The notes below the pieces were generated by a model. It was not told the DNA's origin. It made no database searches and saw nothing but the letters and a program-made list of their open reading frames with translations. A stretch of DNA of 52,985 bases, taken from a virus (lineage: Duplodnaviria > Caudoviricetes). Positions within the stretch are counted from its first letter, which is position 1. The number at the start of each line of letters is the position of its first letter. The stretch is from positions 1-52,985 of the IMG/VR virus record IMGVR_UViG_3300036790_000826. One strand, written 5' to 3'. The position numbers were made by a program, and so were the translations under genes. Shown one piece after another: positions 1 through 52,985 of this stretch.

Positions 1-98
1 CAGGCGCCGCCCACGGCTGTCCCGCTTCGCCCCCGTCTCCACAAGCTCTGCTGCGATCGTTTCCATTCCCGCAGCTTAGCGGAAATTCGATCAGCCGA

Positions 99-2681
99 CT
101 ACGAGGCGACTGACCGGACGCTTACGAGCTTGCCGACGCGCAGGGCTTCGACGGCAGCGACGCCGCCGTGGTTGGCCACGTCCTGCTCGTTGAAAACGAC
201 CTCGCGGCGGTGGACGAGGCCAGCGACTTCATCTGAGTCGCCGTTGCCCGTATAGCCGCCGACCTTGAATAGAGCCATGCCTTGCACGGCTGCCATCGCG
301 CCGCCCACGGCGACAGGGGCCATGGCGGCAGCGCCGCCCCACGAGGCGATGGTGGCGAGGGTCGCAGGCGCAGCCCAAATGGCAGACATACCCATTGCGG
401 TCGCTGCATTGGCGGCTAGCGCGGCAGCACGCAGGGAATTGCCCAAGGCGAATTCGATCACCTTGCGGGCAACCCACTGGACCGAAGCCTGAACGATGGC
501 CTGCACAACCTGCGTCGTGATCGTCGAAGCGACCGAGGCGAGGGCCTGATGCCACGTTTTGGTTTTCATTATCAACGCGGTGATGTTCGAGGACACCGAG
601 TTGAGGGCTGAATTCATCACGCCGGAAATCTCCGAGCCGATGGACTTGAAGCTGTTCGTGAGCTTCACGAGACCGGAGGTCATGTCGCCAAAGAACGAAC
701 CCGGCGCGGTCTGGGACATTTCCTTGGGCAGGGTGACCTGCTGGCGCTCCTGGAGCCGCTTTAGCTCGTCCTGCGCCTGAGCCTTGGTTGCGGACCCATC
801 AGGCTCCGTCTCGACGCGCTTCTTGGCGATGGCGATGTCCTCGGCGATTTGCTGCTCCTCGCGCTTATATTCGAGGTAGAGCAGTTCCTTCTTTTGCCGG
901 TCGGTCAGATACTCGTCCTCTTTGATCGAATCGACGGCGGCTTGGTCGGCACGCTGCTGCTCCTGAGAGGCGGCAGAGCGCTTCGCGGCAAGTTCCTTCT
1001 CGGCCTGTTTCTCCTTTTTGTCGGCGGCCTCCTGCGCCTTTTTGTTCTCCGCTTCCTCGGCCTTAGCCTCTGCATCCTGCGTCGCAAAAATCTCGTGCTC
1101 CACCTGCGCGATCTTGCCCGCCATTTCGAGACGGAAGGTGTAGGCGGCCTGCTGCGCCTCGCTCTGCTTGGACGGGTCGCTGGCCTCGTTCGACCCAAGG
1201 TAGCGCTCGGGCCGCGAGTCAGGGCCGTTGAGCTGCGCCGTCAGCGAAGCCTTCTTCGCGAGGAGCATGTTGATGTATTCGGACTTGTCGGCTTCCTTGA
1301 AAGCCGCCTCAACGCGGGCCTCCTCCTGCGCCTGAATCTCGGGGCCTTTCTTGACCAACGCATCGCGGGCGGCTGCTGCCTCGCGTGTAAACGCTGCGGC
1401 GCGTGCCTCCATTTGGGCCTCAAGGTCCTTCTGCTTGTTCAGCTCGATCTGCTTTTGGCCCTCGGATTGGAGAAGGGAAAGCCGCTGACGGGTCAGGTCG
1501 ATCAACTCGACGATATTGCCCGTTGACGTATTGTCATCATCACCAATGGCACTGCCCGAACTGGCGAGCTGCCTGATGTTCTTCCATCCTTGATCGGTTG
1601 CCGAATCTATATCGGACTGACTCCGCACGTTATCGGCCTGAGCGCTGAATTGATCGAATTGCTTGCGACCAGCAACAGCCTCCTGCTGCGGCCCTGTCAG
1701 CGGCTGTCTTCCGTCTATAACGTCCGCAAGATCAGTGAGCTGGCCGATGCTCGCTTGCGCACCCAAGGAAAGGAATCTGACGGTCTGTTTAAACGCATCG
1801 CTGCTCGTCAGCGCTATGAGGGACTTTAGCAGTTCCTTGTAGGAAACAGCGAGGTCTGCTGTCGCGTCAGAAGCCGACTGCGCCGTCGTAGCGTTCAGAC
1901 GCTCTTGCAGGATCGTGATGTTCTCCGCGCTGGCCGTCACAGCCTCGGTGAAAGCGTGGAGCTTCTGATTCAGAAACTCGTAGAGCTGGCCTGCCTCGCT
2001 CGCGGCCTTGAGGTCGGCGTCGGTGATCCCGAGGCTGCGCCCAGCGACCGTGCGGTTGGCGACGCCGTTCAGGATGTCGGCAATGTCGCGGGTCGCCCTG
2101 AAACCTTGGATGCCGAGCGTCGTCATCGCCCGGTTGAGCGTGACAGACAGCTCGATCTGCTTGTTGAGGTCGGTGATCCCGCCCTTGAACATAGCACCGA
2201 CCGTGGCGGTGTACTGCTCGGCCAGGGCGGGGAAGCTCAGGCCGAACTGAGCCGACTTCGCCTTGAGCTTGTCGATGACATCGCCCGATGCCTCAAGGGC
2301 CTGCTGGAAGGTGTGGTAGCGCTCAGGGTCGAATTCTTGGAGGGCTGCCGCGATGCCTGTCTTTGCGTTCTCCATTTCCGCCGTGAACTGGATGCCCTCA
2401 GAGAGGACACCCTTAATCGCGCCAGATATTGCTCGGACAGCGGCGACAACACTCATCGCAGCAGTCGCGCCTGCCGTTAGCCCTGCGCCCATTCCGAAAC
2501 TGCCAAAGAATTGCTCGCGGAACGTGTCGCCGAAGCCAGCGGCCTCCTTAGCGGCAGCATTGATGCCGCCCATGGAGAACTTGGCTGCGTTCTGGAGGTC
2601 GAGGAACGCTTCCTGAGCTTTCTTTATGCCCTCCAGATTTGCACTAACCTTGAGGAGAATGTCTGCTTGTCCGTCGGCCAT
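99..2681 (-). CDS. Tape measure-like protein (860 aa)
   Basis: Long Ala/Gln/Glu-rich helical protein. C-terminal SAIWAAPATLATIASWGGAAA...GGYTG...AGLVH..E.V block is TMP-typical and aligns by eye with the prophage TMP at 42141-45188. Confidence 0.8.
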   Translation of the reverse strand: MADGQADILLKVSANLEGIKKAQEAFLDLQNAAKFSMGGINAAAKEAAGFGDTFREQFFGSFGMGAGLTAGATAAMSVVAAVRAISGAIKGVLSEGIQFTAEMENAKTGIAAALQEFDPERYHTFQQALEASGDVIDKLKAKSAQFGLSFPALAEQYTATVGAMFKGGITDLNKQIELSVTLNRAMTTLGIQGFRATRDIADILNGVANRTVAGRSLGITDADLKAASEAGQLYEFLNQKLHAFTEAVTASAENITILQERLNATTAQSASDATADLAVSYKELLKSLIALTSSDAFKQTVRFLSLGAQASIGQLTDLADVIDGRQPLTGPQQEAVAGRKQFDQFSAQADNVRSQSDIDSATDQGWKNIRQLASSGSAIGDDDNTSTGNIVELIDLTRQRLSLLQSEGQKQIELNKQKDLEAQMEARAAAFTREAAAARDALVKKGPEIQAQEEARVEAAFKEADKSEYINMLLAKKASLTAQLNGPDSRPERYLGSNEASDPSKQSEAQQAAYTFRLEMAGKIAQVEHEIFATQDAEAKAEEAENKKAQEAADKKEKQAEKELAAKRSAASQEQQRADQAAVDSIKEDEYLTDRQKKELLYLEYKREEQQIAEDIAIAKKRVETEPDGSATKAQAQDELKRLQERQQVTLPKEMSQTAPGSFFGDMTSGLVKLTNSFKSIGSEISGVMNSALNSVSSNITALIMKTKTWHQALASVASTITTQVVQAIVQASVQWVARKVIEFALGNSLRAAALAANAATAMGMSAIWAAPATLATIASWGGAAAMAPVAVGGAMAAVQGMALFKVGGYTGNGDSDEVAGLVHRREVVFNEQDVANHGGVAAVEALRVGKLVSVRSVAS

Positions 2682-2700
2682 GGCGGTGAGTGGTTGAGGG

Positions 2701-3021
2701 TTACTCGGAGATGTTTTCGACTGCCTGCGCTGCGAAAGCTGCGCCCGTAGGCGTGGCTATCCATTGCTGAAACACGCGCATGGCTTCGTCGTTGGTCAGC
2801 TTGTCGGCCCGCTTGAAGGCAAATTTAGGATGCCTCTCCCGAATTGAGCGCACGTCCCCTTTGTCGGCTTCGGTCGGGATACTGCCATCGAACGCAGCAC
2901 TTTCCCAAACCAGCCTCCCGGCTTCGAGTTGGTGCTTGGTCATCTTCCAGCCCAGCTTGAAGGTTTGGACGAACCGTCCGTTGTTGGCCTTCGACCCGGA
3001 ATTCCTTGTTTGGGTTTTCAT
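2701..3021 (-). CDS. Hypothetical protein (106 aa, start MKTQTR)
   Basis: ATG at 3021 overlaps the upstream stop (ATGA); the ORF ends 20 nt before the TMP-like start. Confidence 0.6.
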   Translation of the reverse strand: MKTQTRNSGSKANNGRFVQTFKLGWKMTKHQLEAGRLVWESAAFDGSIPTEADKGDVRSIRERHPKFAFKRADKLTNDEAMRVFQQWIATPTGAAFAAQAVENISE

Positions 3022-3632
3022 ACCTTGGGTTCTCCACTTGGCGGGCATGTCGTTCCAGACGCAGCAACCTCGCGGCAGAATTCGGCCCACCATTCCCTAA
3101 GTCTTATTTCGATCTGGAATGCCTTCAGCCCCTTCAGTCGCCGAGCAAGGTTGCTAAATCGTGGCCCTTTAAATCTGGGTTTCCCTTTGGATGTACGTCC
3201 ATGCGCCTCGATCCATTCCTTCCATTGGGCGACATTCCAAAATCCATCGGACCGGGGTATTGGTGCCCCTAAAATGCGCCAACGCTGCACGGTCTTGCGC
3301 GTGACCCCGAGTATCAGCGCCAGCTCTACTTGATTTCGAGCCCACCCATCCTCAGCTAAACGATACACTCTCTTCGGTCTCCCAACCTTTGGTGGTTGGC
3401 CCGTCTGTTGAGTTCGCGGCTGTGCCGTCTCAAGAATGTACCTCTGTGACGGTGTAAGTTCTCGGCCTTTAGAGCTGTCCTGAATCGATTTGGCTAAAAT
3501 CTGACGCCTCGCAGTGTCGACAGGACTGCCCCTCGTCCGCACGCGGATCTCGGATTCCGGGTCGGTATTCTTGTCTGGTGACCAAATCGGTGCGCCTGTC
3601 CCCCCCGGAGCTGCTTGATATTCGTCAGCCAT
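3018..3632 (-). CDS. HTH protein resembling the lambda Nu1/terminase small subunit DNA-binding domain
   Basis: Segment NQVELALILGVTRKTVQRWRILGAP...WNVAQWKEW resembles the Nu1-type winged HTH; lies directly after the rep gene. Confidence 0.55.
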   Translation of the reverse strand: MADEYQAAPGGTGAPIWSPDKNTDPESEIRVRTRGSPVDTARRQILAKSIQDSSKGRELTPSQRYILETAQPRTQQTGQPPKVGRPKRVYRLAEDGWARNQVELALILGVTRKTVQRWRILGAPIPRSDGFWNVAQWKEWIEAHGRTSKGKPRFKGPRFSNLARRLKGLKAFQIEIRLREWWAEFCREVAASGTTCPPSGEPKV

Positions 3633-3638
3633 GGTGAA

Positions 3639-4388
3639 TTAAACCCGCCTGTAGGGGTCTGCTGGCTGCGAAGGTTTCTGCGGCAGATCGGTGCCCTCGG
3701 GCTCGCGCAATCCCTGCCACCCCTTGAAGATCGTGAATTCGATGGCACGGATAGCCCGTGCTAGACCGATGCCGACGCACCATTTCAAACCCTGCGACTC
3801 AGAGGTGGGCTTGAGCGGCTTTTTGATTTCGATCCGGTGCTGACGCCAGGACTCCCAGGCTTTCTCGAACTCGGGTGTCCGCAGCTCCAAAGGAATTTCA
3901 GCACCCACACTGGCTGCGCCGGTAGGCGCATAGTTCGCTTTTTCTGCTTGTAGGATGCTTGAAGCATCCTTCGAGGATGCTTCGGGATGCTTCCTAGTCT
4001 TGTCTATGTCTAGTCTTGTCTCCGTCTTTGTCTCTCGGTTCAGAGACCACCTGGCTTCGGCGGCCTGCTTCGCCCGGTTCCGATAGAGCGCCAGCTTTGC
4101 CCCGTAGCGCTCGTTCCAACCCACGGCTGTTTGGCCGTCCTCGCTGATGAAGCCACAATCTTTCAGTGCCTTGGCGAGAAGTTGAGCGTCCCCGTCAAAT
4201 TCGAGCACATCCTTAAGATCCTCCGCTGAGAGGTCTGACACGTCATCCGACTCGCGCTCCATGCAGTAGGACCATAGGCGTGGCGGAACCCAAAATGCAT
4301 CGGTCCCGATGACCCGCTTCAGCCGCAAGGTCTTCGGGTGCCGGTAAAAGGAGGATTCGTGTTGAATCCATTTAGCCACGGCTACCAC
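3639..4388 (-). CDS. Phage-type replication initiator
   Basis: N-terminal WIQHESSFYRHPKTLRL...RLW motif, low-complexity linker carrying iterons, and C-terminal FEKAWESWRQHR...KGWQGL domain typical of lambdoid O/DnaT-like initiators. True start may be GTG at 4379. Confidence 0.7.
   Translation of the reverse strand: MVAVAKWIQHESSFYRHPKTLRLKRVIGTDAFWVPPRLWSYCMERESDDVSDLSAEDLKDVLEFDGDAQLLAKALKDCGFISEDGQTAVGWNERYGAKLALYRNRAKQAAEARWSLNRETKTETRLDIDKTRKHPEASSKDASSILQAEKANYAPTGAASVGAEIPLELRTPEFEKAWESWRQHRIEIKKPLKPTSESQGLKWCVGIGLARAIRAIEFTIFKGWQGLREPEGTDLPQKPSQPADPYRRV
3953..4036. repeat. Putative replication-origin iterons inside the rep gene
   Basis: GGATGCTT at 3953, 3975 and 3985 plus inverted AAGCATCC at 3962, followed by two TAGTCTTGTCT copies in a purine-skewed tract. 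Confidence 0.6.
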
Positions 4389-4518
4389 TCCCCTTTCTGC
4401 GCATTGCGTGGGTACGAGCCCGCATCATCGCAAAGCCGCTGGCCGGATTCTTGTAGAGCAAACCCCACTTCGCCAGGGTGTGGCGTCGCATGCGGTTTAG
4501 CCGAAGAGCGCTTTTCAC
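4372..4518 (-). CDS. Small basic hypothetical protein (48 aa), below the ORF-track cut-off
   Basis: GTG start overlaps the upstream stop (GTGA); its TAA overlaps the rep start region. Confidence 0.3.
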   Translation of the reverse strand: MKSALRLNRMRRHTLAKWGLLYKNPASGFAMMRARTHAMRRKGSGSRG

Positions 4519-4757
4519 TTTGCCTCCGCTTCGACAGCCGCAGGGCCGTTTAAACGCTCAATGAGCGCGATCGCCTGAGCAACGGGGAGAAGAACCCGGC
4601 CAGCTCGCTGGCGTCCGGGAAGTCGAGGTCTAACAAGCCGAATAAGGCCCTTCGATTCAGCCAGCCGCCACCAGCTTTGCGACATGTTGCATACGGGATC
4701 ACCCCCGCTTTTGGGTAGCTGAATGAATTCGGGATGATTCGCTTCGGTCGATTTCAT
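4515..4757 (-). CDS. Excisionase/AlpA-like small DNA-binding protein
   Basis: 80 aa with PEFIQLP...MSQSWWRL...GLIRLV...GRVL pattern; first gene of the rep operon, as in PICI-like elements. Confidence 0.55.
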   Translation of the reverse strand: MKSTEANHPEFIQLPKSGGDPVCNMSQSWWRLAESKGLIRLVRPRLPGRQRAGRVLLPVAQAIALIERLNGPAAVEAEAK

Positions 4758-5331
4758 AGGTTCAAGGAAGTGGCATTGAGTTGGTGGAGCTGTACACCAT
4801 GGCTCTAATGTCGCTTTGGCGTCGTTTTGGGGCGCGTGCCTGATGGCGTTTTCGTGGTCGCCAAGAGAGCTGCAAATCGCGCCTCGTGCGTCCTATGGGA
4901 ATGGCCAACTTTGCCATTCCTTTGGCTCTTGCGGCCTTTCGCGGGCGAAATTGGGTCCCCAATGAGGGTCTGGGCTTCAAAAGACCAAGGAATTGGTCAG
5001 AAGTCCCAAGCCAATGCCCCTAGAGGCCCAACCCAGCGGAATGTATCAATGGCAACCCATAGAGCGAAAAGCGCGCCTTACTCTCGGCCAGCGACCTGCC
5101 CCGGCAGCCAAGCGCAACATGGGACTCCCATTTTTTCATCGCATGCAGATGACAAGGGCCCTCGTGGCGGAACCAGCCCGCCGGGGGTGGGCCAAAGAGA
5201 TTCCTTAGGGGGGCAGGCCCTAGAATTAATGCAGGGCTACGTTCGTCGGTGGAACGGCGCGAACACCCGGCCCCGTGACGAGACTTGAGTCGCTGCAGCT
5301 TCGCGCTCTAGTACCCGCCCAAAGAAACCCG

Positions 5332-5763
5332 ATGGGCTACATGCTCGACACTTCAGTCTTCAACCGGATTCTGCAAGGCCGCCTTGCGTTGGAGGCCGTG
5401 CCTTATGATGGAGGGATCTTTGTCACCCAGATCCAAAGCGACGAGCTGACCAAAACCGGCGCCAAGGACGAGCAGCGAATGAAGGACCTTTTGGCTGTGC
5501 TAGCGACGCTCGGTCCAATGACGATTCCTACCGAGACGGGGGTGGTGGGCTACGTCAAAATCGGTGAATTCAAGATTTCCAGTGGCGTGAAGTTTTCTGA
5601 AATCAAAGCCGCGATGGAGCGAATTCAGCCGAAGAAAGATCACACAAACGATGCGCTCATTGCGGAGGCAGCCTTGTTGAACGGCCATACCCTGGTAAGC
5701 TCCGACAAGGCACTTTGTGCGGCCTTCGAGGAAATCGGCGGCAAAGTATATCGAATCGCTTGA
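5332..5763 (+). CDS. PIN-domain (VapC-like) ribonuclease
   Basis: YMLDTS at the N-terminus, DEL, NDALIA and LVSSDK acidic PIN motifs. ATG at 5332 is preferred over GTG at 5275. Confidence 0.8.
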   Translation: MGYMLDTSVFNRILQGRLALEAVPYDGGIFVTQIQSDELTKTGAKDEQRMKDLLAVLATLGPMTIPTETGVVGYVKIGEFKISSGVKFSEIKAAMERIQPKKDHTNDALIAEAALLNGHTLVSSDKALCAAFEEIGGKVYRIA

Positions 5764-5836
5764 TCTGCTACTTTTACCCCGGACGTTTCGGGGCCTAATC
5801 GCGCCAGCGAAACCCGTAAAGGTAGCCTCGCCAGCG

Positions 5837-6076
5837 CTAACTGGGTTTTCCTACCACGCGCACAAATTCGCCGTTATCGACCCTCTGAAACGTGCCCTCA
5901 TCAACATAATTCAAATCGTAGCCGTCACTAGTAACTGCTTCGCTCAAAGCCCCAAGGGTCTCTTGGTGGCCATGGCGCATATCGCTTGTATCGATAATCT
6001 CCCTGTAAACTAGAATTAGGCACTCAGCCCCCGAATCGTAACGACCAAGCAATCTCTGGGTTAGACGTTTGCTCAT
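5837..6076 (-). CDS. Hypothetical protein (79 aa)
   Basis: ATG start, globular-looking composition, co-oriented just downstream of the HNH gene. Confidence 0.45.
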   Translation of the reverse strand: MSKRLTQRLLGRYDSGAECLILVYREIIDTSDMRHGHQETLGALSEAVTSDGYDLNYVDEGTFQRVDNGEFVRVVGKPS

Positions 6077-6122
6077 AGACTTGGCTCATTAGCCAAATCG
6101 GTTGGCTAACAATAGTCCAATT

Positions 6123-6767
6123 CTACTTCATTCCGCTCAATGCCGCCTCAGCGAGATCCAGAGCATGAAGTGCCTGCCTTGCTGTCGTTGCGTGTGGCGT
6201 GCCGACCTCATCCGCAACAATCCGCTCCCATTGCGGACGACACCTTGCGGCGTAGGCTCTGAACTCCGCCTCTAATATTGCTTTTTCGCGGAGCCGCTTT
6301 AGCAATGGGCGATTGAGTCTAAGGATTCTGATTTGATATTCTGCAGGCGGCTTAAGCGCATTTACGGTCCCATCGCCGTCGACTTCAAAAAAGTTCAATC
6401 GATTTTCGATGAAAGGCTCGATCCAGCCTTTTTCACCATCGAAAGGCAAAGAGGGATCCTCTGTTGGCCAATGGTCACTCTTGAATCTATTACAGATCCC
6501 ACAGGAATGAACCAGGTTTTTAGGATCGTCGCGCAGATGCTCAAATCGCCTCTCGTTATTCGGACCAAAGGGCTTGCGCCACGGGCGAAAATGATCGGTC
6601 TCCATGCCATGTATGCCGCCGAATGAATCTTGGTGGCTACCGCAGTACCCGCAGTACTCGCGGCAGTCTTCGGAAATAGCCACCCGGTATCTCGCATAGC
6701 CATAATAAGCCCCATCGGGCCTAGTCTCATACGGGTCTCGTCGGGTGAGAGGTCCGAAATAGGCCAT
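6123..6767 (-). CDS. HNH endonuclease
   Basis: CGYC...ETDHFRP...NLVHSCGICNRFK zinc-binding HNH signature. Confidence 0.88.
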   Translation of the reverse strand: MAYFGPLTRRDPYETRPDGAYYGYARYRVAISEDCREYCGYCGSHQDSFGGIHGMETDHFRPWRKPFGPNNERRFEHLRDDPKNLVHSCGICNRFKSDHWPTEDPSLPFDGEKGWIEPFIENRLNFFEVDGDGTVNALKPPAEYQIRILRLNRPLLKRLREKAILEAEFRAYAARCRPQWERIVADEVGTPHATTARQALHALDLAEAALSGMK

Positions 6768-7403
6768 CTATAGAGGTAGATTGCCCGCCCTAATCAGGCC
6801 TTTAACAGTTTCCACAGCTCTTGCTAGATTCTGCTCCTTTGCTCTCTCTTCGGCGAGAACAGCCGCCGTAGCCTCCCCCTCAAGTCGGTCCATTTCGGTT
6901 TGCTCCTCAGGTGTAAGGGCTTCGCGCAGGCTCTTGACCAACAAATCATGAAATCGGCTTTCTCGGTCGTTGCGGACGTCGTTAAACACGTCCAGATGCC
7001 GAAGCATTCTCGCTTTGACTGTTTTCGCCTCCTCGCTATTCGCGTCCTCAATATCCTCCTTTCCGATGATGTTTTCGACCAGGTGCTCGCATCCTGCGAA
7101 GTCTTGGCGCTCTCTCGAATGACCTGTCAGAATATATATGGGCATCTTCCCGTCTATGCCGCGTAAGTGGCTCGCGAGATCTGTCCCATTGTATCCAATA
7201 CCACCGCCTTTCATTCGTTGATCTAGAATGAAAGCAGCCGTGTCTGGCTTAGCTAGAAGCTCGTTGTAATCTGCCATAGCATGCAATGGCTCTTGGGCTA
7301 TTACTTGAATTTCCGGGTTGTCCAATAGGCTAATAAGGCCCCGAACATTGGCACGCCGAGCTGCCGCGTCCTCGTCGACAAAATAGATCCTGTTTCGCTT
7401 CAT
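6768..7403 (-). CDS. Response-regulator receiver-domain protein with helical C-terminus
   Basis: IYFVDED, FILDQRM (phospho-acceptor Asp), ILTGH and conserved Lys in IIGKED; ATGA-coupled to the kinase. Confidence 0.8.
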   Translation of the reverse strand: MKRNRIYFVDEDAAARRANVRGLISLLDNPEIQVIAQEPLHAMADYNELLAKPDTAAFILDQRMKGGGIGYNGTDLASHLRGIDGKMPIYILTGHSRERQDFAGCEHLVENIIGKEDIEDANSEEAKTVKARMLRHLDVFNDVRNDRESRFHDLLVKSLREALTPEEQTEMDRLEGEATAAVLAEERAKEQNLARAVETVKGLIRAGNLPL

Positions 7404-9751
7404 GTCTGGTTCTGTTTCGCGGCTTTGGGAACCTTGATTTCGAATCCTGCTCCGCCCAAGTCCCCGCGATCTTTTGCGAAGATACTACCTCGCGCATGAT
7501 CCTCAACGAATGATTTCACAATGAAGAGACCCATTCCGGTACCGAATAGCTCACCACGTCTATTGCGCTTTGTACTAAAAGCGGGTAGAAAGATCATATC
7601 TTCGGTCCCTGCCTCTAGACCGATTCCACTGTCGTCAAAATTGAGACGCCACTCGTTACCCTCATCGACAATTCCCGCACGTATGCGGCGCTTTTCGGGA
7701 ACAATATCCTCCAATGCCCATGCGGCATTTGTAATCAGATTCACCACGATGCTTTCCCAATCCATTTCGTATCCAAAGATTTCGCATGCATTCTGCGGCA
7801 TCCCTGTCAGATCAACCTTTGTGTGACGCTGAATTCGCAACACCTCGTCAAATGCTTCGAATACGTCGCTGACCGTTTTCTTAAGGTCGAACTCCCGTTG
7901 CTGTCTCTTGGTTCTATTCAGATTTCCCAGTGTGAAGCTCGCGAATTTACGAACCTTCTGAGCCTCATCTGACGTATCCTGCAGCGTCTGGGTGATTTCG
8001 GCTTCAACCTGAGGGAGAACCATGAAAGATCCCTTCTTAAAGCTCTCCAAGAGCCATTTAGCATTCTTAACAACCGTTCCCGTCCAGTCCAAAGTCTCGT
8101 GTCCGAACGATGCTGCTAATATTCCTAATGACGCGAGATTCGCCATTGTGTTCTTCTGGTCTTCCGCGTCGCGATATAGCTTGGTCGATTCGGCTAAATC
8201 TAGGCGGGCCGTCTCCAACTGCTTTTGAATGTCCTCAATGACCTCCTTAAATTGCCAGTAGGACTCAGGCAGAATTGTCTCGATGGGCGGCGGCTCAGTG
8301 AATTTGGGCAGTTGGTTGGCAATGTCGCTTAGCTTCTTAAGCGCTGAATCAGCACCATCTAAGGTACTGCGAACCTTATCTTCAGCGTTTTCGAGAGGGG
8401 CCTGTTGCTGCTTAAGCGATATCTCGTAAGTCTGATGATGAACTTCGAAAAATTGAATAACTCGCCGCGCAAAGACGGCCAGGTGATCGAACGCTTTGCC
8501 CTGGAGTAGCCCTTCGCGGTTCGTTTGATCGTTCAACCCTGAATTCCGCGCATGGGTGATGAAGACGGCGCCCGCTACCTGATTGTATCCGACCCTCCAG
8601 TTGCCGGGCTTTGCGTCTTGAGCGACACCTTCCGGATTGACCATTCGCCGATAAGCTAACTTCAGCCAATCGCCACTTCCGTCCGGCTCACCGTAAGGCT
8701 TTACCCTAAAGCCATCGCGATAAATTCGGACACCTTGATTGTACTTCAGGAAATTCGCGATTTCCGCAGCCCGAAGCGTCTTCGACGCCAGCTCCACATC
8801 GCGTCGAACAAAGAAATAGAATTCCATTTTCAGCGGGCCACAATGGGGCCTGACGCCCTGTTTCTTAACGAAATCACTCCACTGAGTAGGCTTGAGTGAG
8901 TACCCGGTGCCATGTCGTGGGGACGTCATACTGATTTCCACCTGATCCAAATCGTCCAACGTCGCTACCACATTCCACGTAGCCCCCTCCAAGAGGGGCT
9001 CCGGAATCGGTACTGGTCCGTCCAAGCGCACGAAAGCGCCCCCGGTTTCCATTCGTATCGAGAAATCATTTGGTGCTTGGAATGGCGAAATAAGCAAAGC
9101 CAGCTCATTTCGTAATGCACCAATCGATTCCTCGTCCCATAGATCTTTGAGGCCACGCAAGACAAGGCGTGTGCCCTTCGGATAGTCGATCCAATCTCCA
9201 GAAATCGGATCAAGCTTTAGATTTGGTATGCTAAATAAGTCGTGCTCGACCTTTTCCAGACGGGCATCGCCCGCAACGTAGCGTCCCCAGTCTATAACTA
9301 GACGAACCCCTTCCCTGGCGTTCTCCTGAATTGAATCAATCTCAGAGACCGAACAGAGCCGGTCCAATCCTAAGCGGCCTAGTCCCTTTTCTCCGGTAAC
9401 AACCCGTTCCTTCCTAGTCTTTCTGCGTTCGGCTTTGTTAGCGGTACCGATGACCATCCAGAATTCCTTTAAGCTCTCGATTGTCATACCGTCGCCAGTG
9501 TCCTCGATGACAATTATAGCTTCTGGCTTCCCTAGATTTGCGAAACGTATGCGGACCTCGGTTGCATCGGCGTCGTAGGCATTTTTCACCAATTCCACGA
9601 TTGCAGTAATTGAACTTGAAATGCTCTCACGTCCCAACTGAAGGGCAACGCGAGCACTAACTGAAAACGAAGCCGTACCTAGTTTTGTCGGACTCTGCCG
9701 CACCAATTCCGACGCTGGATCACTCGTTCCCGGATCATTCATTTCTGCCAA
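7400..9751 (-). CDS. N-terminal GHKL (HSP90/MORC-like) ATPase fused to a C-terminal histidine kinase
   Basis: ELVKNAYDA, DTGDGM and GEKGLGR (GHKL), then H-box FGHET, N-box NLITNA, DDSGIG, FLPAFSTK and GTGMGL. No TM segment. Start may be ATG 9742 (ATGA with the MTase stop). Confidence 0.88.
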   Translation of the reverse strand: MAEMNDPGTSDPASELVRQSPTKLGTASFSVSARVALQLGRESISSSITAIVELVKNAYDADATEVRIRFANLGKPEAIIVIEDTGDGMTIESLKEFWMVIGTANKAERRKTRKERVVTGEKGLGRLGLDRLCSVSEIDSIQENAREGVRLVIDWGRYVAGDARLEKVEHDLFSIPNLKLDPISGDWIDYPKGTRLVLRGLKDLWDEESIGALRNELALLISPFQAPNDFSIRMETGGAFVRLDGPVPIPEPLLEGATWNVVATLDDLDQVEISMTSPRHGTGYSLKPTQWSDFVKKQGVRPHCGPLKMEFYFFVRRDVELASKTLRAAEIANFLKYNQGVRIYRDGFRVKPYGEPDGSGDWLKLAYRRMVNPEGVAQDAKPGNWRVGYNQVAGAVFITHARNSGLNDQTNREGLLQGKAFDHLAVFARRVIQFFEVHHQTYEISLKQQQAPLENAEDKVRSTLDGADSALKKLSDIANQLPKFTEPPPIETILPESYWQFKEVIEDIQKQLETARLDLAESTKLYRDAEDQKNTMANLASLGILAASFGHETLDWTGTVVKNAKWLLESFKKGSFMVLPQVEAEITQTLQDTSDEAQKVRKFASFTLGNLNRTKRQQREFDLKKTVSDVFEAFDEVLRIQRHTKVDLTGMPQNACEIFGYEMDWESIVVNLITNAAWALEDIVPEKRRIRAGIVDEGNEWRLNFDDSGIGLEAGTEDMIFLPAFSTKRNRRGELFGTGMGLFIVKSFVEDHARGSIFAKDRGDLGGAGFEIKVPKAAKQNQT

Positions 9752-11115
9752 ATTCGAATCGAGGCAATCGACTCAATGGTCAAATGGCGGCAACGAATGC
9801 GCCTGTTTAGGTGTCGATTGGTCTCTCTAGTCTTGAGAACGCGAAGCAGTTTTCTGCACGTCGCCAGTTTTCGATCTTTTGGCTGACAGACTATCAAGTG
9901 ATTCTCAACTGCGACTTCATCTGCACCCGTAATGATCGTAGCGGCAGCGCGGTAGGCGTGTTCGGGACGCGAAGTGCGACGGATGGCGACAAATGGAGTT
10001 TGGTGGATGCCGCCTGAAAATCTGACGCTTTCTGGAAACGACTTCATTTCCTTCCACGGCGGAACGCATCGCGGGTGAATGTAAGGATAGCGCGGGCCGT
10101 TTTCCTCATTTCTGAAAGGCACGACTCGGCCAACATTGACGGCAAACAAGCTGCCAACTGTGGCTTTTGAATTTCGATACTCCGGCCACCTCTTTAAGTT
10201 GGGTTCCGATCTTTCCCTCTTACGGAGATGCACAAGGAATACGTCTATGTCCGCGCTTTCGTCGAAAATGCCGAAGGGCTTTACCAACATTATTTGAGCT
10301 CTCTCGCCCACATGTTTTCTCCACTTTCTGTAATTGGAGCCCGAACGTAAAACCTCCGGAAGAATTGCTAGAATTTCTCCACCAGGGGTCATTCGGTCCA
10401 ATGAGTTGTCGAGGAATATTGCAGCCATTGAGACTTTGCCACGGCCCCACGGACATTTCTTCGGCGCCCTCCCCAATCCGAACGGTGGATTAAGCAAAAT
10501 GTGTGTTGGGTCCGTTGCACCGACTTTGGGTGCGAGGCCGTCCGCCTTAAGAATGTTCGGAAAGTAATCCCGCCAATTTTTGGGAATAGGACCAAAATCC
10601 CGTTTCCTTTGTCGTGCCAACAAGACGAGACGGTTCTTCACCGCATCAATAAATTCAGAGTAAACATCGCAGCCGCTGAGCAGCCCGCCCCACAGCTTCA
10701 GGGTTCCTTCGACGGTGCCGCCAAGTGGGAGCTTTTGCGCTGCCGCTAACAAAAGGTCCCCAGCCCCACATGCCGGGTCGTGGATCATTAACCCCTTACC
10801 ACGAGGTCGACTCAGGTGTCCCAAGAGTTCTGCGGCCAAATGAGAGCCAGTAAAAAAAGTCCCCATTTTTCGCCGCTTAGAAAGCCCGACAACTTTGCGG
10901 AGCTCTTCCGCCGCCTGACCATTTAACGAAGCATCCACTGCTGTATGCCAGGCTCGGTCGTTTCGTGGCTCAATCGCTAGCTTTTCAAGCGTGTCGACGT
11001 ACCGGCGGTAGCAAGCTACCGGAGAATTACCTTGGCGCGTCTTGGGTAGCATGGGCTTCTGAAAGCTAACACTAACTTCCGATGCAGGAAGGCGAAATTT
11101 TCGCCACAGGGTCAC
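9739..11115 (-). CDS. N6-adenine DNA methyltransferase (gamma-type motif order) with C-terminal target-recognition-like region
   Basis: GTFFT, DPACGAG (motif I), NPPF (motif IV) and AILP. Confidence 0.88.
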   Translation of the reverse strand: MTLWRKFRLPASEVSVSFQKPMLPKTRQGNSPVACYRRYVDTLEKLAIEPRNDRAWHTAVDASLNGQAAEELRKVVGLSKRRKMGTFFTGSHLAAELLGHLSRPRGKGLMIHDPACGAGDLLLAAAQKLPLGGTVEGTLKLWGGLLSGCDVYSEFIDAVKNRLVLLARQRKRDFGPIPKNWRDYFPNILKADGLAPKVGATDPTHILLNPPFGLGRAPKKCPWGRGKVSMAAIFLDNSLDRMTPGGEILAILPEVLRSGSNYRKWRKHVGERAQIMLVKPFGIFDESADIDVFLVHLRKRERSEPNLKRWPEYRNSKATVGSLFAVNVGRVVPFRNEENGPRYPYIHPRCVPPWKEMKSFPESVRFSGGIHQTPFVAIRRTSRPEHAYRAAATIITGADEVAVENHLIVCQPKDRKLATCRKLLRVLKTRETNRHLNRRIRCRHLTIESIASIRIWQK

Positions 11116-11372
11116 ATCCGTGATTCATCAATTTGCCTGCGGATTAGCTGAACAAAGTAAAGTGTTTCATCTTCCGTTAGGGTGCCTGCCCCTTTCTCAA
11201 GATCTTCAATGAAGATGCCAATTCCAACCGATGACCGCAGTCCCTTCTCGGTCCAACCGATTTCTGAAACAGGTGCCTTGCGTTGCCGGGTGATCGTGGA
11301 CGCTCGGTCAACCCAGCCTGCGGCCATCAGCTTTCGGACCAGGCTATAACGGGCAGATGGATTTGTCGGCAT
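11112..11372 (-). CDS. Small hypothetical, possibly winged-helix protein
   Basis: KLMAAGWV...WTEKG resembles a wHTH wing; stop overlaps the MTase GTG start. Confidence 0.45.
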   Translation of the reverse strand: MPTNPSARYSLVRKLMAAGWVDRASTITRQRKAPVSEIGWTEKGLRSSVGIGIFIEDLEKGAGTLTEDETLYFVQLIRRQIDESRM

Positions 11373-11376
11373 CCGT

Positions 11377-12183
11377 CTAAAAAAGACTCTTACTCGGGCG
11401 ACTGCTGGACGGTCCTCGCTTGCGGGCAAATTTTTTGGCCAGCCCTTTGGCCAGTCCTGCCACTCTATCTCCGCGCTCCTCGATTATTTCGACAAGGGCG
11501 TGTTCGAAAACTTCGAATGCATCGAGCAGGTCATCCCGAGAAAGCTTCGAATTATGGCTTCCTGCATTCCCAAGCCATTTCAAAGCCATTAAATGGTCTC
11601 CAACGAGCGGAGAATTAAGTTTGAATTTGGCCAACCGGGCGTGGAGCGACAGTTCTACGAGCCTATTGTGTTGATTCCTTCCCCATCGCTTTACCTTTGA
11701 ATGATCCATTAGCGCTTCGAGGGCCATTCGAAGGCGTCCGGCAGATGCCGGACGATCTGATGCGTAGAGAGCAAATGCAGCTGCTAGGCTCTCCTTTACG
11801 CTTTCAGGGCAAGATTCAGGCACTTTGAAGAGGGGCGGCATTGGATGCCAAAAGAGCGGTTCGAAATAGTCGTCCCAATCCCAACCCTCCGGACTATTCA
11901 CCTGCTGGACGCCGCCCTTTCCTGCAATTGCGACTTTCTGCTTACACTTTTGGTTTACGCAGGTCGCCCAGGCGGTGAATCGGTAATCAGTCCATTCAGG
12001 ATCGAATTCATCATCTGCATGGCCTATTTTCGACTGAGCCGTTTCGTAGATGATTAGCGAATTCGGAACCAGTTTTAGCGTTCCCGTCGCGCAAATGGGA
12101 CATGGCCACGCAGCACACCCGTACTTGTAAAGATTCGTCGTCCAAAGCTCGCGCTTCATTTTGCCGTACTCGACGTCATCCAC
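11377..12183 (-). CDS. DUF4145/HEPN-like protein with N-terminal zinc-ribbon motifs
   Basis: CPIC and CVNQKC, then ASAGRLRMALEAL...LHARL...LGNAGSH pattern of DUF4145. Confidence 0.7.
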   Translation of the reverse strand: MDDVEYGKMKRELWTTNLYKYGCAAWPCPICATGTLKLVPNSLIIYETAQSKIGHADDEFDPEWTDYRFTAWATCVNQKCKQKVAIAGKGGVQQVNSPEGWDWDDYFEPLFWHPMPPLFKVPESCPESVKESLAAAFALYASDRPASAGRLRMALEALMDHSKVKRWGRNQHNRLVELSLHARLAKFKLNSPLVGDHLMALKWLGNAGSHNSKLSRDDLLDAFEVFEHALVEIIEERGDRVAGLAKGLAKKFARKRGPSSSRPSKSLF

Positions 12184-12321
12184 AAATGGCCGCAGAATCT
12201 AGCGTTTAAACGCTATGCTTAGCGCTTCGTGGGGATGGATGAAGGACCGGAAGCGACCCAATGGAGGTGAGGAAATGCCTCTGATCTTCGATTGTGAGCC
12301 TCCTTTTGCGCTTCTTTGCTG

Positions 12322-12360
12322 CTTGTTGAGACTGTTGACAGTCTTGTTGCCACTATTGAC
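12322..12360. repeat. Tandem imperfect 18-bp direct repeat; candidate integrase arm-type sites
   Basis: CTTGTTGAGACTGTTGAC (12322-12339) vs CTTGTTGCCACTATTGAC (12343-12360): 15/18 identical, 21-bp period. Confidence 0.5.
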
Positions 12361-12388
12361 CTCGTAGTCTCCATCAAATCTATAAACT

Positions 12389-12394
12389 ATTGAT
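12389..12394. repeat. Left copy of the junction duplication (ATTGAT; TTGA if the ends are TG...CA)
   Basis: Identical ATTGAT at 51825-51830. Confidence 0.75.
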
Positions 12395-12419
12395 GAGGTT
12401 TCCCATGGGGTTTAAGAAT
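12394..12419 (+). repeat. Left-end transposase-binding site L1
   Basis: TGAGGTTTCCCATGGGGTTTAAGAAT aligns without gaps to the reverse complement of 51800-51825 (TGTAAATTCCCGTTCGCTTTAGGAAT). Confidence 0.8.
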
Positions 12420-12526
12420 CAGTGGAAATAGGGCTCATCAGCTCGAATGAGCACGAAGCCCAACGACTTATAAAATCACCGCCGCGCAGGACGTCCGATG
12501 AGAATGAATCGTCCAAAATCGGCCAG

Positions 12527-12546
12527 ATTCCCAAACGTTTAGGAAT
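12527..12546 (+). repeat. Left-end transposase-binding site L2
   Basis: ATTCCCAAACGTTTAGGAAT, same consensus, about 107 bp inside L1 (spaced left sites as in Mu). Confidence 0.7.
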
Positions 12547-12585
12547 GGCACTGACCTACGAGTGGATTGGAAAACAGGTGTCATT

Positions 12586-13164
12586 TTAGAAGAGCTGCGG
12601 CTGGTCTGCAGAACCCTTTTTCTCCGCCTGCAGGCGCTTTAAACGGGCCTGTTTCTCTCGAAGGGTCTCAGCCTTCGCCTGGGCCACTTCCCCCGTCCTC
12701 TGGGCCATCAGCTCGGGCAGCGTCGGTCCCAGGGCTTTGCCGATCAGGGCCATGGCCTGGCTAACATGGGATCCGGCCCTGAGCGCCTGGTCCCGGATCT
12801 CCTCGGAATTGACCCCCACGTAGCGGTCGACGACGGCCTGGAAATACGGCCAGAAGTCGCGGACCTTATCGGCGCGTTGCTGGGCGCCGAGCGTCGAGAT
12901 GGCCATAATGATATGCGTGGCCAGGGCCTCCCCGTCCAGAAACCAGCCGCGGCGCCAAAGCGCCAGGACCATGCGCTCAAGATAGATCCGGCATTGCTCT
13001 ACGCGGCGGTCCTTCGTGTCGCCTGCCCAGGCCCAATCGAGGCGCTCCGACAGCTGCTTCCGGACCCAGCGGTCGAACCTGATCAGCCGCTCCTCCGGCC
13101 TCTGGCTGCGATCCAGCCAGCTCTCTCGCTTCCAATCGTCCAGACGCCTGCCGAGGAGGTTCAT
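12586..13164 (-). CDS. Hypothetical phage protein (start MNLLGR)
   Basis: ATGA-coupled to the upstream gene; last gene of the early operon; ends in a QPQLF clamp-binding-like motif. Confidence 0.7.
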   Translation of the reverse strand: MNLLGRRLDDWKRESWLDRSQRPEERLIRFDRWVRKQLSERLDWAWAGDTKDRRVEQCRIYLERMVLALWRRGWFLDGEALATHIIMAISTLGAQQRADKVRDFWPYFQAVVDRYVGVNSEEIRDQALRAGSHVSQAMALIGKALGPTLPELMAQRTGEVAQAKAETLREKQARLKRLQAEKKGSADQPQLF

Positions 13165-13535
13165 AGCGAAAGGGTCGGCTGGTCGGTCGGCTGGGGTGCC
13201 AGCCGGGTGTAACGGTGATACCGACGGCGGAGGGCCAGGCCCTGCTGCAGATACTTCTTTCCGGCGCTTTCCCACCGGCTGGCGCAGGCGTCGACCTCGG
13301 CAATCTCGCACGAACTGCTGAGTAGCTTGTAGCCTGGGGATCCGGGCGACCGCATGATGCGCCCGTCGCTGGCCTCGGCGATCGCAGCCAGGCGCCGAAT
13401 ATGGAGGCGGTTCTCCTGGGCGATGAACTCCCGCTTCACCCAGCCGCGGCCGACAAGGAAACGGCAAATCTTGTCGATCTCCTCTTCAGTGACCGGGGCC
13501 CCAGCCATTTCGAGAAACTCGACTTGCTCGTTCAT
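13161..13535 (-). CDS. Hypothetical winged-helix-like protein
   Basis: WVKREFIA...IRRLAAIAE...I..SPGSPGYKL pattern; operon spacing. Confidence 0.6.
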   Translation of the reverse strand: MNEQVEFLEMAGAPVTEEEIDKICRFLVGRGWVKREFIAQENRLHIRRLAAIAEASDGRIMRSPGSPGYKLLSSSCEIAEVDACASRWESAGKKYLQQGLALRRRYHRYTRLAPQPTDQPTLSL

Positions 13536-13537
13536 GG

Positions 13538-13765
13538 TCAGATCGGCTCGGTGATGTAGACCCGGCGGTCGGAGCGAGTCGGGCGCGCCTGCGTTGTGGC
13601 CGTAAATAAGACAAACTCACCTTCCGGGTGGAGACGCTGCAGCCTGAGCAGCTCCGTCTCGGCTTCATCCTGGTAGCAATGGACGAACGACGGCCTCCGG
13701 AGCGCAGGGACCTTCTGACCGTTGAAGTGGTAGACGTTCTGGGAAATATCGACGATCAGGAACAT
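13538..13765 (-). CDS. Hypothetical phage protein
   Basis: TGATG coupling with the upstream gene; AETELLRLQRLHPEGEFVLF motif. Confidence 0.65.
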   Translation of the reverse strand: MFLIVDISQNVYHFNGQKVPALRRPSFVHCYQDEAETELLRLQRLHPEGEFVLFTATTQARPTRSDRRVYITEPI

Positions 13766-14262
13766 CAGAACGGATTCGGGCTCGCCGCCCGGTCTTTGAA
13801 TTTGCCGAGCATCGTGGCGCGGCGGATTTGAGCCAGCCTGGCAAACAAGATCCCCCGGAGCTGGGTAAGCTGCGCCTCGTCGAGCTCCTGGTAGGTCATC
13901 ACCCGGAACACCCGCTTTGCGAGGCCGTTCAGGTAGGCATTCTCGTTGCCCGGCCGGTCGACGATTCCAGTGACGACCTCTCGGACGTTCGCGATCAGGG
14001 CTTGCTTGCGCATAGCCGGCTGCTCCTCGGCCCGGAGCTGGGCCTCCAGGTTGCCTCCATCGTGGACCGCCCGGAAGGTTGCGAGGATCTTGTCCAGGTC
14101 AGGGTTTGTGAAGTCCTTGCTCGACTTCGAATGTCCCAGGGCGCGCTCGTGCAGAGCGTGGCGCATGTCGTCGGTCTGGGACGCGCTCTTACCATGGGCG
14201 CGATACCAGTCGCGGGTCAGAGCCCACTCACGCCAGTAAAGGCCGGTCTGGGCGGCATTCAT
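13765..14262 (-). CDS. Hypothetical protein, possibly GemA/gp16-like
   Basis: HSKSSKDFTNPDLDKIL and LDEAQLTQL patterns and position in a Mu-like early region. Confidence 0.5.
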   Translation of the reverse strand: MNAAQTGLYWREWALTRDWYRAHGKSASQTDDMRHALHERALGHSKSSKDFTNPDLDKILATFRAVHDGGNLEAQLRAEEQPAMRKQALIANVREVVTGIVDRPGNENAYLNGLAKRVFRVMTYQELDEAQLTQLRGILFARLAQIRRATMLGKFKDRAASPNPF

Positions 14263-14534
14263 GCAGCAGCCTTTTTCGCAAAGGGCCGGCGGGAGAAGTG
14301 CAGGCAGGCCGGGGCGTTGGGTTTGATATAGCTGCCCGGCCTATCCCAAACACGGGCCGCACGCTCGCACTTGTAGCCCTCCTCGCCGGGGTTGGTGATC
14401 TTGATGCAGCTCAGGCACTGGACGCAGCGCGACTTCTTCGGGCCTGTGCCGGGCCTAGCTGCGTAGCCGATCTTCCGGAGGCGAGGCTGCTGCGCCTCCG
14501 GAAGTGGCGAACCGAATAGATCCCTCGCAACCAT
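14259..14534 (-). CDS. Small Cys-rich hypothetical protein
   Basis: GYAARPGTGP..CxxC..C...C pattern; coupled to the next gene. Confidence 0.65.
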   Translation of the reverse strand: MVARDLFGSPLPEAQQPRLRKIGYAARPGTGPKKSRCVQCLSCIKITNPGEEGYKCERAARVWDRPGSYIKPNAPACLHFSRRPFAKKAAA

Positions 14535-14540
14535 GGAGGG

Positions 14541-15338
<798 letters not shown>

Positions 15339-15347
15339 TGGTCGATT

Positions 15348-15773
15348 TCAGCTCTGTTTCAGGACTTTAACGGTGACCTCGATCACGCCGGTCCTGGGGT
15401 CGGCGAGGATCAAGAAAGCATGCGCGGACAGGTCGAGTAGGCGTCCCCGGCTGACGAGGTCGAAGCGGGGGCCCCTGTCGGTGACGGTCACGACGACCTT
15501 GCGGTCGCCGCGTGTGACCAGGAGGCGGGTGCCAAGCGCGTATTCCCAGCTGGCGCAGGTGAGCGCATCCGGGTTGAAGGGGCGCCCGTTCGCCATCAGG
15601 CGGCCGCGGCATTCGTTGCCGTACCAGCTCGCCAGGCACCAGCGGCCGACGCGGTCGGCGATGGCGTCAGTGACCATGCAGACGGCCGTGACGGGCACGA
15701 GGAGGGCCGCCGCGGCCGCCACGGTGGCAATAAGGAAAAGAGCTAAGAGACCAGTCTGGAGCCAGGTCTTCAC
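15348..15773 (-). CDS. RlpA-like (DPBB) lytic transglycosylase with N-terminal hydrophobic segment
   Basis: ASWYG...MANG..F.P.ALTCA...LGT...VVVTVTDRGP...R.LDLS..AF signature; GTG start at 15773 overlaps the upstream stop. Confidence 0.85.
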   Translation of the reverse strand: MKTWLQTGLLALFLIATVAAAAALLVPVTAVCMVTDAIADRVGRWCLASWYGNECRGRLMANGRPFNPDALTCASWEYALGTRLLVTRGDRKVVVTVTDRGPRFDLVSRGRLLDLSAHAFLILADPRTGVIEVTVKVLKQS

Positions 15774-16048
15774 TGATCGAGGACGGGCTGAATCTTCCGT
15801 TCGTGGCGGATGATCATGGCGTGGACCAGGGCCGCAGTGCCCCGGAAGAGCGCCTGGTATTGATAGGGCACCGGGATCCCGAGCCAGCAGCGGCCGGCGG
15901 GACGGTATTCGCCTCTGATGGTCTTCCTGGCCGTTACCTGGGCCGTCCGCGGGCAGATCTCGACCTCCCAGTCCGGATGGGCGTGGCGCAGCCGCTTGAC
16001 GGCTGCGCCGACGTCCAGGGCCGGGAGTTCTAGCGCGGCGGTCGTCAT
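15770..16048 (-). CDS. Hypothetical phage protein
   Basis: ATGA/GTGA coupling on both sides. Confidence 0.65.
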   Translation of the reverse strand: MTTAALELPALDVGAAVKRLRHAHPDWEVEICPRTAQVTARKTIRGEYRPAGRCWLGIPVPYQYQALFRGTAALVHAMIIRHERKIQPVLDQ

Positions 16049-16590
16049 TTATGGGCCGTGGCTGTGTCCTTCGGCTCGATGAAGAAGCTCTCCTCCTGGG
16101 CAACCCTGCAGCCGAGTTCCGACAGCGCGGCACTGCTGAGGCTGCCGGGCTTGGCGGCTGGCATGGTGGCGGCCGCGATCAGCTTCGCCTTGTCGACCTC
16201 CTCCTTCGTGCGGATGAACCTCGTCATGGCCCTGTCGGCCTTCAGGGCGACGAGCACCTTCGCCCAGGTCTTCTTCGACAGCGTCTTCAGCGCGGGCATT
16301 CCCAGGCGGAAGCCGTAGGTCGCCAGCGCCGTGGTCGCCGACTTGGCCTTGTCGGGGAGTAGCTCCTCCCGGTGCTCGGTAGCGTACTGCTCAGCGAGGA
16401 TCCTCAGGGCCTTTATCGACGCCACGATCGCGCGGGCCCCTTCGTCGTGGTTTTCGCGGACCCGCTGGAGCTCGGCGTCGCGCAGCGCCTCCCAGCTCTG
16501 AAGGTCGTTCGATTGGACGCAAATCTGATCGATGACACGCTCGAAGTCCGTCCGCGTTGTGAGGCACCCGTCTTTGATTCGTTTGCTCAT
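16045..16590 (-). CDS. gam: Mu Gam-like host-nuclease inhibitor
   Basis: YATEHREEL...KS...YGFRLG.P...FIRTKEEVDK..L...G.RVAQEESFFIEP Gam signature; downstream of the MuB-like gene. Confidence 0.85.
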   Translation of the reverse strand: MSKRIKDGCLTTRTDFERVIDQICVQSNDLQSWEALRDAELQRVRENHDEGARAIVASIKALRILAEQYATEHREELLPDKAKSATTALATYGFRLGMPALKTLSKKTWAKVLVALKADRAMTRFIRTKEEVDKAKLIAAATMPAAKPGSLSSAALSELGCRVAQEESFFIEPKDTATAHK

Positions 16591-16593
16591 GGC

Positions 16594-17124
16594 TCAGGCG
16601 TGGACGAGCGGACGGGGGCGGAACGTACGGACCGAGGCCCGACCGGCCTTTGCAGTCACTTCAGCGAAGTCCTCGATCATCAGTCGGTCTTCCGGCCTCG
16701 GACCCATCTTGAGGCCGATGCTCTCGCCGAAGGTCTTTGTGCCATCCGGCCCGAAGGAGACGAATCCGGCCGCGACCGGCAGGTCGCCCATCTTCGAGAA
16801 CGCTTGGGCGATCTCGAAATGCGTAGCTGGGTCGATCGTGAAGAAGTATCGCTCGACGCCGCTCTTGGAGCGCATCGCTACATACCGCAGCGCGTACTCT
16901 GGCGGCCGAGCCAGGTCGACGAACACTTGGAGGGCACGATAGCCGTTGTTTTCCGCGACCTTCGTCGCAGCTTCCCTCGTGGCGTAATTGCCCAGGGGCT
17001 CTTTATCAGCCGGCGTCTGGACGCTATATCCTCCGCGCTCGTTTTGCGCGACGGTCGCGGTTTCCGGCTCGGTCGAGGGGCTTGCGGCCCCGAATAGCTT
17101 ACTGATGAACGCTGGCAGTTTCAT
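16594..17124 (-). CDS. Hypothetical phage protein (start MKLPAF)
   Basis: ATGA-coupled start at 17124; C-terminal AAGFV...TFGESIGL..GPRPED motif. Confidence 0.65.
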   Translation of the reverse strand: MKLPAFISKLFGAASPSTEPETATVAQNERGGYSVQTPADKEPLGNYATREAATKVAENNGYRALQVFVDLARPPEYALRYVAMRSKSGVERYFFTIDPATHFEIAQAFSKMGDLPVAAGFVSFGPDGTKTFGESIGLKMGPRPEDRLMIEDFAEVTAKAGRASVRTFRPRPLVHA

Positions 17125-17375
17125 GTGAATGCTCCTTCCGCTGTGATCTGGTTGCCGTCTGGGGTTACAATTTTGACGATGTCCAAGGGGTGCTCGCCTC
17201 CGTCCTCGCGCCAGTGGCCGTCGCCGGTCCATAGCTCGTGGGCCTCCAGCGGATGGCAGAACGCCGCCTTGAGCCGGCGGAAGCCCTGCACGCGGAATCC
17301 ATCGAGCTTGATGCGGCCGGTGACGGCCGCGGGATCGCCGTTTCGCAGGACCACTGGCGTGGGTTTGAGGCTCAT
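17121..17375 (-). CDS. Hypothetical phage protein
   Basis: LRNG...WTGDG.W....HPLDIV small phage-protein pattern; coupled. Confidence 0.65.
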   Translation of the reverse strand: MSLKPTPVVLRNGDPAAVTGRIKLDGFRVQGFRRLKAAFCHPLEAHELWTGDGHWREDGGEHPLDIVKIVTPDGNQITAEGAFT

Positions 17376-17608
17376 GACCTGGCGAGCGGCCGTGCCGACG
17401 CATTGTAGATCCTGTAGCCGCTGCCGGCGTTGACGTGCCTGAGTACCACCCGCCGCTGAGCGCAGTGGAAGTACTTAGCCGCGGCGGCGAGGGCCGCGTA
17501 GATATAGTCGTTGGTGCTGCTGGCTGTCCGGGCACCCCTCCCGGCTCCTATGCGGGCCATGTGGGTGCCACCCTTATCAACGACGCGGACTGTGGCAGAG
17601 GTCTTCAC
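17372..17608 (-). CDS. Hypothetical phage protein
   Basis: Fills the operon gap between the MuB-like gene and the next ORF, with ATGA coupling. Confidence 0.6.
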   Translation of the reverse strand: MKTSATVRVVDKGGTHMARIGAGRGARTASSTNDYIYAALAAAAKYFHCAQRRVVLRHVNAGSGYRIYNASARPLARS

Positions 17609-17616
17609 GGCGCCCT

Positions 17617-18711
17617 TTACTTCGCCGCGTGCTGGATCTCGCCCATGGCCTGCTTGCGAAGCGCCAGGGACTTGAAAAAATCGTCCTCCAGCATTCCGCG
17701 CTTGGAGGCGCTCGCGATCTTGCTGGCGACTTCGAGCAACTTCCCGAGTGTCCGGAGCCGGCCGCCGGCCTCGTCGTTTACCAGGGCGAAAGCGGCGTTC
17801 TGCAGGGTCGCTGTCGGCTTCGGGAAATACTGCTGCAGTATGGGCAGCACGTCCGCGTTCTCGATGTGCCGGTAGAGACGCACTGGCAGGCCCACGCGGC
17901 CGAGGACCTGCTCGAACTGGTACTTGAGCTTCTTCAGCGTGTCATCGAACCGCTGGGTGGCAATCAGCCCGACGCCGCACTTCGTCTTGTCGTGGATGTA
18001 TCGGATGATCTCCAGCTTGACCGGGTTGATGTCGCGCCGGGTGTCGCCCGGCAGGAGGCGGTGGGCCTCGTCCAGTATAAGGATCCGGTTCGAGTTAAAA
18101 GACCGCAGGAGGGCCTCCAGCTGCATGTCCTGGCTACCGTTGACGTTGTGCCCGCAGCCCCTGCAGAGCGCGCGAAGGAGGGTCTTGGCACCCCCTATCG
18201 GCGGGATCTCCACGAGGACGCTCCTGCCGTGGTTGTTGGCGTCGCGCCAGGCTGTCGTCGAGATCGTCTTGCCCTGGCCGGACTCGCCGACGATGAGGGT
18301 GATCGAGTTGTTGGCTAGCGCGTAGTCCAGGCCCGAGAAGATCAGGTCGCTGATCGAATTCCTGGCGAACTTGCCGCGCTGGATCCCGATGCGGTTCGTG
18401 ACGACCCGCTTGTAGCTGTTGATCGACTTGACGATGTTCTGGTAGTTGCCCTCGTAGGTGCCCTTGAGCACGCGGTAGACCGTCGTGTTGTTGTAGTTGA
18501 TGGCCTTCCCCGCGTCCTTGTAGTTGAGGCCCTCGTCGAGGATGTGCTGGTGGAACCAGAGCAGCGCCTCGGAGATGGCGGGATCAAGGTGCCGCCAGTT
18601 TTCAAGGTTGAGCGGTATATTGATCCTCGCGGCCGCCGAAGCGGCGCGCGCCTTGTCGGAGGCGTCGACCTCGGACTCTATATCATTGACGGGTTCCTCT
18701 GTGGTGTTCAT
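17617..18711 (-). CDS. MuB-like transposition AAA+ ATPase
   Basis: N-terminal HTH, Walker A GESGQGKT and Walker B ILILDEAHRL; follows the transposase. Confidence 0.9.
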   Translation of the reverse strand: MNTTEEPVNDIESEVDASDKARAASAAARINIPLNLENWRHLDPAISEALLWFHQHILDEGLNYKDAGKAINYNNTTVYRVLKGTYEGNYQNIVKSINSYKRVVTNRIGIQRGKFARNSISDLIFSGLDYALANNSITLIVGESGQGKTISTTAWRDANNHGRSVLVEIPPIGGAKTLLRALCRGCGHNVNGSQDMQLEALLRSFNSNRILILDEAHRLLPGDTRRDINPVKLEIIRYIHDKTKCGVGLIATQRFDDTLKKLKYQFEQVLGRVGLPVRLYRHIENADVLPILQQYFPKPTATLQNAAFALVNDEAGGRLRTLGKLLEVASKIASASKRGMLEDDFFKSLALRKQAMGEIQHAAK

Positions 18712-18741
18712 GCGTGTGTCTCCTCTGTTTGTTGTCTATTG

Positions 18742-18778
18742 GGCCCCGGCCGTTTGCGCGGCCGGGGTCTTGTTTTTG
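18742..18778 (+). terminator. GC-rich hairpin with T-tract on the + strand (antisense to the early operon)
   Basis: GGCCCCGGCCG-TTTGCG-CGGCCGGGGTC followed by TTGTTTTT. Confidence 0.5.
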
Positions 18779-18787
18779 GTGGAAATG

Positions 18788-21004
18788 CTAGTCCGGCTTT
18801 TGCGAGATGGCCTTCATGAGCGCCGCGGCCTCTTCGCGGGTAAGCGTTTGCTCAGCCTCGCCCCCGCAGTCGTTGACGGCCGCTCGATCGGCATCGGTTA
18901 AACGCTTCTCCTGGTGCGCGACCTCCCGAGCGACCGTGCGCGCCGTCACCTGGACGCGCTCCTCGGCGACTGCGTGGGCCGCGATGCCGGCCGCGAGGGA
19001 GGCCGCGGCGGCCGCGTGGCGGGGCTGGGCGCCGGGCTGGCCCAGGGCGAGCCTCGCCGTCACGCCAGCCTTCTCGGGCGCTGGGATGGCGCCCCAGGCT
19101 TCGAGCTTGGCTGCGTTGTCGGCCTTCAGCGTTGCCAGGGCCGTGTCCTCGTCGGCGTGGCGGGCCCGTACGGGCGCCAGGACGGTCTTTGTGATGAGGC
19201 GGGTGATCTCGCCCTGCTCCAGGGCGATCGCCTCGCGGTTGCGGATATCGACCGCGCCGCGGCGGCGCACGGCCCCGACGTAGCGGCCGTTGGTGAGGGT
19301 GACGTAGAGGCGGTTGGGCTGCGCCGGATCCAGGTAGCCCAGGAGTTCCGTCCCCTCCGCCAGCTTCATGACCGGCGAGTCGGCGTCCGCGAAGGTGTAG
19401 CCTTCGCCGCGCAAGGTGAAGGTGACGCGGTGATTCTGCAGCGTGCAGCGCTTGGGGGTCAGGAGGAGCAGCGCCAGGGCGTGCTCGGCCGGCCGGATCC
19501 AGTTGGCGTCGCGGGTCAGCTTCTCCCAGCGCTCGACCGGACTTTCGCGGCGCGGAAGTGGCGTCAGGCTGAGGAGCATTTCCCGCGTCAGCTTCTGGGC
19601 GCGGGAGATATCGATGGCGCCGGATCCGTCAGGGAGCGCGTAGTCGCAGAGCTCCTCGAAGCCCTGCATCTTGTGGGCCGTGCGCTCTTCGAGGAAATCG
19701 AACACCTTGTGGTAGGCCGTAAGGGCCTCCTCGAAGCGCCAGAAACCCGTCTGCAGCTGGCCCCGCTGCTCGTCCGTGAGGCCCTCGGTGGAGAGGAGGT
19801 TCTCGGCGTAGAGGAGCTTCGCCTCCAGGTCGCCGGGCTTCAGCTGGTAGGTGGCGCCCTTCTGCCCTGGGAACGCGCCGGCCTGGTTCCACGCGACGTT
19901 GAACGTCGACTCTATCCAGCCCTTCTCCCACGGCTTGCCGCCTTTCTCGATGAATCCGTTCTTGAGGACCTTATCAGCCAGGAGGCCGGTGCGGGCCACC
20001 TGGACGCCCAGGAGCGCCTGCAGCATGGCCTCCACGTCCGCGCTGATCGCGGCTGAGGCGTTCTCGCAGAGGATCGTTACTCCCCAGTCCCTGGGCACCC
20101 CGAATTCACTGAAGACGGCATAGAGGAGGCCCTGGACGTCCGCCCTGGTGATCGCCTGCCGCTTGCCTTCATCGCTCTTGAAACGGGGTTTCAGGCCGAG
20201 GCCAAGCCGGCGGCGGGTCGCAACGTCCATGGCGAGGAGCCCGGTGCAGGTGCAGATCTCGTAGCGGCCGGTGTCCGGGTGGCGCGCCTGGACGAGGATG
20301 TCCGTCTCGAAGTCGTCGACGACGATCAGCTCCATCGGGCGCAGCTGGCCCGTGTCGCGGACCAGGTGAGGCAGGTAACGCTTCGCAGCAGCAACGCCGC
20401 GGCGCGCCATCTCGCGTTCGGCCCGGCTCGACTGCTTGCGGTAGAGGTTGGTCTGCGACCAGCCGCGGGGAAAGAAGCCGAAGGGATAGCGCTCGGGGAT
20501 GTCGCGCTCGGGCCAGGTCACGGCGAAATACTCGCGCCAGGTGCCGTAGGCGGGGACCGAGGCGCCCTTCGACCACTCGTCCTTGATCTGCATCATGACG
20601 GCGCGCGCCGGGTTCTCGCGCTTGTTCTGCTCCACGCGCAGGCGGAAGAACTGAACGAATTCCGCAGGGACTGCGTCCGGTCCGCGGTACTTCGGGACCA
20701 GGACGCGCCAGTCGCCCGTCGCCTTGAAGGCGTAGAAGAGCGTCTTCAGGTTGCCCGCGCTGAAGCCCCGGCCGGGATGCAGCATCGCGGCCTGGTAGCA
20801 GGCCGCGACGACGCCGGCCGGCGACGCCTTGATCTCGTCGAAGATCTGGAGCAGCTCGGCGACCCGCAGGCGCTGCTCCTCCGTCGTCTGGTTGTGGAAC
20901 TCCTCGTGGTGGGCCAGGGGGATGATCGCCGCGACGGAGGCCGGCACGGTTGCCAGCGGGGACTCGGCTAGCGCGAGGGCGGAGGATTCGGATGGGGGAA
21001 GCAT
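18788..21004 (-). CDS. MuA-like DDE transposase
   Basis: IVVDD...LLAMDVATRR, CENASA and KGWIESTFN integrase-core pattern; 738 aa; upstream of the MuB-like ATPase. Confidence 0.85.
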   Translation of the reverse strand: MLPPSESSALALAESPLATVPASVAAIIPLAHHEEFHNQTTEEQRLRVAELLQIFDEIKASPAGVVAACYQAAMLHPGRGFSAGNLKTLFYAFKATGDWRVLVPKYRGPDAVPAEFVQFFRLRVEQNKRENPARAVMMQIKDEWSKGASVPAYGTWREYFAVTWPERDIPERYPFGFFPRGWSQTNLYRKQSSRAEREMARRGVAAAKRYLPHLVRDTGQLRPMELIVVDDFETDILVQARHPDTGRYEICTCTGLLAMDVATRRRLGLGLKPRFKSDEGKRQAITRADVQGLLYAVFSEFGVPRDWGVTILCENASAAISADVEAMLQALLGVQVARTGLLADKVLKNGFIEKGGKPWEKGWIESTFNVAWNQAGAFPGQKGATYQLKPGDLEAKLLYAENLLSTEGLTDEQRGQLQTGFWRFEEALTAYHKVFDFLEERTAHKMQGFEELCDYALPDGSGAIDISRAQKLTREMLLSLTPLPRRESPVERWEKLTRDANWIRPAEHALALLLLTPKRCTLQNHRVTFTLRGEGYTFADADSPVMKLAEGTELLGYLDPAQPNRLYVTLTNGRYVGAVRRRGAVDIRNREAIALEQGEITRLITKTVLAPVRARHADEDTALATLKADNAAKLEAWGAIPAPEKAGVTARLALGQPGAQPRHAAAAASLAAGIAAHAVAEERVQVTARTVAREVAHQEKRLTDADRAAVNDCGGEAEQTLTREEAAALMKAISQKPD

Positions 21005-21011
21005 GGAGGCT

Positions 21012-21410
21012 TTAAGTTGAGGATTGAGCCGGGCTGGGCGGATTCGCAGGATCCGCCGATGTGGCCGTGGAAACGCGGGATTGACCCAGAGCTCGCCGCG
21101 CTGCGGGAACGTGTAGCGGTGCTGGAAGCGCTGCTAAAATCTCAGGGAGAGAATCTCGGATTGCTGAACCGTCAGCTCCAAGCAGCCCAGGCTCGCTTTG
21201 AAGAGACGCGCGGAATTGCGCTAGAGAGAGGACTTTACCAGACTGACATTCTAGTGCGGCTCGCAGAGCGCCTCGGAGTTCACACAGGTGATCGGCCGCC
21301 TGACGCCAACCGCGCAGATCCCGGCATTCCTCCTGCGTCTGCATCAGGAGCAGATAGGCCAGTTCCAGGCGCGCGCGGCTGAGCGCAGCGAAAGGGAGCG
21401 GAGCGCTCAT
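21012..21410 (-). CDS. Hypothetical protein (start MSAPLP)
   Basis: ATGA-coupled to the DUF3102-like gene; ends 7 nt before the transposase start. Confidence 0.5.
   Translation of the reverse strand: MSAPLPFAALSRARLELAYLLLMQTQEECRDLRGWRQAADHLCELRGALRAALECQSGKVLSLAQFRASLQSEPGLLGADGSAIRDSLPEILAALPAPLHVPAARRALGQSRVSTATSADPANPPSPAQSST
21059..21382 (+). CDS. Possible antisense coiled-coil protein (107 aa, MWPWKR...)
   Basis: Heptad pattern LAALRERVAVLEALL...; AGGA upstream of the ATG; fully overlaps the minus-strand ORF. Confidence 0.35.
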   Translation: MWPWKRGIDPELAALRERVAVLEALLKSQGENLGLLNRQLQAAQARFEETRGIALERGLYQTDILVRLAERLGVHTGDRPPDANRADPGIPPASASGADRPVPGARG

Positions 21411-22098
21411 ACGGGGATCGCTGCGCCGACCTTGGCCTGGCCGCGGAGGCGCTTCCATTGGCCGTAGATGTCCTCCATGTTCTGGTCCAGGGACTCCAGC
21501 TGCTGGGGCGTCAGGCGCATCAGCGCCTCGGCTGATGTCACGATCGAGCGGAAGCCGGACAGCCGCTCAGCCACGTCCGCGAAGAAATCCATCTGGACGC
21601 CAGCATTCGGGCCGCCTTCGCCCCCTAGCGCCGCTTTGATTCCTGCGCTCTTGATGCCGTGCTTTATCAGCAGCTCGTGCAGGCTTAGGTTGCCAATGAA
21701 CCCGGAGGCCTTCTCAACAAAGGCGCGCTTTTCTCCTTCGAGGTTGCCCAGGACGAGCGCGTCTTGTCCCTTGGGGAGCGCGATTAGCTCGGCCTTCGTT
21801 AGGCGGCTTTTCTCGGCGAATGTCATCGCCAGTCGCATGAGGTAGTTCGCATAGCGGTCACCGAATTCGGCTATGTTCTGCTCGACCCACTTGCCGAACG
21901 TGCCGTGGGGCATCGCCTCCTTCATCCGGCAGAGGGTTAAGCCGATCAGGAGCCCAAATGTGGCCTCCCGGTTTCGGAGAACCTGCATGTGGCGCAGGCC
22001 CTCGACTACATATAGCTGGAGCCGCGTGATCTCAGCCGCGTCCCCTTTTGGGCTGCTCGCTGAGATAAGCGCGAGTGTGGAAGTTGAAGGCTTAGGCA
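21407..22098 (-). CDS. DUF3102-like protein
   Basis: IGLTLCRMKEAMPHGTFGKWV...RYANYLMRLA motif, common before the transposase in Mu-like phages; start MPKPST. Confidence 0.7.
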
Positions 22099-22451
22099 TT
22101 GGAAAGGGTCGACTGCAGTTCACGAATTAGGGTCCGGCGCGTAGCGGCCGGCAGCGTGTGGAGAAGCCTCGTTCGCTTCGCCAGCGGCCCCGTGAGGTGC
22201 CTAATCGCATACTCTCGATAGCACTCGATCGGCACCCTTGCGCATCGCCGCTTGGCTCCAGCGCCTTTTAGATCGATCGCAGTCAACTCGCCGGCATCGA
22301 TCTCATGGAAAATATGCCGCTCTGAGACTTGAAGGCGCTTGGCAATCTCCGGCACCAACACGATGCTCCTCCCAGGGAAGTCCAATGACCGAGGAAGCAT
22401 CACCTGGTCGCTATCCATTTCAGTCAGCTCGGTGCGCCGCCTTTGCCTCAC
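22092..22451 (-). CDS. Excisionase/MerR-type HTH protein
   Basis: VPEIAKRLQVSERHIFHEIDAGELTAID...RVP; true start probably at an internal ATG. Confidence 0.65.
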   Translation of the reverse strand: MRQRRRTELTEMDSDQVMLPRSLDFPGRSIVLVPEIAKRLQVSERHIFHEIDAGELTAIDLKGAGAKRRCARVPIECYREYAIRHLTGPLAKRTRLLHTLPAATRRTLIRELQSTLSNA

Positions 22452-22641
22452 GGATGAGTTCCCGCTGCCTGCGGATCAACTGAGAGCGGAATGGACTCGC
22501 CCGCTCCCCGCTGAGCACGCGCAGGATGTGTCCCTTGCTCAGGCCGAATTCGTCAGCCAACGCCTTCACGAACGGATAGGCGGCTTTCGGCTTGTGGCGC
22601 GGTAGTGTTGCGGCAACCATAAATCGAACGAAACCGGACAT
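22420..22641 (-). CDS. Ner/Cro-like HTH regulator
   Basis: VKALADEFGLSKGHILRVLSGER HTH; first gene divergent from the repressor (start 22641 or 22620). Confidence 0.7.
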   Translation of the reverse strand: MSGFVRFMVAATLPRHKPKAAYPFVKALADEFGLSKGHILRVLSGERASPFRSQLIRRQRELIREAKAAHRAD

Positions 22642-22680
22642 AACCGAACACGCAAGTCAAATGTTCGGTTTCGTTCGGTT
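22625..22680. promoter_or_regulatory. Immunity switch operator region
   Basis: 17-bp inverted repeat CGAACGAAACCGGACAT (22625-22641) / ATGTTCGGTTTCGTTCG (22661-22677), 16/17 match, with an extra AACCGAAC half-site and a minus-strand TTGACT between them. Confidence 0.7.
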
Positions 22681-23283
22681 ATGATCTTCAGCCAGAAATT
22701 TACGCGATTACGCCTTCGCTACGGACTAACCATTCGGGACGTCGCTGCAGCGCTCCGCGTCGGCGTCGGCACAGTCGGCGCGTGGGCATCAAGCGCGCGG
22801 CCGCGCCCTGATCTAGCGCGTCGACTGGCTGAACTGCTGAAAATCGATCTCGACGCCCTGATGGACGATGAAGTGGAGCTTCCGCCGGTCGCCCAGCTAA
22901 CCGCTGATCCTATCGTAAATGAAGTTCTCCTCGAATGTGGTCCTAGTCATCCCGAGGAGATCGTCAGAGCATCCCGCGCAATTATTGAAAATACACGTTT
23001 CTTTGATCGCGACTCATTGCTTCGAGAATTGGACCTAATTAGGCAAAATATAGGCGATCTGGATACTGAAAAACTCAGGGCCGCATTGGTCGCCATTCAA
23101 CGACAGTTAGCTGAGCTCCAGGCAAAGTTGCCGATCCCAAAAAAACGCCATCGACACCCACACCTCACCAGGGATCACGAAAAGGCCATCAAATCCGTAC
23201 TATCAAAGGAGCGTCAAAGTAAGAAAGGAGAGGGCGGTCACTCGTCCGAACGTAAAGAGCAGGGTGGTGCTGGGGGACAATAG
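22681..23283 (+). CDS. XRE-family prophage repressor
   Basis: FSQKFTRLRLRYGLTIRDVAAALRVGVGTVGAW...RPR XRE HTH; divergent from the Ner-like gene. Confidence 0.8.
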   Translation: MIFSQKFTRLRLRYGLTIRDVAAALRVGVGTVGAWASSARPRPDLARRLAELLKIDLDALMDDEVELPPVAQLTADPIVNEVLLECGPSHPEEIVRASRAIIENTRFFDRDSLLRELDLIRQNIGDLDTEKLRAALVAIQRQLAELQAKLPIPKKRHRHPHLTRDHEKAIKSVLSKERQSKKGEGGHSSERKEQGGAGGQ

Positions 23284-23475
23284 AGCTGGCAATGCTTACA
23301 ACGGGTACCACTTGCGGTCAGCTCTATGTCCCTGATCAGACCTAGTGCCAGCGAAAGAGCCCTCCAACGCGATCTACACTTCGACCATTCGAACCGAAGT
23401 GCCATCGCAGTTGTTGTTGGGTAAATTTCAATTCTATTGCCTTGGGGTATTTGAATATTAGGCATCGTGCTGGAA

Positions 23476-23838
23476 ATGGATACTACCCCAAAGCCCCAGG
23501 AGAAGAGCGAGAAGGTGAGCCCCGGTGCTGCAATAGCGGTCATGCTATTCATGATTCCGGTTTGTTTTCTTTTCTATAAATGCGAGAACGCCACCCTTGA
23601 TGCCCATGAGCGACGTCATCAAGAGGCGACAGCTCTTCAGGCGAACATTGATTCAGCGGTCGATCTAAAGGGAGTCGTATATGGCATGACTGCCGATCAA
23701 GTTCGCGACTCGTGGGGCGAGCCGCTACGGAAAGACCATCTTGACGCCGGCCGCCACCATTACGACACGCTTTATTATTCTGGAGACCGCATTGTGACTT
23801 TGACGGATGGCCGAGTAAACGACGTCGAAACTCACTGA
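23476..23838 (+). CDS. Membrane-anchored protein with SmpA/OmlA-like small domain
   Basis: One hydrophobic segment, then GMTADQVRDSWGEP...YY...LTDGRV pattern; lower GC; behind the repressor. Confidence 0.6.
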   Translation: MDTTPKPQEKSEKVSPGAAIAVMLFMIPVCFLFYKCENATLDAHERRHQEATALQANIDSAVDLKGVVYGMTADQVRDSWGEPLRKDHLDAGRHHYDTLYYSGDRIVTLTDGRVNDVETH

Positions 23839-23879
23839 TCATTCCGGTCGGCCTGGCAATCTCATCCGCTGCCCAGATC

Positions 23880-24034
23880 GGTCAAATTCGAACCGTGTGC
23901 GAATTCGCACGGCGGTTCGAATTTAGATCCATTATCGAGGGACCAACAGCGCGGATTGGGCCCGTTTAGAACCGTATGCGGAGCCGCACAAAGACTCGAA
24001 ACAGGTCAAATTCGAACCGTGTGCGAATTTGCAC
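23880..24034. repeat. 31-bp direct repeat pair with palindromic structure upstream of the late operon
   Basis: GGTCAAATTCGAACCGTGTGCGAATT(C/T)GCAC at 23880 and 24004; the first copy extends into a hairpin ending CGGTTCGAATTT. Confidence 0.85.
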
Positions 24035-24172
24035 AAAATGACGGAATCAGGATCCTCAGAAGGGATGTAGTTCCCAATTTTTCCCAGTTTCGCACAAAAT
24101 AGCAGGAATGGAGCGAATGGAGCGAACCGTAGGGTAACGCCCTTTCCGGATTGATGGCATGATGGCGGGGTC

Positions 24173-24403
24173 TTGAAGCAGCCAGCTTCCCAACGCCCCG
24201 CCGAATCGTCGCAGCCTTCACAGGTCGTCGGAGCTGTTTCGTCCGTGGATGGCGAGCTAGTGACGCTCACGGTCAAGACGCTGCTCGACGGAAAGAAGAC
24301 GTTCTCCTTCACGGCGGCGCTGGCAAGCAACGTCGCCCGCGATCTTAGGAATGCGGCCGAAGAGGCAAAGCTCCGGGCTGACAAGAGGGGAGGCCGCGGA
24401 TGA
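24173..24403 (+). CDS. Hypothetical protein, first late gene
   Basis: ATGA-coupled to the holin-like gene; start codon uncertain. Confidence 0.5.
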   Translation: MKQPASQRPAESSQPSQVVGAVSSVDGELVTLTVKTLLDGKKTFSFTAALASNVARDLRNAAEEAKLRADKRGGRG

Positions 24404-24699
24404 AGCGGATCCAGGCGCACTTCGGTAAGCACGGCATCATCTGGCTCATCATCGCCCTCGGCTTCATCAATGCGTTCATAGCGCGGTTCAAGGACACGAC
24501 GCCCGCGCAGCGCACGCAGATGCAGACCATGGAATGGTCGGTCGCCTACGCCCAGATCACGGCCGGCGGCATGATCGCCTGGGTCGCGTACCTGAAGCGT
24601 CCGAAGGATTCGGAGGACGACGACGATGACGACGCTCCGCCGTCTCCCGCTCCGCAGCCTGCTCCCGTGGCCATAGCGCCGCCCCCTTCCACGACATGA
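24400..24699 (+). CDS. Holin-like membrane protein
   Basis: Two hydrophobic segments and a charged C-terminal tail; start of the late operon. Confidence 0.55.
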   Translation: MKRIQAHFGKHGIIWLIIALGFINAFIARFKDTTPAQRTQMQTMEWSVAYAQITAGGMIAWVAYLKRPKDSEDDDDDDAPPSPAPQPAPVAIAPPPSTT

Positions 24700-25283
24700 A
24701 AACCAACCGCCTCATATTCGGCGCCCTGTGCGCCTTCGCCCTCCTGCTCACCACCGGATGCGGTGCTCTGTACCAGCCCTCCACGCCAGCGGCCGCAACG
24801 TCAACGGGAGCAGCGTCCTCCGCGACGTCGCCGATAGTGCTCGCGCTCGAAAACCCGAACTCGATCGGCAAGACGGTTCAGGCGGGCGTGCAGTTCGGCG
24901 CCACGGCCTTCCTGGCGAACAAGAACAACCAGCAATATGCGGGCGAGCTCGATGCCGCGGCCGACGCGCTCGTCATGCTGGCGCAGAGCAATCCCGCGCT
25001 GATAACGCAGGCCGACATCCAGGCGGCGCTTAGTGCAGCCAAAGTGTCGGCTGCTACGGCCTCCGAGATCGCGAGCTATTCCTCGTCCGGGCTCTCCCTC
25101 TTCGAGTCGAACTTCACGACCAGCTTTCCGGCGCTGAAACCCGACTACGCGATCTATCTCTACGCTCTTGCCAATGGCCTTTACGGAGCGACGGGCAAGG
25201 CATCGAACGAGATCCCTCTTCCGGTCATTCCCTGGCCTCCGACCGCGGCCGCCGCGCCCACGTCAACCCCTCCCACCAGCTGA
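24696..25283 (+). CDS. Lipoprotein of unknown function
   Basis: Signal MKTNRLIFGALCAFALLLTTG-C with lipobox. Confidence 0.7.
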   Translation: MKTNRLIFGALCAFALLLTTGCGALYQPSTPAAATSTGAASSATSPIVLALENPNSIGKTVQAGVQFGATAFLANKNNQQYAGELDAAADALVMLAQSNPALITQADIQAALSAAKVSAATASEIASYSSSGLSLFESNFTTSFPALKPDYAIYLYALANGLYGATGKASNEIPLPVIPWPPTAAAAPTSTPPTS

Positions 25284-25287
25284 TCCG

Positions 25288-25482
25288 ATGGGACTCCTGG
25301 CCAGCTTCCTCACCTTCTTCAAGGGCCTCTTCGGCTACGAGAAGCAGCGCGACGCCGAAAACAACACGGCGCCGATGCAGGCGAATGCCCAGGCCCAGCA
25401 GATCCAGAAGGACAAGGCGGCCGCGGCAGAGGAGGTCAGCTCGGGCAACTTGGAAAAACTACGAGAGGAAACCGCAGAATGA
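25288..25482 (+). CDS. i-spanin-like small protein
   Basis: Hydrophobic N-terminus plus helical body; coupled to the following lipoprotein. Confidence 0.45.
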   Translation: MGLLASFLTFFKGLFGYEKQRDAENNTAPMQANAQAQQIQKDKAAAAEEVSSGNLEKLREETAE

Positions 25483-25910
25483 AATCCACACCCCGCACCT
25501 CACTCACGTTCCCGGTCCTGGTCGTCATCGCGGCGATCGTCGCGTGCTTCGGTCTCTCGGCCTGCACGAACACGGTTCACCAGGCGCCGGTCCCCAGCAC
25601 GCAGCCGAGCTTCGACGGCGATGTCCAGGACTCCGGTATCGTCGCAGATCTCCCTGATGGAAGCTACGTCGTCACGGCCAGCTTCCTCGCTCGGTACAAT
25701 AGGCTCATCGCGACCTATGGGAACGCGAAGACGGCGGACGGTAGCCCGATCTTCACGCCCGCCTTGGCCGCCAATGCCGGCGTCGAGCCATTGAACCCGG
25801 CCACGATACTGACGCTCTATCAGGGCCGCGGCGCCTATATCATGACGGCCGAGGCGATGGACAACATGGTCGTGTTGTCGCGCCTCAAAAAGCGGGGCTT
25901 CAAGCCATGA
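25479..25910 (+). CDS. o-spanin-like lipoprotein
   Basis: Lipobox LSA-C after a hydrophobic stretch; lysis-cassette position. Confidence 0.5.
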   Translation: MKSTPRTSLTFPVLVVIAAIVACFGLSACTNTVHQAPVPSTQPSFDGDVQDSGIVADLPDGSYVVTASFLARYNRLIATYGNAKTADGSPIFTPALAANAGVEPLNPATILTLYQGRGAYIMTAEAMDNMVVLSRLKKRGFKP

Positions 25911-26320
25911 CATGCCTGCTCGCGGAAGCCGAACCGAGCCTGTCGGGCACATCGTTCTACGGTGTCCTCGTTGGCATCGGCGTGGTTGCCGCGCTCGCGC
26001 TGGCGATCTTCCAGCTCACCAGGATGGCCTCGGGCACGGACGGCCAGAGGCAGATCGAGCCGACTGCGATCGCGGCCATCCAGGCCGAACTGAAGGAGTT
26101 CGGGCGCACGCTTACCGAGCTGTCGACGAAGATGGGCGGCATGTCGGCCAGCGTGGATGCCTTGAAGGATTCGGTCACCGAGGTCCGCGGCACCCACCGC
26201 GATGATATTGAGGGAGTTCATACTCGGCTTAGCGGAATCAGTCGCGAGCTCGCTGGTACTACTGCACGCCTCGAAAGCTCTGAGCAAAGGCAGAGGCAAA
26301 GGTTCGCCGACCGTGAGTAG
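25907..26320 (+). CDS. Membrane-anchored coiled-coil protein (Mu gp25-like position)
   Basis: N-terminal TM segment followed by a coiled coil; precedes the gp26/terS-like genes. Confidence 0.6.
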   Translation: MTCLLAEAEPSLSGTSFYGVLVGIGVVAALALAIFQLTRMASGTDGQRQIEPTAIAAIQAELKEFGRTLTELSTKMGGMSASVDALKDSVTEVRGTHRDDIEGVHTRLSGISRELAGTTARLESSEQRQRQRFADRE

Positions 26321-26570
26321 CCGCCAGCTCAAGATTCGGTGGGCGCTCCTGCGGACCCTCTCGCTTTTGCCGGACGGGATCATGCACACGGACGAGATGC
26401 TGAAGATCGAGGCGGCGCGCCTCGTCATTCCCCGTCCCACGGACGCCGAGCTGCGCGAGCAGACGGGCGCGGCGGACGCCGCGCTCCAGATCACCGGCAT
26501 CGTCGGTGACGACGGCCTCAAGTGGAAGCTCGCCGACGCGGGCCGCGCCTGGCTCGCCGAGCACCCATGA
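26313..26570 (+). CDS. Mu gp26-like winged-helix protein
   Basis: GTG start at 26313; IRWALLRTL...WKLADAGRAWL pattern; synteny. Confidence 0.55.
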   Translation: MSSRQLKIRWALLRTLSLLPDGIMHTDEMLKIEAARLVIPRPTDAELREQTGAADAALQITGIVGDDGLKWKLADAGRAWLAEHP

Positions 26571-26776
26571 CCTCCACGCTGAACCCCGGACATCCGGAGA
26601 CACGCACACCCGTTAGATCGCTCCGCGGATCCCGGCCGGCGTGGACCTTTCGCGGCCTCGGCCGTCAACACCTAACCCTCCGGCCGGCATACCCGGTTAC
26701 CACGGACGGGGCGTCGCGGATCATCGACGCCCCTCTTGTGCCGGCCGGAGGTTCCCTTTCTGGAGGTTCGTGAACG

Positions 26777-27316
26777 ATGCCAAACAAGCCGCGGTCGGAC
26801 TCGGTCCTGGACTCGCTGAATCCCGAGATGAAGTCGCAGCTCGTGGAGTGGCTCGTCCAGGACAACCTGTCGTACAAGGACGCCAAGGCCCGGCTCGCCG
26901 AGGACTTCAACATCAAGACCTCGGTCGGCGCGCTCTCGCGGTTCTATGCGCTGCACTGCTTTGCCTTCCGGTCCTCAGAGGCGAAGGAATTTGCGGAGAA
27001 GGTCGTGGCGGACCTGCAGGAGGGAGCGCCGCAGTTCGACCAGGCGACGCTGGCGCTGGTGAAACAGAAAGCCTTCGAGCGTGCCTACGCACGGAACGGC
27101 AATCTGAAGGAGCTGCTGGCCCTCTCGAAGATCATCGGCGACTCGGCGAAGTTGACGCTGAAGAAGCGGGACCAGGAGCTGGCCGAGCGCAGGATCATCA
27201 TCCTGGAGGCGAAGGCGGATCTCGCCGACAAGGCGACGGGCATCGCCAAGGACGGTCAGCTTTCGGACGAGGAGAAGGGCGCGAGGCTGCGCGGCTTGTT
27301 CGGCATGGGCGGCTAA
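26777..27316 (+). CDS. terS: Terminase small subunit (Mu gp27/DUF3486-like)
   Basis: SVLDSL.PE...L..WL...SY...S..ALSRFY pattern; TAATG-coupled to terL. Confidence 0.7.
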   Translation: MPNKPRSDSVLDSLNPEMKSQLVEWLVQDNLSYKDAKARLAEDFNIKTSVGALSRFYALHCFAFRSSEAKEFAEKVVADLQEGAPQFDQATLALVKQKAFERAYARNGNLKELLALSKIIGDSAKLTLKKRDQELAERRIIILEAKADLADKATGIAKDGQLSDEEKGARLRGLFGMGG

Positions 27317-28863
27317 TGGCGAATCTCAGAAAAGACGCCCTGGAGCGCCTGCGTGTCCAGGTTGAGGCCGCAAGGGTCTCGGCTTCGGCAAACCCGCTTT
27401 GGAAGCTAGAGCTGCCCGAGCTGCGCTCGCTCGCGGCCGGCCACACCCTTGGAACGACGCGCAGTGGGTGGGTGAACCCTTATCCGAAGGACGACCCGCG
27501 CAGCCTTCTCCTGGAGTACCAGTTCGCCAATTTCCACGATCGCTCGCGGTTCAAGATCAGCCTCCAGGCCCGGCAGACTGGCAAGGATTTCACGAACGAA
27601 GGGGAGGCCGTCGAGGACTGCCAGGCCCGCGACGGAACAGAGTGGATGGTGGCCGCTCCATCCGAGCGCCAGGCGTTCGACTCCCTGGACCAGGGGAAGA
27701 TCTGGGCCGAAGCGTGGGGCCTCTATATCGATGACTTCAAGGTGGTCCGGGATGGCGATCAATCGCAGGCCCTTCTGAAGAGCGCAGAGATCATCTTCTC
27801 GAATAAGTCGAGGATCCGAGCGGTCCCTGGAAAGCCGGACACGGTGCGCGGCCGCAGCACGAACCTACTCCTCACCGAGTTTGATTTCTTCGAGAATCCG
27901 GCGGCGACCTGGAGGGCAGTCCTGCCCTCGATCACCAACCCGCTTCGCGGCGGAGAAAAGAAGGTGCGGCTCGCGACGACGCCGAATGGCAAAGGCGGGG
28001 CGGCTCACAAGATCTGGACCAAGCCTGACACCCCGCGCATGCGGTGGTCGCGGCATCTGGTGACAATTTACCACGCCGTGCTCATGGGACTGCCGATCGA
28101 CATCGAGCAGCTGCGCGAGGCGATGGACGATCCGGAGGGGTGGGCCCAGGAGGAGGAATGCCAGTTCCTCGACTCCTCACTCATCCTGTTGCCCTACGAC
28201 ATCATCGCTCTCGCGGAGAGCCTCGATGCCCATGAGTCGGCGGACGCCGCATTCTGGGAGGAGAAGAACGGCAACCCAGTGGTGATCGGGATAGACTTCG
28301 GCCGGACGAACGATCCGACCGTTCCCTGGACACTCGAGAAGGTGGGCGACGTATGGTGGACGCGGGAGGTCCTCGCGGAGCGCGGCATGTCGACGCCGGA
28401 CCAGGAGGAGATGCTGGCGAAGCGCATCGAGCGGTCGACCCGTGTCTGCTTCGACTACACCGGCCCGGGCATCGGGCTCGGTGATTACCTGGTCAGGAGG
28501 CATGGCCAGTGGGATCCCGCGAAGCACAAGTTCGGGAAGATAGAGCTCTGCACGTTCACGGCGGGCTTTAAGCGCGAGATCTTCCCCAAGCTGCGCCGCG
28601 CCTTCGAGTCGCCGGTCAAGATCCGCATCCCGGTTTCTATCGCGGTCCGGGAGGACCTGCATGCCTATCTCCAGATCGTCCACAAGGGCGAGTACACCTA
28701 CTCAGCGCCCAGGACCGATGAAGGCCACAGCGATCGCTGCACGGCCCTTGCACTGGCATATCGGGCAACGAGCATGGCGGACGGCGTCTTCGTCATGCCG
28801 GGCACCGGCAGCAAAACCCGCGAGCGCAGCCGCTCCCGCCATGACCGGGAGGTTTCGACGTGA
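27316..28863 (+). CDS. terL: Terminase large subunit (Mu gp28-like)
   Basis: ARQTGKDF Walker A, LLLTEFDF Walker B variant, TTPNG, IGIDFGR, FDYTGPG and GHSDR nuclease motifs; start ATG 27316. Confidence 0.9.
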   Translation: MANLRKDALERLRVQVEAARVSASANPLWKLELPELRSLAAGHTLGTTRSGWVNPYPKDDPRSLLLEYQFANFHDRSRFKISLQARQTGKDFTNEGEAVEDCQARDGTEWMVAAPSERQAFDSLDQGKIWAEAWGLYIDDFKVVRDGDQSQALLKSAEIIFSNKSRIRAVPGKPDTVRGRSTNLLLTEFDFFENPAATWRAVLPSITNPLRGGEKKVRLATTPNGKGGAAHKIWTKPDTPRMRWSRHLVTIYHAVLMGLPIDIEQLREAMDDPEGWAQEEECQFLDSSLILLPYDIIALAESLDAHESADAAFWEEKNGNPVVIGIDFGRTNDPTVPWTLEKVGDVWWTREVLAERGMSTPDQEEMLAKRIERSTRVCFDYTGPGIGLGDYLVRRHGQWDPAKHKFGKIELCTFTAGFKREIFPKLRRAFESPVKIRIPVSIAVREDLHAYLQIVHKGEYTYSAPRTDEGHSDRCTALALAYRATSMADGVFVMPGTGSKTRERSRSRHDREVST

Positions 28864-30587
28864 AGCCTGCCGCGAAAGCCAAACAGCGCGCGCCCAAGGC
28901 GCCCCCGATCACCACGAGCGCCGCCAGGGAAGAGAAGCCGGCGGACGCGCTCGCGGTGACCGGCGCCAGCGACCTGCCGGGCCTCGCGGCGTCCGGGGGC
29001 GTTTCGCTCACGAGGCGGATCGCCGCCATAAGCCGGTGGCGGGAGAACTACAATCCGCTGCGGGGCCTCTCGTTTCAGCGGGCCGTCTACATGGCCGAGT
29101 CCTATCCGCGAGGCTGGATGGCGGATCTCCAGTGGGTCTACTTCTTCATCGAGCAGACGGACGAGGATCTCTTCGCCCTTTGCGACAGGCGCACGAGCCG
29201 GCTCCTGGAGATGGACTACTCGGCCGTAAAGAAGAAGGACGCCGATGAAGGTCTCGCAAAGGAGCAGGCGGCGTTCCTGGAGGAGCGCTTCGACAAGATC
29301 GATAACCTCTATGAGGCGATCGAGCACCTCGCGATGGCCTCGTTCCGCGGCTACTCCCACTGCGAGAAATGGTATAACGACCAGGGCGAGCTCAGTCACC
29401 TGGAGGTGGTCGACCAGTGGAACTGCGTGCGCGACGGATTGAAGGGCGGTTGGAAGTACAATCCCCAGGCGCTGCAGACGTCCTACTTCGCCCTGGACGA
29501 CGCCCTGGTCATGCCGATCGAGAACTTCCTCTATCGCGACACGCGCCGGCACATCAACCGGATCGCCCTCTTCAAGTTCCTGCGCCAGTCGCTTGCCAAC
29601 AAGGACTGGGACGCCTTCGTGGAGATCTACGGCATTCCCTCCGGCGTCATCACCGGGCCCCCGAATATCCCGACCGACAAGGCCGCCGACTTCGAGGCGG
29701 CCGCCCGTGAGATTTCCGAAGGCGGCAGCGGATTCCTCCCGCACGGCTCTGAGTACAAGCCGAACAACGCGCCGCGGGGAACCTCTCCCTTCAAGGAGCG
29801 CCTGGAATACCTGTCCGAGAAGCTGATCCTCGCTGGGACCGGCGGCATGCTGACGATGCTCGCCCGTTCCGGGAGCGGCACGCTCGCCGGGGGCGCCCAC
29901 ACGGACGTCTTTGAGCAGATCGCCAAGGCGGAGGCCCGCAAGATCTCGGAGCTCATCAATGAGCAGCTCGCCGTCGAATGGCTCGATCGGCAGTTCCCGG
30001 GCAAGCCGCATGCCGCCTATTTCGCACTCTCGGCAAACGAGGAGACCAAGGTGGGCGAGATCGTCGCCCACATAACCGGCCTCGCGGCCGCCGGCTACCA
30101 GGTGGACGCGGAGGAGGTATCCGAGCGGACCGGCTACACGGTTAAGTTGAGGGCCTCGCCGGCCGACGCCGATGGAGAGGATCCGATCGACCCCGCCGCC
30201 GGCGGCCTGGATGGAAAGAACTCCGATCCGGAGTCGGGCGACCCTCCGAGTGTCGAGAACCGGCGCCTGCGAATCTACCGGCGCATGATTCGCAATTCCG
30301 TCAGGCGCCAGGTGGACGCCGGGGATGCGGTCTTCACCCGCAACGCCGTCCGCAAGCTCACCAAGGCCCAGACTGAGGCCGTCCAGCCCATGCTGGACCG
30401 TGTAGCAGCCTTCAAGGAGCTGCCGGCCGACCAGCTCGCAGGCGCCCTGGTCAAGTTTCGCACCGACATTCCCCGGCTTCATGCCGAGGCCCGGCTGCAT
30501 GCCCCGGACATCGACGACGTTTGGGACCAGGTGCTCGGGACCGCCATGGTCGACGGCCTCGCCGACATGCCCTCAAAAGCCGCCTAA
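28860..30587 (+). CDS. Portal protein (Mu gp29/DUF935-like)
   Basis: WDAFVEIYGIP, ILAGTGGMLT and AGGAHTDVF motifs; follows terL. Confidence 0.88.
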   Translation: MKPAAKAKQRAPKAPPITTSAAREEKPADALAVTGASDLPGLAASGGVSLTRRIAAISRWRENYNPLRGLSFQRAVYMAESYPRGWMADLQWVYFFIEQTDEDLFALCDRRTSRLLEMDYSAVKKKDADEGLAKEQAAFLEERFDKIDNLYEAIEHLAMASFRGYSHCEKWYNDQGELSHLEVVDQWNCVRDGLKGGWKYNPQALQTSYFALDDALVMPIENFLYRDTRRHINRIALFKFLRQSLANKDWDAFVEIYGIPSGVITGPPNIPTDKAADFEAAAREISEGGSGFLPHGSEYKPNNAPRGTSPFKERLEYLSEKLILAGTGGMLTMLARSGSGTLAGGAHTDVFEQIAKAEARKISELINEQLAVEWLDRQFPGKPHAAYFALSANEETKVGEIVAHITGLAAAGYQVDAEEVSERTGYTVKLRASPADADGEDPIDPAAGGLDGKNSDPESGDPPSVENRRLRIYRRMIRNSVRRQVDAGDAVFTRNAVRKLTKAQTEAVQPMLDRVAAFKELPADQLAGALVKFRTDIPRLHAEARLHAPDIDDVWDQVLGTAMVDGLADMPSKAA

Positions 30588-30742
30588 GCGATGCCTAATT
30601 TCCAGACCAAGGCCGAAAACCGGCCATTTCAACGCCACGGGCAAAAGTCGGCCTGGTGCGTCCCGTCCCCCCACTTTTCAACCCGGCGGGCGCCTGAAGG
30701 CGTTGCAAGGGCTGCAAGAGGCCGTTTTGCGGCTCCGATTTC

Positions 30743-31786
30743 ATGAACGCACTCATTCTAAACCGCCAAAGCAAGCTGCCTGAAGACGGCTGGCACCAAT
30801 TCGAGGTGCCTGGGGAGCACGTCAACCATGACTCCAAGGTGGTCCAGGTCATCGACGAAAAGGCGGTCACCTCGATCCTGAACCGCTTCAACCAGGAGCG
30901 CGAGGCGTCCGGTGACAACTTCGGCGGCCTTCTGGTCGACAAGGATCACTTCAGCCTTGATGCCGAACAGACGAGCGAAGCCATGGGCTGGGCGATGGAG
31001 CTGCGCAACCGCGCCGGCGTTCCGGAGGCCAAGGTCAGCTGGACGGCCGTCGGACGCCCGCTAATCGAGAGCAAGCCGGACCAGCCGCCGGCCTATAAGT
31101 ATTTCTCGACCGTCTATGACGGCACCGACTGCGAGGTCATCGGCAACCGTCAGATCGGCGGCAAGCCCTACAAGGTCGTCCGGCCGCTGCGCCTGGACCG
31201 CCTGGCGCTCACCAACGACCCGAACAACAAGGGCGGCAAACCCATTTCGAACCGACAAACCGCGGCGACCGCGGATCGGACAGAAAAACCAAACGCATCC
31301 ACCATGAAGTCAGTCCTCAAGCTCCTGGGCTTGGCGGAAGACGCCTCCGAGGAATCGGCCGTCGCCGCAGTCCAGAAGATCACGAACCGCGCCGGCCTAG
31401 TCGACGCGCTCACCACGGAGCGCGATACGCTCCTCACTGCCCAGGTCGAAAGCGACCTGGATAAGTACAAGGCGGTCATCAAAAACCGCGACGCTTTCAA
31501 GAAGCAGCTCCTCGCCAACCGGACGAGCACGCTTGAGCTCCTTGAGGGCCTGCAGACCGCCGCGCCGGTCGAGCAGAAGGATCGGGTCACGAACCGCTCG
31601 ACGGCGAAGACGCCCGCGGAGGTCGAGGCCGATAAGGCGAAGGCCAAGGGTGCCGAGGCGCTCGGACAGAAGATACAGAACCGCGCCCACGCGATTCAGA
31701 AGGAGAAGAGCAAGGGGAGCCGGACCTACCCCTGGACGAACGCATTCAACGAGGCCAGCGCCGAGCTGAGCAGCGACGCGAAGTAA
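30743..31786 (+). CDS. Mu I-like prohead protease with C-terminal scaffold (probable internal start at 31304)
   Basis: LLVDKDH, AMGW, V.WT..G...I, YKYFS and LALTNDP Mu protease I motifs; MKSVLKLLGLAEDASEE is a typical scaffold start. Confidence 0.85.
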   Translation: MNALILNRQSKLPEDGWHQFEVPGEHVNHDSKVVQVIDEKAVTSILNRFNQEREASGDNFGGLLVDKDHFSLDAEQTSEAMGWAMELRNRAGVPEAKVSWTAVGRPLIESKPDQPPAYKYFSTVYDGTDCEVIGNRQIGGKPYKVVRPLRLDRLALTNDPNNKGGKPISNRQTAATADRTEKPNASTMKSVLKLLGLAEDASEESAVAAVQKITNRAGLVDALTTERDTLLTAQVESDLDKYKAVIKNRDAFKKQLLANRTSTLELLEGLQTAAPVEQKDRVTNRSTAKTPAEVEADKAKAKGAEALGQKIQNRAHAIQKEKSKGSRTYPWTNAFNEASAELSSDAK

Positions 31787-31836
31787 CCGGCCCAGAAACC
31801 ACGAACCCAATCCGATAGCTCAAACTCGCAGATAAA

Positions 31837-32442
31837 ATGGAAACAACCCAATCAAATACGGTCATCGGCAGCCGCCAGGTCATCGCGGCCGAGGGCCTCT
31901 ACGGAAATGAGGGCAAGCTCATTGTCCTCTACTCCAACGCAGGCGTACCGACGGTACGGATGCCGAATGCCACCACGGACATTCCGACGTACCTGCTGAT
32001 CGACGACGGCCTGCCGCAGAACGCGGTCGACAACGGCGGCCAGTACGTCGACGGCCTGCCGCTCTCGCCCGATCGCAACGAGCGGATCACCTGCTACGGA
32101 GCGGGCGCCGCGGGCACGATCCTCGTCATGGCCGATCCCACGGCCAATGGGGGCGCCCAGGCAGGCATGGTGACGGCCCTTCCGGCCGGCGCCGGCAAGT
32201 ACGTCCAGATCGGCGTCGCCGAGGAGGACTTCGTTGACGGTCAGCTGGTGCTCCTGCGCCCCGAGCTGAAGAGCATCATCGTCTCGACGGCGGTCGCCGC
32301 GCCCGCGGCCCTCACGTCGGCGCAGATCGGTGCGGCTCCCACGGAGGCGAACTTCAACGCGCTGCAGGCCGATGTCGCCGCTCTCCTGGCGACCGTCGCC
32401 GCGCTGCGCGCCGCCCTCGCCACGAACGGACAGGTCCACTGA
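31837..32442 (+). CDS. Capsid decoration/cement-like protein
   Basis: Between scaffold and major capsid genes; Gly/Ala-rich beta domain (IGVAEED..DGQLV) plus a C-terminal coiled coil. Confidence 0.55.
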   Translation: METTQSNTVIGSRQVIAAEGLYGNEGKLIVLYSNAGVPTVRMPNATTDIPTYLLIDDGLPQNAVDNGGQYVDGLPLSPDRNERITCYGAGAAGTILVMADPTANGGAQAGMVTALPAGAGKYVQIGVAEEDFVDGQLVLLRPELKSIIVSTAVAAPAALTSAQIGAAPTEANFNALQADVAALLATVAALRAALATNGQVH

Positions 32443-32492
32443 TCCGCCGCCCCTCATCCCGAAACAACAGACCAACTCAGTAGCTCTCTACC

Positions 32493-33431
32493 ATGTCACA
32501 ACTCGGAGCAATCACCGCAGACCCAATGCTGCGGAACTTCGCGCAGGGGGCGGCCCAGTCCGCCACCCGCGCCATCGCGAACTTCCTCGCGCCAACGGTC
32601 CCTGTCCCGACCCTCATCGGCCGGTACAAGGAGTACACCGCCAAGAACCGCTTCAAGGTCCCGAACACCCGGCGCGCGCCGGGCGGCAGGGCCACCCGGA
32701 TCGGTTTCACCGCGGACGACAAGTCCTACGACTGCTCGCCGCACGCCCTCGACTTCCCGATCGACGATCTGGAAAAGATCGAGGCGGCGCAGCTGATGAT
32801 GATCGCGCAATATGGCGCGACGCTCATCGCCGACGTGGCGACGCTCGACCATGAGATCAACGTGGTCGACACGGCGCTCGCGGCGCTCGGTGCCGGCACG
32901 AACGTCGACTTCACCAACGCCGGGACCGACCCGGTCGCGGTCCTGGACGGCTACATCCGCGCGATGATGCTGGCCTCGAAGAACGGCGCGCCGATCAAGG
33001 TGCTGGTCGGAGCCGGCGCTTGGCTGGACATCAAGAACAACGCGAACTTCGTCAAGAGGTTCATCGTGGGCAACGGTCGCGGCGGCGGCGCTGTCGGCCT
33101 CGCGAGCCCGCAGATCGAGGACCTCTCGTCGCTGCTCTTTGGCGCCCCCGCGTGCCAGATGGCGACGCTCGTCCAGGACACGGCCGCCGAGGGCCTGGCG
33201 GAGAACATGAGCTTCGTCCTGGACAAGGACGTCATCGTGTTCGCGAGCCAGGACACCCCCACGACGCTCGATCCGTCGTTCATGAAGACATTCCGGCTCG
33301 CGGGCCAGTGGATGGTCCCCGGCTCCTACATCCCCGAGGACGGCCGCGGGGAGGTCCTGAAGATGGATTGGTCCGAGGACATCCGGGTCACGAACGCGCC
33401 CGCCGCGGTTCGCCTGCATCAGAACGTCTGA
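32493..33431 (+). CDS. Major capsid protein
   Basis: IANFLAPTVPV...GRYK, TRRAPGG and PSFMKTF motifs; size and position. Confidence 0.8.
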   Translation: MSQLGAITADPMLRNFAQGAAQSATRAIANFLAPTVPVPTLIGRYKEYTAKNRFKVPNTRRAPGGRATRIGFTADDKSYDCSPHALDFPIDDLEKIEAAQLMMIAQYGATLIADVATLDHEINVVDTALAALGAGTNVDFTNAGTDPVAVLDGYIRAMMLASKNGAPIKVLVGAGAWLDIKNNANFVKRFIVGNGRGGGAVGLASPQIEDLSSLLFGAPACQMATLVQDTAAEGLAENMSFVLDKDVIVFASQDTPTTLDPSFMKTFRLAGQWMVPGSYIPEDGRGEVLKMDWSEDIRVTNAPAAVRLHQNV

Positions 33432-33450
33432 TCCGCCTAGGAAGTTCTTC

Positions 33451-33478
33451 GAGCGCCGGCCGATGGCGGCCGGCGCTC
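33451..33478 (+). other. GC hairpin after the capsid gene (mRNA stability or attenuation)
   Basis: GAGCGCCGGCCG-ATGG-CGGCCGGCGCTC; no T-tract. Confidence 0.5.
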
Positions 33479-33497
33479 CATAGAGCAGCCAAGCCAT

Positions 33498-33956
33498 ATG
33501 TCCAACTGGGTCACAGTCACCACCGACAACCTGAACGCCTCCAGCGTCTCGGGGAAGGTCGCGATCATTCGGCAGATCGCGACTAACAAGGGCATGCCCG
33601 ATCCGGCGCCGGCCGCGATTGCCACGATCACGGGCGAGCTGCGCGCCGTGGTGGGCTTCTCGGGCAAGTACGCTCTCGATACGGTCCTCACCGCTATCCC
33701 GGGCGGCCTCCTCGACTTCGCAGTAAAGAAGATCGTCCGTGATATGTCGAAGACGGTCGGGATCCAGCTGACCGAGGACGAGCGGACCGACGAGAAGGTC
33801 TACGAGGCGCGGGTGGACAAGATCCGGCTCGGCGACTGGCCGATCGATCTGCCTGACAACGCTCTCATCATCGCGCCCGTCCAGGCGTCGACTGTCGTTC
33901 CGAGCATCGGGCGTCGCCGCCGTCGCTTCACACATCGGCACGAGGAGGGATCGTAA
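33498..33956 (+). CDS. Head-tail adaptor (Mu gp36-like)
   Basis: IP..L......IV, LTEDER....YE.R...I..G pattern; follows the capsid gene. Confidence 0.6.
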   Translation: MSNWVTVTTDNLNASSVSGKVAIIRQIATNKGMPDPAPAAIATITGELRAVVGFSGKYALDTVLTAIPGGLLDFAVKKIVRDMSKTVGIQLTEDERTDEKVYEARVDKIRLGDWPIDLPDNALIIAPVQASTVVPSIGRRRRRFTHRHEEGS

Positions 33957-33959
33957 GCC

Positions 33960-34790
33960 ATGTTCGACCAACCTGAAGACGCTCACCTTCCGCCGGCGCG
34001 GCCTGTCATTAGCTGGCCGGGCGGCAAGGGCCGCATGCTGAAGCATCTTCTGCCGCTCATCCCGGCCCACACCTGCTACGTCGAGCCGTTCTTTGGCGGC
34101 GGGGCGCTCTTCTTTGCGAAACCCCAGAGCCACCATGAGGTGATCAACGACATCAACAACGACCTGGTGTCGTTCATGCGGAATGCCCGGCTTCACCTGG
34201 ACGCTCTTCTCGACGAGACGGACCTGGTCCTCAACTCGCGCAAGGAATTTGAGGACTACCTGGAGCAGGCCGGCCTCACTGAGATCCAGCGCGCGGCCCG
34301 CTGGTTCCTCAGAAATCGCCTGAGCTTCGGCGGCATGGGTCGCACCTTCGCCGTGACGCGCACGCACTCGCTCACATCCAGGGCGCAGCGCATCATCGCG
34401 ATCCGCTCGCTTTCGCGTCGCCTGGATCGCACAACGGTCGAGAACCGGGACTGGGCGAAGATCGTCGACCTCTACGACTTCGACGAGGCGTTCTTCTTCT
34501 TCGATCCGCCCTACCTGGACGGCGCCGGCGCGGCCTACGAGGGCTGGAGCGAGCTGGAACTCACGCGCTTCTGTCAGCGGATCCAGAAGCTCAAGGGCGC
34601 CTGGCTCGTAACATTCCAAGACTGCGAGCAGGTCCGCGACCTCCTGCCCGGTTACACGACCAAGGCCGTCGTGCGCGCGAACGGCATCGGCAACAACGGC
34701 CGCGTCAGGAGCGGCCGCGTTTACCGCGAGGTCATCATTTCGAGCGCCCGCGCGGCGGCCGGCCGCCAGCGAAAGGGGATGAGCGCATGA
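33960..34790 (+). CDS. Dam-family (D12 class) DNA adenine methyltransferase
   Basis: WPGGK, YVEPFFGGGALFF, EVINDIN, ENRD and FFDPPY. Confidence 0.92.
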   Translation: MFDQPEDAHLPPARPVISWPGGKGRMLKHLLPLIPAHTCYVEPFFGGGALFFAKPQSHHEVINDINNDLVSFMRNARLHLDALLDETDLVLNSRKEFEDYLEQAGLTEIQRAARWFLRNRLSFGGMGRTFAVTRTHSLTSRAQRIIAIRSLSRRLDRTTVENRDWAKIVDLYDFDEAFFFFDPPYLDGAGAAYEGWSELELTRFCQRIQKLKGAWLVTFQDCEQVRDLLPGYTTKAVVRANGIGNNGRVRSGRVYREVIISSARAAAGRQRKGMSA

Positions 34791-36049
34791 TCTTCACGTC
34801 GCCCATGCCCTTCGGGGCCGCCGTGCAGCGCCTCGAGTCCAAGACACCGATCGCCGCGGATCTCTCGTCCGCCGAGTGGTCGCAGATGCAGCTCGGCATT
34901 CTTGACCGCTCCTTTTTCTCATCGCGGGTCAACGATATCCGGACCGTCGCCGAGATGCAGTCGCGTATCTCGGACGCGCTCACCCTCGTGCGCCGGGACG
35001 GGGGTGCATTCATGGACCGGAGCCGGTTCATCGCCGACATGCGCTCCTACCTGGGCGCCGCGTCTGGCGACAGCGGGGAAATCACCGACCTCACGAGCGC
35101 AGGCCGCCTTGGCCTCATCTACGACTTCAACGTCGAGGACGCCATGGAGTACGGTCGCTGGATGGCGCGCCAGGATCCCGACATCCTGGACGCCTTCCCC
35201 TGCAACGAGCTTGTGCGGATTGAACACCGCGAGGTTCCGCGCGGATACCGGCGCGGCGCCAAGGGGCGCCTCGTCGAGGTGCCGGACGAAAGCTGGCCCT
35301 CTCGGTGGGCCGCAGCCGGCGGGCAGTTTGTCGGCGGCCGCATGATCGCCGCGAAGGACGATCCGATATGGACGAAGATCTCGCGCTTCGGGCGCCCCTG
35401 GCCGCCGTTCGATTTCAATTCAGGGATGGGACTGGCGGACATCAGCCGCAAGGAGGCAGAGCAGCTCGGCGTCATAGATCCCGACGCTCCGGCGCCCAAG
35501 CCCCAGCACCTGGACTTCAACCACAACCTCCAGTCGTCAATACCCGATGCGACTCCCGAAGTGCTCTCGCAGCTGGAAAAGGTGTTCGGCGACCAAATCC
35601 AGGCAGACCGGGATGGCAAGGTCGTCTGGCAAGGCCAGCGCCTGGCCCGCCTCTATTCGGCCGCGCTTGCCGATTCCTCGGTCAAATGGTCGCTCAACCT
35701 GGGCGAGGCGACTCCTGAAGCGATCGCCGCGGCGAGCGACCTCGGCGTGGACCTTGAGGGAGCGAGCCTCGTCATCGAGGCCGACGAGATCCGGCATGCG
35801 GAAAATCGTCACGGCGCGGGCAATGAGAGCCGTTCGGACCAGCGCCCGCTGACGAGCCTCGACTTCCAGCTCGTCCCCCACGTCTGGCGGAATCCGGACA
35901 GCGTCGAGCTGGGGGACAAGGACGGGACGCTCGTCTTTTCAAAGTCGCTCCTGGGCGAAGCTGCCATTGTCACCTACGACCGCCAGGGCAAGTCGGGCAA
36001 GTGGGGTTTCCTCACGATGTACGTTAAAACGAAAGGAGGGACGCTGTGA
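34787..36049 (+). CDS. MuF-like head morphogenesis protein with C-terminal extension resembling a PBECR nuclease
   Basis: RL.LIYD.N, DPIW...PPFDFNSG MuF-like core; C-terminal IRHAENRHG...QRPLT..DF..VP.V..NPD. Confidence 0.7.
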   Translation: MIFTSPMPFGAAVQRLESKTPIAADLSSAEWSQMQLGILDRSFFSSRVNDIRTVAEMQSRISDALTLVRRDGGAFMDRSRFIADMRSYLGAASGDSGEITDLTSAGRLGLIYDFNVEDAMEYGRWMARQDPDILDAFPCNELVRIEHREVPRGYRRGAKGRLVEVPDESWPSRWAAAGGQFVGGRMIAAKDDPIWTKISRFGRPWPPFDFNSGMGLADISRKEAEQLGVIDPDAPAPKPQHLDFNHNLQSSIPDATPEVLSQLEKVFGDQIQADRDGKVVWQGQRLARLYSAALADSSVKWSLNLGEATPEAIAAASDLGVDLEGASLVIEADEIRHAENRHGAGNESRSDQRPLTSLDFQLVPHVWRNPDSVELGDKDGTLVFSKSLLGEAAIVTYDRQGKSGKWGFLTMYVKTKGGTL

Positions 36050-36173
36050 TGCGTCCCTCCTTCGCCGCCGGTTGCCTCGATGGCGCCTTTTACAGCTGCC
36101 CCCTGGCGGAACGGCCGAACCGTTTCCCGACGCGCAACGGGAAATTGAACGCGCTCAGCGCCGATCGCAAGCC

Positions 36174-36809
36174 ATGAGCGCAATCATCACACTGGGCCGG
36201 GATGAGGCGACCCGCGACCTGGCGGTCCTCTACAGCGGCCTTGGGACCCCCGAGGCGCGGGTGGCGCTGATGAATGTTGTGGGCGTCCGGGCCGACAAGG
36301 AGCTGCGGGCTTGGTGGACTCGGCGGGACGCCAATTCGCCGAACAAGCATGGCTGGACCCCGCGGCAGCACTTCTGGGCCCGAATCGTCAAGGCGACCGC
36401 CTTCGACCCGAGCAAGACGACGGAGGCTACGGCGACGGTCGTCGTGTCGGAGCCGGCGCTCTCGGCCAAGATATATGGCGCCACAATCAAGCCCACGGGT
36501 GCCGTCAGCCCTAAGACAGGGCGGCCGACCCAGAATATATCTATCCCGATGGTGGGTGCGGCATACGGATTGTGGCCCCGGGGCAATCCGACCCCCGGCC
36601 TCTTCTTCATTAAGAAGACTCATGGCAATGGCGGCTTCCTGGTGGCCCGCGACGGCAAGGGGCTCATTTTCTTCTATCGCCTGCTCCCCGAGGTGACCGT
36701 GCCCAAGGATCCCCAGGCGCTTCCGCCCGCGGACCAGCTGGGGGCGGCGCTCGCGGACACGGCCAACGATTTCTTCAGGCGCAACGCATCCGAGGGAGGG
36801 GTGAGCTGA
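36174..36809 (+). CDS. Virion morphogenesis/neck protein (Mu G-like)
   Basis: YGATIKP...ISIP and VTVPKDPQALP patterns; start ATG 36174. Confidence 0.55.
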   Translation: MSAIITLGRDEATRDLAVLYSGLGTPEARVALMNVVGVRADKELRAWWTRRDANSPNKHGWTPRQHFWARIVKATAFDPSKTTEATATVVVSEPALSAKIYGATIKPTGAVSPKTGRPTQNISIPMVGAAYGLWPRGNPTPGLFFIKKTHGNGGFLVARDGKGLIFFYRLLPEVTVPKDPQALPPADQLGAALADTANDFFRRNASEGGVS

Positions 36810-37273
36810 TGCCGGCGCTGAATCCATTCTTTGCCCTGCAGCGCAGGATCGCCGCGCTCCTGGAGGCGAATGCCTACTTCACTGGCCTCACCGCGACCGG
36901 CCAGATCCTGACGGAGGAGATCGGCGACCTGGAGTTCGTGGTCATGAACAAGCTGCTGCCTCTGTCCTTCGGGGTCGTCGTCACGACGGCCGCAGGCAAG
37001 GCGCGAGAGAACGAGTACGAGGTCCTCATGACCGACGAGGACCTCAACGTCTCGATCATGTGGAATCCGACCACGGATCCCAAACACAAGATGCTCGACG
37101 CAGTAGCGGCCGCGATCGCCGCGCTGCAGAACCAGTTTGTCCAGGAGACGCCTCCTCCCGCGCCGCGGCCTTTCGATTACTTCCGGATCACCGGGCACCA
37201 GAAGCGCCTCGATGGCCCTCCGGGCGTGAACGTCCACGAGATCTACGTCCTAGCCGGCCTGCGCCTCTCCTAA
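36809..37273 (+). CDS. Tail completion/terminator-like protein
   Basis: Size and position immediately before the tail tube; TGATG coupling. Confidence 0.5.
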   Translation: MPALNPFFALQRRIAALLEANAYFTGLTATGQILTEEIGDLEFVVMNKLLPLSFGVVVTTAAGKARENEYEVLMTDEDLNVSIMWNPTTDPKHKMLDAVAAAIAALQNQFVQETPPPAPRPFDYFRITGHQKRLDGPPGVNVHEIYVLAGLRLS

Positions 37274-37311
37274 GTTTCCGTCCAAAACAACCATAACAGT
37301 CGTCTCATAAA

Positions 37312-37854
37312 ATGAACCTCAAGCGCATCGTCACAGGCTCACAGTCCATCTTCTTCCCGGAGGGCGGAGCCTTCACCATACCGGCTGCTGGCATAGCCGG
37401 CGTCGCATCGAAGCCCGGCGCCACGGATCCGGCCTTCCTCGTCCTCGGCGCCATCAAGTGGTCGAAGAATCCGACCCACAAGACCGAGAACTACATGGAG
37501 GCCTCCCCGGGCTCCTACGTGGCGACGGACGAGATCGTCCTCAGCAAGGGCATCACTCTGAAGGGCAAGCTGGAGAAGCAGTCCAACTTCGCCGTCCAGC
37601 TGCAGCAGGCCTGCGCCGCGCTGCCCGTGTCCCCCGCGGCCGGCGGCGTCTTCAACCCGCTCTCCGGGCCGCCCGTCGTGCGCGGCTGGCTGCATGTCCA
37701 GGAGTACGACCAGAACGACACCCTGGTGAACACGGTGGACTACTGGGTCGCCATGAAGGCGAGCGGCGACACCAACAACGACGACAAGGCCACGGAGACG
37801 CCGATCGAGGCCGTGGTGCTCTTCTCGACGCTCAACGTCGGCACCCTGGCCTAA
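37312..37854 (+). CDS. Major tail tube protein (probable)
   Basis: 180 aa, beta-rich, strong codon bias, followed by a hairpin; no sheath gene present. Confidence 0.6.
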   Translation: MNLKRIVTGSQSIFFPEGGAFTIPAAGIAGVASKPGATDPAFLVLGAIKWSKNPTHKTENYMEASPGSYVATDEIVLSKGITLKGKLEKQSNFAVQLQQACAALPVSPAAGGVFNPLSGPPVVRGWLHVQEYDQNDTLVNTVDYWVAMKASGDTNNDDKATETPIEAVVLFSTLNVGTLA

Positions 37855-37873
37855 GCCAACCCAACGCTAGCAG

Positions 37874-37906
37874 CCGGAAGGGGCGACTTCGCCCAGCCCC
37901 TTCCGG
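37874..37906 (+). other. GC hairpin after the tail tube gene
   Basis: CCGGAAGGGG...CCCCTTCCGG inverted repeat; no T-tract. Confidence 0.5.
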
Positions 37907-37921
37907 CCGCTGCCATCACAC

Positions 37922-38353
37922 ATGAGTTTCACACGCACCACGACCGCTCCGGGCGTCATCGACGACATCTCGCCGGGCACGCCCACGGACGCAGCGCCGG
38001 GGCAAGTCGCCCCGGCAGCCCGCAGCAACACCGCGCCCGCCGACAGGACAGGCGCAGCCAGAACCGCGACGCCCCCCGTGTCCTTCGACATGCTGGACGG
38101 CACCGCCCAGCCCCTTCCCAACATGCCATCCGTATTCCAACCCGCATTCAACGGCCTCACCGGAGGCGGCAACAGCCTCTCCACCCTCACCGCAAGCGCA
38201 GCCGACATCGGCAAATTCATCCAGGGAAAGGACGGCGCCCAGATGAGGAGCTACGAAGTCTGCGCCGGCGCCGACGCGACGGCCGCTCCCGGCATCATTC
38301 GCCCGGCGAACTTCGACGCCGTCAACAACGCCGTCGTCTTCGTCGAGCGCTAG
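37922..38353 (+). CDS. Hypothetical tail-associated protein without signal peptide
   Basis: Pro/Thr-rich N-half, then GLTGGG...Y...AG.DA...PGIIRP motif; directly before the fibre-like gene. Confidence 0.6.
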   Translation: MSFTRTTTAPGVIDDISPGTPTDAAPGQVAPAARSNTAPADRTGAARTATPPVSFDMLDGTAQPLPNMPSVFQPAFNGLTGGGNSLSTLTASAADIGKFIQGKDGAQMRSYEVCAGADATAAPGIIRPANFDAVNNAVVFVER

Positions 38354-38380
38354 ACGCCCAACCCAATAGGAAATCCAACC

Positions 38381-40144
38381 ATGAATCGCTTCCTCCTTCT
38401 CTGCGCCCTCGCGGCCGCGGCCCTTGCGCCGGCGGCCCTGGCAACCAACACGGGCTCCGAGCCCTTCTATATATCGTCCGATGGGAACGACGTCGCCCTG
38501 GAGAACCTGGTCTTCGACAGCGGCACGTCGATCAGCGGCACCGGCACGTTCGATTTCAGCGCCGGCACGCTGATCATGTCGGCGAACACGAATATCCCGG
38601 CGCTCACCATCAGCGGCACGGCCGGCGCCGGCTTCCTGGATCTCACCTCGCAGTCGGCGGTTCCCGCATACCTCTCGGGCAGCATCCGGCTCTATTCCGA
38701 TGCGAGCAACAAGCTCGCCTGGATCGGAGCTACCGGATTCACGCGCAGCTTCGACGGGTCGATCACGGCGAACCGCGTCTATACGCTGCCTGACGTATCG
38801 GGCACCCTCATCACGAGCGGCAACCTTTCCAGCATCACGACCGTGGGGACCCTCACGTCCGGCGTCTGGAACGGCACGGCGATCGCGAATGCCTACCTGG
38901 CTAACTCCTCGGTCTCGATCGCGGGCAACTCGGTCGCCCTGGGCGCGTCCCTTTCGCTGGATACCCTGACGGGTGTCTCCACGAATGGATTCCTGGAGAG
39001 GACGGGCGCCAACGCGCTCACTTCCCTTGGGTCGACGGGCGCCGGCAGTGTGGTGCTTTCGACGTCCCCGACGTTGCTGACATCGCTCCTGGTTACGCAG
39101 ACCGGGTCCGGACCTTCTTCGGCCCAGCTGAGCGCCAGCGTCAACGCGCCCGCCGTCTCCTACACCTCGAACACGACGGGCGGCTTTCACTACGCCCAGG
39201 TGAATTCGAACGGGACACTTGTCTTGCAGATCTTCGACAGCGGCCTTGCAGCGATCTCCGCCAGCTCAACTGGGGGCCTCGCGGTCGGGGGCGGACTCAA
39301 CGTCTCAGGGACGACGGCCGCTACCAGCACGTCCTCGGGCGCGATCGTGGACGTCGGCGGCCTCGGGGTCGCGGGAGCCGTCTACGCGGGCTCCCTGAAC
39401 ACGACGACCATCGGGTCAATAAGCTCGGCCGTGCTTACCATCACAGGAGGGACTAGCAACTCCACCATCACGCTCAACGGCACGAGCACCTCTCCGGAGA
39501 ATAGCTACGCCGCGCCGTCCAGCGCCACGACCTCGCAGGTGGGTCATGCTTTTACCTTTGCAAGCACGTCGAGCGGCGGCGGCACGGCGGTCGGCGCGCG
39601 TATTGTCGACACGGTGAACCAGAGCGGCAGCTCTGGCTTCGTCGACCTGTTTATCAACCGAACGCAAACCGCGACGGGGTCGGCTGCGGAAGCCCTCGCT
39701 CAATTCAGCGTCGGGTCGACAGCCTGGTATACCTTCAACATAGGCAACGCGGCCACCACGGGGGACTTCAATGGATCCTCGGGCACGGCCGTGGCGGCCG
39801 ACTTCGAGCCCAACTTCTCTGGCGAGACTAGCTCGGCCGGATGGACGGCGCTAAAGGTCAATGCGACCGACGGCAGCGGAAGCGGAACGAAGACGCTCAT
39901 CCAGGGGCTCCTCGGCGGATCCTCGGTCTTCAGCGTCCTAAGCAACGGCAACCTCTCCGCGACCGGCACGGTCGGCTCGGGCGGAGCGGTCCTCGCCGCC
40001 ACGGCTCCGACTCACGGCGCCGGAACCTGGGGACTCGGCACCATCAGGACGGGGTCCGGCCTCGCCGTTTCCACCTCCAACGGTCTTGAGCTCTCCGTCG
40101 GAGGAGTCGTCTACGACGTCGCTCTCCTCACATCCACTCCATGA
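38381..40144 (+). CDS. Tail-fibre-like Gly/Ser/Thr-rich protein with predicted Sec signal peptide
   Basis: MNRFLLLCALAAAALAPAALA|TN; fibre-shaft-like motifs TANRVYTLPD, ITTVGTLTSGVWNGTAI, GSVVLSTSPTL and ATSTSSGAIV..GGLGVAG. Confidence 0.75.
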   Translation: MNRFLLLCALAAAALAPAALATNTGSEPFYISSDGNDVALENLVFDSGTSISGTGTFDFSAGTLIMSANTNIPALTISGTAGAGFLDLTSQSAVPAYLSGSIRLYSDASNKLAWIGATGFTRSFDGSITANRVYTLPDVSGTLITSGNLSSITTVGTLTSGVWNGTAIANAYLANSSVSIAGNSVALGASLSLDTLTGVSTNGFLERTGANALTSLGSTGAGSVVLSTSPTLLTSLLVTQTGSGPSSAQLSASVNAPAVSYTSNTTGGFHYAQVNSNGTLVLQIFDSGLAAISASSTGGLAVGGGLNVSGTTAATSTSSGAIVDVGGLGVAGAVYAGSLNTTTIGSISSAVLTITGGTSNSTITLNGTSTSPENSYAAPSSATTSQVGHAFTFASTSSGGGTAVGARIVDTVNQSGSSGFVDLFINRTQTATGSAAEALAQFSVGSTAWYTFNIGNAATTGDFNGSSGTAVAADFEPNFSGETSSAGWTALKVNATDGSGSGTKTLIQGLLGGSSVFSVLSNGNLSATGTVGSGGAVLAATAPTHGAGTWGLGTIRTGSGLAVSTSNGLELSVGGVVYDVALLTSTP

Positions 40145-40551
40145 AGGCTAAAATCACAATCCTCGCGATTGCCCTTGCGGCGGTCGCTTTCGCCCAGACG
40201 CTCACGCCCACCCCGACGCCAACCGCAACGCCGACCCCGGTGATCGTGCAGTCGCCGGAATATCCCTGGCGCCTGCAGGTGGACTTCACCTACGTGGACG
40301 GCGCGCTCACCGCCGCTCCGATCACGCAGTTCTACCAGAGCGACATCACCCAGGGCTCGGACGTCATCGCGCAGCCGCCCAGCGTGCCGCCCAGCCTCAC
40401 TGTGGACCTGGTGGCGAACGGCTCAAAGACGGTCACGATCGGCGGCACCACCTATACCTATGCGCAGGTGATTGCCATGATGACGGCGATCTTCGCCCAG
40501 GAAAGAGCCGCGCAGCTGGCCCCGACGCCCACTCCGACGCCGACGCCCTAG
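40141..40551 (+). CDS. Secreted protein with PT repeats at both ends
   Basis: MKAKITILAIALAAVAFA|QT; TPTPTP runs at the N- and C-termini; ATGA-coupled to the fibre-like gene. Confidence 0.75.
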   Translation: MKAKITILAIALAAVAFAQTLTPTPTPTATPTPVIVQSPEYPWRLQVDFTYVDGALTAAPITQFYQSDITQGSDVIAQPPSVPPSLTVDLVANGSKTVTIGGTTYTYAQVIAMMTAIFAQERAAQLAPTPTPTPTP

Positions 40552-40562
40552 CGGCCGATTCC

Positions 40563-41033
40563 ATGACGCGCCAGGACATCGAGAACCTGCTCACCGACAA
40601 GGAGAGCTCCCTCGGCCAGCAAGTTCCCTTGCTGGAGAACCTCGCGCGCTTTGGCGGCCTCATCTATGCCAAGCCCGAATGGGCCTGGATCGTGGGGCCG
40701 TTCCGCGAGCTCGTGAGGGCCCGGCTCTGGTCGGATGGCCTCGATACCTGGCTCGTCAAGTGGGAGTGCCGCGACTTCGCCAGGGCGTTCGCCTGCTACG
40801 CCCAGGAGTGCAACGCCCTGACGCCCGGCGCCCCCAAGGGCAGCGACGCCCTGGCCGTTGGCGAATTCTGGTTCATCCCGGATGCCTCGCGGGGTCTCGC
40901 TCCCGCAGGCACCGGGCACGCAATCAACATCTGCATCACCGAGAAAGGGGTGCAGTTCATCGACCCTCAAAACTTCACCGAATGGATACCATCCTTAGAC
41001 GAATTGGCTTCGTGCTTATTTCTGCGGTTCTGA
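40563..41033 (+). CDS. Papain/transglutaminase-like cysteine protease domain protein
   Basis: WECRDFA (Cys), GHAIN (His) and FIDPQ (acidic) triad pattern. Confidence 0.6.
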   Translation: MTRQDIENLLTDKESSLGQQVPLLENLARFGGLIYAKPEWAWIVGPFRELVRARLWSDGLDTWLVKWECRDFARAFACYAQECNALTPGAPKGSDALAVGEFWFIPDASRGLAPAGTGHAINICITEKGVQFIDPQNFTEWIPSLDELASCLFLRF

Positions 41034-41095
41034 TCGGCGCCAGCGGGTGCGCGACGACCTCCACGAAGCTGCCCCCCGTGCAGTACGCACCCTGA
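40982..41095 (+). CDS. Very small lipoprotein (37 aa)
   Basis: MDTILRRIGFVLISAVLIGASG-C lipobox; overlaps the 3' end of the protease gene. Confidence 0.45.
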   Translation: MDTILRRIGFVLISAVLIGASGCATTSTKLPPVQYAP

Positions 41096-41101
41096 TTTAC
41101 C

Positions 41102-41551
41102 ATGAAAACACTGAAGACATTCCTGGCCTCGGGCCTGCTCCTCGCCGCGGTCACCGTCCGCGCTGACAACATCAAGCTGAACTTCGTCCAGCAGACCGGC
41201 GTCCTCCAGGCCCTCCAGGGCCTCGATGGCACCGCGAGGCTCGACAAGGAGAACACCAAGGTCGTCGTCGGCTTCGACTTCGCCGGGTCGACGCGGATCG
41301 CGATCATGAAGGACATAACCGCCCTGCAGGCCGGCCTCCAGACGGTCCGAGAGGCCGAGGCCCATTACATGAAGGGCCACGGCATTGCCGAGGTGAAGAG
41401 CGCCACGCCTGAGCAGCTTGCCGCGATGGACGAGATCGCGAACACCCCGTCGGACGTGACTCTCATCAAGTTCTCGACCGACGACCTGCGTCTCGACTCG
41501 AACGCCATTCCGGGATCCGTCCTGGCGGCGTTGGCGCCCCTAATCAAGTAG
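41102..41551 (+). CDS. Secreted helical protein resembling fibre-associated accessory proteins
   Basis: MKTLKTFLASGLLLAAVTVRA|DN; C-terminal IPGSVLAALAPLI. Confidence 0.7.
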   Translation: MKTLKTFLASGLLLAAVTVRADNIKLNFVQQTGVLQALQGLDGTARLDKENTKVVVGFDFAGSTRIAIMKDITALQAGLQTVREAEAHYMKGHGIAEVKSATPEQLAAMDEIANTPSDVTLIKFSTDDLRLDSNAIPGSVLAALAPLIK

Positions 41552-41555
41552 CGCC

Positions 41556-41990
41556 ATGGACCCTCTCGCCGAAGTGCCGCCCCCTACGCTCCGTTTCAAG
41601 AACGGGCAAAGCGAGCTGATTCGCTGGACCGAGCTTGGCATCGCCGAGCGGCACGCGTTCACCAACCTCCTCGCCGAGGGCAGGACTCCCGAGATCGTGC
41701 TCCTCTGCACCAAGCGGAACGCCGCCTGGATGGAGAGCCTCGACTTCGATTCCTACCTGGAGCTCGCCAAATACTTCCTCAAGCGAAATTTTCGCTGGGC
41801 CCTCGCCATCGTGACGCACGATCCGGTGATGGGCCTGAAATGTGGGACGTTGATCCTGGCGATTCAGATATCATCCGGACTTTCGACGAGCTCTGCGCCT
41901 ACGCCCGCCGGTGCGTCGACCGATGGGAAGGAGACGCCTGGCGCGCCTGCGCCAGCGGCTTCTGCGCTGGAGACCAGTCAAAGGTCCTGA
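41556..41990 (+). CDS. Tail assembly chaperone (gpG-like)
   Basis: Position just before the TMP, with an overlapping -1 frame ORF. Confidence 0.55.
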   Translation: MDPLAEVPPPTLRFKNGQSELIRWTELGIAERHAFTNLLAEGRTPEIVLLCTKRNAAWMESLDFDSYLELAKYFLKRNFRWALAIVTHDPVMGLKCGTLILAIQISSGLSTSSAPTPAGASTDGKETPGAPAPAASALETSQRS

Positions 41991-42157
41991 CCCACAGCCC
42001 CAAGGACATCCAACGGTACATCTTCGAGCGAGACCGCTACCATGCACGGCGCCAGCTGGAGCTCATGGAAAGCTGCCTCCTCGGGATGGTCGGCGGAGAC
42101 GACTACAACGCGGCCGCGACAAAGCTAATCGAGATCATCGATGCCGAGCCTGGTTGA
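41786..42157 (+). CDS. gpGT-like -1 frameshift extension
   Basis: The -1 frame is open from heptamer A AAT TTT (41786-41792) to 42157. Confidence 0.5.
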   Translation, partial: KFSLGPRHRDARSGDGPEMWDVDPGDSDIIRTFDELCAYARRCVDRWEGDAWRACASGFCAGDQSKVLTHSPKDIQRYIFERDRYHARRQLELMESCLLGMVGGDDYNAAATKLIEIIDAEPG

Positions 42158-45100
42158 ACTCATCATCAGCGCCGTGGGGGCCGAAGAGGCCGGCGCGGCC
42201 GTGCAGGGCATTTCGGCCAAGGTTAAGGAGCTGGCATCCTCCCTCAGCGGCGGCGGCCTAAAGAGCACGACCGACTTCTCCGAGAAGCTGGAGGACGTGT
42301 CTGGGGTGATGCGCGACATGGTGTCGCCCGCGCTCTCGGACACGACGAAGCAGCTCCTCGGCCTGGCTGCCGCGTCGCTCTCGGTGGGCGCGGTATATAA
42401 TTCCGTTAAGGACCAGATCAGCCAGGGATCCGACTTCGTCCAGCTCTCTCGCCGGACGGGGGAGAGCGTCAGGGACCTGGTCATCCTGCGCCAGGCGTTC
42501 ACGAATGCCGGGCTCGGCGCCGAATATGTGGGAACGGCCGCGAACCTCCTGGACCGGGTCCTCAGCGGCACGACAGCGAGCGGAAGGCGCACCTCCGAGG
42601 TCTTCGAAGAGCTGCATCTGTCAATCGACAAGATGCGGACCCTCACCTTCACGCAGCAGCTGCAGGAGCTCGGGTCCGCGTTCGCCCGGCTTCCCGACCA
42701 GGCTGCGCGAAGCGGCGCAGCGATGACGCTCTTCGGCCGCTACGCCGGCGGCCAGATGCTGCAGCTCCTGGCCGACACGGATGCCTTCCGCCGGGCCGAG
42801 GCGCAGGCGGGGAGCTATGCGGACCGGATGGCTCGGGACGCGGGTGTTTTCAACGACGTCGCGCTTCGGTTCAACGCCATCAAGGTGAACATCCAGGAGA
42901 TGGCGGCGGCGGCGGCCGAGCAGCTCGTCCCGGCGCTCGATAGCGTGGCAAAGGTCGCCGGAGGAATTAACCTTGCCGGCTTGGGCAGCTTCGCCGGCGC
43001 GGCGGCTCCTGGCATCCTGGGGACCGTCGCCCTCACGATCGCTACAGACCAGGCAGACATGAAGATGGTCCAGCTGGCGGAGCGTTTCGGTCAGAACGTC
43101 GAAGGTAGCCTGCTCGGAGGTGTTATGGGCGCCGCGAGCAAGGTCACCGGGCTGCTCGCGACGGCGCTGCCCTTCGGATTAGCAGCGGTAATCGGCGCCG
43201 AGATCGTGAAGGGGATCCTGATGGCGGACTGGCAGAACACCATGGACAAGATCGACGCCGCCGGCTCGGGCGCCGACACCCTGACGAAGAAGGCCCGGGA
43301 CATCCGGACCGACGACGACCGGCAGGCCGTCCTTGCCATGGCCCAGAAGGAGCTGGCCTCGCAGGTCCAGGCGCAGGCGGACGCTACTAAGGTACCCATG
43401 TTCAGCGGACCCGGTGTGGTGCCTGGAATGGACCCACGCGCGACTGCTGGCGAAGGAAACAGCCTGCTCGCCGACAGCTACGGGGCGACGATCTCGCAGT
43501 TGAAGACGCTCATCAACGAGCTCGCCAGTCCGAAATGGGCGAAGATGACCGAGGAGCAGAACCAGGCTACCGACGCCCTTGCAAAATTCCGCACCGGAAT
43601 TGATGCGGCCGCCACCAGCTTGCCGCAGCTCAGAGAGAAAAACGATCAGCTGCAGGAAAAGGATATGTCACCCACTGACAGGGTGGCGGACCTCACTGCC
43701 CAGCGCACGCAGTTGTACTATCAAAGGGCCGCGCCGCCGCAAAAGGGCGCCAGTGCCGACGAAATCGCGACGGTCGATCAGCAGACCGACAACAAGATCC
43801 TCGACCTAACCCACCAGATCCAGGAGGCGGAAAAGCAGGTCACCGAGGAGAAGAAAAAGCAGGCGGAACTGGATGCTCACCGGCAGATATACGCTCTCCA
43901 AACAAACATGGAGAGGGCGAAGGCCGCCGGGGACCTGGAAGGCGCGCAGGCCCTCAAGGAGCAGATCGACGCGATCCGCAACAGCGTGGAGCTGCAGGGA
44001 GAGGACCTGACATTAGCGAAGCAACGGGCCGCGGCTGAGCATCAGGTATTTGAAGAGCAGCAAGCTCAGATTGCGCAGCGGAAGGCTGCTGAAGCGGCGC
44101 GTCAGGCACTGGAGGTCCAACGCACGGCCCTCGAAAATGAACTCGAAGCTATCCGTAGTCGGCTTGCTCTTTTGGACTCCGACACGAGCAAGACAGAAGC
44201 CCAAAAATGGGCCGACCGAAAGGCTGCGATCGCTGAGGAAATTAAGGATGTGGAGGCGACCATCCAAGCCGAGCAGCTCCTCGCTCAGGCGGCCGCTGCG
44301 AAGGGCGATCAAGTGGCGGCGAACCAGTACTCGGCCGAGGCCGCTAAGAACGGCGAAAAGCTCAGCGGGTTGCAGCATGAGAACGTTCAGCTGGGTCCCG
44401 ACCCGAACAACTGGGTAAAGCAGACCCAGAAATCCATGAACGACCTGCTAAAGTCGCTGGGAACGACCTCGCAGCAGATTGCCCAGTCGATCACGAGCAC
44501 GATCGGGAACGCCTTCAATTCGATCCGGGAGAACATCGTCAGGGCCATCACGGTGACTGGCGACTGGAAGCGGGCGATCAGCCAGATCGGCCTCAGCATC
44601 GAGCAGTCCCTCGTGGGCGCGTTCGTCAACATGGCGGTCCAGTGGGCGGAGAAGCTCGTCATCATGAAGGTGGAGTGGCTCGCGATGCGCCTCGGGATGG
44701 CGGCGGCGGACAAGGGTGTCGCCGCATCGAGCACGGCGGCCCTGGTGCCCCTCGCCCTGGCGACGTCGGCCATCTGGGCGGCGCCGGCGGCCCTGGCCAC
44801 GATCGCGACCTTCGGCGGCGCGGCGGCCGCGGCGCCCATGGAGATCGCGGCCTCGATGGCTGCCAGCCAGGGCCTGGCGCTCGCCTCCTCGGGCGGTTTC
44901 TTTCCCGGAGATCCCACGAAGGCCCGCGGCATCTTCCACGGCGACGAGTTTGTCCTTTCGGCGCCGGCGGTCCGCAACCTGGGCGGCGGGGCGGCCGTGA
45001 CGGCCCTCCACCAGGCGGCGCTGCAGGGCCCGGCCCAGGCCGCCGCGGCTAAGGCCATGACGGGGGGCGGCCGCACGCCGAACATTCACACGTATATCGA

Positions 45101-45188
45101 CAAGGCTGTCTTCATGCGCGCCATCGCGCCGGACGTTGAGGCGATCGCGCACACCGTCTCCATGAAGAACATTCGGCAAAACGCCTGA
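42141..45188 (+). CDS. Tail tape measure protein (1015 aa)
   Basis: Long helical Ala-rich protein with LSRRTG.S...L..L.QAF motif; between the chaperone and tail-tip genes. Confidence 0.9.
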   Translation: MPSLVELIISAVGAEEAGAAVQGISAKVKELASSLSGGGLKSTTDFSEKLEDVSGVMRDMVSPALSDTTKQLLGLAAASLSVGAVYNSVKDQISQGSDFVQLSRRTGESVRDLVILRQAFTNAGLGAEYVGTAANLLDRVLSGTTASGRRTSEVFEELHLSIDKMRTLTFTQQLQELGSAFARLPDQAARSGAAMTLFGRYAGGQMLQLLADTDAFRRAEAQAGSYADRMARDAGVFNDVALRFNAIKVNIQEMAAAAAEQLVPALDSVAKVAGGINLAGLGSFAGAAAPGILGTVALTIATDQADMKMVQLAERFGQNVEGSLLGGVMGAASKVTGLLATALPFGLAAVIGAEIVKGILMADWQNTMDKIDAAGSGADTLTKKARDIRTDDDRQAVLAMAQKELASQVQAQADATKVPMFSGPGVVPGMDPRATAGEGNSLLADSYGATISQLKTLINELASPKWAKMTEEQNQATDALAKFRTGIDAAATSLPQLREKNDQLQEKDMSPTDRVADLTAQRTQLYYQRAAPPQKGASADEIATVDQQTDNKILDLTHQIQEAEKQVTEEKKKQAELDAHRQIYALQTNMERAKAAGDLEGAQALKEQIDAIRNSVELQGEDLTLAKQRAAAEHQVFEEQQAQIAQRKAAEAARQALEVQRTALENELEAIRSRLALLDSDTSKTEAQKWADRKAAIAEEIKDVEATIQAEQLLAQAAAAKGDQVAANQYSAEAAKNGEKLSGLQHENVQLGPDPNNWVKQTQKSMNDLLKSLGTTSQQIAQSITSTIGNAFNSIRENIVRAITVTGDWKRAISQIGLSIEQSLVGAFVNMAVQWAEKLVIMKVEWLAMRLGMAAADKGVAASSTAALVPLALATSAIWAAPAALATIATFGGAAAAAPMEIAASMAASQGLALASSGGFFPGDPTKARGIFHGDEFVLSAPAVRNLGGGAAVTALHQAALQGPAQAAAAKAMTGGGRTPNIHTYIDKAVFMRAIAPDVEAIAHTVSMKNIRQNA

Positions 45189-45191
45189 GCC

Positions 45192-47282
45192 ATGATCCCA
45201 GTCGTCGCACTCGGCCAGGACGCCTGGCTCGTGCCCTACAGCCCGAACACCGACGACGCCTGCACGGTGAAGGCGCGGGTCGCCATCCAGGCATCGAGGA
45301 GCCTCACGGCGCGCCAGTCGCGCAGGCCGACGGCGCGGCTCCTGCGCTACCGGATCAGCTGGACGAGCAAGATGCGCCGGGGTGACTACGCCGCGGCCCG
45401 CATCGCGGCCCTCAATTCCCAGGACGAGCCGATCCTGACCCCCTTCTGGCCCGCTGCCAGGCCGGTGGCCGCGGCGGCCGCCATGACGGGCGGCGTCGTG
45501 ATCGCGTGGACGCGGGGCTGGACCGGCTGGGCCATCAGCCCCGTCAGCCTAGTGGGTTTCGACTACTATGCTCCGCTTCTCTGGGGGCGCTTCTCCCAGC
45601 CGCCGAGGATCACCGCGCAGACCAACGAATACGTGACGGCGGAATTCTCGGTGGACGAGGACTCGGGCAGCGCGGCCGCCATCACGCCGCCGGCCGGCGC
45701 CGACACGACCTTTGCGACGCCGGACGGCTACGCGGCCGCCATCTACCCCTACAAGTTCGACCCGGCGGACAACATCAAGCTGGCGCTGCCTGGCTACGAC
45801 GTCAGCCGCACCCAGCTGGGGGCGGGGCGCCAGGAGTCGACGACCTTCTATCCGCAGATCCCTGAAGACACCCTTCAGGTGGCCTACAAGTTCCGCTGCA
45901 GCGCCGATGCAATCGAGCTCCTAAGCTGGTGGCAGCGGCGAGCCGGGGGAGCGGACGCCTTCTGGATACCGTCGACGCAGAGCATCGGGCGCCTGAGCGC
46001 AGACATCGCGGCCGGGATCACGGTCCTCCCGTCGACGTGCGCCATCAATACGCGGGTGGGAGACACCCTCGCGCTCTGCACGACGGGGCAGGCCATGGAG
46101 CTGGGGCGGGTAAATTCGATAGCCGGCGGGACGGTGAAGCTCGCCGCGGCGACCACGGCCGCGCACCCGGCCGCGTGGACGAGCATCTGCCCGGCGGTCC
46201 TCGTTCGCCACACGGACGACGAACTGCAGGTGGACTTCCGGCGCACCTCCGAGGGCGACTGGACGGCGAGCGGCAAAGTCTCATTCCGGGAGGTCGGCGC
46301 CGAGTACACCGTCCCGACGGACGGCGAGACACGCGGCGTCACGATGGGGCGCCAGCCGACCCTCGCCTGGTTCGCACGGGTCGACCTCAATTACCCCGGC
46401 TCAGTCCAGAGCTGGTTTCTGACCGACTGGGAAGGGGGCGCAACGACCCCTGACGCCCAGGTCTGGGAGTACTCGGATTTCGATTTCGGGCAGATCGGCC
46501 AGAACATCAACGGCGACGATGACGCGGCCACGTTCAAGGTGCGCTGGTGGGACGGTTGTCCCTGGGTTAATTGGCTCCCTGGGCAGCTTTCGGCGACGGG
46601 CACGCTCACGGTCCTCAAGGCGACGGTCGCTGCCGACGGCACGGTGGGCGAGCCGGAGCAGGTCTGGTCCGGCCAGCTCTCCACGCCCTCTCCCGAGGGC
46701 GCCATGCTTTCCGTGAAGGTGCTCGGGGCAAACGCGCTGTTTGATCAGAACGCTCCCCAGCAGCTGCAGATCCCGCAATGCTACAAGAAACTCTACGGGG
46801 TGCGCTGCGCGCTCACTCTAGCCAACTGGCAGTTTAGCGCGAAGGTCGGCTCTATCGCCGGCCTAAGCGTCGTCATCAACACGATCGCTGCCTTAGGCTC
46901 ATGCGCACCTGCTGTCATGGTGGGCGGCCTTCCCGCGGGCTTCGGCTTCCAGGACTGGTTCACCCTCGGCTACGTCGAATGGACGAGCGGCGGGAACACG
47001 CTCAGTTCCGAGATCATCGCGTCATCGGCGCTCGCAGGAGGCGCCATCACTCTGACGCTCCAGCGCCCGGTCACCTTTGTGGCGGGTGCCACCATCACCG
47101 TGGTCCCTGGATGCGACCGCACGCGCAGCACCTGTGACGGGTACGACGCTGCGACGAACCCGACAGGAAAATTCAACAACAACCGCGGGAGCACGCTCAA
47201 GTTCGGGGGCTTCGCCGACATGCCGGCGATCAGCCCCAGCTTCATCATCCCGCAGACGACGACAACCCCCGCCAAGAAATGA
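45192..47282 (+). CDS. Tail tip/hub protein with C-terminal BR0599/DUF2163-like domain
   Basis: C...LYG.RC, WFTLG.VEW, VVPGCDRT.STC...KFNN...FGGF..MP Cys motif; long N-terminal region. Confidence 0.75.
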   Translation: MIPVVALGQDAWLVPYSPNTDDACTVKARVAIQASRSLTARQSRRPTARLLRYRISWTSKMRRGDYAAARIAALNSQDEPILTPFWPAARPVAAAAAMTGGVVIAWTRGWTGWAISPVSLVGFDYYAPLLWGRFSQPPRITAQTNEYVTAEFSVDEDSGSAAAITPPAGADTTFATPDGYAAAIYPYKFDPADNIKLALPGYDVSRTQLGAGRQESTTFYPQIPEDTLQVAYKFRCSADAIELLSWWQRRAGGADAFWIPSTQSIGRLSADIAAGITVLPSTCAINTRVGDTLALCTTGQAMELGRVNSIAGGTVKLAAATTAAHPAAWTSICPAVLVRHTDDELQVDFRRTSEGDWTASGKVSFREVGAEYTVPTDGETRGVTMGRQPTLAWFARVDLNYPGSVQSWFLTDWEGGATTPDAQVWEYSDFDFGQIGQNINGDDDAATFKVRWWDGCPWVNWLPGQLSATGTLTVLKATVAADGTVGEPEQVWSGQLSTPSPEGAMLSVKVLGANALFDQNAPQQLQIPQCYKKLYGVRCALTLANWQFSAKVGSIAGLSVVINTIAALGSCAPAVMVGGLPAGFGFQDWFTLGYVEWTSGGNTLSSEIIASSALAGGAITLTLQRPVTFVAGATITVVPGCDRTRSTCDGYDAATNPTGKFNNNRGSTLKFGGFADMPAISPSFIIPQTTTTPAKK

Positions 47283-47722
47283 TCACTGCAGCCCAGCTCG
47301 ACGCCCTTGACGCCGCCGCCGCCTCGTGGAGGGGGACGCCCTTCTGCGAGGGATCGCCCGTCAGGGGCGCCGGCATCTCCTGCAGCCATCTCGTGGCCGA
47401 GGTTCTCTTCGAGGCCGGCCTCACCCCCCGGATCCCGGTCCCGGACGGCCCGTCGTCTTCTTCGGCGATCCTTTCATCGGAAAGCCTGATCGCGAAATTC
47501 ATCGATGGCACGGGTCTCTTTGTCCGCATGGACGGCTTCCCCCAGGGCGGCGACGTGCTGGGCTTCAGGGTCGGCAATGCCGTCCACCACGCGGCCGTCA
47601 TGCTGCGCGGCGGCCGCCTCGTCCACAGCATCCGCAACCATGGGGTCTGCGTGGCACCGCTCATCCCGGCCGAGTGGGCGCGCCGCATCGAAATCGTCTG
47701 GCGCCTCAAAAGCGTACTATGA
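47279..47722 (+). CDS. NlpC/P60 tail-associated peptidase
   Basis: SWRGTPF...GAGISCSHLV...GDVLGF...HHAAV...VHS. Confidence 0.85.
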   Translation: MITAAQLDALDAAAASWRGTPFCEGSPVRGAGISCSHLVAEVLFEAGLTPRIPVPDGPSSSSAILSSESLIAKFIDGTGLFVRMDGFPQGGDVLGFRVGNAVHHAAVMLRGGRLVHSIRNHGVCVAPLIPAEWARRIEIVWRLKSVL

Positions 47723-47904
47723 GCGAGCCCAACAATACGCAGCCGGTCAGCCTTCTGCCCTTCCAGCAGGAGAACGTCGCCTCGAACCAGCAAAACGTCC
47801 CGATCCCGTACCTCGGGGGAGAGCGCCTCATGGCCCTTAAGTGGATCCAGCCGGCCCTCGGTGAAATGACCCAGCAGGCCACGGGCTCTGGGAAAAAAGG
47901 CTAA
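47719..47904 (+). CDS. Small tail-tip assembly protein (61 aa)
   Basis: ASNQQNVPIPYLGGE motif; coupled on both sides; ends GSGKKG. Confidence 0.6.
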   Translation: MSEPNNTQPVSLLPFQQENVASNQQNVPIPYLGGERLMALKWIQPALGEMTQQATGSGKKG

Positions 47905-50900
47905 TGGGCAGCAGCAGCAAAAGCGGGTCCGCCCAGCAGAGCCTCAACTACTACGGCACGATCGCGGGCGCCTTCTGCTGGGGGCCGTTGCAGTGGCTGA
48001 CGGCCGTCGTCTGCAACGGGAACTACGTCTGGCAGTGCTCGCCGTCCGGTCCCCTCGATTTGACGGCTTCAGGGGCTCTGGAGGCCGGCGGCTACGTGGA
48101 CCTGACGGGCGGCATCCTGGATCCCACGCTTATCGCCTCGGGCGGCTTTCTGCATCTCTACGCCGGCTTCCCCAACCAGGGCGCGAGTGCGGCCCTGACC
48201 GGCGATGCCTACCAGGACACCGTTGTCCTGGTCGGCAAGGACATCTTCTTCGGGGAGGATTCGGGCACCGCGCCCAACTTCCAGATCATCGGCGGCCGCT
48301 GCCCGCAGGTGGACACCTCGATCGTCGCGGCCCTGGACAACATCGTCGTCGACCGACAGGTCAATCCGATCGCCTGCCTGGCTGAATTCTTCCTCGATGA
48401 GCGAGGCAAGGGAATGCTGCTCTCCCAGCTGGACCCCGCGAGCTGGCAGGCCTCCGCCCACTGGTGCGCCCAGGACGCCGCTCACCAGGCATTCACATTC
48501 ATCTCGCCCCTCATCACGGAGCAGAGCGCCTTGCGCGACGTCCGCAAGGCCCTCCTGGATCCCATCTCGGGCTACACGCGCTGGCTGCCGAACGGCACGC
48601 TGGGGTGTTTCATTTACGAGTGGGGCACCAATCCCGGCGGCCTCGTGACGGTTGACGCCAGGCACTTCACAAAGGAGCTGAAGGGTGACCTGGCTGACTG
48701 GGTGTCCGTCCCGACAGGCATCGTGGCCTCGTTCACGGACCGGGCCTACGAGTTCCAGACAAACACGGTGCTGGTCCCCAACGAACGGGCGACCCAGATC
48801 CGCGGCGTCGCGGATCCCAGCCAGATCGACCGCCAGCACGTCACAAAGCAGCCCCAGGCGCAGGCTCAGGCCATGGAATACATGAGGCGCCTGTCGATGG
48901 GCCCGGGGACCGCCACGGGTGTTATTCGGGGCTCGCTGATCCCTGGCGTCGTGCCGGGCTCAAAGATCCTCATCAACGTCGACCCGCAGACAGGGGGCGG
49001 CGGCCTGGCGCAGCTGGCCCGGATCGACGGCATGAAGATCGATCGCTCCGACGACGTGGAGCTGGACATCACCTACGACCCGCTGCTCCCCGCGGTAGCC
49101 TATACGCCCGACTGGCCCTCCCCGCTGCCGGAGACGACCTTCCATGCCTCGTCGGCGCCCACGCTGGTCTACCGGCTCGCGATTCCGCTGCCGCCTGGAG
49201 CATTCGACTGGCCCCCGGCGGTGGGCTTCCTGGCGACGAGGCCCTCGATGACGGTGACGGGTTTCAGCGTCTATTTCTCCCAGACGTCGGGAGGCGCCTT
49301 TGCCGAGCTGGGCTCGCAGCTCGGTTTCGCTGTCCGGGCCTCACTGATCACGGCCGTGGGGACCGGCGACGCGACGATGGAGCTGCAGATGCTGGACGGC
49401 GCGAACGGTCCGGACGCCTATCTCGCCGCCAACACCCCCGGCGGCAACACGACGGCCGCCGAAAACAACACCCTCCTGGCGATCCTGGTACAGCTCGACG
49501 GCTCGGGCAGGGTCGCCCTGGACGGAAGCGGCAACCCGATCATGGAGATGGCCTCCATCGTCCAGCGGTCCGCCGTCACGGCCGACACCCACAACTACAC
49601 GGTCCTGCGCGGCCGCTGTGGCCTAGCTGCGCGGGCCTGGGGAGCAGCGACCGCTGCCTGGATAGTCCCGATCGCGAATCTGACGCCCTGGAGGCATTTG
49701 CTCTTCGCAGCCCTGGAAGGGGCGCCTGCGTATTTCAGGCTGCAGGCATTCACTTCCGCCGCCGTCGACGAGACGATCCCGTTGCCCGAGGCCGACGTCG
49801 TGTTCCCGACCCTTGCGCCGCCCACGGCGCTCACAGCCATCACCCCGGGGGGACAGCTGGTAACGCTTGCCTGGGCAGACAGCGTCAACCTGGACGACGG
49901 CCTTGACGAGTATGTCGTCTACCGGGCAACGGCAGGCGCCGGCGGCCCCTTTACCGAGATCGGCCGCACCAGGTCGACGGCCTTCCACGATACCGGGCAG
50001 ACAGGTGGCCTCGTGATAGGCACGCAGTACTGGTACGCCGTCACTGCCCTGGACCTTTCGGACGACGAAAGCGTCCAGTCGAACATCGTCACGGCCACGC
50101 CGACCGGGGTCGCAGCCAACCAGACCCCTCCGCAGAACGCCGGAGCAGCATCGGAGGCGGACGGGGGACATACCATCGTCGCCAGCGACGGGAGCGTCTC
50201 GGCGTCGCTGGACATCCTGGTCCCGGCTCTCCCGGGCGCCGGCGCCGGAACACTGGCCGCCGCCTGGCAAAACCTCCTTTTCAGACGCAACGGGGTTTCG
50301 AGCCAATGGCAGATCGGATCCGGGAATCTTAACAATACCGGCACCGTGACGGTTTCCTTGGACCTCCTGTCCCCCGGCGTGGCCTATGACGTCGCACTGC
50401 AGGCATTCACGAGCTTCGGCATCCCCTCGGCGATAGTAGTCGCGACCAGCTCACCTTTCACAGCGCCCAGCAAGGGCACCTCGGCGCCAGCGCCGGGCGC
50501 CATTAGTTCGCGGGTGCCGACGACGGGCGACGCTGTTCCGCCGGCATTTGAGGGTAGTCAGCTGGTTCCAGCCACGATCATCACGTTTGCCGGCGTCACC
50601 TCGGACAGGAGCCTCATCGGCTACGAATACTACCTGGGTGAGCTGTCTGGGCCGCCAACCACCGGACAGGCCATCAACCCGGTCAATGTCGTTCCAGCCA
50701 CCCCGGACGGAGGCACGGTCGAGATCCCCGTTTATGGGCAGCCTTCGCTTCTCAGCTTGGCTGGATGGGTGCGTACAATCGACAGCACTGGCAACACGAG
50801 CACCTGGACGGGTACGGGCGGCGCCATGGCCTGGACGTTCGGCTACGCGGGCAACATGGGCGCCCAGGATTCAGACGGGGTCGAGGTCAGCGCAGTCCAA

Positions 50901-51209
50901 ACGGGTGCGGCAGGGGCCAGCTCCGTGCGTCAGATCCTCGCCAGTTGCCCCGTCGACATGGTCTACGTCACGACTGGAGGTCATCCGACCGAGACGTTCA
51001 ACGTCGACATCAGCAACCGGGGATTCACCACCGCGCCGGACAACTGCCAGATCACCCCCACGTCGCCGACCCTCGGGAACTCCTGGTATTACGACAAGAG
51101 CTCCTCCACCTCGACGACCGCTGTGATCGTCATGCAAGGCTTCAACGGCGCCAACATCGGCGTCGCCCAGGACTACGGCATCAGCTTCCTCTTCACCGAA
51201 TACGACTAA
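47904..51209 (+). CDS. Central tail tip/host-specificity protein with an FN3-like domain
   Basis: YYGTIA...C.GP, VNPIACL and VLRGRCG patterns; VTLAW...YVVYRA...YWYAVTALD..DES FN3 signature. Confidence 0.8.
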   Translation: MGSSSKSGSAQQSLNYYGTIAGAFCWGPLQWLTAVVCNGNYVWQCSPSGPLDLTASGALEAGGYVDLTGGILDPTLIASGGFLHLYAGFPNQGASAALTGDAYQDTVVLVGKDIFFGEDSGTAPNFQIIGGRCPQVDTSIVAALDNIVVDRQVNPIACLAEFFLDERGKGMLLSQLDPASWQASAHWCAQDAAHQAFTFISPLITEQSALRDVRKALLDPISGYTRWLPNGTLGCFIYEWGTNPGGLVTVDARHFTKELKGDLADWVSVPTGIVASFTDRAYEFQTNTVLVPNERATQIRGVADPSQIDRQHVTKQPQAQAQAMEYMRRLSMGPGTATGVIRGSLIPGVVPGSKILINVDPQTGGGGLAQLARIDGMKIDRSDDVELDITYDPLLPAVAYTPDWPSPLPETTFHASSAPTLVYRLAIPLPPGAFDWPPAVGFLATRPSMTVTGFSVYFSQTSGGAFAELGSQLGFAVRASLITAVGTGDATMELQMLDGANGPDAYLAANTPGGNTTAAENNTLLAILVQLDGSGRVALDGSGNPIMEMASIVQRSAVTADTHNYTVLRGRCGLAARAWGAATAAWIVPIANLTPWRHLLFAALEGAPAYFRLQAFTSAAVDETIPLPEADVVFPTLAPPTALTAITPGGQLVTLAWADSVNLDDGLDEYVVYRATAGAGGPFTEIGRTRSTAFHDTGQTGGLVIGTQYWYAVTALDLSDDESVQSNIVTATPTGVAANQTPPQNAGAASEADGGHTIVASDGSVSASLDILVPALPGAGAGTLAAAWQNLLFRRNGVSSQWQIGSGNLNNTGTVTVSLDLLSPGVAYDVALQAFTSFGIPSAIVVATSSPFTAPSKGTSAPAPGAISSRVPTTGDAVPPAFEGSQLVPATIITFAGVTSDRSLIGYEYYLGELSGPPTTGQAINPVNVVPATPDGGTVEIPVYGQPSLLSLAGWVRTIDSTGNTSTWTGTGGAMAWTFGYAGNMGAQDSDGVEVSAVQTGAAGASSVRQILASCPVDMVYVTTGGHPTETFNVDISNRGFTTAPDNCQITPTSPTLGNSWYYDKSSSTSTTAVIVMQGFNGANIGVAQDYGISFLFTEYD

Positions 51210-51214
51210 CCGCC

Positions 51215-51565
51215 ATGGCCCTCCAAAAGACTATCGACCTGCCCAACGGCACCTCAGGCAACTATATCAAGATCGTGGCCTATCGTTGGGACACGCTCAC
51301 CGAAACCGCCTCCGCGCTGTTTGCGCTCTACCTTAGCCAGGCGCAGCGTACCGCTGCTCCCAAGAGCACCCTTATGCCAGTGGTCGCCAAACTCCGGCTG
51401 CACGGGGCTAAGTTCAACCAATACCTCGCGAATTCGGTTCTCGACCCGCCCAATGTGACCGTCCTCGGTCAGCTCTATGCCGCTGCCAAGGTCGAGCCGC
51501 TGAAGTCGGACTTTCAGCCCACATCCGGCTCTGCGACGGTCTTGTCCGATGCCACAAACGTCTGA
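51215..51565 (+). CDS. Tail-fibre-associated small protein (start MALQKT)
   Basis: MALQKTI...G....YIKI...QLYAAAK pattern typical after fibre genes. Confidence 0.65.
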   Translation: MALQKTIDLPNGTSGNYIKIVAYRWDTLTETASALFALYLSQAQRTAAPKSTLMPVVAKLRLHGAKFNQYLANSVLDPPNVTVLGQLYAAAKVEPLKSDFQPTSGSATVLSDATNV

Positions 51566-51576
51566 GGTCGACCTTC

Positions 51577-51786
51577 GTGACCCGTCCGCAGCAACCCCCG
51601 CATTTCAGCTGTTACGGCGGAAGCCTCCAAGGTCGGCCGCTGTTGCTCATCGATGAGCGGGCCTACGAGGACACCATTGTCGAGCTTTGGAGGCTGAAAA
51701 TGGCCGTTTCTGAGGCCCTGCAACCGGCTCTTCCACCCCCTGCAAGGCGCCTGTCTCGGCTCCTCGTTTCAGCGCCTGATTCTTAA
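51577..51786 (+). CDS. Hypothetical protein (69 aa) at the right end
   Basis: GTG start; stop falls inside end site R2. Confidence 0.3.
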   Translation: MTRPQQPPHFSCYGGSLQGRPLLLIDERAYEDTIVELWRLKMAVSEALQPALPPPARRLSRLLVSAPDS

Positions 51787-51825
51787 AGGTGTGGGAATTA
51801 TTCCTAAAGCGAACGGGAATTTACA
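51779..51825 (-). repeat. Right-end transposase-binding sites R2 (51779-51798) and R1 (51800-51825)
   Basis: Reverse complement reads TGTAAATTCCCGTTCGCTTTAGGAAT-A-ATTCCCACACCTTTAAGAAT; TTTAAGAATCAG is shared exactly with L1. Confidence 0.8.
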
Positions 51826-51830
51826 TTGAT
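51825..51830. repeat. Right copy of the junction duplication (ATTGAT/TTGA)
   Basis: Matches 12389-12394. Confidence 0.75.
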
Positions 51831-51851
51831 AACCATATTTTTGTAATATGA

Positions 51852-51925
51852 TGGACGCCGAGGGATTCGAACCCCCGACCCCCTCGGTGTAAACGAGGTG
51901 CTCTAACCAACTGAGCTAGGCGTCC
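51852..51925 (-). tRNA. trnV: tRNA-Val(TAC)
   Basis: GGACGCC acceptor stem, TAGCTCAGTTGGTTAGAGC D arm, CCTCG-TTTACAC-CGAGG anticodon arm and GGTTCGAATCC T arm; followed by TCA rather than CCA. Confidence 0.96.
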
Positions 51926-51935
51926 GAAATCTGGC

Positions 51936-52985
51936 CTATACGGCGGCCAGCGCGCGCCGCGGCCGCAGGAGACCGTCGCGGGCCATCAGCTCCGCCACCT
52001 GGACGGCGTTGAGCGCCGCCCCCTTCCAAAGGTTGTCGCCGCTCACCCAGAACGCGAGGCCGTTGGGAAGCGCCGTGTCGACGCGGATCCTGCCGACGCC
52101 GCACTTCACCTTCGCGCTGAAGTCGAGGGGTGTCGGGTACGCGCCCGTGGACGGCTCGTCGACGAGCTGCGCGCCCGGGAACGAGGCGACGGCCTGCCTC
52201 GCCTCCTCAACGCTGACCGGACGCTCGAACTCCGCATTGACCGCCACGGAATGAGCCCGGACCACGGGGACCCGGACGCAGGTCGCGGAGACCGGAAGGT
52301 TGGGCAGGCCCAGGATCTTGCGGGCCTCCAGCATCATCTTCGTCTCCTCGCCCGTGTAGCCGTTTGCCCCGAAGGAGTCGACCTGGGGAATCACGTTGAG
52401 GGCGATCTGGTGCGGGAAGACCTTCTTCTGGAGCGGCGCGTGCCCCACGTGCGCCGCCAGCTGCGCCTCAAGCTCGCGCTCCCCTTCCGTGCCGGCGCCG
52501 GTGACCGACTGGTAGGTCGCCATGATGAGGCGCTTCAGTCCAAAGCGCCGGTGCAGCGGCCAGACGCCCATGAGGGCCACCGCCGTCGAGCAGTTCGGGT
52601 TGGCGATGATGCCCTTGTGGGTCCCAAGCGCCTCGGGATTGATCTCGGGGATGACGAGCGGCACGGACGGGTCCATGCGCATGGCCGAGCTCTTGTCGAT
52701 GACGAGGCAGCCGGCCTTGACGGCGTCCGGGGCGAGCGCGCGGGTTACCGGGCCGCCGGCCGCGAAGAACGCCACGTCAATCCCGGCGAAGACTCCCGCC
52801 TTTGCCTCCTCGACCGCCACCTTCTCGCCCCTGAAATCAACCGTCTTGCCCACCGACCTGGCCGACGCGAAGGGCCTGAGCGACGAGATCGGGAAGCCGC
52901 GCGCCTCGAGCAGGCGCAGCAGCTCTTGACCGACGGCGCCCGTGGCGCCGACGATGCCGACCGTGAAGGATGCTGTCTTGTCCAT
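51936..52985 (-). CDS. asd: Aspartate-semialdehyde dehydrogenase
   Basis: GATGAVG, IIANPNCST, TYQSVTGAG, ATCVRVPV..AHS and DNLWKGAALNAVQ. Confidence 0.97.
   Translation of the reverse strand: MDKTASFTVGIVGATGAVGQELLRLLEARGFPISSLRPFASARSVGKTVDFRGEKVAVEEAKAGVFAGIDVAFFAAGGPVTRALAPDAVKAGCLVIDKSSAMRMDPSVPLVIPEINPEALGTHKGIIANPNCSTAVALMGVWPLHRRFGLKRLIMATYQSVTGAGTEGERELEAQLAAHVGHAPLQKKVFPHQIALNVIPQVDSFGANGYTGEETKMMLEARKILGLPNLPVSATCVRVPVVRAHSVAVNAEFERPVSVEEARQAVASFPGAQLVDEPSTGAYPTPLDFSAKVKCGVGRIRVDTALPNGLAFWVSGDNLWKGAALNAVQVAELMARDGLLRPRRALAAV

Follow-up and report, generated by a model that had tools for sequence, protein, structure and literature searches.

A short operon at the left end of a provirus closes with a gene for a tail tape measure protein (TMP) and has no other tail gene beside it, which raises the question of whether it belongs to a satellite carrying its own TMP or is a fragment of something larger. 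The window, that is, the whole stretch of 52,985 nucleotides analysed here, is an entire IMG/VR provirus record (IMGVR_UViG_3300036790_000826), and its left edge lies 16 b from the end of the contig. We conclude that positions 126-4757 are probably the remaining core of a small integrative element that resembles phage satellites and belongs to a family in Verrucomicrobiota, whose intact members span 9.4-10.5 kb between tRNA-derived direct repeats, beginning with a tyrosine integrase and finishing with the TMP gene and between one and three small ORFs. The copy in the window is defective: an insertion sequence (IS) took the end of its TMP and everything past it.

Gene content of the cassette

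The cassette ORFs all lie on the minus strand, in the order xis-like ORF, rep, Nu1/terminase-small-subunit (terS)-like HTH protein, orphan ORF and TMP; contig depth over them equals that of the flank, and a defence island adjoins them. ORF calls and PHROG and Pfam matches bear out the layout given in an earlier note as far as the rep with iteron-like repeats, the HTH protein, the small ORF and the 860-aa TMP are concerned. The operon's first ORF (80 aa, 4515-4757) was called xis/AlpA-like by eye only; it had no Pfam or PHROG match at E ≤ 0.01 and no homologue in any fetched locus. The replication initiator (249 aa, 3639-4388) matches phrog_9474 (1.5e-7), phrog_3926 (7.6e-7) and the O-like phrog_678 (1.9e-4), and is 43% identical to the rep of two compact elements described below, L002/L003 and L027. 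Six of the seven tandem-repeat rows in positions 1-5300 fall at 3945-4027 inside rep, where iteron-like short repeats (an 11-bp unit × 3.9 and a 16-bp unit × 2.1) form a candidate origin; the rep gene of another compact element, L024, likewise holds 15-bp arrays.

The HTH protein (204 aa, 3018-3632) has a predicted Nu1/terS-like DNA-binding domain at residues ~90-150. It matches terS phrog_57 over the HTH part only (1.9e-7) and Pfam HTH_29 below cut-off (1.9e-4); its three best PDB matches are all terS HTH domains at non-significant values (E 0.28-0.79), and its Atlas leads are Nu1/terS clusters. The orphan ORF (130 aa, 2701-3093; 106 aa from Met25 at 3021, a start that overlaps the stop of the upstream gene) occupies the position expected for a tail assembly chaperone. 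It had no Pfam, PHROG or PDB match, a search of 5.8 billion proteins returned only itself, and its Atlas model is poor (pLDDT 0.44). None of the compact elements has a homologue of the 204-, 130- or 80-aa protein. No complete capsid module (MCP, protease, portal, connectors) was recognised in the cassette by Pfam or PHROG, and the window holds no integrase, att site or tRNA target belonging to it. The earlier note had proposed looking leftward for an integrase, where the contig soon stops.

The 860-aa ORF (99-2681) encodes a TMP by sequence homology, as judged from phrog_24 (1.7e-10), tblastn and a PDB profile search. In tblastn, annotated TMPs in 16 phage records (Xp10-like, Stenotrophomonas and Rhodobacter phages) match its C-terminal 47 aa only. 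The family profile finds 8iyk_H, "Tape measure protein" (853 aa), at residues 718-813 (E 1.5e-13), and the TMP chain 9occ_M (E 2.7e-6). Chain H of 8iyk is lambda gpH, and its residues 718-813, which we take to lie in the tail tip, align with a module common to the satellite-like and prophage TMPs, whereas the remainder of gpH is unrelated in sequence.

In the cassette TMP this C-terminal module covers residues ~655-852 (126-719, minus strand). The Mu-like prophage in the same window encodes a TMP of 1015 aa (42141-45188, plus strand; phrog_24, 1.2e-6), followed by tail genes at 45192-47282, 47279-47722 and 47904-51209 that recur after TMPs in many prophage loci. The kinship first noticed by eye between the C-terminal ~190 aa of the two proteins is real (38% identity over 193 aa, E 2e-13 by BLASTP; cassette residues 667-848 against prophage residues 766-957), and so is the overall shortfall of 155 aa in the cassette protein. 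Beyond the alignment 58 aa remain in the prophage TMP and 12 aa in that of the cassette. In the tree, the cassette module has a nearer prophage relative than the TMP of the adjoining Mu-like prophage, so adjacency does not mark that prophage as the helper.

Truncation by an IS66-family element

An IS66-family element inserted after codon 852 and cost the TMP its final ~60 aa, which are conserved. Its left end occupies window positions 1-125 on the minus strand, with a terminus that reads GTAAGCG... from 125, as is typical of IS66 elements, and a TnpA-like ORF that begins at 66 and runs off the window edge, so that the window's share of the IS is 125 b only, the terminus and 22 TnpA-like codons. 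The insertion point is 125/126: the ORF comprises native residues 1-852 (126-2681), to which the IS adds eight residues and a stop codon in place of the lost end. Homology to the TMP of L002 (42% identity in the C-terminal part, 37% in the N-terminal part) stops exactly at this junction (...EALRV). Another contig of the same MAG ends in the identical 141 b that close this one, there behind unrelated sequence; unitig depth is 65 for the IS against 27 and 35 for its flanks, and in two further runs contigs span the 125/126 junction. Of 200 other genomes of the family, 17 hold relatives of the 141-mer, two of them in multiple copies, and in one locus, L080, such a relative heads a TnpA-like ORF, which the window's 22-residue TnpA-like N-terminus resembles, with TnpB_IS66 (5.8e-33) and DDE_Tnp_IS66 (4.3e-8). 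Within the MAG itself we found no IS66 transposase, as is common for repeats in bins, nor the lost 3' part of the TMP gene.

Two features that the earlier note read as traits of the element thus have another origin: the missing last ~45 aa reflect the insertion, and the absence of other tail genes from view is produced by the IS together with the contig end. The practical lesson of this window is that an insertion sequence and an assembly end made its striking features.

The same evidence bears on the suggestion that the shortened TMP functions in anti-phage defence as a dominant-negative decoy, poisoning tail assembly in related phages. The ORF stays open for 860 aa and retains the module common to prophage TMPs, a defence island lies next door, and satellite interference with tail assembly has a precedent in Rta of PLE11 (PMC12987554). 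The truncation was nevertheless caused by the IS, the C-terminal domain lost here is kept in all 11 aligned homologues, and in intact relatives the TMP is under purifying selection along its whole length (see below), so we regard a decoy as very improbable. The idea has no support from the C-terminal loss, which is not a designed feature.

Recurrence in compact relatives

The earlier note had named recurrence of the cassette in other genomes as the test of its reading, and such elements do recur. Among loci built on 44 distinct TMP C-terminal sequences, with genes called by a crude ORF caller, six besides the window are compact (L002, which is the same as L003, L008, L011, L024, L027 and L055): no large same-strand tail gene comes after the TMP, and tail-tip genes are absent. 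Apart from the TMP, no gene in these elements exceeds ~550 aa. Four are flanked by direct repeats with one copy inside a tRNA gene, namely L055 (9.74 kb; perfect 42-nt repeat), L027 (9.44 kb; 17-20 nt), L024 (10.5 kb; 17 nt) and L002 (10.2 kb; 27 nt at 81%). Each of the four joins an integrase to its att repeats, and their gene order is integrase, rep, then terS-like gene or MCP or chaperone, then TMP. PF00589 is matched above the Pfam cut-off by the integrases of L008 (7.7e-19) and L011 (1.8e-15) and just below it by that of L002 (8.8e-6), with which the L024 and L027 genes in the integrase position group by BLASTP; the Pfam scan of L027 gave no integrase match. L024 carries terS (6.8e-7), a tail assembly chaperone (phrog_1442, 6.6e-9) and rep (3e-17), and L027 a major head protein (9.5e-26) and a rep homologous to that in the window. 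An MCP is the only capsid-module gene recognised in L008 and L027. A chaperone lies upstream of the TMP in L024 and L055, where the window has its orphan ORF; downstream of the window TMP, the IS and the contig end cut the comparison short. Family searches, in which several genes remained unnamed, found no homologue of large terminase, portal or tail-tip proteins in the window cassette or the four att-delimited relatives. Compact elements are rare: when 400 more genomes from the phylum were sampled, 14 of them had a match and none of their 15 loci was compact, nor was any of 28 IMG/VR loci, 27 of them judgeable.

Could the cassette instead come from the upstream end of a larger element or a decayed prophage, with tail-tip genes beyond the IS and the TMP an ordinary tail gene? 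The region downstream of the TMP is missing, most members of the TMP family are full prophages, and two loci, L087 and L097, have TMPs with related N-termini (29% over 311 aa and 26% over 207 aa) that are preceded by four small genes and a divergent integrase-bearing block and followed by tail-tip genes. In the window, however, the genes immediately before the TMP include rep and a terS-like gene and none for head, connector or tail tube, and the order matches att-delimited L002 and L027, which hold the sole rep homologues and, in L002, the closest TMP (42% identity, full length). On balance we think such a larger element unlikely.

Another explanation is that the compact elements, that of the window included, are integrative elements of a plasmid-like kind, or stumps of prophages that decayed independently, whose TMP-like protein has some other role or none. 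Many of their genes belong to no known family, and their dependence on a helper is itself inferred. Against this, their capsid protein, terS and tail chaperone have homologues in full prophages, and none of their genes was recognised as a conjugation gene. One structural module is common to L024 and L055, which sit at different tRNA sites and have integrases from different clusters; this argues against random decay, as do the narrow size range of the four att-delimited elements and the constraint on the TMP. The TMP has a dN/dS of 0.17 between L024 and L055, five genes near it have values of 0.17-0.39, and the much more diverged terS has 0.49; in intact relatives the TMP is thus under purifying selection from end to end. 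We consider plasmid-like elements or stumps improbable, more so than a larger element.

Comparison with known satellites

Under the reading we prefer, a satellite-like element, a plausible sequence of events can be outlined. Upon induction of a helper siphovirus, the element would replicate from its own origin and the terS-like protein would redirect packaging toward it; the element would provide its own TMP, with some members adding a chaperone or a capsid protein. The C-terminal ~200-aa module, homologous to helper TMPs and lambda gpH, would then engage the tail tips of the helper and produce chimeric tails that differ in length, as in PLE satellites. For this family we infer helper dependence, packaging and TMP incorporation; gene layout, homologies, IS insertion, recurrence, att repeats and purifying selection on the TMP are observed. 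The earlier note had offered TMP swapping or a decoy; swapping gains from its experimental demonstration in PLEs (PMC12987554), while the decoy lacks support.

The PLEs of Vibrio cholerae, satellites of phage ICP1, are likewise small and integrative, with their own TMP and chaperone and helper-built tails. They carry tmp and tac and make chimeric tails, deletion of tmp costs them 96-99% of transduction, and the TMP of PLE11 is 95 aa shorter than its helper's (PMC12987554). The window TMP, 155 aa shorter than that of the prophage, would be ~95 aa shorter with its lost end restored, and the TMP of L055 is 91 aa shorter than that of a co-resident prophage. The likely helpers here are siphovirus-type with lambda-gpH-like TMPs, whereas the PLE helper is a myovirus. 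Neither a baseplate hub gene nor an Rta-like gene was recognised in our elements, which at 9.4-10.5 kb lie between tRNA-derived repeats in soil Verrucomicrobiota and are likened to PLEs on grounds other than sequence.

EPIPs of Mycolicibacterium are ~11-kb satellites with terS, an HTH protein, a capsid protein and a TMP but without tail genes, and their tails differ in length from the helper's (PMC12822802). They have a serine integrase and free helper-inducing particles (PMC12822802), whereas the elements here are seen as integrated DNA only. The relatives' integrases match the tyrosine recombinase family PF00589. Likeness to PICIs and cf-PICIs lies in an integrase at one end, then rep and terS, and a length of roughly 10 kb. 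In cf-PICIs the capsid module is complete (MCP, protease, portal, connectors), whereas at most an MCP was recognised in the elements here. Some cf-PICIs are reported with putative tmp genes, in the legend to Extended Data Fig. 10 of the PLE report (PMC12987554). TMP-swapping satellites are thus already in print (PLEs, Nature 2026; EPIPs, preprint 2025), and the Verrucomicrobial family would be a new lineage of a known satellite type.

Implications

Compact-element TMPs have only the C-terminal ~200-aa module in common with prophage TMPs. For L055 the nearest prophage TMP comes from its own MAG: the two proteins, from L055 and the full prophage L048, are 54% identical, though only in the C-terminal 212 aa, and pair in the tree with support of 99/94. 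We tentatively suggest, as a possibility that we hold with some doubt, that the TMP of these satellites is modular, with an element-specific N-terminal and central part and an exchangeable tip-docking module matched to the resident helper; a module swap would retarget the satellite to new helper tails. With members that add a chaperone or capsid protein, the family may span TMP-only to partly capsid-forming parasites.

Satellites that rebuild the tail and not the capsid alone were first shown in 2026 in one Vibrio system, in a report that suggests the trait to be broader (PMC12987554). Elements of 9-10 kb that carry a TMP in an unrelated, poorly studied soil phylum support a wider occurrence of tail rebuilding. 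They also offer natural variants for comparison (TMP alone, TMP with chaperone, TMP with capsid protein), and comparing these could reveal what a satellite gains from a TMP of its own.

Results

The window is one complete IMG/VR provirus record of 52,985 b. The cassette consists of five ORFs in the same orientation on the minus strand, running from 4757 to 99. An 80-aa ORF with no family match comes first, followed by a replication initiator of 249 aa (PHROG matches at 1.5e-7 and 7.6e-7), within which tandem repeats of 11-bp and 16-bp units are grouped at 3945-4027; a 204-aa protein whose HTH region matches the terminase small subunit family (terS; phrog_57, 1.9e-7); a 130-aa orphan ORF, or 106 aa counted from its Met, a codon that overlaps the stop of the upstream gene; and, ending at 99, a tape measure protein (TMP) of 860 aa (phrog_24, 1.7e-10). 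Searches of all fetched ORFs with the 80-, 130- and 204-aa proteins using jackhmmer returned self-matches only, the HTH protein had no significant match in the PDB, and the 106-aa form of the orphan matched only itself in a large protein collection and gave Atlas matches below usable levels. No integrase of the cassette was found in the window. The cassette TMP is 38% identical to the 1015-aa TMP of the neighbouring prophage (42141-45188, plus strand) over 193 C-terminal residues (E 2e-13), the same stretch hits TMPs in 16 records of cultured phages of Xanthomonas, Stenotrophomonas and Rhodobacter, and its family profile aligns with residues 718-813 of 8iyk_H, a tape measure chain of known structure (E 1.5e-13). 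The observation in the earlier note of a compact cassette whose TMP is homologous to that of the adjacent prophage is therefore real.

The end of this TMP is not its own. All 11 homologues in a large protein collection extend some 50-65 aa beyond it, and homology to the closest of these, the TMP of locus L002, breaks off at ...EALRV. The contig is also present in a GTDB MAG labelled Opitutaceae, where it ends 16 b left of the window, 114 b past the TMP stop; its final 141 b are identical to the end of another contig in that MAG, there behind an unrelated intergenic region. In the Logan unitigs for what is probably the source run, window positions 1-125 lie within a unitig of 1,406 b and depth 65, which forks toward the TMP (depth 27) and toward the other site (depth 35), and the junction is spanned by contigs in two more soil runs (window 1-315 and 1-217). 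Among 200 other genomes of the family, 17 contain relatives of the 141-mer, two of them in several copies, and the match often begins at its first base. At locus L080 such a relative stands ahead of an ORF of 119 aa that at its N-terminus resembles the 22 codons in the window; TnpB_IS66 (5.8e-33) and an IS66 transposase come next. We thus conclude that an IS66-family element inserted at 125/126, after TMP codon 852, and that the final eight TMP residues and the stop are IS-derived. The MAG yielded no IS66 transposase, and a search of it for the lost 3′ end of the gene returned nothing beyond the two TMPs already known and one weak hit (E 0.7). One low-depth contig of sequencing run X3 parts from the window at 134 and goes on for 63 letters that are not IS sequence; it may represent an uninterrupted allele but is not counted, as the departure comes 8 nt ahead of the IS boundary and 30 of the letters were visible. 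Run X2 contains a joint, 175>1102, at depth 2.8.

An IMG/VR scan with the cassette TMP as single query found no relative. Pattern scans, which used a 9-sequence alignment since a 12-sequence alignment held no conserved stretch, identified 43 metagenome loci and 20 genome loci (2 of these on the window's own contig) with 44 distinct TMP C-terminal sequences. The majority are ordinary prophages: next after the TMP they have genes homologous to the window's 696-, 147- and 1101-aa tail genes, or else different large genes on the same strand. Six distinct loci are compact, carrying a TMP with no recognised tail-tip genes: L002 (identical to L003 over 8,882 b), L008, L011, L024, L027 and L055. Cassettes of the type described in the earlier note do recur elsewhere. 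Downstream of the TMP they have only one to three small ORFs, each about 60-110 aa long, with no link to the small post-TMP genes of the prophages, and then opposite-strand genes. Members of the family are rare: of 400 additional genomes sampled from the phylum, 14 had a match, and the 15 loci fetched from these all carried tail genes after the TMP, none being compact; so did 27 of 28 IMG/VR loci, the 28th ending at the TMP. L003, a 179-kb compost-metagenome contig, breaks off near the 3′ end of its TMP gene, which is of the L002 type (L002 8882), 56 nt short of the stop codon, and is the second assembly break at this spot after the window's own.

Four of the six compact loci are flanked by direct repeats with one copy within a tRNA gene: L055 (9.74 kb; 42-nt perfect repeat, tRNA-Arg), L027 (9.44 kb; 17-20 nt, tRNA-Ala), L024 (10.5 kb; 17 nt, tRNA-Ala) and L002 (10.2 kb; 27 nt at 81% identity, tRNA-Leu). 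The L055 copies, at 2259-2300 and 11995-12036, correspond to the 5′ half of tRNA-Arg(tct), up to and including its anticodon loop, and not to the usual 3′ end; for a functional tRNA the element would thus have to provide that half itself. Each repeat-bounded element starts with a gene in the integrase position. PF00589 matches were obtained for L008 (7.7e-19), L011 (1.8e-15) and, weakly, L002 (8.8e-6); the corresponding genes of L024 and L027 fall in the same BLASTP cluster as that of L002, and a Pfam scan of L027 gave no integrase match. Directly upstream of the L008 integrase, at 1255-2607, is a HipA-family toxin kinase gene (HipA_C, 1.1e-52). The rep proteins of L002 and L027 are 43% identical to the window's, and BLASTP of the cassette's 204-aa and 130-aa proteins against the equal-sized, equally placed L002 proteins found nothing. 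L024 encodes rep (3e-17), terS (6.8e-7), a Bbp16-like protein and a tail assembly chaperone (6.6e-9), and L027 and L008 encode a major head protein (9.5e-26); large terminase, portal and tail-tip genes were not recognisable in any compact element. An intermediate architecture is seen in L028, a 10.8-kb contig on which a terS homologue precedes a 633-aa gene, a homologue of L024's 242-aa protein, a TMP (841 aa) and, last, five genes of 135-246 aa.

In a 40-row tree of the TMP C-terminal module, the cassette TMP groups with L002/L003 (support 97/97), and L055 with L024 is sister (99/94) to the TMP of L048, a full prophage in L055's own MAG. The L055 and L048 TMPs share 54% identity across the last 212 aa and none elsewhere; similarity between the window's two TMPs is likewise confined to the C-terminus. 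These two lie in different clades, however, so the tree does not single out the neighbouring prophage as helper. The compact label requires at least five changes on the tree, no fewer than in shuffles, and the N-terminal 300 aa of the cassette TMP have relatives also among TMPs of tail-gene loci.

The neighbouring prophage, at 12400-51800, is Mu-like: it has a GemA match (1.7e-7) and a 738-aa gene that by its place would be the transposase; its repressor-like gene and early genes point left and its late genes right. Its ends may be marked by the 12-nt inverted repeat TTTAAGAATCAG, present at 12411 and 51776. Both copies have TTCCCA immediately outside them, and a clean 5-bp target duplication was not seen. 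The right end lies 65 nt from tRNA-Val, which with asd occupies the window's right edge, and no repeat of the tRNA-Val region of at least 10 nt was found in 4700-13800. Between cassette and prophage, the stretch 4800-12400 has a GC content of about 0.50-0.56 vs about 0.64-0.69 for most of the prophage and encodes a mad2-like methyltransferase (1e-12), a 783-aa protein with two HATPase domains, a PtuB-like HNH nuclease (9.4e-16 to a PtuA/PtuB model), a receiver-like protein, a DUF4145 protein and a PIN-like ORF; it probably represents a defence island against phages, of no clear type.

Discussion

The TMP of this cassette is shortened and apparently alone because of the IS insertion and the assembly break that the IS caused. 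The missing C-terminal 45 aa and the absence of tail genes in view, both pointed out in the earlier note, are thus products of these events, and the proposal that the protein serves as a dominant-negative decoy is not supported, since it builds on an accidental truncation. The window's copy, IS-disrupted, without integrase and with its distal end missing, is a defective member or a remnant.

Random prophage decay could be envisioned as the source of the compact loci. L024 and L055, which occupy different tRNA sites and whose integrases belong to different clusters, have a structural module in common. Their pairwise dN/dS is 0.17 in the TMP, 0.17-0.39 in five genes nearby and 0.49 in terS, which has diverged much further. 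A family of elements that is mobile and under selection fits these observations better. Alternatively, the window's cassette may be part of a larger, tail-bearing element such as those at L087 (G475:C4) and L097 (G263:C31), in which a TMP is joined to a run of tail-tip genes, with only four small genes and a divergent block upstream and no head genes within 6-9 kb upstream. These two could be tail-only elements or tailocin-like clusters; their divergent block includes a tyrosine-integrase homologue.

Replacement of helper TMPs by satellites is already an established kind of system. The PLE study reports that PLE11 virions contain the PLE TMP and not that of ICP1, that the PLE TMP is 95 aa shorter and gives tails about 10 nm shorter, that tmp deletion lowers transduction by 96-99%, and that putative tmp genes occur in PLE-like elements and some cf-PICIs (Nature 2026, PMC12987554). 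The mycobacterial EPIP satellites, of 11 kb, carry a TMP, MCP, terS and a serine integrase (preprint PMC12822802). A full-text search for papers naming both "Verrucomicrobiota" and "phage satellite" returned a single one, which appears to deal with gut prophage activity. Regardless of the defective state of the window's own copy, the swapping of a satellite TMP into helper tails, the other mechanism put forward in the earlier note, is the best-supported reading for the family.

Follow-up and report, generated by a model that had tools for sequence, protein, structure and literature searches.

A Mu-like prophage inside the att region of an older integrative element, and an apparent preference of its family for tRNA gene ends

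The window (the whole stretch of 52,985 nucleotides analysed here) carries a transposable, Mu-like prophage of 39,432 bp (12394..51825) that lies between part of an older integrative element (126..12393) and a tRNA-Val gene. PHROG and Pfam profiles recognise a transposase, a MuB-like ATPase, GemA, terminase, portal, protease and tape measure among the prophage genes, of which the early ones are encoded on the minus strand and the structural ones on the plus strand. By these matches and its termini, the 39.4-kb insert is identified as a transposable phage. The predicted MuA-like transposase (18788..21004, minus strand, 738 amino acids) aligns with phrog_310 over residues 35-696 (E 4.5e-23) and gave no match to Pfam at E ≤ 0.01 or to PDB sequences. 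Contig C26 of the metagenome-assembled genome (MAG) G332 encodes a 100% identical copy, and relatives are found in 31 of 401 Opitutaceae genomes. The neighbouring gene (17617..18711, minus strand) encodes a MuB-like transposition ATPase of the AAA_22/TniB type (phrog_296, E 1.8e-36; PF13401, 2e-13; PF05621, 2.9e-6). The last gene before the left phage end (12586..13164, minus strand, the start coordinate being deduced from the 192-residue database form) encodes a conserved, all-helical protein of 192 amino acids that terminates in Q-x-x-L-F. It has 59 homologues, none of them named, and is represented in 18 of 21 related prophage pieces; its model (pLDDT 78) matched nothing in the PDB at E ≤ 0.001 and offered no structural lead.

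The phage begins with TG at 12394 and ends with CA at 51825, and its terminal inverted repeat is imperfect (17 of 26 positions in a hand count of the two end sequences). The closest relative, in genome G067, has the same end sequences. The termini are bounded by two copies of the target duplication TTGA, at 12390..12393 and 51826..51829. As the hexamer ATTGAT is present at either junction (12389-12394 and 51825-51830), the reconstructed empty site is unaffected by the duplication length that is assumed. The length itself was settled as 4 bp with the help of relatives: the window prophage and 12 others combine TG...CA inverted-repeat termini with a short duplication that is always 4 bp and differs in sequence in 13 of 13 cases. 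The empty site was not recovered from the contigs of three runs or from scans of the collection, and the reconstruction is therefore based on the duplication and the relatives. The phage contig has a depth of 34.8, and the contig spanning the element and the left phage end has a depth of 27.2, a difference that is not interpretable with contigs from three runs.

The older element, with a GC content of 0.50-0.57 from about 3 kb to 12.4 kb, encodes a tape-measure-like ORF (99-2681, minus), an HTH protein (3018-3632, minus), a Rep-like protein (3639-4388, minus), a PIN-like protein (5275-5763, plus), an HNH/PtuB-like protein (6123-6767, minus), a receiver domain (6768-7403, minus), a restriction-like protein with a kinase ATPase (7400-9751, minus), a methyltransferase (9739-11115, minus) and a DUF4145 protein (11377-12183, minus). 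The sequence-only reading of this locus had called the element a satellite, a label for which we found no hallmark: it carries the Rep-like, HTH, PIN, tape-measure-like and defence-like genes listed above, and in the incomplete portion within the window the satellite-type matches are weak (phrog_57, small-terminase-like, 1.9e-7 on the HTH protein; 1.5e-7 for the Rep-like protein). At the left edge, the end of a repeat, probably an IS (1..125), cuts the 3′ end of the tape-measure-like ORF at an assembly fork. The start of the window shares 141 bases with the end of contig C25 of the same MAG before the two diverge, and in run X1 a 1,406-base contig at depth 65 joins flanks of depth 27. The element carries many IS copies.

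On the other side of the phage, ARAGORN places tRNA-Val(tac) at 51852..51925 on the minus strand, where it forms the attL core of the older element. The distance from the tRNA end to the phage end at 51825 is 26 nt, as the earlier reading had it, and the insertion lies 23 nt past the CCA position. This gap is made up of a core-proximal piece of the P′ arm (51830..51851, minus strand) and the right TTGA copy. Beyond the far end of the phage lie two 21-bp repeats (12322..12363, minus strand), agreeing at 15 of 21 positions, which we identify as the integrase sites of arm type in the P′ arm; read in the tRNA sense, they contain AGTGGCAAC and its variant AGTCTCAAC.

The suggestion that the phage had split the att site of another element called for an integrase and a duplicate of the tRNA-Val 3′ end beyond the window. 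Both are present, the integrase as an N-terminal part, on a separate contig of the same MAG, G332:C22, which is tied to the window solely by this common membership and by shared motifs. Positions 856-887 of C22 repeat 32 nt of the tRNA-Val 3′ end with two mismatches (E 4.9e-7 in a 3.8-Mb genome), and 85 nt from this repeat lies an integrase gene (183-770, minus strand) with SAM-like domains (PF13102, 6.1e-8; PF02899, 1.8e-6) that also matches XerC/XerD models. The N-terminal ~190 residues are present; the gene is cut by the end of an IS21-family element at C22:200, and a search of the MAG did not recover the catalytic domain. The motif AGTGGCAAC occurs at C22 positions 759 and 771, beside the integrase start, and once in the window, at 12346, as against zero occurrences in 60 kb from three other contig ends. 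Among 47 loci with relatives of the integrase, the closest 15 examined have the same tandem motif between the integrase start and a tRNA fragment, and the variant AGTCTCAAC recurs in L199. This recurrence marks AGTGGCAAC as a conserved arm site of the integrase family. The genes of C22 were not found downstream of tRNA-Val in any of 80 asd loci of relatives searched with blastn and tblastn.

The tRNA itself bears a trace of the same event. In relatives, tRNA-Val reads GTTCGAGTCCC in 66 of 67 cases, followed by CCA in 62 of 67, whereas the window tRNA-Val has an A in the T-loop and ends in TCA; the copy on C22 has the relatives' letters, G and CCA. By this comparison, the 3′ part of the window tRNA-Val is element-derived. 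These observations support the view that the phage has landed within the att region of a different integrative element, with the core on one side and the arm-type repeats on the other. As the arm motif lies in the 21-bp repeats of the window, the phage separates the attL core from the P′ arm sites. On this evidence, an older tyrosine-integrase element, either a decaying prophage or an island, entered the 3′ end of tRNA-Val, swapping the 3′ part of the gene for its own copy and displacing the original 3′ end to its far side. The position of the phage between core and P′ arm implies that it came later, putting 39.4 kb between the two with a 4-bp duplication. The split attL would presumably no longer support excision, a loss of little consequence since the integrase is already cut by the IS21-family element in the assembly.

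Joining the flanks creates a single perfect match to the IHF consensus, WATCAANNNNTTR, across the junction and beside the two 21-bp repeats, as the sequence-only reading had noticed; its left-flank portion is 12381..12393 (minus strand) and the remainder lies to the right of the phage. The intact window has no match (0.28 expected from shuffles). A rough estimate puts the chance of a match at ~0.02 anywhere in an AT-rich stretch of ~100 nt and at ~0.002 across the joint, with no correction for having chosen the motif post hoc. The match also falls between core and arm sites, as in the lambda layout. It might therefore be proposed that the phage prefers IHF-bent DNA and struck the att arm at its IHF site, an idea also raised in the earlier reading. 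None of the 11 other related-phage targets, however, has such a motif, even with one mismatch allowed. Furthermore, the consensus was derived from E. coli, whereas the host belongs to the Opitutaceae, and the two HU/IHF-family proteins of the host MAG score 65.8 and 51.7 bits against an NCBIfam IHF cut-off of 111 each. We consider this explanation very improbable: in all likelihood the match is a coincidence or a genuine bending site in the att arm, and it is not supported as the attractant.

The tabulated insertion sites of related prophages point to a different cue. Both ends could be mapped for 13 Opitutaceae prophages, that of the window included, and each has an exact 4-bp duplication; six more loci were mapped at one end (G392, G229, G116, G095, G341, G013) and three at neither (G009, G133, G228). 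Among the 13, 11 lie 11-29 nt downstream of the 3′ end of a tRNA or tRNA fragment, in either orientation, although the nine loci not mapped at both ends make the true fraction at tRNAs uncertain. Ten adjoin complete tRNA genes (Val, Tyr, Ser-gga four times, Ser-tga twice, Ser-cga and Pro), one (G300c1) adjoins a tRNA 3′ fragment, and G107 and G272 have no tRNA nearby. The one-end-mapped G392 lies 24 nt from a tRNA-Ser fragment. The end that faces the complete tRNA is the right one in seven cases and the left one in three; the fragments are faced by the left end in G300c1 and by the right end in G392. Genome G300 holds two copies of the prophage, identical in the end sequences compared and in the coordinates of their gene matches, at two tRNA-type sites. 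These positions suggest that the family targets the ends of tRNA genes and does not insert at random. The preference for tRNA-adjacent DNA put forward in the sequence-only reading is thereby strongly supported, while its premise of almost random insertion is not supported for this phage.

Transposable prophages are described as randomly integrated in excerpts of two reports (PMC8705779, PMC10367356), and sites behind tRNA genes are harmless, so that the tRNA-adjacent prophages might be the survivors of random insertion or, in the window, the product of selection for disarming the older element. The 30-nt windows behind ~50 tRNA genes, however, amount by our estimate to ~0.04% of a 4-Mb genome, compared to the 11 of 13 observed, and of 12 tRNA genes that ARAGORN found in ~640 kb of flanks, nine are at mapped phage ends and one is at a tentative end. 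With regard to disarming, the window insertion alone splits an att arm, those of G300c1 and G392 being on the chromosomal side of the tRNA fragment, and the integrase is already cut by an IS. The collision is accounted for by the use of tRNA 3′ ends by both phage and element, which leaves the proposal of selection unsupported. Random insertion followed by either kind of selection is thus a highly unlikely explanation.

The targets have a sequence in common. An exact T-arm box, GGTTCGAATCC, is present in 12 of 12 tRNA-type targets (the 11 mapped at both ends and G392), as compared to 73 of 282 T-box-like sites of the form GGTTCRANTCC (26%) in five of the target genomes; as the targets are mostly tRNA-Ser and the phages are related, the 12 matches are not independent. 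Alternatively, the cue may be structural, namely the first (terminator) hairpin that follows a strongly transcribed gene for a small RNA, with tRNA genes as its commonest carriers and the T-arm box as a passenger. Mu transpososomes bend their target strongly and favour deformable DNA. DNA folding puts the 4-bp duplication within a long and mostly perfect stem, or at its margin, in G131, G012, G300c2, G170 and G272; in the window, G112, G177 and G300c1, a hairpin is found within ~10 nt of it. The folds cover the insertion sites alone. The insertion in G272, which has no tRNA, is at a hairpin apex. Terminators should nevertheless far outnumber the ~50 located behind tRNA genes, yet tRNA-type ends account for 11 of 13 insertions; two targets (G300c1 and G392) are tRNA fragments and not genes; and the box is exact in every tRNA-type target. 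A purely structural cue is therefore unlikely, if less so than the two explanations above.

Considered as a whole, the account of an older element at tRNA-Val, a later Mu-like phage and tRNA-end targeting by way of the T-arm box is probably correct. Within this account, the transposition machinery (transposase, ATPase or another phage protein) would read GGTTCGAATCC, or the box together with the hairpin after the tRNA, and insert the phage 25-43 bp to the 3′ side of the box. A bolder version, which we would put at somewhat below an even chance, is that a clade of Opitutaceae Mu-like phages has evolved tRNA homing by reading the box on dsDNA, with insertion at this distance in either orientation. 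In the window, the substitute tRNA end brought by the element would have turned the local tRNA-Val box from GGTTCGAGTCC into GGTTCGAATCC, and may in this way have created the landing site and invited the phage that split the element's att. A possible basis for reading the box is its likeness to the subterminal transposase sites of the phages themselves (GGTTTAAGAATC in the window prophage; GGTTTGAAAATC in those of G112, G177 and G055). No TniQ/TnsD-like protein was found among 21 phage ORFs, and the gaps of 11-29 nt together with the use of both orientations argue against a rigid Tn7-type selector. As several insertions are in or beside a hairpin, structure and not the box could be the cue.

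The window prophage resembles Mu, D3112, B3 and BcepMu in having a predicted DDE transposase with an AAA+ partner, GemA, a short target duplication, a genome of ~39 kb and TG...CA termini with subterminal repeats. In BcepMu, the early region is inverted relative to the structural genes, as it is here. Unlike in Mu-type phages, the transposase has no Pfam or PDB sequence match and integration is non-random. The duplication of 4 bp in the window family differs from the 5 bp of Mu and the 6 bp of B3 given in an excerpt of PMC8705779. An excerpt of PMC10367356 describes transposable phages of Porphyromonas gingivalis, which form a candidate family with the Bacteroides Hankyphage, as having conserved termini and 4-bp bounding repeats; by this description alone they are like the window family, but they are said there to integrate non-specifically. 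The literature that we searched yielded no tRNA-directed Mu-like phage.

Parallels in target choice come from other mobile elements. Ty3, Ty1 and the Dictyostelium TRE elements use many different tRNA genes as safe harbours, according to excerpts of PMC5006619 and PMC5911963, and so does the window family; those elements, however, read the RNA polymerase III machinery, which bacteria do not have, and two of the targets described here are tRNA fragments. Tn7 and Tn7-like elements with TnsD/TniQ selectors and CRISPR-associated transposons combine a DDE transposase with an AAA+ adaptor, as is predicted for the window prophage, and use a harmless site tens of base pairs past a conserved gene end. 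Some of them home behind tRNA genes. The window family differs from Tn7-like elements in the lack of a recognised TniQ/TnsD-like protein, its variable distance, its two orientations and its many tRNAs. The older element, for its part, conforms to lambda-type tRNA att sites: its core occupies the 3′ end of the tRNA, whose original end now stands as a displaced direct repeat; both arms bear arm-type sites, which are in tandem beside the start of the integrase gene; and a match to the IHF consensus is located between core and P′ arm sites. It departs from them in its integrase, truncated in the assembly, in its load of IS copies and in its splitting by a phage, and its IHF site is a candidate named from the consensus.

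In the textbooks, near-random integration is exemplified by transposable phages. A family that homes to tRNA genes, if confirmed, would mean that safe-harbour targeting, known from Tn7-like elements and yeast retrotransposons, is within reach of a Mu-type machine, and this without any recognisable selector of the TniQ type. How Mu-type transposition chooses its targets would become testable with simple substrates that differ in one box or one base. Prophage boundaries in this phylum could then be recognised by a rule: conserved ends (TGAGG... and ...TACA), 4-bp repeats and a flanking tRNA. Furthermore, as the same tRNA ends are used by both, tRNA homing would account for the collisions of these prophages with att sites that belong to integrase-driven islands, and such collisions can lock the islands in place.

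The transposable phage occupies positions 12394–51825 of the window, as delimited by phage gene matches and by its mapped ends. Its transposase matches phrog_310 (E 4.5e-23) and its MuB-like ATPase matches phrog_296 (E 1.8e-36) as well as AAA_22 and TniB, and the other phage genes encode GemA, an HTH repressor, a large terminase, a portal, a protease and a tape measure protein. The termini (TG... and ...CA) form an imperfect inverted repeat with agreement at 17 of 26 positions, counted by eye, and the same terminal sequences are found in the closest genomic relative, a prophage of genome G067 whose transposase is 71% identical. Because the hexamer ATTGAT is present at both phage junctions, the window alone leaves the length of the target duplication open. 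This length was fixed at 4 bp by the G067 prophage (GCCG) and eleven further relatives, and the reconstructed empty site is identical whichever length is assumed.

As a virus record, the window consists of one contig, and at its right end lie asd and tRNA-Val(tac) from an Opitutaceae bacterium; the best relatives of this asd are found in metagenome-assembled genomes (MAGs), at 88–63% identity. A transposase search of 401 Opitutaceae genomes found the window's contig as contig C26 of the MAG G332 (100% identity). A G+C-rich tandem repeat (14631–14841) within the phage ORF 14541–15338 differs in length between the two versions, by about 72 bases according to coordinate offsets, whereas an alignment shows overlapping breakpoints some 57 bases apart in extent; contigs of the metagenome runs also break at this repeat.

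To place this insertion among others, ends were mapped around 21 related prophages using the conserved termini and an exact duplication. Both ends were mapped for 13 prophages including that of the window, all with 4-bp duplications of differing sequence. A complete tRNA gene lies beside ten of them and a tRNA fragment beside one, and no tRNA is found near the remaining two (G107 and G272). The right phage end faces the tRNA in the window, where tRNA-Val is, as the sequence-only reading had it, 26 nt away (23 nt to the would-be CCA end), and likewise at tRNA-Tyr in G067 (23 nt), at tRNA-Ser(gga) in G131, G012 and G112 (16, 17 and 29 nt), at tRNA-Ser(tga) in G177 (14 nt) and at tRNA-Ser(cga) in G170 (28 nt). 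The left end faces tRNA-Ser(tga) in G060 (23 nt), tRNA-Pro in G300c2 (17 nt), tRNA-Ser(gga) in G055 (11 nt) and a tRNA-Ser-like 3′ fragment, uncalled by ARAGORN, in G300c1 (14 nt). The two G300 copies (contigs C1 and C2; loci L151–L154) have identical printed ends and identical gene-hit coordinates, which suggests that the prophage recently transposed to another site of the tRNA type.

The both-end count leaves out G392, whose right end alone was mapped, 24 nt from another tRNA-Ser fragment; the tentative G229; four genomes with one mapped end each and no tRNA on that side (G116, G095, G341 and G013); and three with neither end mapped (G009, G133 and G228). Viral contigs L081–L087 yielded no host flanks. 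ARAGORN called 12 tRNA genes in the retrieved regions, about 640 kb in total; nine adjoin mapped phage ends and one adjoins the tentative end. The near-random insertion assumed in the sequence-only reading is thus at odds with 11 of 13 both-end-mapped prophages lying beside a tRNA gene or tRNA fragment, and the preference for tRNA-adjacent DNA that it had offered as one possibility is strongly supported, as a family-wide placement at tRNA 3′ flanks.

The literature searched contained no tRNA-directed transposable phage. The target duplications of Mu and B3 are given as 5 bp and 6 bp, respectively, in a source that describes such transposable prophages as randomly integrated (PMC8705779). For Porphyromonas gingivalis transposable phages, 4-bp bounding repeats and non-specific integration are reported (PMC10367356).

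The cue for this placement may lie in the tRNA sequence. An exact copy of the T-arm box GGTTCGAATCC is present at all 12 tRNA-type targets, 25–43 nt from the phage end, and GGTTCGAATCC accounts for 73 of 282 GGTTCRANTCC matches in five of the target genomes; given the predominance of Ser tRNAs, the 12 box matches do not count as independent. In this clade the native tRNA-Val carries GGTTCGAGTCC, and the GGTTCGAATCC of the window comes from the older, tyrosine-integrase element to the left of the phage. A structural cue, namely a hairpin following the tRNA, is also in play, as several insertions lie in or next to such a hairpin. The layout of lambda att, the inverted early region of BcepMu, target bending by Mu and the properties of Tn7 form the general background to these comparisons.

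Candidate readers of the cue were sought among the phage proteins. A Pfam search of 21 phage ORFs returned no TniQ-like protein, and the ORF after the ATPase (16594–17535) was set aside as a selector since it is conserved in just 3 of 21 relatives. Beside the left end, a conserved 192-aa protein (12586–13164, minus strand) is predicted to be all-helical, and at E ≤ 0.001 its model (pLDDT 78) matches nothing in the PDB. It ends in Q-x-x-L-F, as do most of the 34 homologues aligned, and this ending resembles a sliding-clamp-binding motif. The idea that the phage carries a guide-like match to the tRNA end was rejected, since the matches are just 10–13 nt long, at chance level. Subterminal repeats, GGTTTAAGAATC in the window phage and GGTTTGAAAATC in G112, G177 and G055, look loosely like the T-arm box and may offer a lead, not a result.

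Attraction by IHF was another explanation put forward in the sequence-only reading, which placed the insertion in an IHF site of another element's att region. One perfect match to the IHF consensus WATCAANNNNTTR does span the rebuilt joint, and the intact window contains no such match where 0.28 would be expected. The motif is absent from the 11 other phage target sites, even when one mismatch is allowed, and both HU/IHF-family proteins of the host (n = 2) fall below the NCBIfam IHF cut-offs, so that attraction by IHF is not borne out. No empty site was recovered. A search for exact copies of 25 nt from the left flank gave no match in metagenome_contigs or viral_contigs, from which the window's own record was perhaps excluded. 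When contigs of runs X1–X3 were compared with window positions 1–20000, no loose end fell at 12393/12394 among those listed; this check used contigs, with 205 further loose ends unlisted, and is uninformative on rare empty sites. The 12393/12394 junction is spanned by a contig of X1, possibly the source run.

The observation made in the sequence-only reading is confirmed, and its view that an att site was split is supported. The attL core of the older element is tRNA-Val(tac) (51852–51925, minus strand), and the start of a probable integrase gene and the duplicate tRNA-Val 3′ end that such a site calls for are both present outside the window, on contig C22 of the same MAG; the link between C22 and the window is drawn from the shared MAG and from shared motifs. 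The tRNA copy is 32 nt long with two mismatches (C22 856–887), and an ORF with integrase SAM-like domains starts 85 nt from it. In the relatives, the T-arm reads GTTCGAGTCCC in 66 of 67 and CCA follows the discriminator in 62 of 67. The C22 fragment has both relative-type letters, whereas at these two places the window tRNA reads A and TCA. These mismatch letters indicate that from the T-loop onward the window tRNA is the element's copy and that C22 holds the displaced original; judged from sequence, the pattern is the one that integration into a tRNA 3′ end yields.

C22 has two copies of the arm-type motif AGTGGCAAC, which overlap the integrase start, and the window has one, oriented likewise with respect to the tRNA; three other contig ends, 60 kb in all, have none. 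The window copy lies within the second of two 21-bp units (12322–12363), which are real and identical at 15 of 21 positions. A metagenome scan provided 47 integrase relatives, and all of the 15 closest, which were inspected, share one layout: integrase start, tandem AGTGGCAAC-type motif, a 70–90-nt spacer and a tRNA 3′ fragment, the fragments deriving from many different tRNAs. In this family (L189–L207) the tandem AGTGGCAAC arm sites have a 12-bp spacing and lie at or just upstream of the integrase's own start codon, and between arm sites and core there is a GATGTTTTAA-like motif that is also conserved. One relative carries the variant AGTCTCAAC, the form found in the first 21-bp unit of the window. 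This conserved arm layout identifies the 21-bp repeats as the pair of P′ arm-type sites. The phage thus sits between the attL core and the P′ arm-type sites, and from this position we infer that it arrived after the older element.

One end of an IS21-family element (L138 17541–20000 plus L131 1–200; L139 end) cuts into the integrase ORF at C22:200. The element's istA, encoding rve and Mu-transposase C-terminal domains, and its istB are located at the C32 contig end, and another copy abuts C45. At least two near-identical ends of this element exist, one in the integrase and the other at an 8-kb low-GC stretch of C45 with PIN, MarR and DUF4379 genes. The catalytic half of the integrase was not found in the MAG: its PF00589 matches belong to unrelated genes, and the flank of the C32 copy is too short.

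To the left of the phage, from about 3 to 12.4 kb, GC falls to 0.50–0.57, and the older element encodes a tape-measure-like ORF, an HTH protein, a Rep-like protein and a PIN-like ORF. A defence-like block beside attL (6123–12183) comprises an HNH protein matching PtuB/PtuA models, a receiver-domain protein, a mad2-like methyltransferase, a DUF4145 protein and a 783-aa protein in which a BbrUII/HgiDII-like (restriction-like) N-terminus is fused to a histidine-kinase ATPase C-terminus. The window itself contains no integrase and no tRNA-end copy of 11 nt or more. Positions 1–125 form a repeat end at an assembly fork, with a 141-base overlap with the end of G332 contig C25 (L130) followed by divergence; the depth in run X1 is 65 for the repeat contig and 27 for its flanks. 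This repeat probably represents an IS, present in two copies, that cuts short the tape-measure-like ORF; a short ORF start reads into it. A contig of X2 tracks the older element to 12267 and diverges beyond, where it may belong to another organism or to an element variant whose P′ arm differs.

Neither the older element's genes nor those of C22 are present in any of 80 asd loci. The stretch behind tRNA-Val is variable in relatives, and 13 ORFs from eight loci there include no tyrosine integrase and one IS-type rve match. Two contigs, those of the closest asd locus (L001, 88% identical) and of L008 (79% identical), terminate inside and just past tRNA-Val, respectively, which suggests mobile DNA at tRNA-Val there too. 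The earlier description of the older element as a satellite, and of the insertion as selected for disarming a parasite, found no support. What is established is the pattern of placement at tRNA flanks, and this family-wide homing to tRNA 3′ flanks is a more interesting outcome than the split of one att site.

What the first reader, a model, noticed from the sequence alone, without database searches (positions are those of the whole stretch)
37922..41551. Tail-fibre-like module whose proteins carry Sec signal peptides: possible exported or periplasm-assembled virion appendage
Seen: between the tail tube and tail chaperone genes lie a signal-less small protein, a 587-aa protein with fibre-shaft-like motifs and a textbook signal peptide (ALA|T), a PT-repeat protein (AFA|Q), a cysteine-protease-like ORF, a 37-aa lipoprotein and a helical accessory protein (VRA|D). 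All are tightly packed in the late operon with phage-like codon usage. Known: tailed-phage structural proteins normally fold and assemble in the cytoplasm without signal peptides. Inference: the fibre and its accessory proteins are exported, possibly glycosylated on the Ser/Thr/PT tracts, and joined to virions at lysis through the cytoplasmic 37922-38353 adaptor. Alternatively they form a phage-encoded surface adhesin or receptor-blocking decoy. This is my best candidate for an undescribed system here.
Basis: partly seen in the sequence, partly recalled or inferred. Interest (0 to 1): 0.85.

Follow-up and report, generated by a model that had tools for sequence, protein, structure and literature searches.

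The report
Signal-peptide tail-fibre module in prophage
Inside the tail genes of a Mu-like prophage from a soil Opitutaceae bacterium sit a tail-fibre-like protein and two helper proteins that all carry secretion signals, and the same pairing recurs in other phages, which suggests that some phages fold or use a fibre outside the cytoplasm.

Summary
Six tightly packed ORFs lie at 37922-41551, between the presumed tube gene and the frameshifted tail chaperone. Four have Sec or lipoprotein-type N-termini, against 0 of 16 other late proteins.

The block is two units, not one system.

(1) Fibre unit: w143 (no signal), w587 (tail-fibre homologue), w136 and w149. It is conserved in the one close relative, L081, and the signals are kept there. 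w149 belongs to an unannotated phage family of over 1000 representatives. Of the top 150, 92 carry a ~24-residue signal-like extension and 57 carry none. Signal presence on the w149-like gene matched that on the neighbouring fibre gene in 11 of 11 loci, 7 with and 4 without.

(2) w156, a MOA/PSL-type papain-fold enzyme, plus a conserved mini-lipoprotein, w37. This pair is absent from L081. In several other phages it sits next to holin-like and lipoprotein genes.

Export of the fibre unit is well supported. Whether the fibre ends up on virions is inference (about 0.45). A non-virion envelope role is the main rival. No SignalP, proteomics or expression data were available.

The parts
37312..37854 (+). 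presumed major tail (tube) gene, the upstream flank of the module
   Evidence: It is 180 aa with no Pfam or PHROG hit. It is 72% identical to L081 10001-10543, which holds the same position. It has the highest GC3 of the late genes.
37866..37913 (+). strong RNA hairpin in the 67-nt gap after the tube gene
   Evidence: Folding energy is -34.6 kcal/mol, z -5.8. L081 has a hairpin of different sequence in its own 67-nt gap, -39.3 kcal/mol, z -4.8. There is no U-tract, and the terminator scan did not list it.
37922..38353 (+). w143: signal-less protein with a Pro/Ala/Thr-rich N-terminal part and a conserved C-terminal domain of about 85 aa
   Evidence: It was not flagged as signal-bearing. It is 47-49% identical to L081 10611-11384, whose N-terminal part is expanded by 11-aa repeats. 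The family has 6 members, none with a signal.
38381..40144 (+). w587: tail-fibre homologue with a Sec-type signal (residues 1-21, 38381-38443), a conserved N-domain (to about residue 145), a fibre motif (about 150-203), a Ser/Thr/Gly/Ala-rich shaft and a conserved C-terminal motif
   Evidence: Signal. Residues 1-144 are 48% identical to P0002 (= L081 11395-13815), which also has a signal. The C-terminal ~110 aa are 33% identical to P0003, and the motif is shared with L088 and L096 fibres. The fibre motif occurs in 79 viral loci. S+T+G+A+N make up 62%, and the only Cys lies in the signal. There is no Pfam, PHROG or PDB sequence hit.
40141..40551 (+). w136: small exported protein (signal residues 1-18) whose core domain is flanked by PT repeats
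   Evidence: Signal. The mature part is 72% identical to L081 14301-14666, which has its own divergent signal. A weak signal-less relative lies at L090 4785-5135 (30% identity, E 0.01, syntenic). GTG codons 34 and 36 could give a signal-less form.
40563..41033 (+). w156: signal-less enzyme-like protein with a papain fold of the MOA/PSL type
   Evidence: In the family of 19 aligned sequences, WECRDF (Cys69), His119 and P135/Q136 are invariant. The model has pLDDT 85. Foldseek best hits are PSL 3phz (E 3e-5, TMq 0.68) and the MOA-E-64 complex 5mu9. Atlas neighbours are mostly viral clusters. L081 has no homologue.
40982..41095 (+). w37: mini-lipoprotein (lipobox ASG|C, Cys23; mature peptide 15 aa, CATTSTKLPPVQYAP)
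   Evidence: Small lipobox ORFs of 31-39 aa with the motif P-P-V-(Q/E)-(Y/L) follow or overlap the 3' end of every full-length w156-like gene seen: L088, L089/L091/L092, L093 and L094/L095. BLAST E-values are 5e-5 to 1e-3.
41102..41551 (+). w149: exported member (signal residues 1-21) of a large uncharacterised phage family that sits next to fibre genes
   Evidence: Signal. The family has 1028 representatives at E<=1e-3. Of the top 150, 92 have a signal-like extension, 57 have none and 1 is ambiguous. The model has pLDDT 92.8, with the fold starting at residue 21. No solved fold matches. Only uncharacterised phage proteins match in BFVD.
41556..42157 (+). tail assembly chaperone G/GT with a -1 frameshift, the downstream flank
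   Evidence: The -1 frame is open from 41552. An in-frame A AAT TTT heptamer lies at 41786-41792. L081 has the same arrangement with A AAT TTC. The next gene, 42141-45188, is the tape measure (phrog_24).

Best explanation
The region holds a Sec-exported fibre unit belonging to a Mu-like siphophage of an Opitutaceae host.

Proposed mechanism:
1. w587 is a tail-fibre homologue whose usual N-terminal start has been replaced by a cleavable signal peptide followed by a lineage-conserved N-domain.
2. It is sent to the periplasm together with two small partner proteins, w136 and w149, which carry their own signals. Their relatives sit next to fibre genes in other phages.
3. The fibre folds outside the cytoplasm with these partners.
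4. Late in infection the holin opens the inner membrane while the outer membrane still holds. Tails from the cytoplasm then meet the periplasmic fibres.
5. The fibre is captured through its conserved N-domain, possibly by the signal-less w143 encoded just upstream. It thus becomes a side fibre added to a virion that already has a central tip protein (47904-51209).

w156 and w37 are a separate, mobile pair: a MOA-type cysteine peptidase fold and a mini outer-membrane lipoprotein. In other phages this pair travels with holin-like and lipoprotein genes, so it more likely serves lysis or envelope remodelling.

Status of each step:
- Shown: the genes, their signal-type N-termini, conservation, co-variation, and the fold of w156.
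- Inferred: actual export and cleavage, partner binding, capture at lysis, and the role of w143.
For: Export:
- Signal-type N-termini occur on 4 of 6 module ORFs against 0 of 16 other late ORFs (p 0.002).
- The L081 orthologues of w587, w136 and w149 all keep a signal, although the signal sequences differ.
- Alternative starts would truncate conserved domains of w587 and w149.
- The w149 model is disordered over residues 1-20 and folded from residue 21.

One functional unit:
- In 11 of 11 loci the w149-like gene and the neighbouring fibre-type gene either both have a hydrophobic signal-type N-terminus or both lack it. Seven loci have it (window, L081, L088, L096, L097, L103, L044) and four lack it (L090, L098, L100, L104). 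Fisher p is 0.003, or 0.029 after collapsing related loci.
- The family splits cleanly into a form with a ~24-residue extension (92 of 150) and a form without one (57 of 150).

Virion role:
- The module lies inside the tail operon in both related prophages, and its composition matches the flanks.
- No promoter or terminator signal exceeds chance.
- w587 has a conserved N-domain (48% identity) and a divergent remainder, as in attached fibres.
- In L097 the signal-bearing proteins follow a baseplate wedge gene and a signal-less 233-aa protein that matches only the N-terminal part of tail-fibre families. This is the canonical fibre slot.
- The signal-bearing 1243-aa protein of L044 matches tail-fibre phrog_5668 at E 3e-22.
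- The signal-less w149-like genes sit beside ordinary large fibre genes.

Separate pair:
- w156 and w37 are absent from L081.
- They are followed by a membrane protein and lipoproteins in L088, L093 and L094.
Against: - I know of no tailed phage shown to export a virion fibre. Four literature searches found none, but subscription journals are not covered.
- Signals were judged with a home-made rule, not SignalP. Cleavage is unverified.
- Nothing shows that the fibre is in virions.
- The phage has a 1101-aa tip protein that could suffice for infection.
- The w143 adaptor idea rests only on gene order and on similar conservation levels.
- Only one close relative carries the whole unit.
- The co-variation set is small, and some loci are related to each other.
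- L044's accessory protein is a weak family hit (E 8.5e-6).
- The long hydrophobic stretch at the start of L096's fibre may be a membrane anchor rather than a cleaved signal.
- The mature exported proteins have no cysteine, so disulfide formation cannot be the reason for export. No benefit of export has been shown.
Confidence: 0.45

Rival explanations
1. The fibre unit is exported but never joins virions. It acts at the envelope of the infected or lysogenic cell. It could be a surface or periplasmic adhesin like the Bdellovibrio MAT fibres. It could instead bind or mask the phage receptor or a polysaccharide in transit, giving superinfection exclusion or protecting progeny from debris. w136 and w149 would be its folding partners.
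For: - The evidence for export and co-export is the same as above.
- There is a precedent for Sec-exported tail-fibre-like trimers with a conserved ~130-aa domain directly after the signal (PMC10769870, passages read).
- The virion already has a tip protein.
- Recalled from knowledge: exported receptor blockers are encoded beside receptor-binding genes (T5 llp, T1 cor), and outer-membrane morons occur in tail operons (lambda lom).
Against: - The unit shows no moron traits. Its composition matches the flanks, no promoter or terminator exceeds chance, and it is conserved in place in the relative.
- In L097, L103, L096, L088 and L044 the signal-bearing protein is the main or only large fibre-type gene seen in the fibre slot.
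- Signal-less family members accompany ordinary fibres.
- A periplasmic protein has no evident route across the outer membrane.
- w587 has no sequence match to the solved MAT fragments at E<=1.
Confidence: 0.33
2. Part or all of the block is a lysis cassette. w156 would be the endolysin, w37 the outer-membrane spanin and w149 the inner-membrane spanin.
For: - w37 is a small Pro-containing lipoprotein whose gene overlaps a neighbour. It has a faint PHROG hit to Rz-like spanin (E 0.22).
- w156-like plus mini-lipoprotein genes are followed by a holin-like membrane protein and lipoproteins in L088, L093 and L094.
- A distant w156 relative in L090 has its own lipobox.
- w149 has an N-terminal hydrophobic segment.
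Against: - w149 is a compact alpha/beta domain, not a coiled coil. 57 of 150 family members have no hydrophobic N-terminus. Its gene tracks fibre genes.
- L104 has a w149-like gene beside a separate, canonical set of GH108-type lysin, membrane protein and overlapping lipoprotein genes. I read these from the sequence; the family names are recalled.
- w156 matches the MOA/PSL protease domain and not NlpC/P60 or CHAP lysins. PlyC is only rank 16, at E 0.5.
- The phage has another candidate lysin, an RlpA-like DPBB protein with a hydrophobic N-terminus at 15348-16133(-). It also has membrane and lipoprotein genes upstream of the terminase.
- Mature w37 is only 15 residues.
Confidence: 0.1
3. The hydrophobic N-termini are not used as signals. 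They could be wrong starts, or helices that bundle the fibre parts together, and this would be an ordinary cytoplasmic side fibre with chaperones.
For: - No experimental or SignalP test was made.
- w136 has GTG codons at 34 and 36.
- Co-variation could also arise if the N-terminal helices pack against each other.
Against: - The segments have the full signal layout: a basic start, 10-15 uncharged hydrophobic residues and small residues at -3/-1, directly before the folded domain. In the family the median extension is 24 residues.
- A segment of this kind would be taken by the Sec pathway in any case (established knowledge).
- w587 and w149 have no usable downstream start.
- The gaps to upstream genes are short.
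Confidence: 0.08

Closest known systems
Bdellovibrio bacteriovorus MAT (mosaic adhesive trimer) fibres (PMC10769870; passages read)
   Same: Both are tail-fibre-like proteins with an N-terminal signal peptide, a family-conserved domain of about 130 aa right after the signal, a fibre body and a variable tip.
   Different: MAT genes are chromosomal genes of a predator, and many end in an S74 chaperone-protease domain. w587 is encoded inside a phage tail operon, has no Pfam S74 hit, and comes with separate signal-bearing partner genes. No sequence link was found to the solved MAT fragments. The MAT N-domain could not be compared, because supplements are closed and no sequence was at hand.
Tail fibre plus downstream assembly-chaperone pairs of tailed phages (lambda Stf/Tfa, Mu S/U, T4 gp37/gp38; recalled)
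   Same: A fibre gene is followed by small partner genes. The fibre has a conserved proximal part and a variable distal part. The position is in or next to the tail genes.
   Different: The known pairs are cytoplasmic and have no signals. w149 and w136 match no known chaperone family, and w149 has no solved structural relative.
Signal-bearing accessory genes in phage tail regions (lambda lom, HK97 gp15, T5 llp, T1 cor; recalled)
   Same: These are exported or membrane proteins encoded among or next to tail and receptor-binding genes. w37 in particular resembles them in being a small lipoprotein.
   Different: They are single genes unrelated to fibres, often with their own expression signals. 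Here the exported protein is itself a fibre homologue with co-exported partners, conserved in place, and with no composition shift.
Papain-like C-terminal domain of the fungal lectins MOA and PSL (PDB 5mu9, 2iho, 3phz)
   Same: w156 shares the fold (Foldseek probability 1.0, TMq 0.52-0.68). Its Cys and His are invariant in the family.
   Different: w156 is a stand-alone phage protein of about 140-156 aa with no lectin domain. Pfam Agglutinin_C was not hit at E<=1. Its substrate is unknown.
Two-component spanins Rz/Rz1
   Same: w37 is a small Pro-containing lipoprotein whose gene overlaps its neighbour.
   Different: The overlapped neighbour is a soluble enzyme-like protein, not a membrane-anchored coiled coil. 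Mature w37 is 15 aa. w149 does not look like an inner-membrane spanin.

Membership tests
Virion tail fibre of tailed phages | Sequence relationship to known fibre proteins | tested here: met
   Residues ~150-203 of w587 match large fibre-type ORFs in 79 viral loci. The relatives P0004 and P0007 have typical fibre N-termini. w587 itself has no PHROG or Pfam hit.
Virion tail fibre of tailed phages | Cytoplasmic protein with an N-terminal virion-attachment domain and no secretion signal | tested here: not met
   w587 starts with a signal-type segment. So do its relatives P0002 and P0003.
Virion tail fibre of tailed phages | Present in purified virions; trimeric fibre | not testable with these tools
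   There are no proteomics data. The one complex job gave no verdict.
Bdellovibrio MAT fibres | [quoted passage not shown] | tested here: inconclusive
   The layout is met. Residues 1-144 of w587 are 48% identical to P0002, signal included. Homology to the MAT N-domain could not be tested.
Bdellovibrio MAT fibres | C-terminal S74 chaperone-protease, or one of the described alternative tips | tested here: not met
   w587 has no Pfam hit at E<=1 and no PDB sequence hit at E<=1.
Moron (independently expressed lysogenic-conversion gene) | Own promoter and terminator, deviating composition, patchy presence among relatives | tested here: not met
   For the fibre unit, promoter-like sites number 1 against 0.7 expected and terminator-like sites 4 against 3.1 expected. 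Composition is within the flank range. The unit is present in place in L081. For w156 and w37, patchy presence is met, since they are absent from L081. The promoter scan uses a sigma-70 consensus that may not fit this host.
Two-component spanin (Rz/Rz1) | Outer-membrane lipoprotein gene paired with a gene for an N-terminally anchored, largely coiled-coil periplasmic protein | tested here: not met
   The w37 lipobox is met. But its partner gene w156 has no membrane segment. w149 is a globular alpha/beta protein whose family is 38% signal-less.
MOA/PSL-type papain-like cysteine peptidase domain | Fold match and conserved catalytic Cys and His | tested here: met
   Foldseek hits are 3phz E 3e-5, 5mu9 E 2e-4 and 2iho E 5e-4. 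Cys69 and His119 are invariant in 19 sequences. Catalysis itself is not testable here.
Tail-fibre assembly chaperone (Tfa-type) | Homology to known chaperone families; binding to the fibre tip | tested here: inconclusive
   w149 has no Pfam or PHROG match. 2 of 60 family members hit phrog_1401, of unknown function. Only gene adjacency speaks for the role.
Mu-like transposable siphophage (context) | Mu-type portal, protease I, Gam, GemA, a MuB-like ATPase next to a transposase-sized gene | tested here: met
   Portal_Mu E 9e-39 and Mu-like_Pro E 6e-13. AAA_22/TniB ATPase. Phage_Mu_Gam E 1e-24 and GemA E 2e-7. The 738-aa neighbour has no Pfam hit.

The most novel reading that the evidence does not exclude
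A widespread but unrecognised way of building tailed-phage particles. The distal fibre and its assembly partners are exported by Sec and fold in the periplasm. They are added to cytoplasm-built tails only after the holin breaches the inner membrane. The w149 family would be the marker of this route, since about 60% of its top members carry signals.
Probability: 0.4. Interest if true: 0.9.

Novelty: new variant of a known kind. Interest (0 to 1): 0.7.

Why it matters
Textbook assembly of tailed phages takes place entirely in the cytoplasm. If fibres and their helpers are routinely exported in a sizeable set of phages, three things follow:
- Virion completion would be coupled to lysis.
- Fibre folding would depend on the periplasmic environment.
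- Receptor-binding proteins could meet envelope components before release.

This would affect how host range is predicted from genomes, how fibres are produced for engineering, and how signal-bearing 'hypothetical' genes in tail regions are annotated.

Even if the fibre never joins the virion, a phage-encoded, exported fibre homologue with dedicated co-exported partners would be a new kind of phage tool acting on the host envelope.

The work also defines three unannotated families:
- the w149 family, with over 1000 representatives;
- the w156 cysteine-peptidase fold with its obligatory mini-lipoprotein;
- the w143 family.

Tried and rejected
- tblastn against 50,697 phage records found nothing for w587, w156 or w149, nor for two other w149-family members.
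- Single-protein scans of viral contigs gave one relative for the tube and none for w156.
- The genome-contig scan returned only the window's own MAG contig.
- Two scans of 401 Verrucomicrobiota genomes each (400 sampled plus the host's own) found no real relative of w136. The 2 weak hits cover only the signal/PT part. They found no w149-like gene outside the host genome itself.
- The host genome has no second copy of w587.
- Complex prediction of the w587 C-terminal 188 residues (3 copies) with mature w149 gave no verdict, score 0.00. This is not evidence either way.
- Fold searches for w149 found only generic helical matches: Foldseek PDB best E 0.18, and VIA-align wide best Z 5.5. The profile against PDB sequences gave nothing meaningful.
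- Pfam and PHROGs scans of 60 w149-family members gave 2 hits to an unnamed PHROG.
- Cluster look-up of 10 family members returned only 'hypothetical protein' names.
- No RNA holder was listed among the sequencing runs.
- A tube-w143 frameshift fusion was considered and dropped. The gap holds a hairpin, and w143 has its own ATG.
- The reading 'w156 is the endolysin because no other lysin exists' was dropped after the DPBB protein turned up.
- Alignments A5, A9 and A10 were too diverse for locus scans. Smaller alignments were used instead.
- Four literature searches found no report of a signal-bearing virion fibre in tailed phages. A fifth, on Verrucomicrobia prophages, was not informative. The phiCbK paper (passages) was irrelevant.

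Full report
**Context**

The window is a complete IMG/VR provirus record. Its DNA is identical to a contig of an Opitutaceae MAG (L082).

It is a Mu-like siphophage:
- a MuB-like AAA ATPase next to a 738-aa transposase-sized gene on the minus strand;
- Mu Gam and GemA;
- a terminase nuclease domain, Mu portal and Mu protease I;
- a major head protein, phrog_1005;
- a Dam methylase, and a Mu F-like protein with a PBECR3 nuclease domain;
- a 180-aa presumed tube gene with no family hit;
- after the block under study, a chaperone with a -1 frameshift site, a tape measure, a BR0599-type hub, an NlpC/P60 protein and a 1101-aa tail protein.

**Observation**

Four have signal-type N-termini, and none of 16 other late proteins does (p 0.002). 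I had no SignalP. The rule I used is simple and the cleavage sites are read by eye.

GC, GC3 and codon choice of the block match the flanks. No promoter-like or terminator-like site exceeds chance.

**Relatives**

One close relative was found, L081, whose tube is 72% identical. Between tube and chaperone it carries:
- a w143 homologue (47-49%, with an N-terminal part expanded by repeats);
- an 806-aa fibre (P0002) whose first 148 residues, signal included, are 48% identical to w587;
- a w149 homologue (26%);
- a w136 homologue (72% over the mature part).

All three of the latter have their own divergent signal peptides. L081 has no w156 or w37. So four genes form a conserved core, and two are an insertion.

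**The fibre**

w587 has no Pfam, PHROG or PDB sequence hit. Its residues ~150-203 match large fibre-type ORFs in 79 viral loci. Its C-terminal motif, W-x-L-G ... V-G-G-x-x-Y, is shared with P0003 and with signal-bearing fibres in L088 and L096.

Among 64 fibre-motif ORFs with a complete 5' end, 8 have a signal-like start, one of them doubtful. Signal-bearing fibre homologues are therefore a recurrent minority.

The mature protein has no cysteine.

**The w149 family**

A profile search found 1028 representatives at E<=1e-3. Aligned to the profile, 92 of the top 150 have an N-terminal extension (median 24 residues) with an uncharged hydrophobic core. 57 have none, and 1 is ambiguous.

The model is confident (pLDDT 92.8). 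It is unstructured over residues 1-20 and forms an alpha/beta domain from residue 21.

There is no solved relative. BFVD returns only uncharacterised phage proteins. No Pfam family matches, and 2 of 60 members hit a PHROG of unknown function.

**Co-variation**

In every locus I could read, the w149-like gene lies just downstream of a large fibre-type gene, or within three genes of it.
- Both carry a signal-type N-terminus in the window, L081, L088, L096, L097, L103 and L044.
- Both lack it in L090, L098 (close to L099), L100 (identical to L101) and L104.

No locus was discordant. Hydrophobicity separates the groups cleanly, at >=2.36 against <=1.59.

Fisher p is 0.003, or 0.029 if related loci are collapsed to 4 against 4.

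Two caveats apply. L044's accessory is a weak family hit, and L096's fibre may have an uncleaved anchor.

In L090 the weak w136 relative is also signal-less.

This is the strongest argument that the signals are used and that fibre and partners work in one compartment.

**Virion or not**

For a virion role:
- In L097 the signal-bearing proteins follow a baseplate wedge gene (phrog_6) and a signal-less 233-aa protein that matches only the N-terminal part of tail-fibre families. This mirrors the order w143 then w587 in the window.
- L044's signal-bearing protein matches a tail-fibre PHROG.
- The conserved N-domain and variable remainder of w587 fit an attached fibre.

Against a virion role:
- There is no precedent. 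None was found in four literature searches.
- There are no proteomics data.
- The phage has a tip protein of its own.

The closest described case of exported fibre-like proteins is the MAT family of Bdellovibrio (passages only). Its supplementary table of members could not be seen.

I put the lysis-coupled side-fibre reading at about 0.45 and a non-virion envelope role at about 0.33.

**The w156/w37 pair**

w156 belongs to a family with invariant Cys and His. Its Atlas neighbours are mostly viral clusters. It folds like the papain-type domain of PSL and MOA.

A lipobox ORF of 31-39 aa with a P-P-V-(Q/E)-(Y/L) motif follows or overlaps the 3' end of each full-length w156-like gene. w37 is therefore a real gene.

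In L088, L093 and L094 the pair is followed by a small membrane protein and a lipoprotein. The window has similar genes at 24400-26320, upstream of the terminase.

A lysis or envelope role is plausible but unproven. The phage also has an RlpA-like DPBB protein with a hydrophobic N-terminus.

**Verdict**

The export reading is supported, and the virion-joining step remains inference. The block is two units. It is a new variant of known kinds, with a bold reading that is still open.

Noticed in passing
window 37866-37913; L081 10549-10586: A very stable hairpin sits in a 67-nt gap right after the tube gene in both phages. The two sequences differ but the place is the same (-34.6 and -39.3 kcal/mol; z -5.8 and -4.8). 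It may be an attenuator or an mRNA stabiliser that sets the ratio of tube to downstream products.
   Followed up: partly
window 15348-16133 (-): This ORF has an RlpA-like DPBB 'lytic transglycolase' domain (E 4e-15) preceded by a hydrophobic segment. It lies in the early-strand region between Mu Gam and GemA. It is a candidate membrane-tethered lysin in an unusual position.
   Followed up: partly
window 24400-26320 (+): Upstream of the terminase lies a run of envelope-type genes: a 99-aa protein with two hydrophobic stretches and an acidic tail, a 195-aa lipoprotein, a 64-aa amphipathic protein, a 143-aa lipoprotein (related to L094 1718-2056, E 4e-11), and a 137-aa protein with one membrane segment and a coiled coil. 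This is the likely lysis region.
   Followed up: partly
window 34787-36049 (+) and 33960-34790 (+): A 420-aa protein with a Mu F-like N-terminal part (my reading, no hit) carries a PBECR3 nuclease-type domain at its C-terminus (E 8e-9). A D12 Dam methylase gene sits directly upstream, among the head genes.
   Followed up: no
window 1-13500 and 51852-52985: The left 13.5 kb has lower GC (0.51-0.61) than the prophage (about 0.65). It may be host DNA or another element. On the right, a tRNA-Val (51852-51925, minus strand) and a gene that reads like aspartate-semialdehyde dehydrogenase mark host DNA.
   Followed up: no
L013/L014, L043, L044, L053, L060/L061: Other viral contigs encode fibre-motif proteins of 452-2092 aa that start with signal-type segments. 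The phenomenon is therefore not confined to this phage lineage.
   Followed up: partly
L097 6278-7906 and L103 ~6430-7924: Two phages with very different GC (0.50 and 0.65) share a signal-bearing fibre with the same C-terminal ending (..AAGNPTKWI.I.DNGTTR.IPA.). Each is followed by a signal-bearing w149-like gene.
   Followed up: partly
L081 10611-11384: The w143 homologue carries about a dozen tandem 11-residue repeats of the TAPGETNPAAL type, which the window's copy lacks. The length of this linker varies among the six family members.
   Followed up: no
L090 5830-6387: A distant w156 relative (23% identity) has its own lipoprotein signal and no mini-lipoprotein gene after it. This hints that the enzyme acts outside the cytoplasm.
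   Followed up: no
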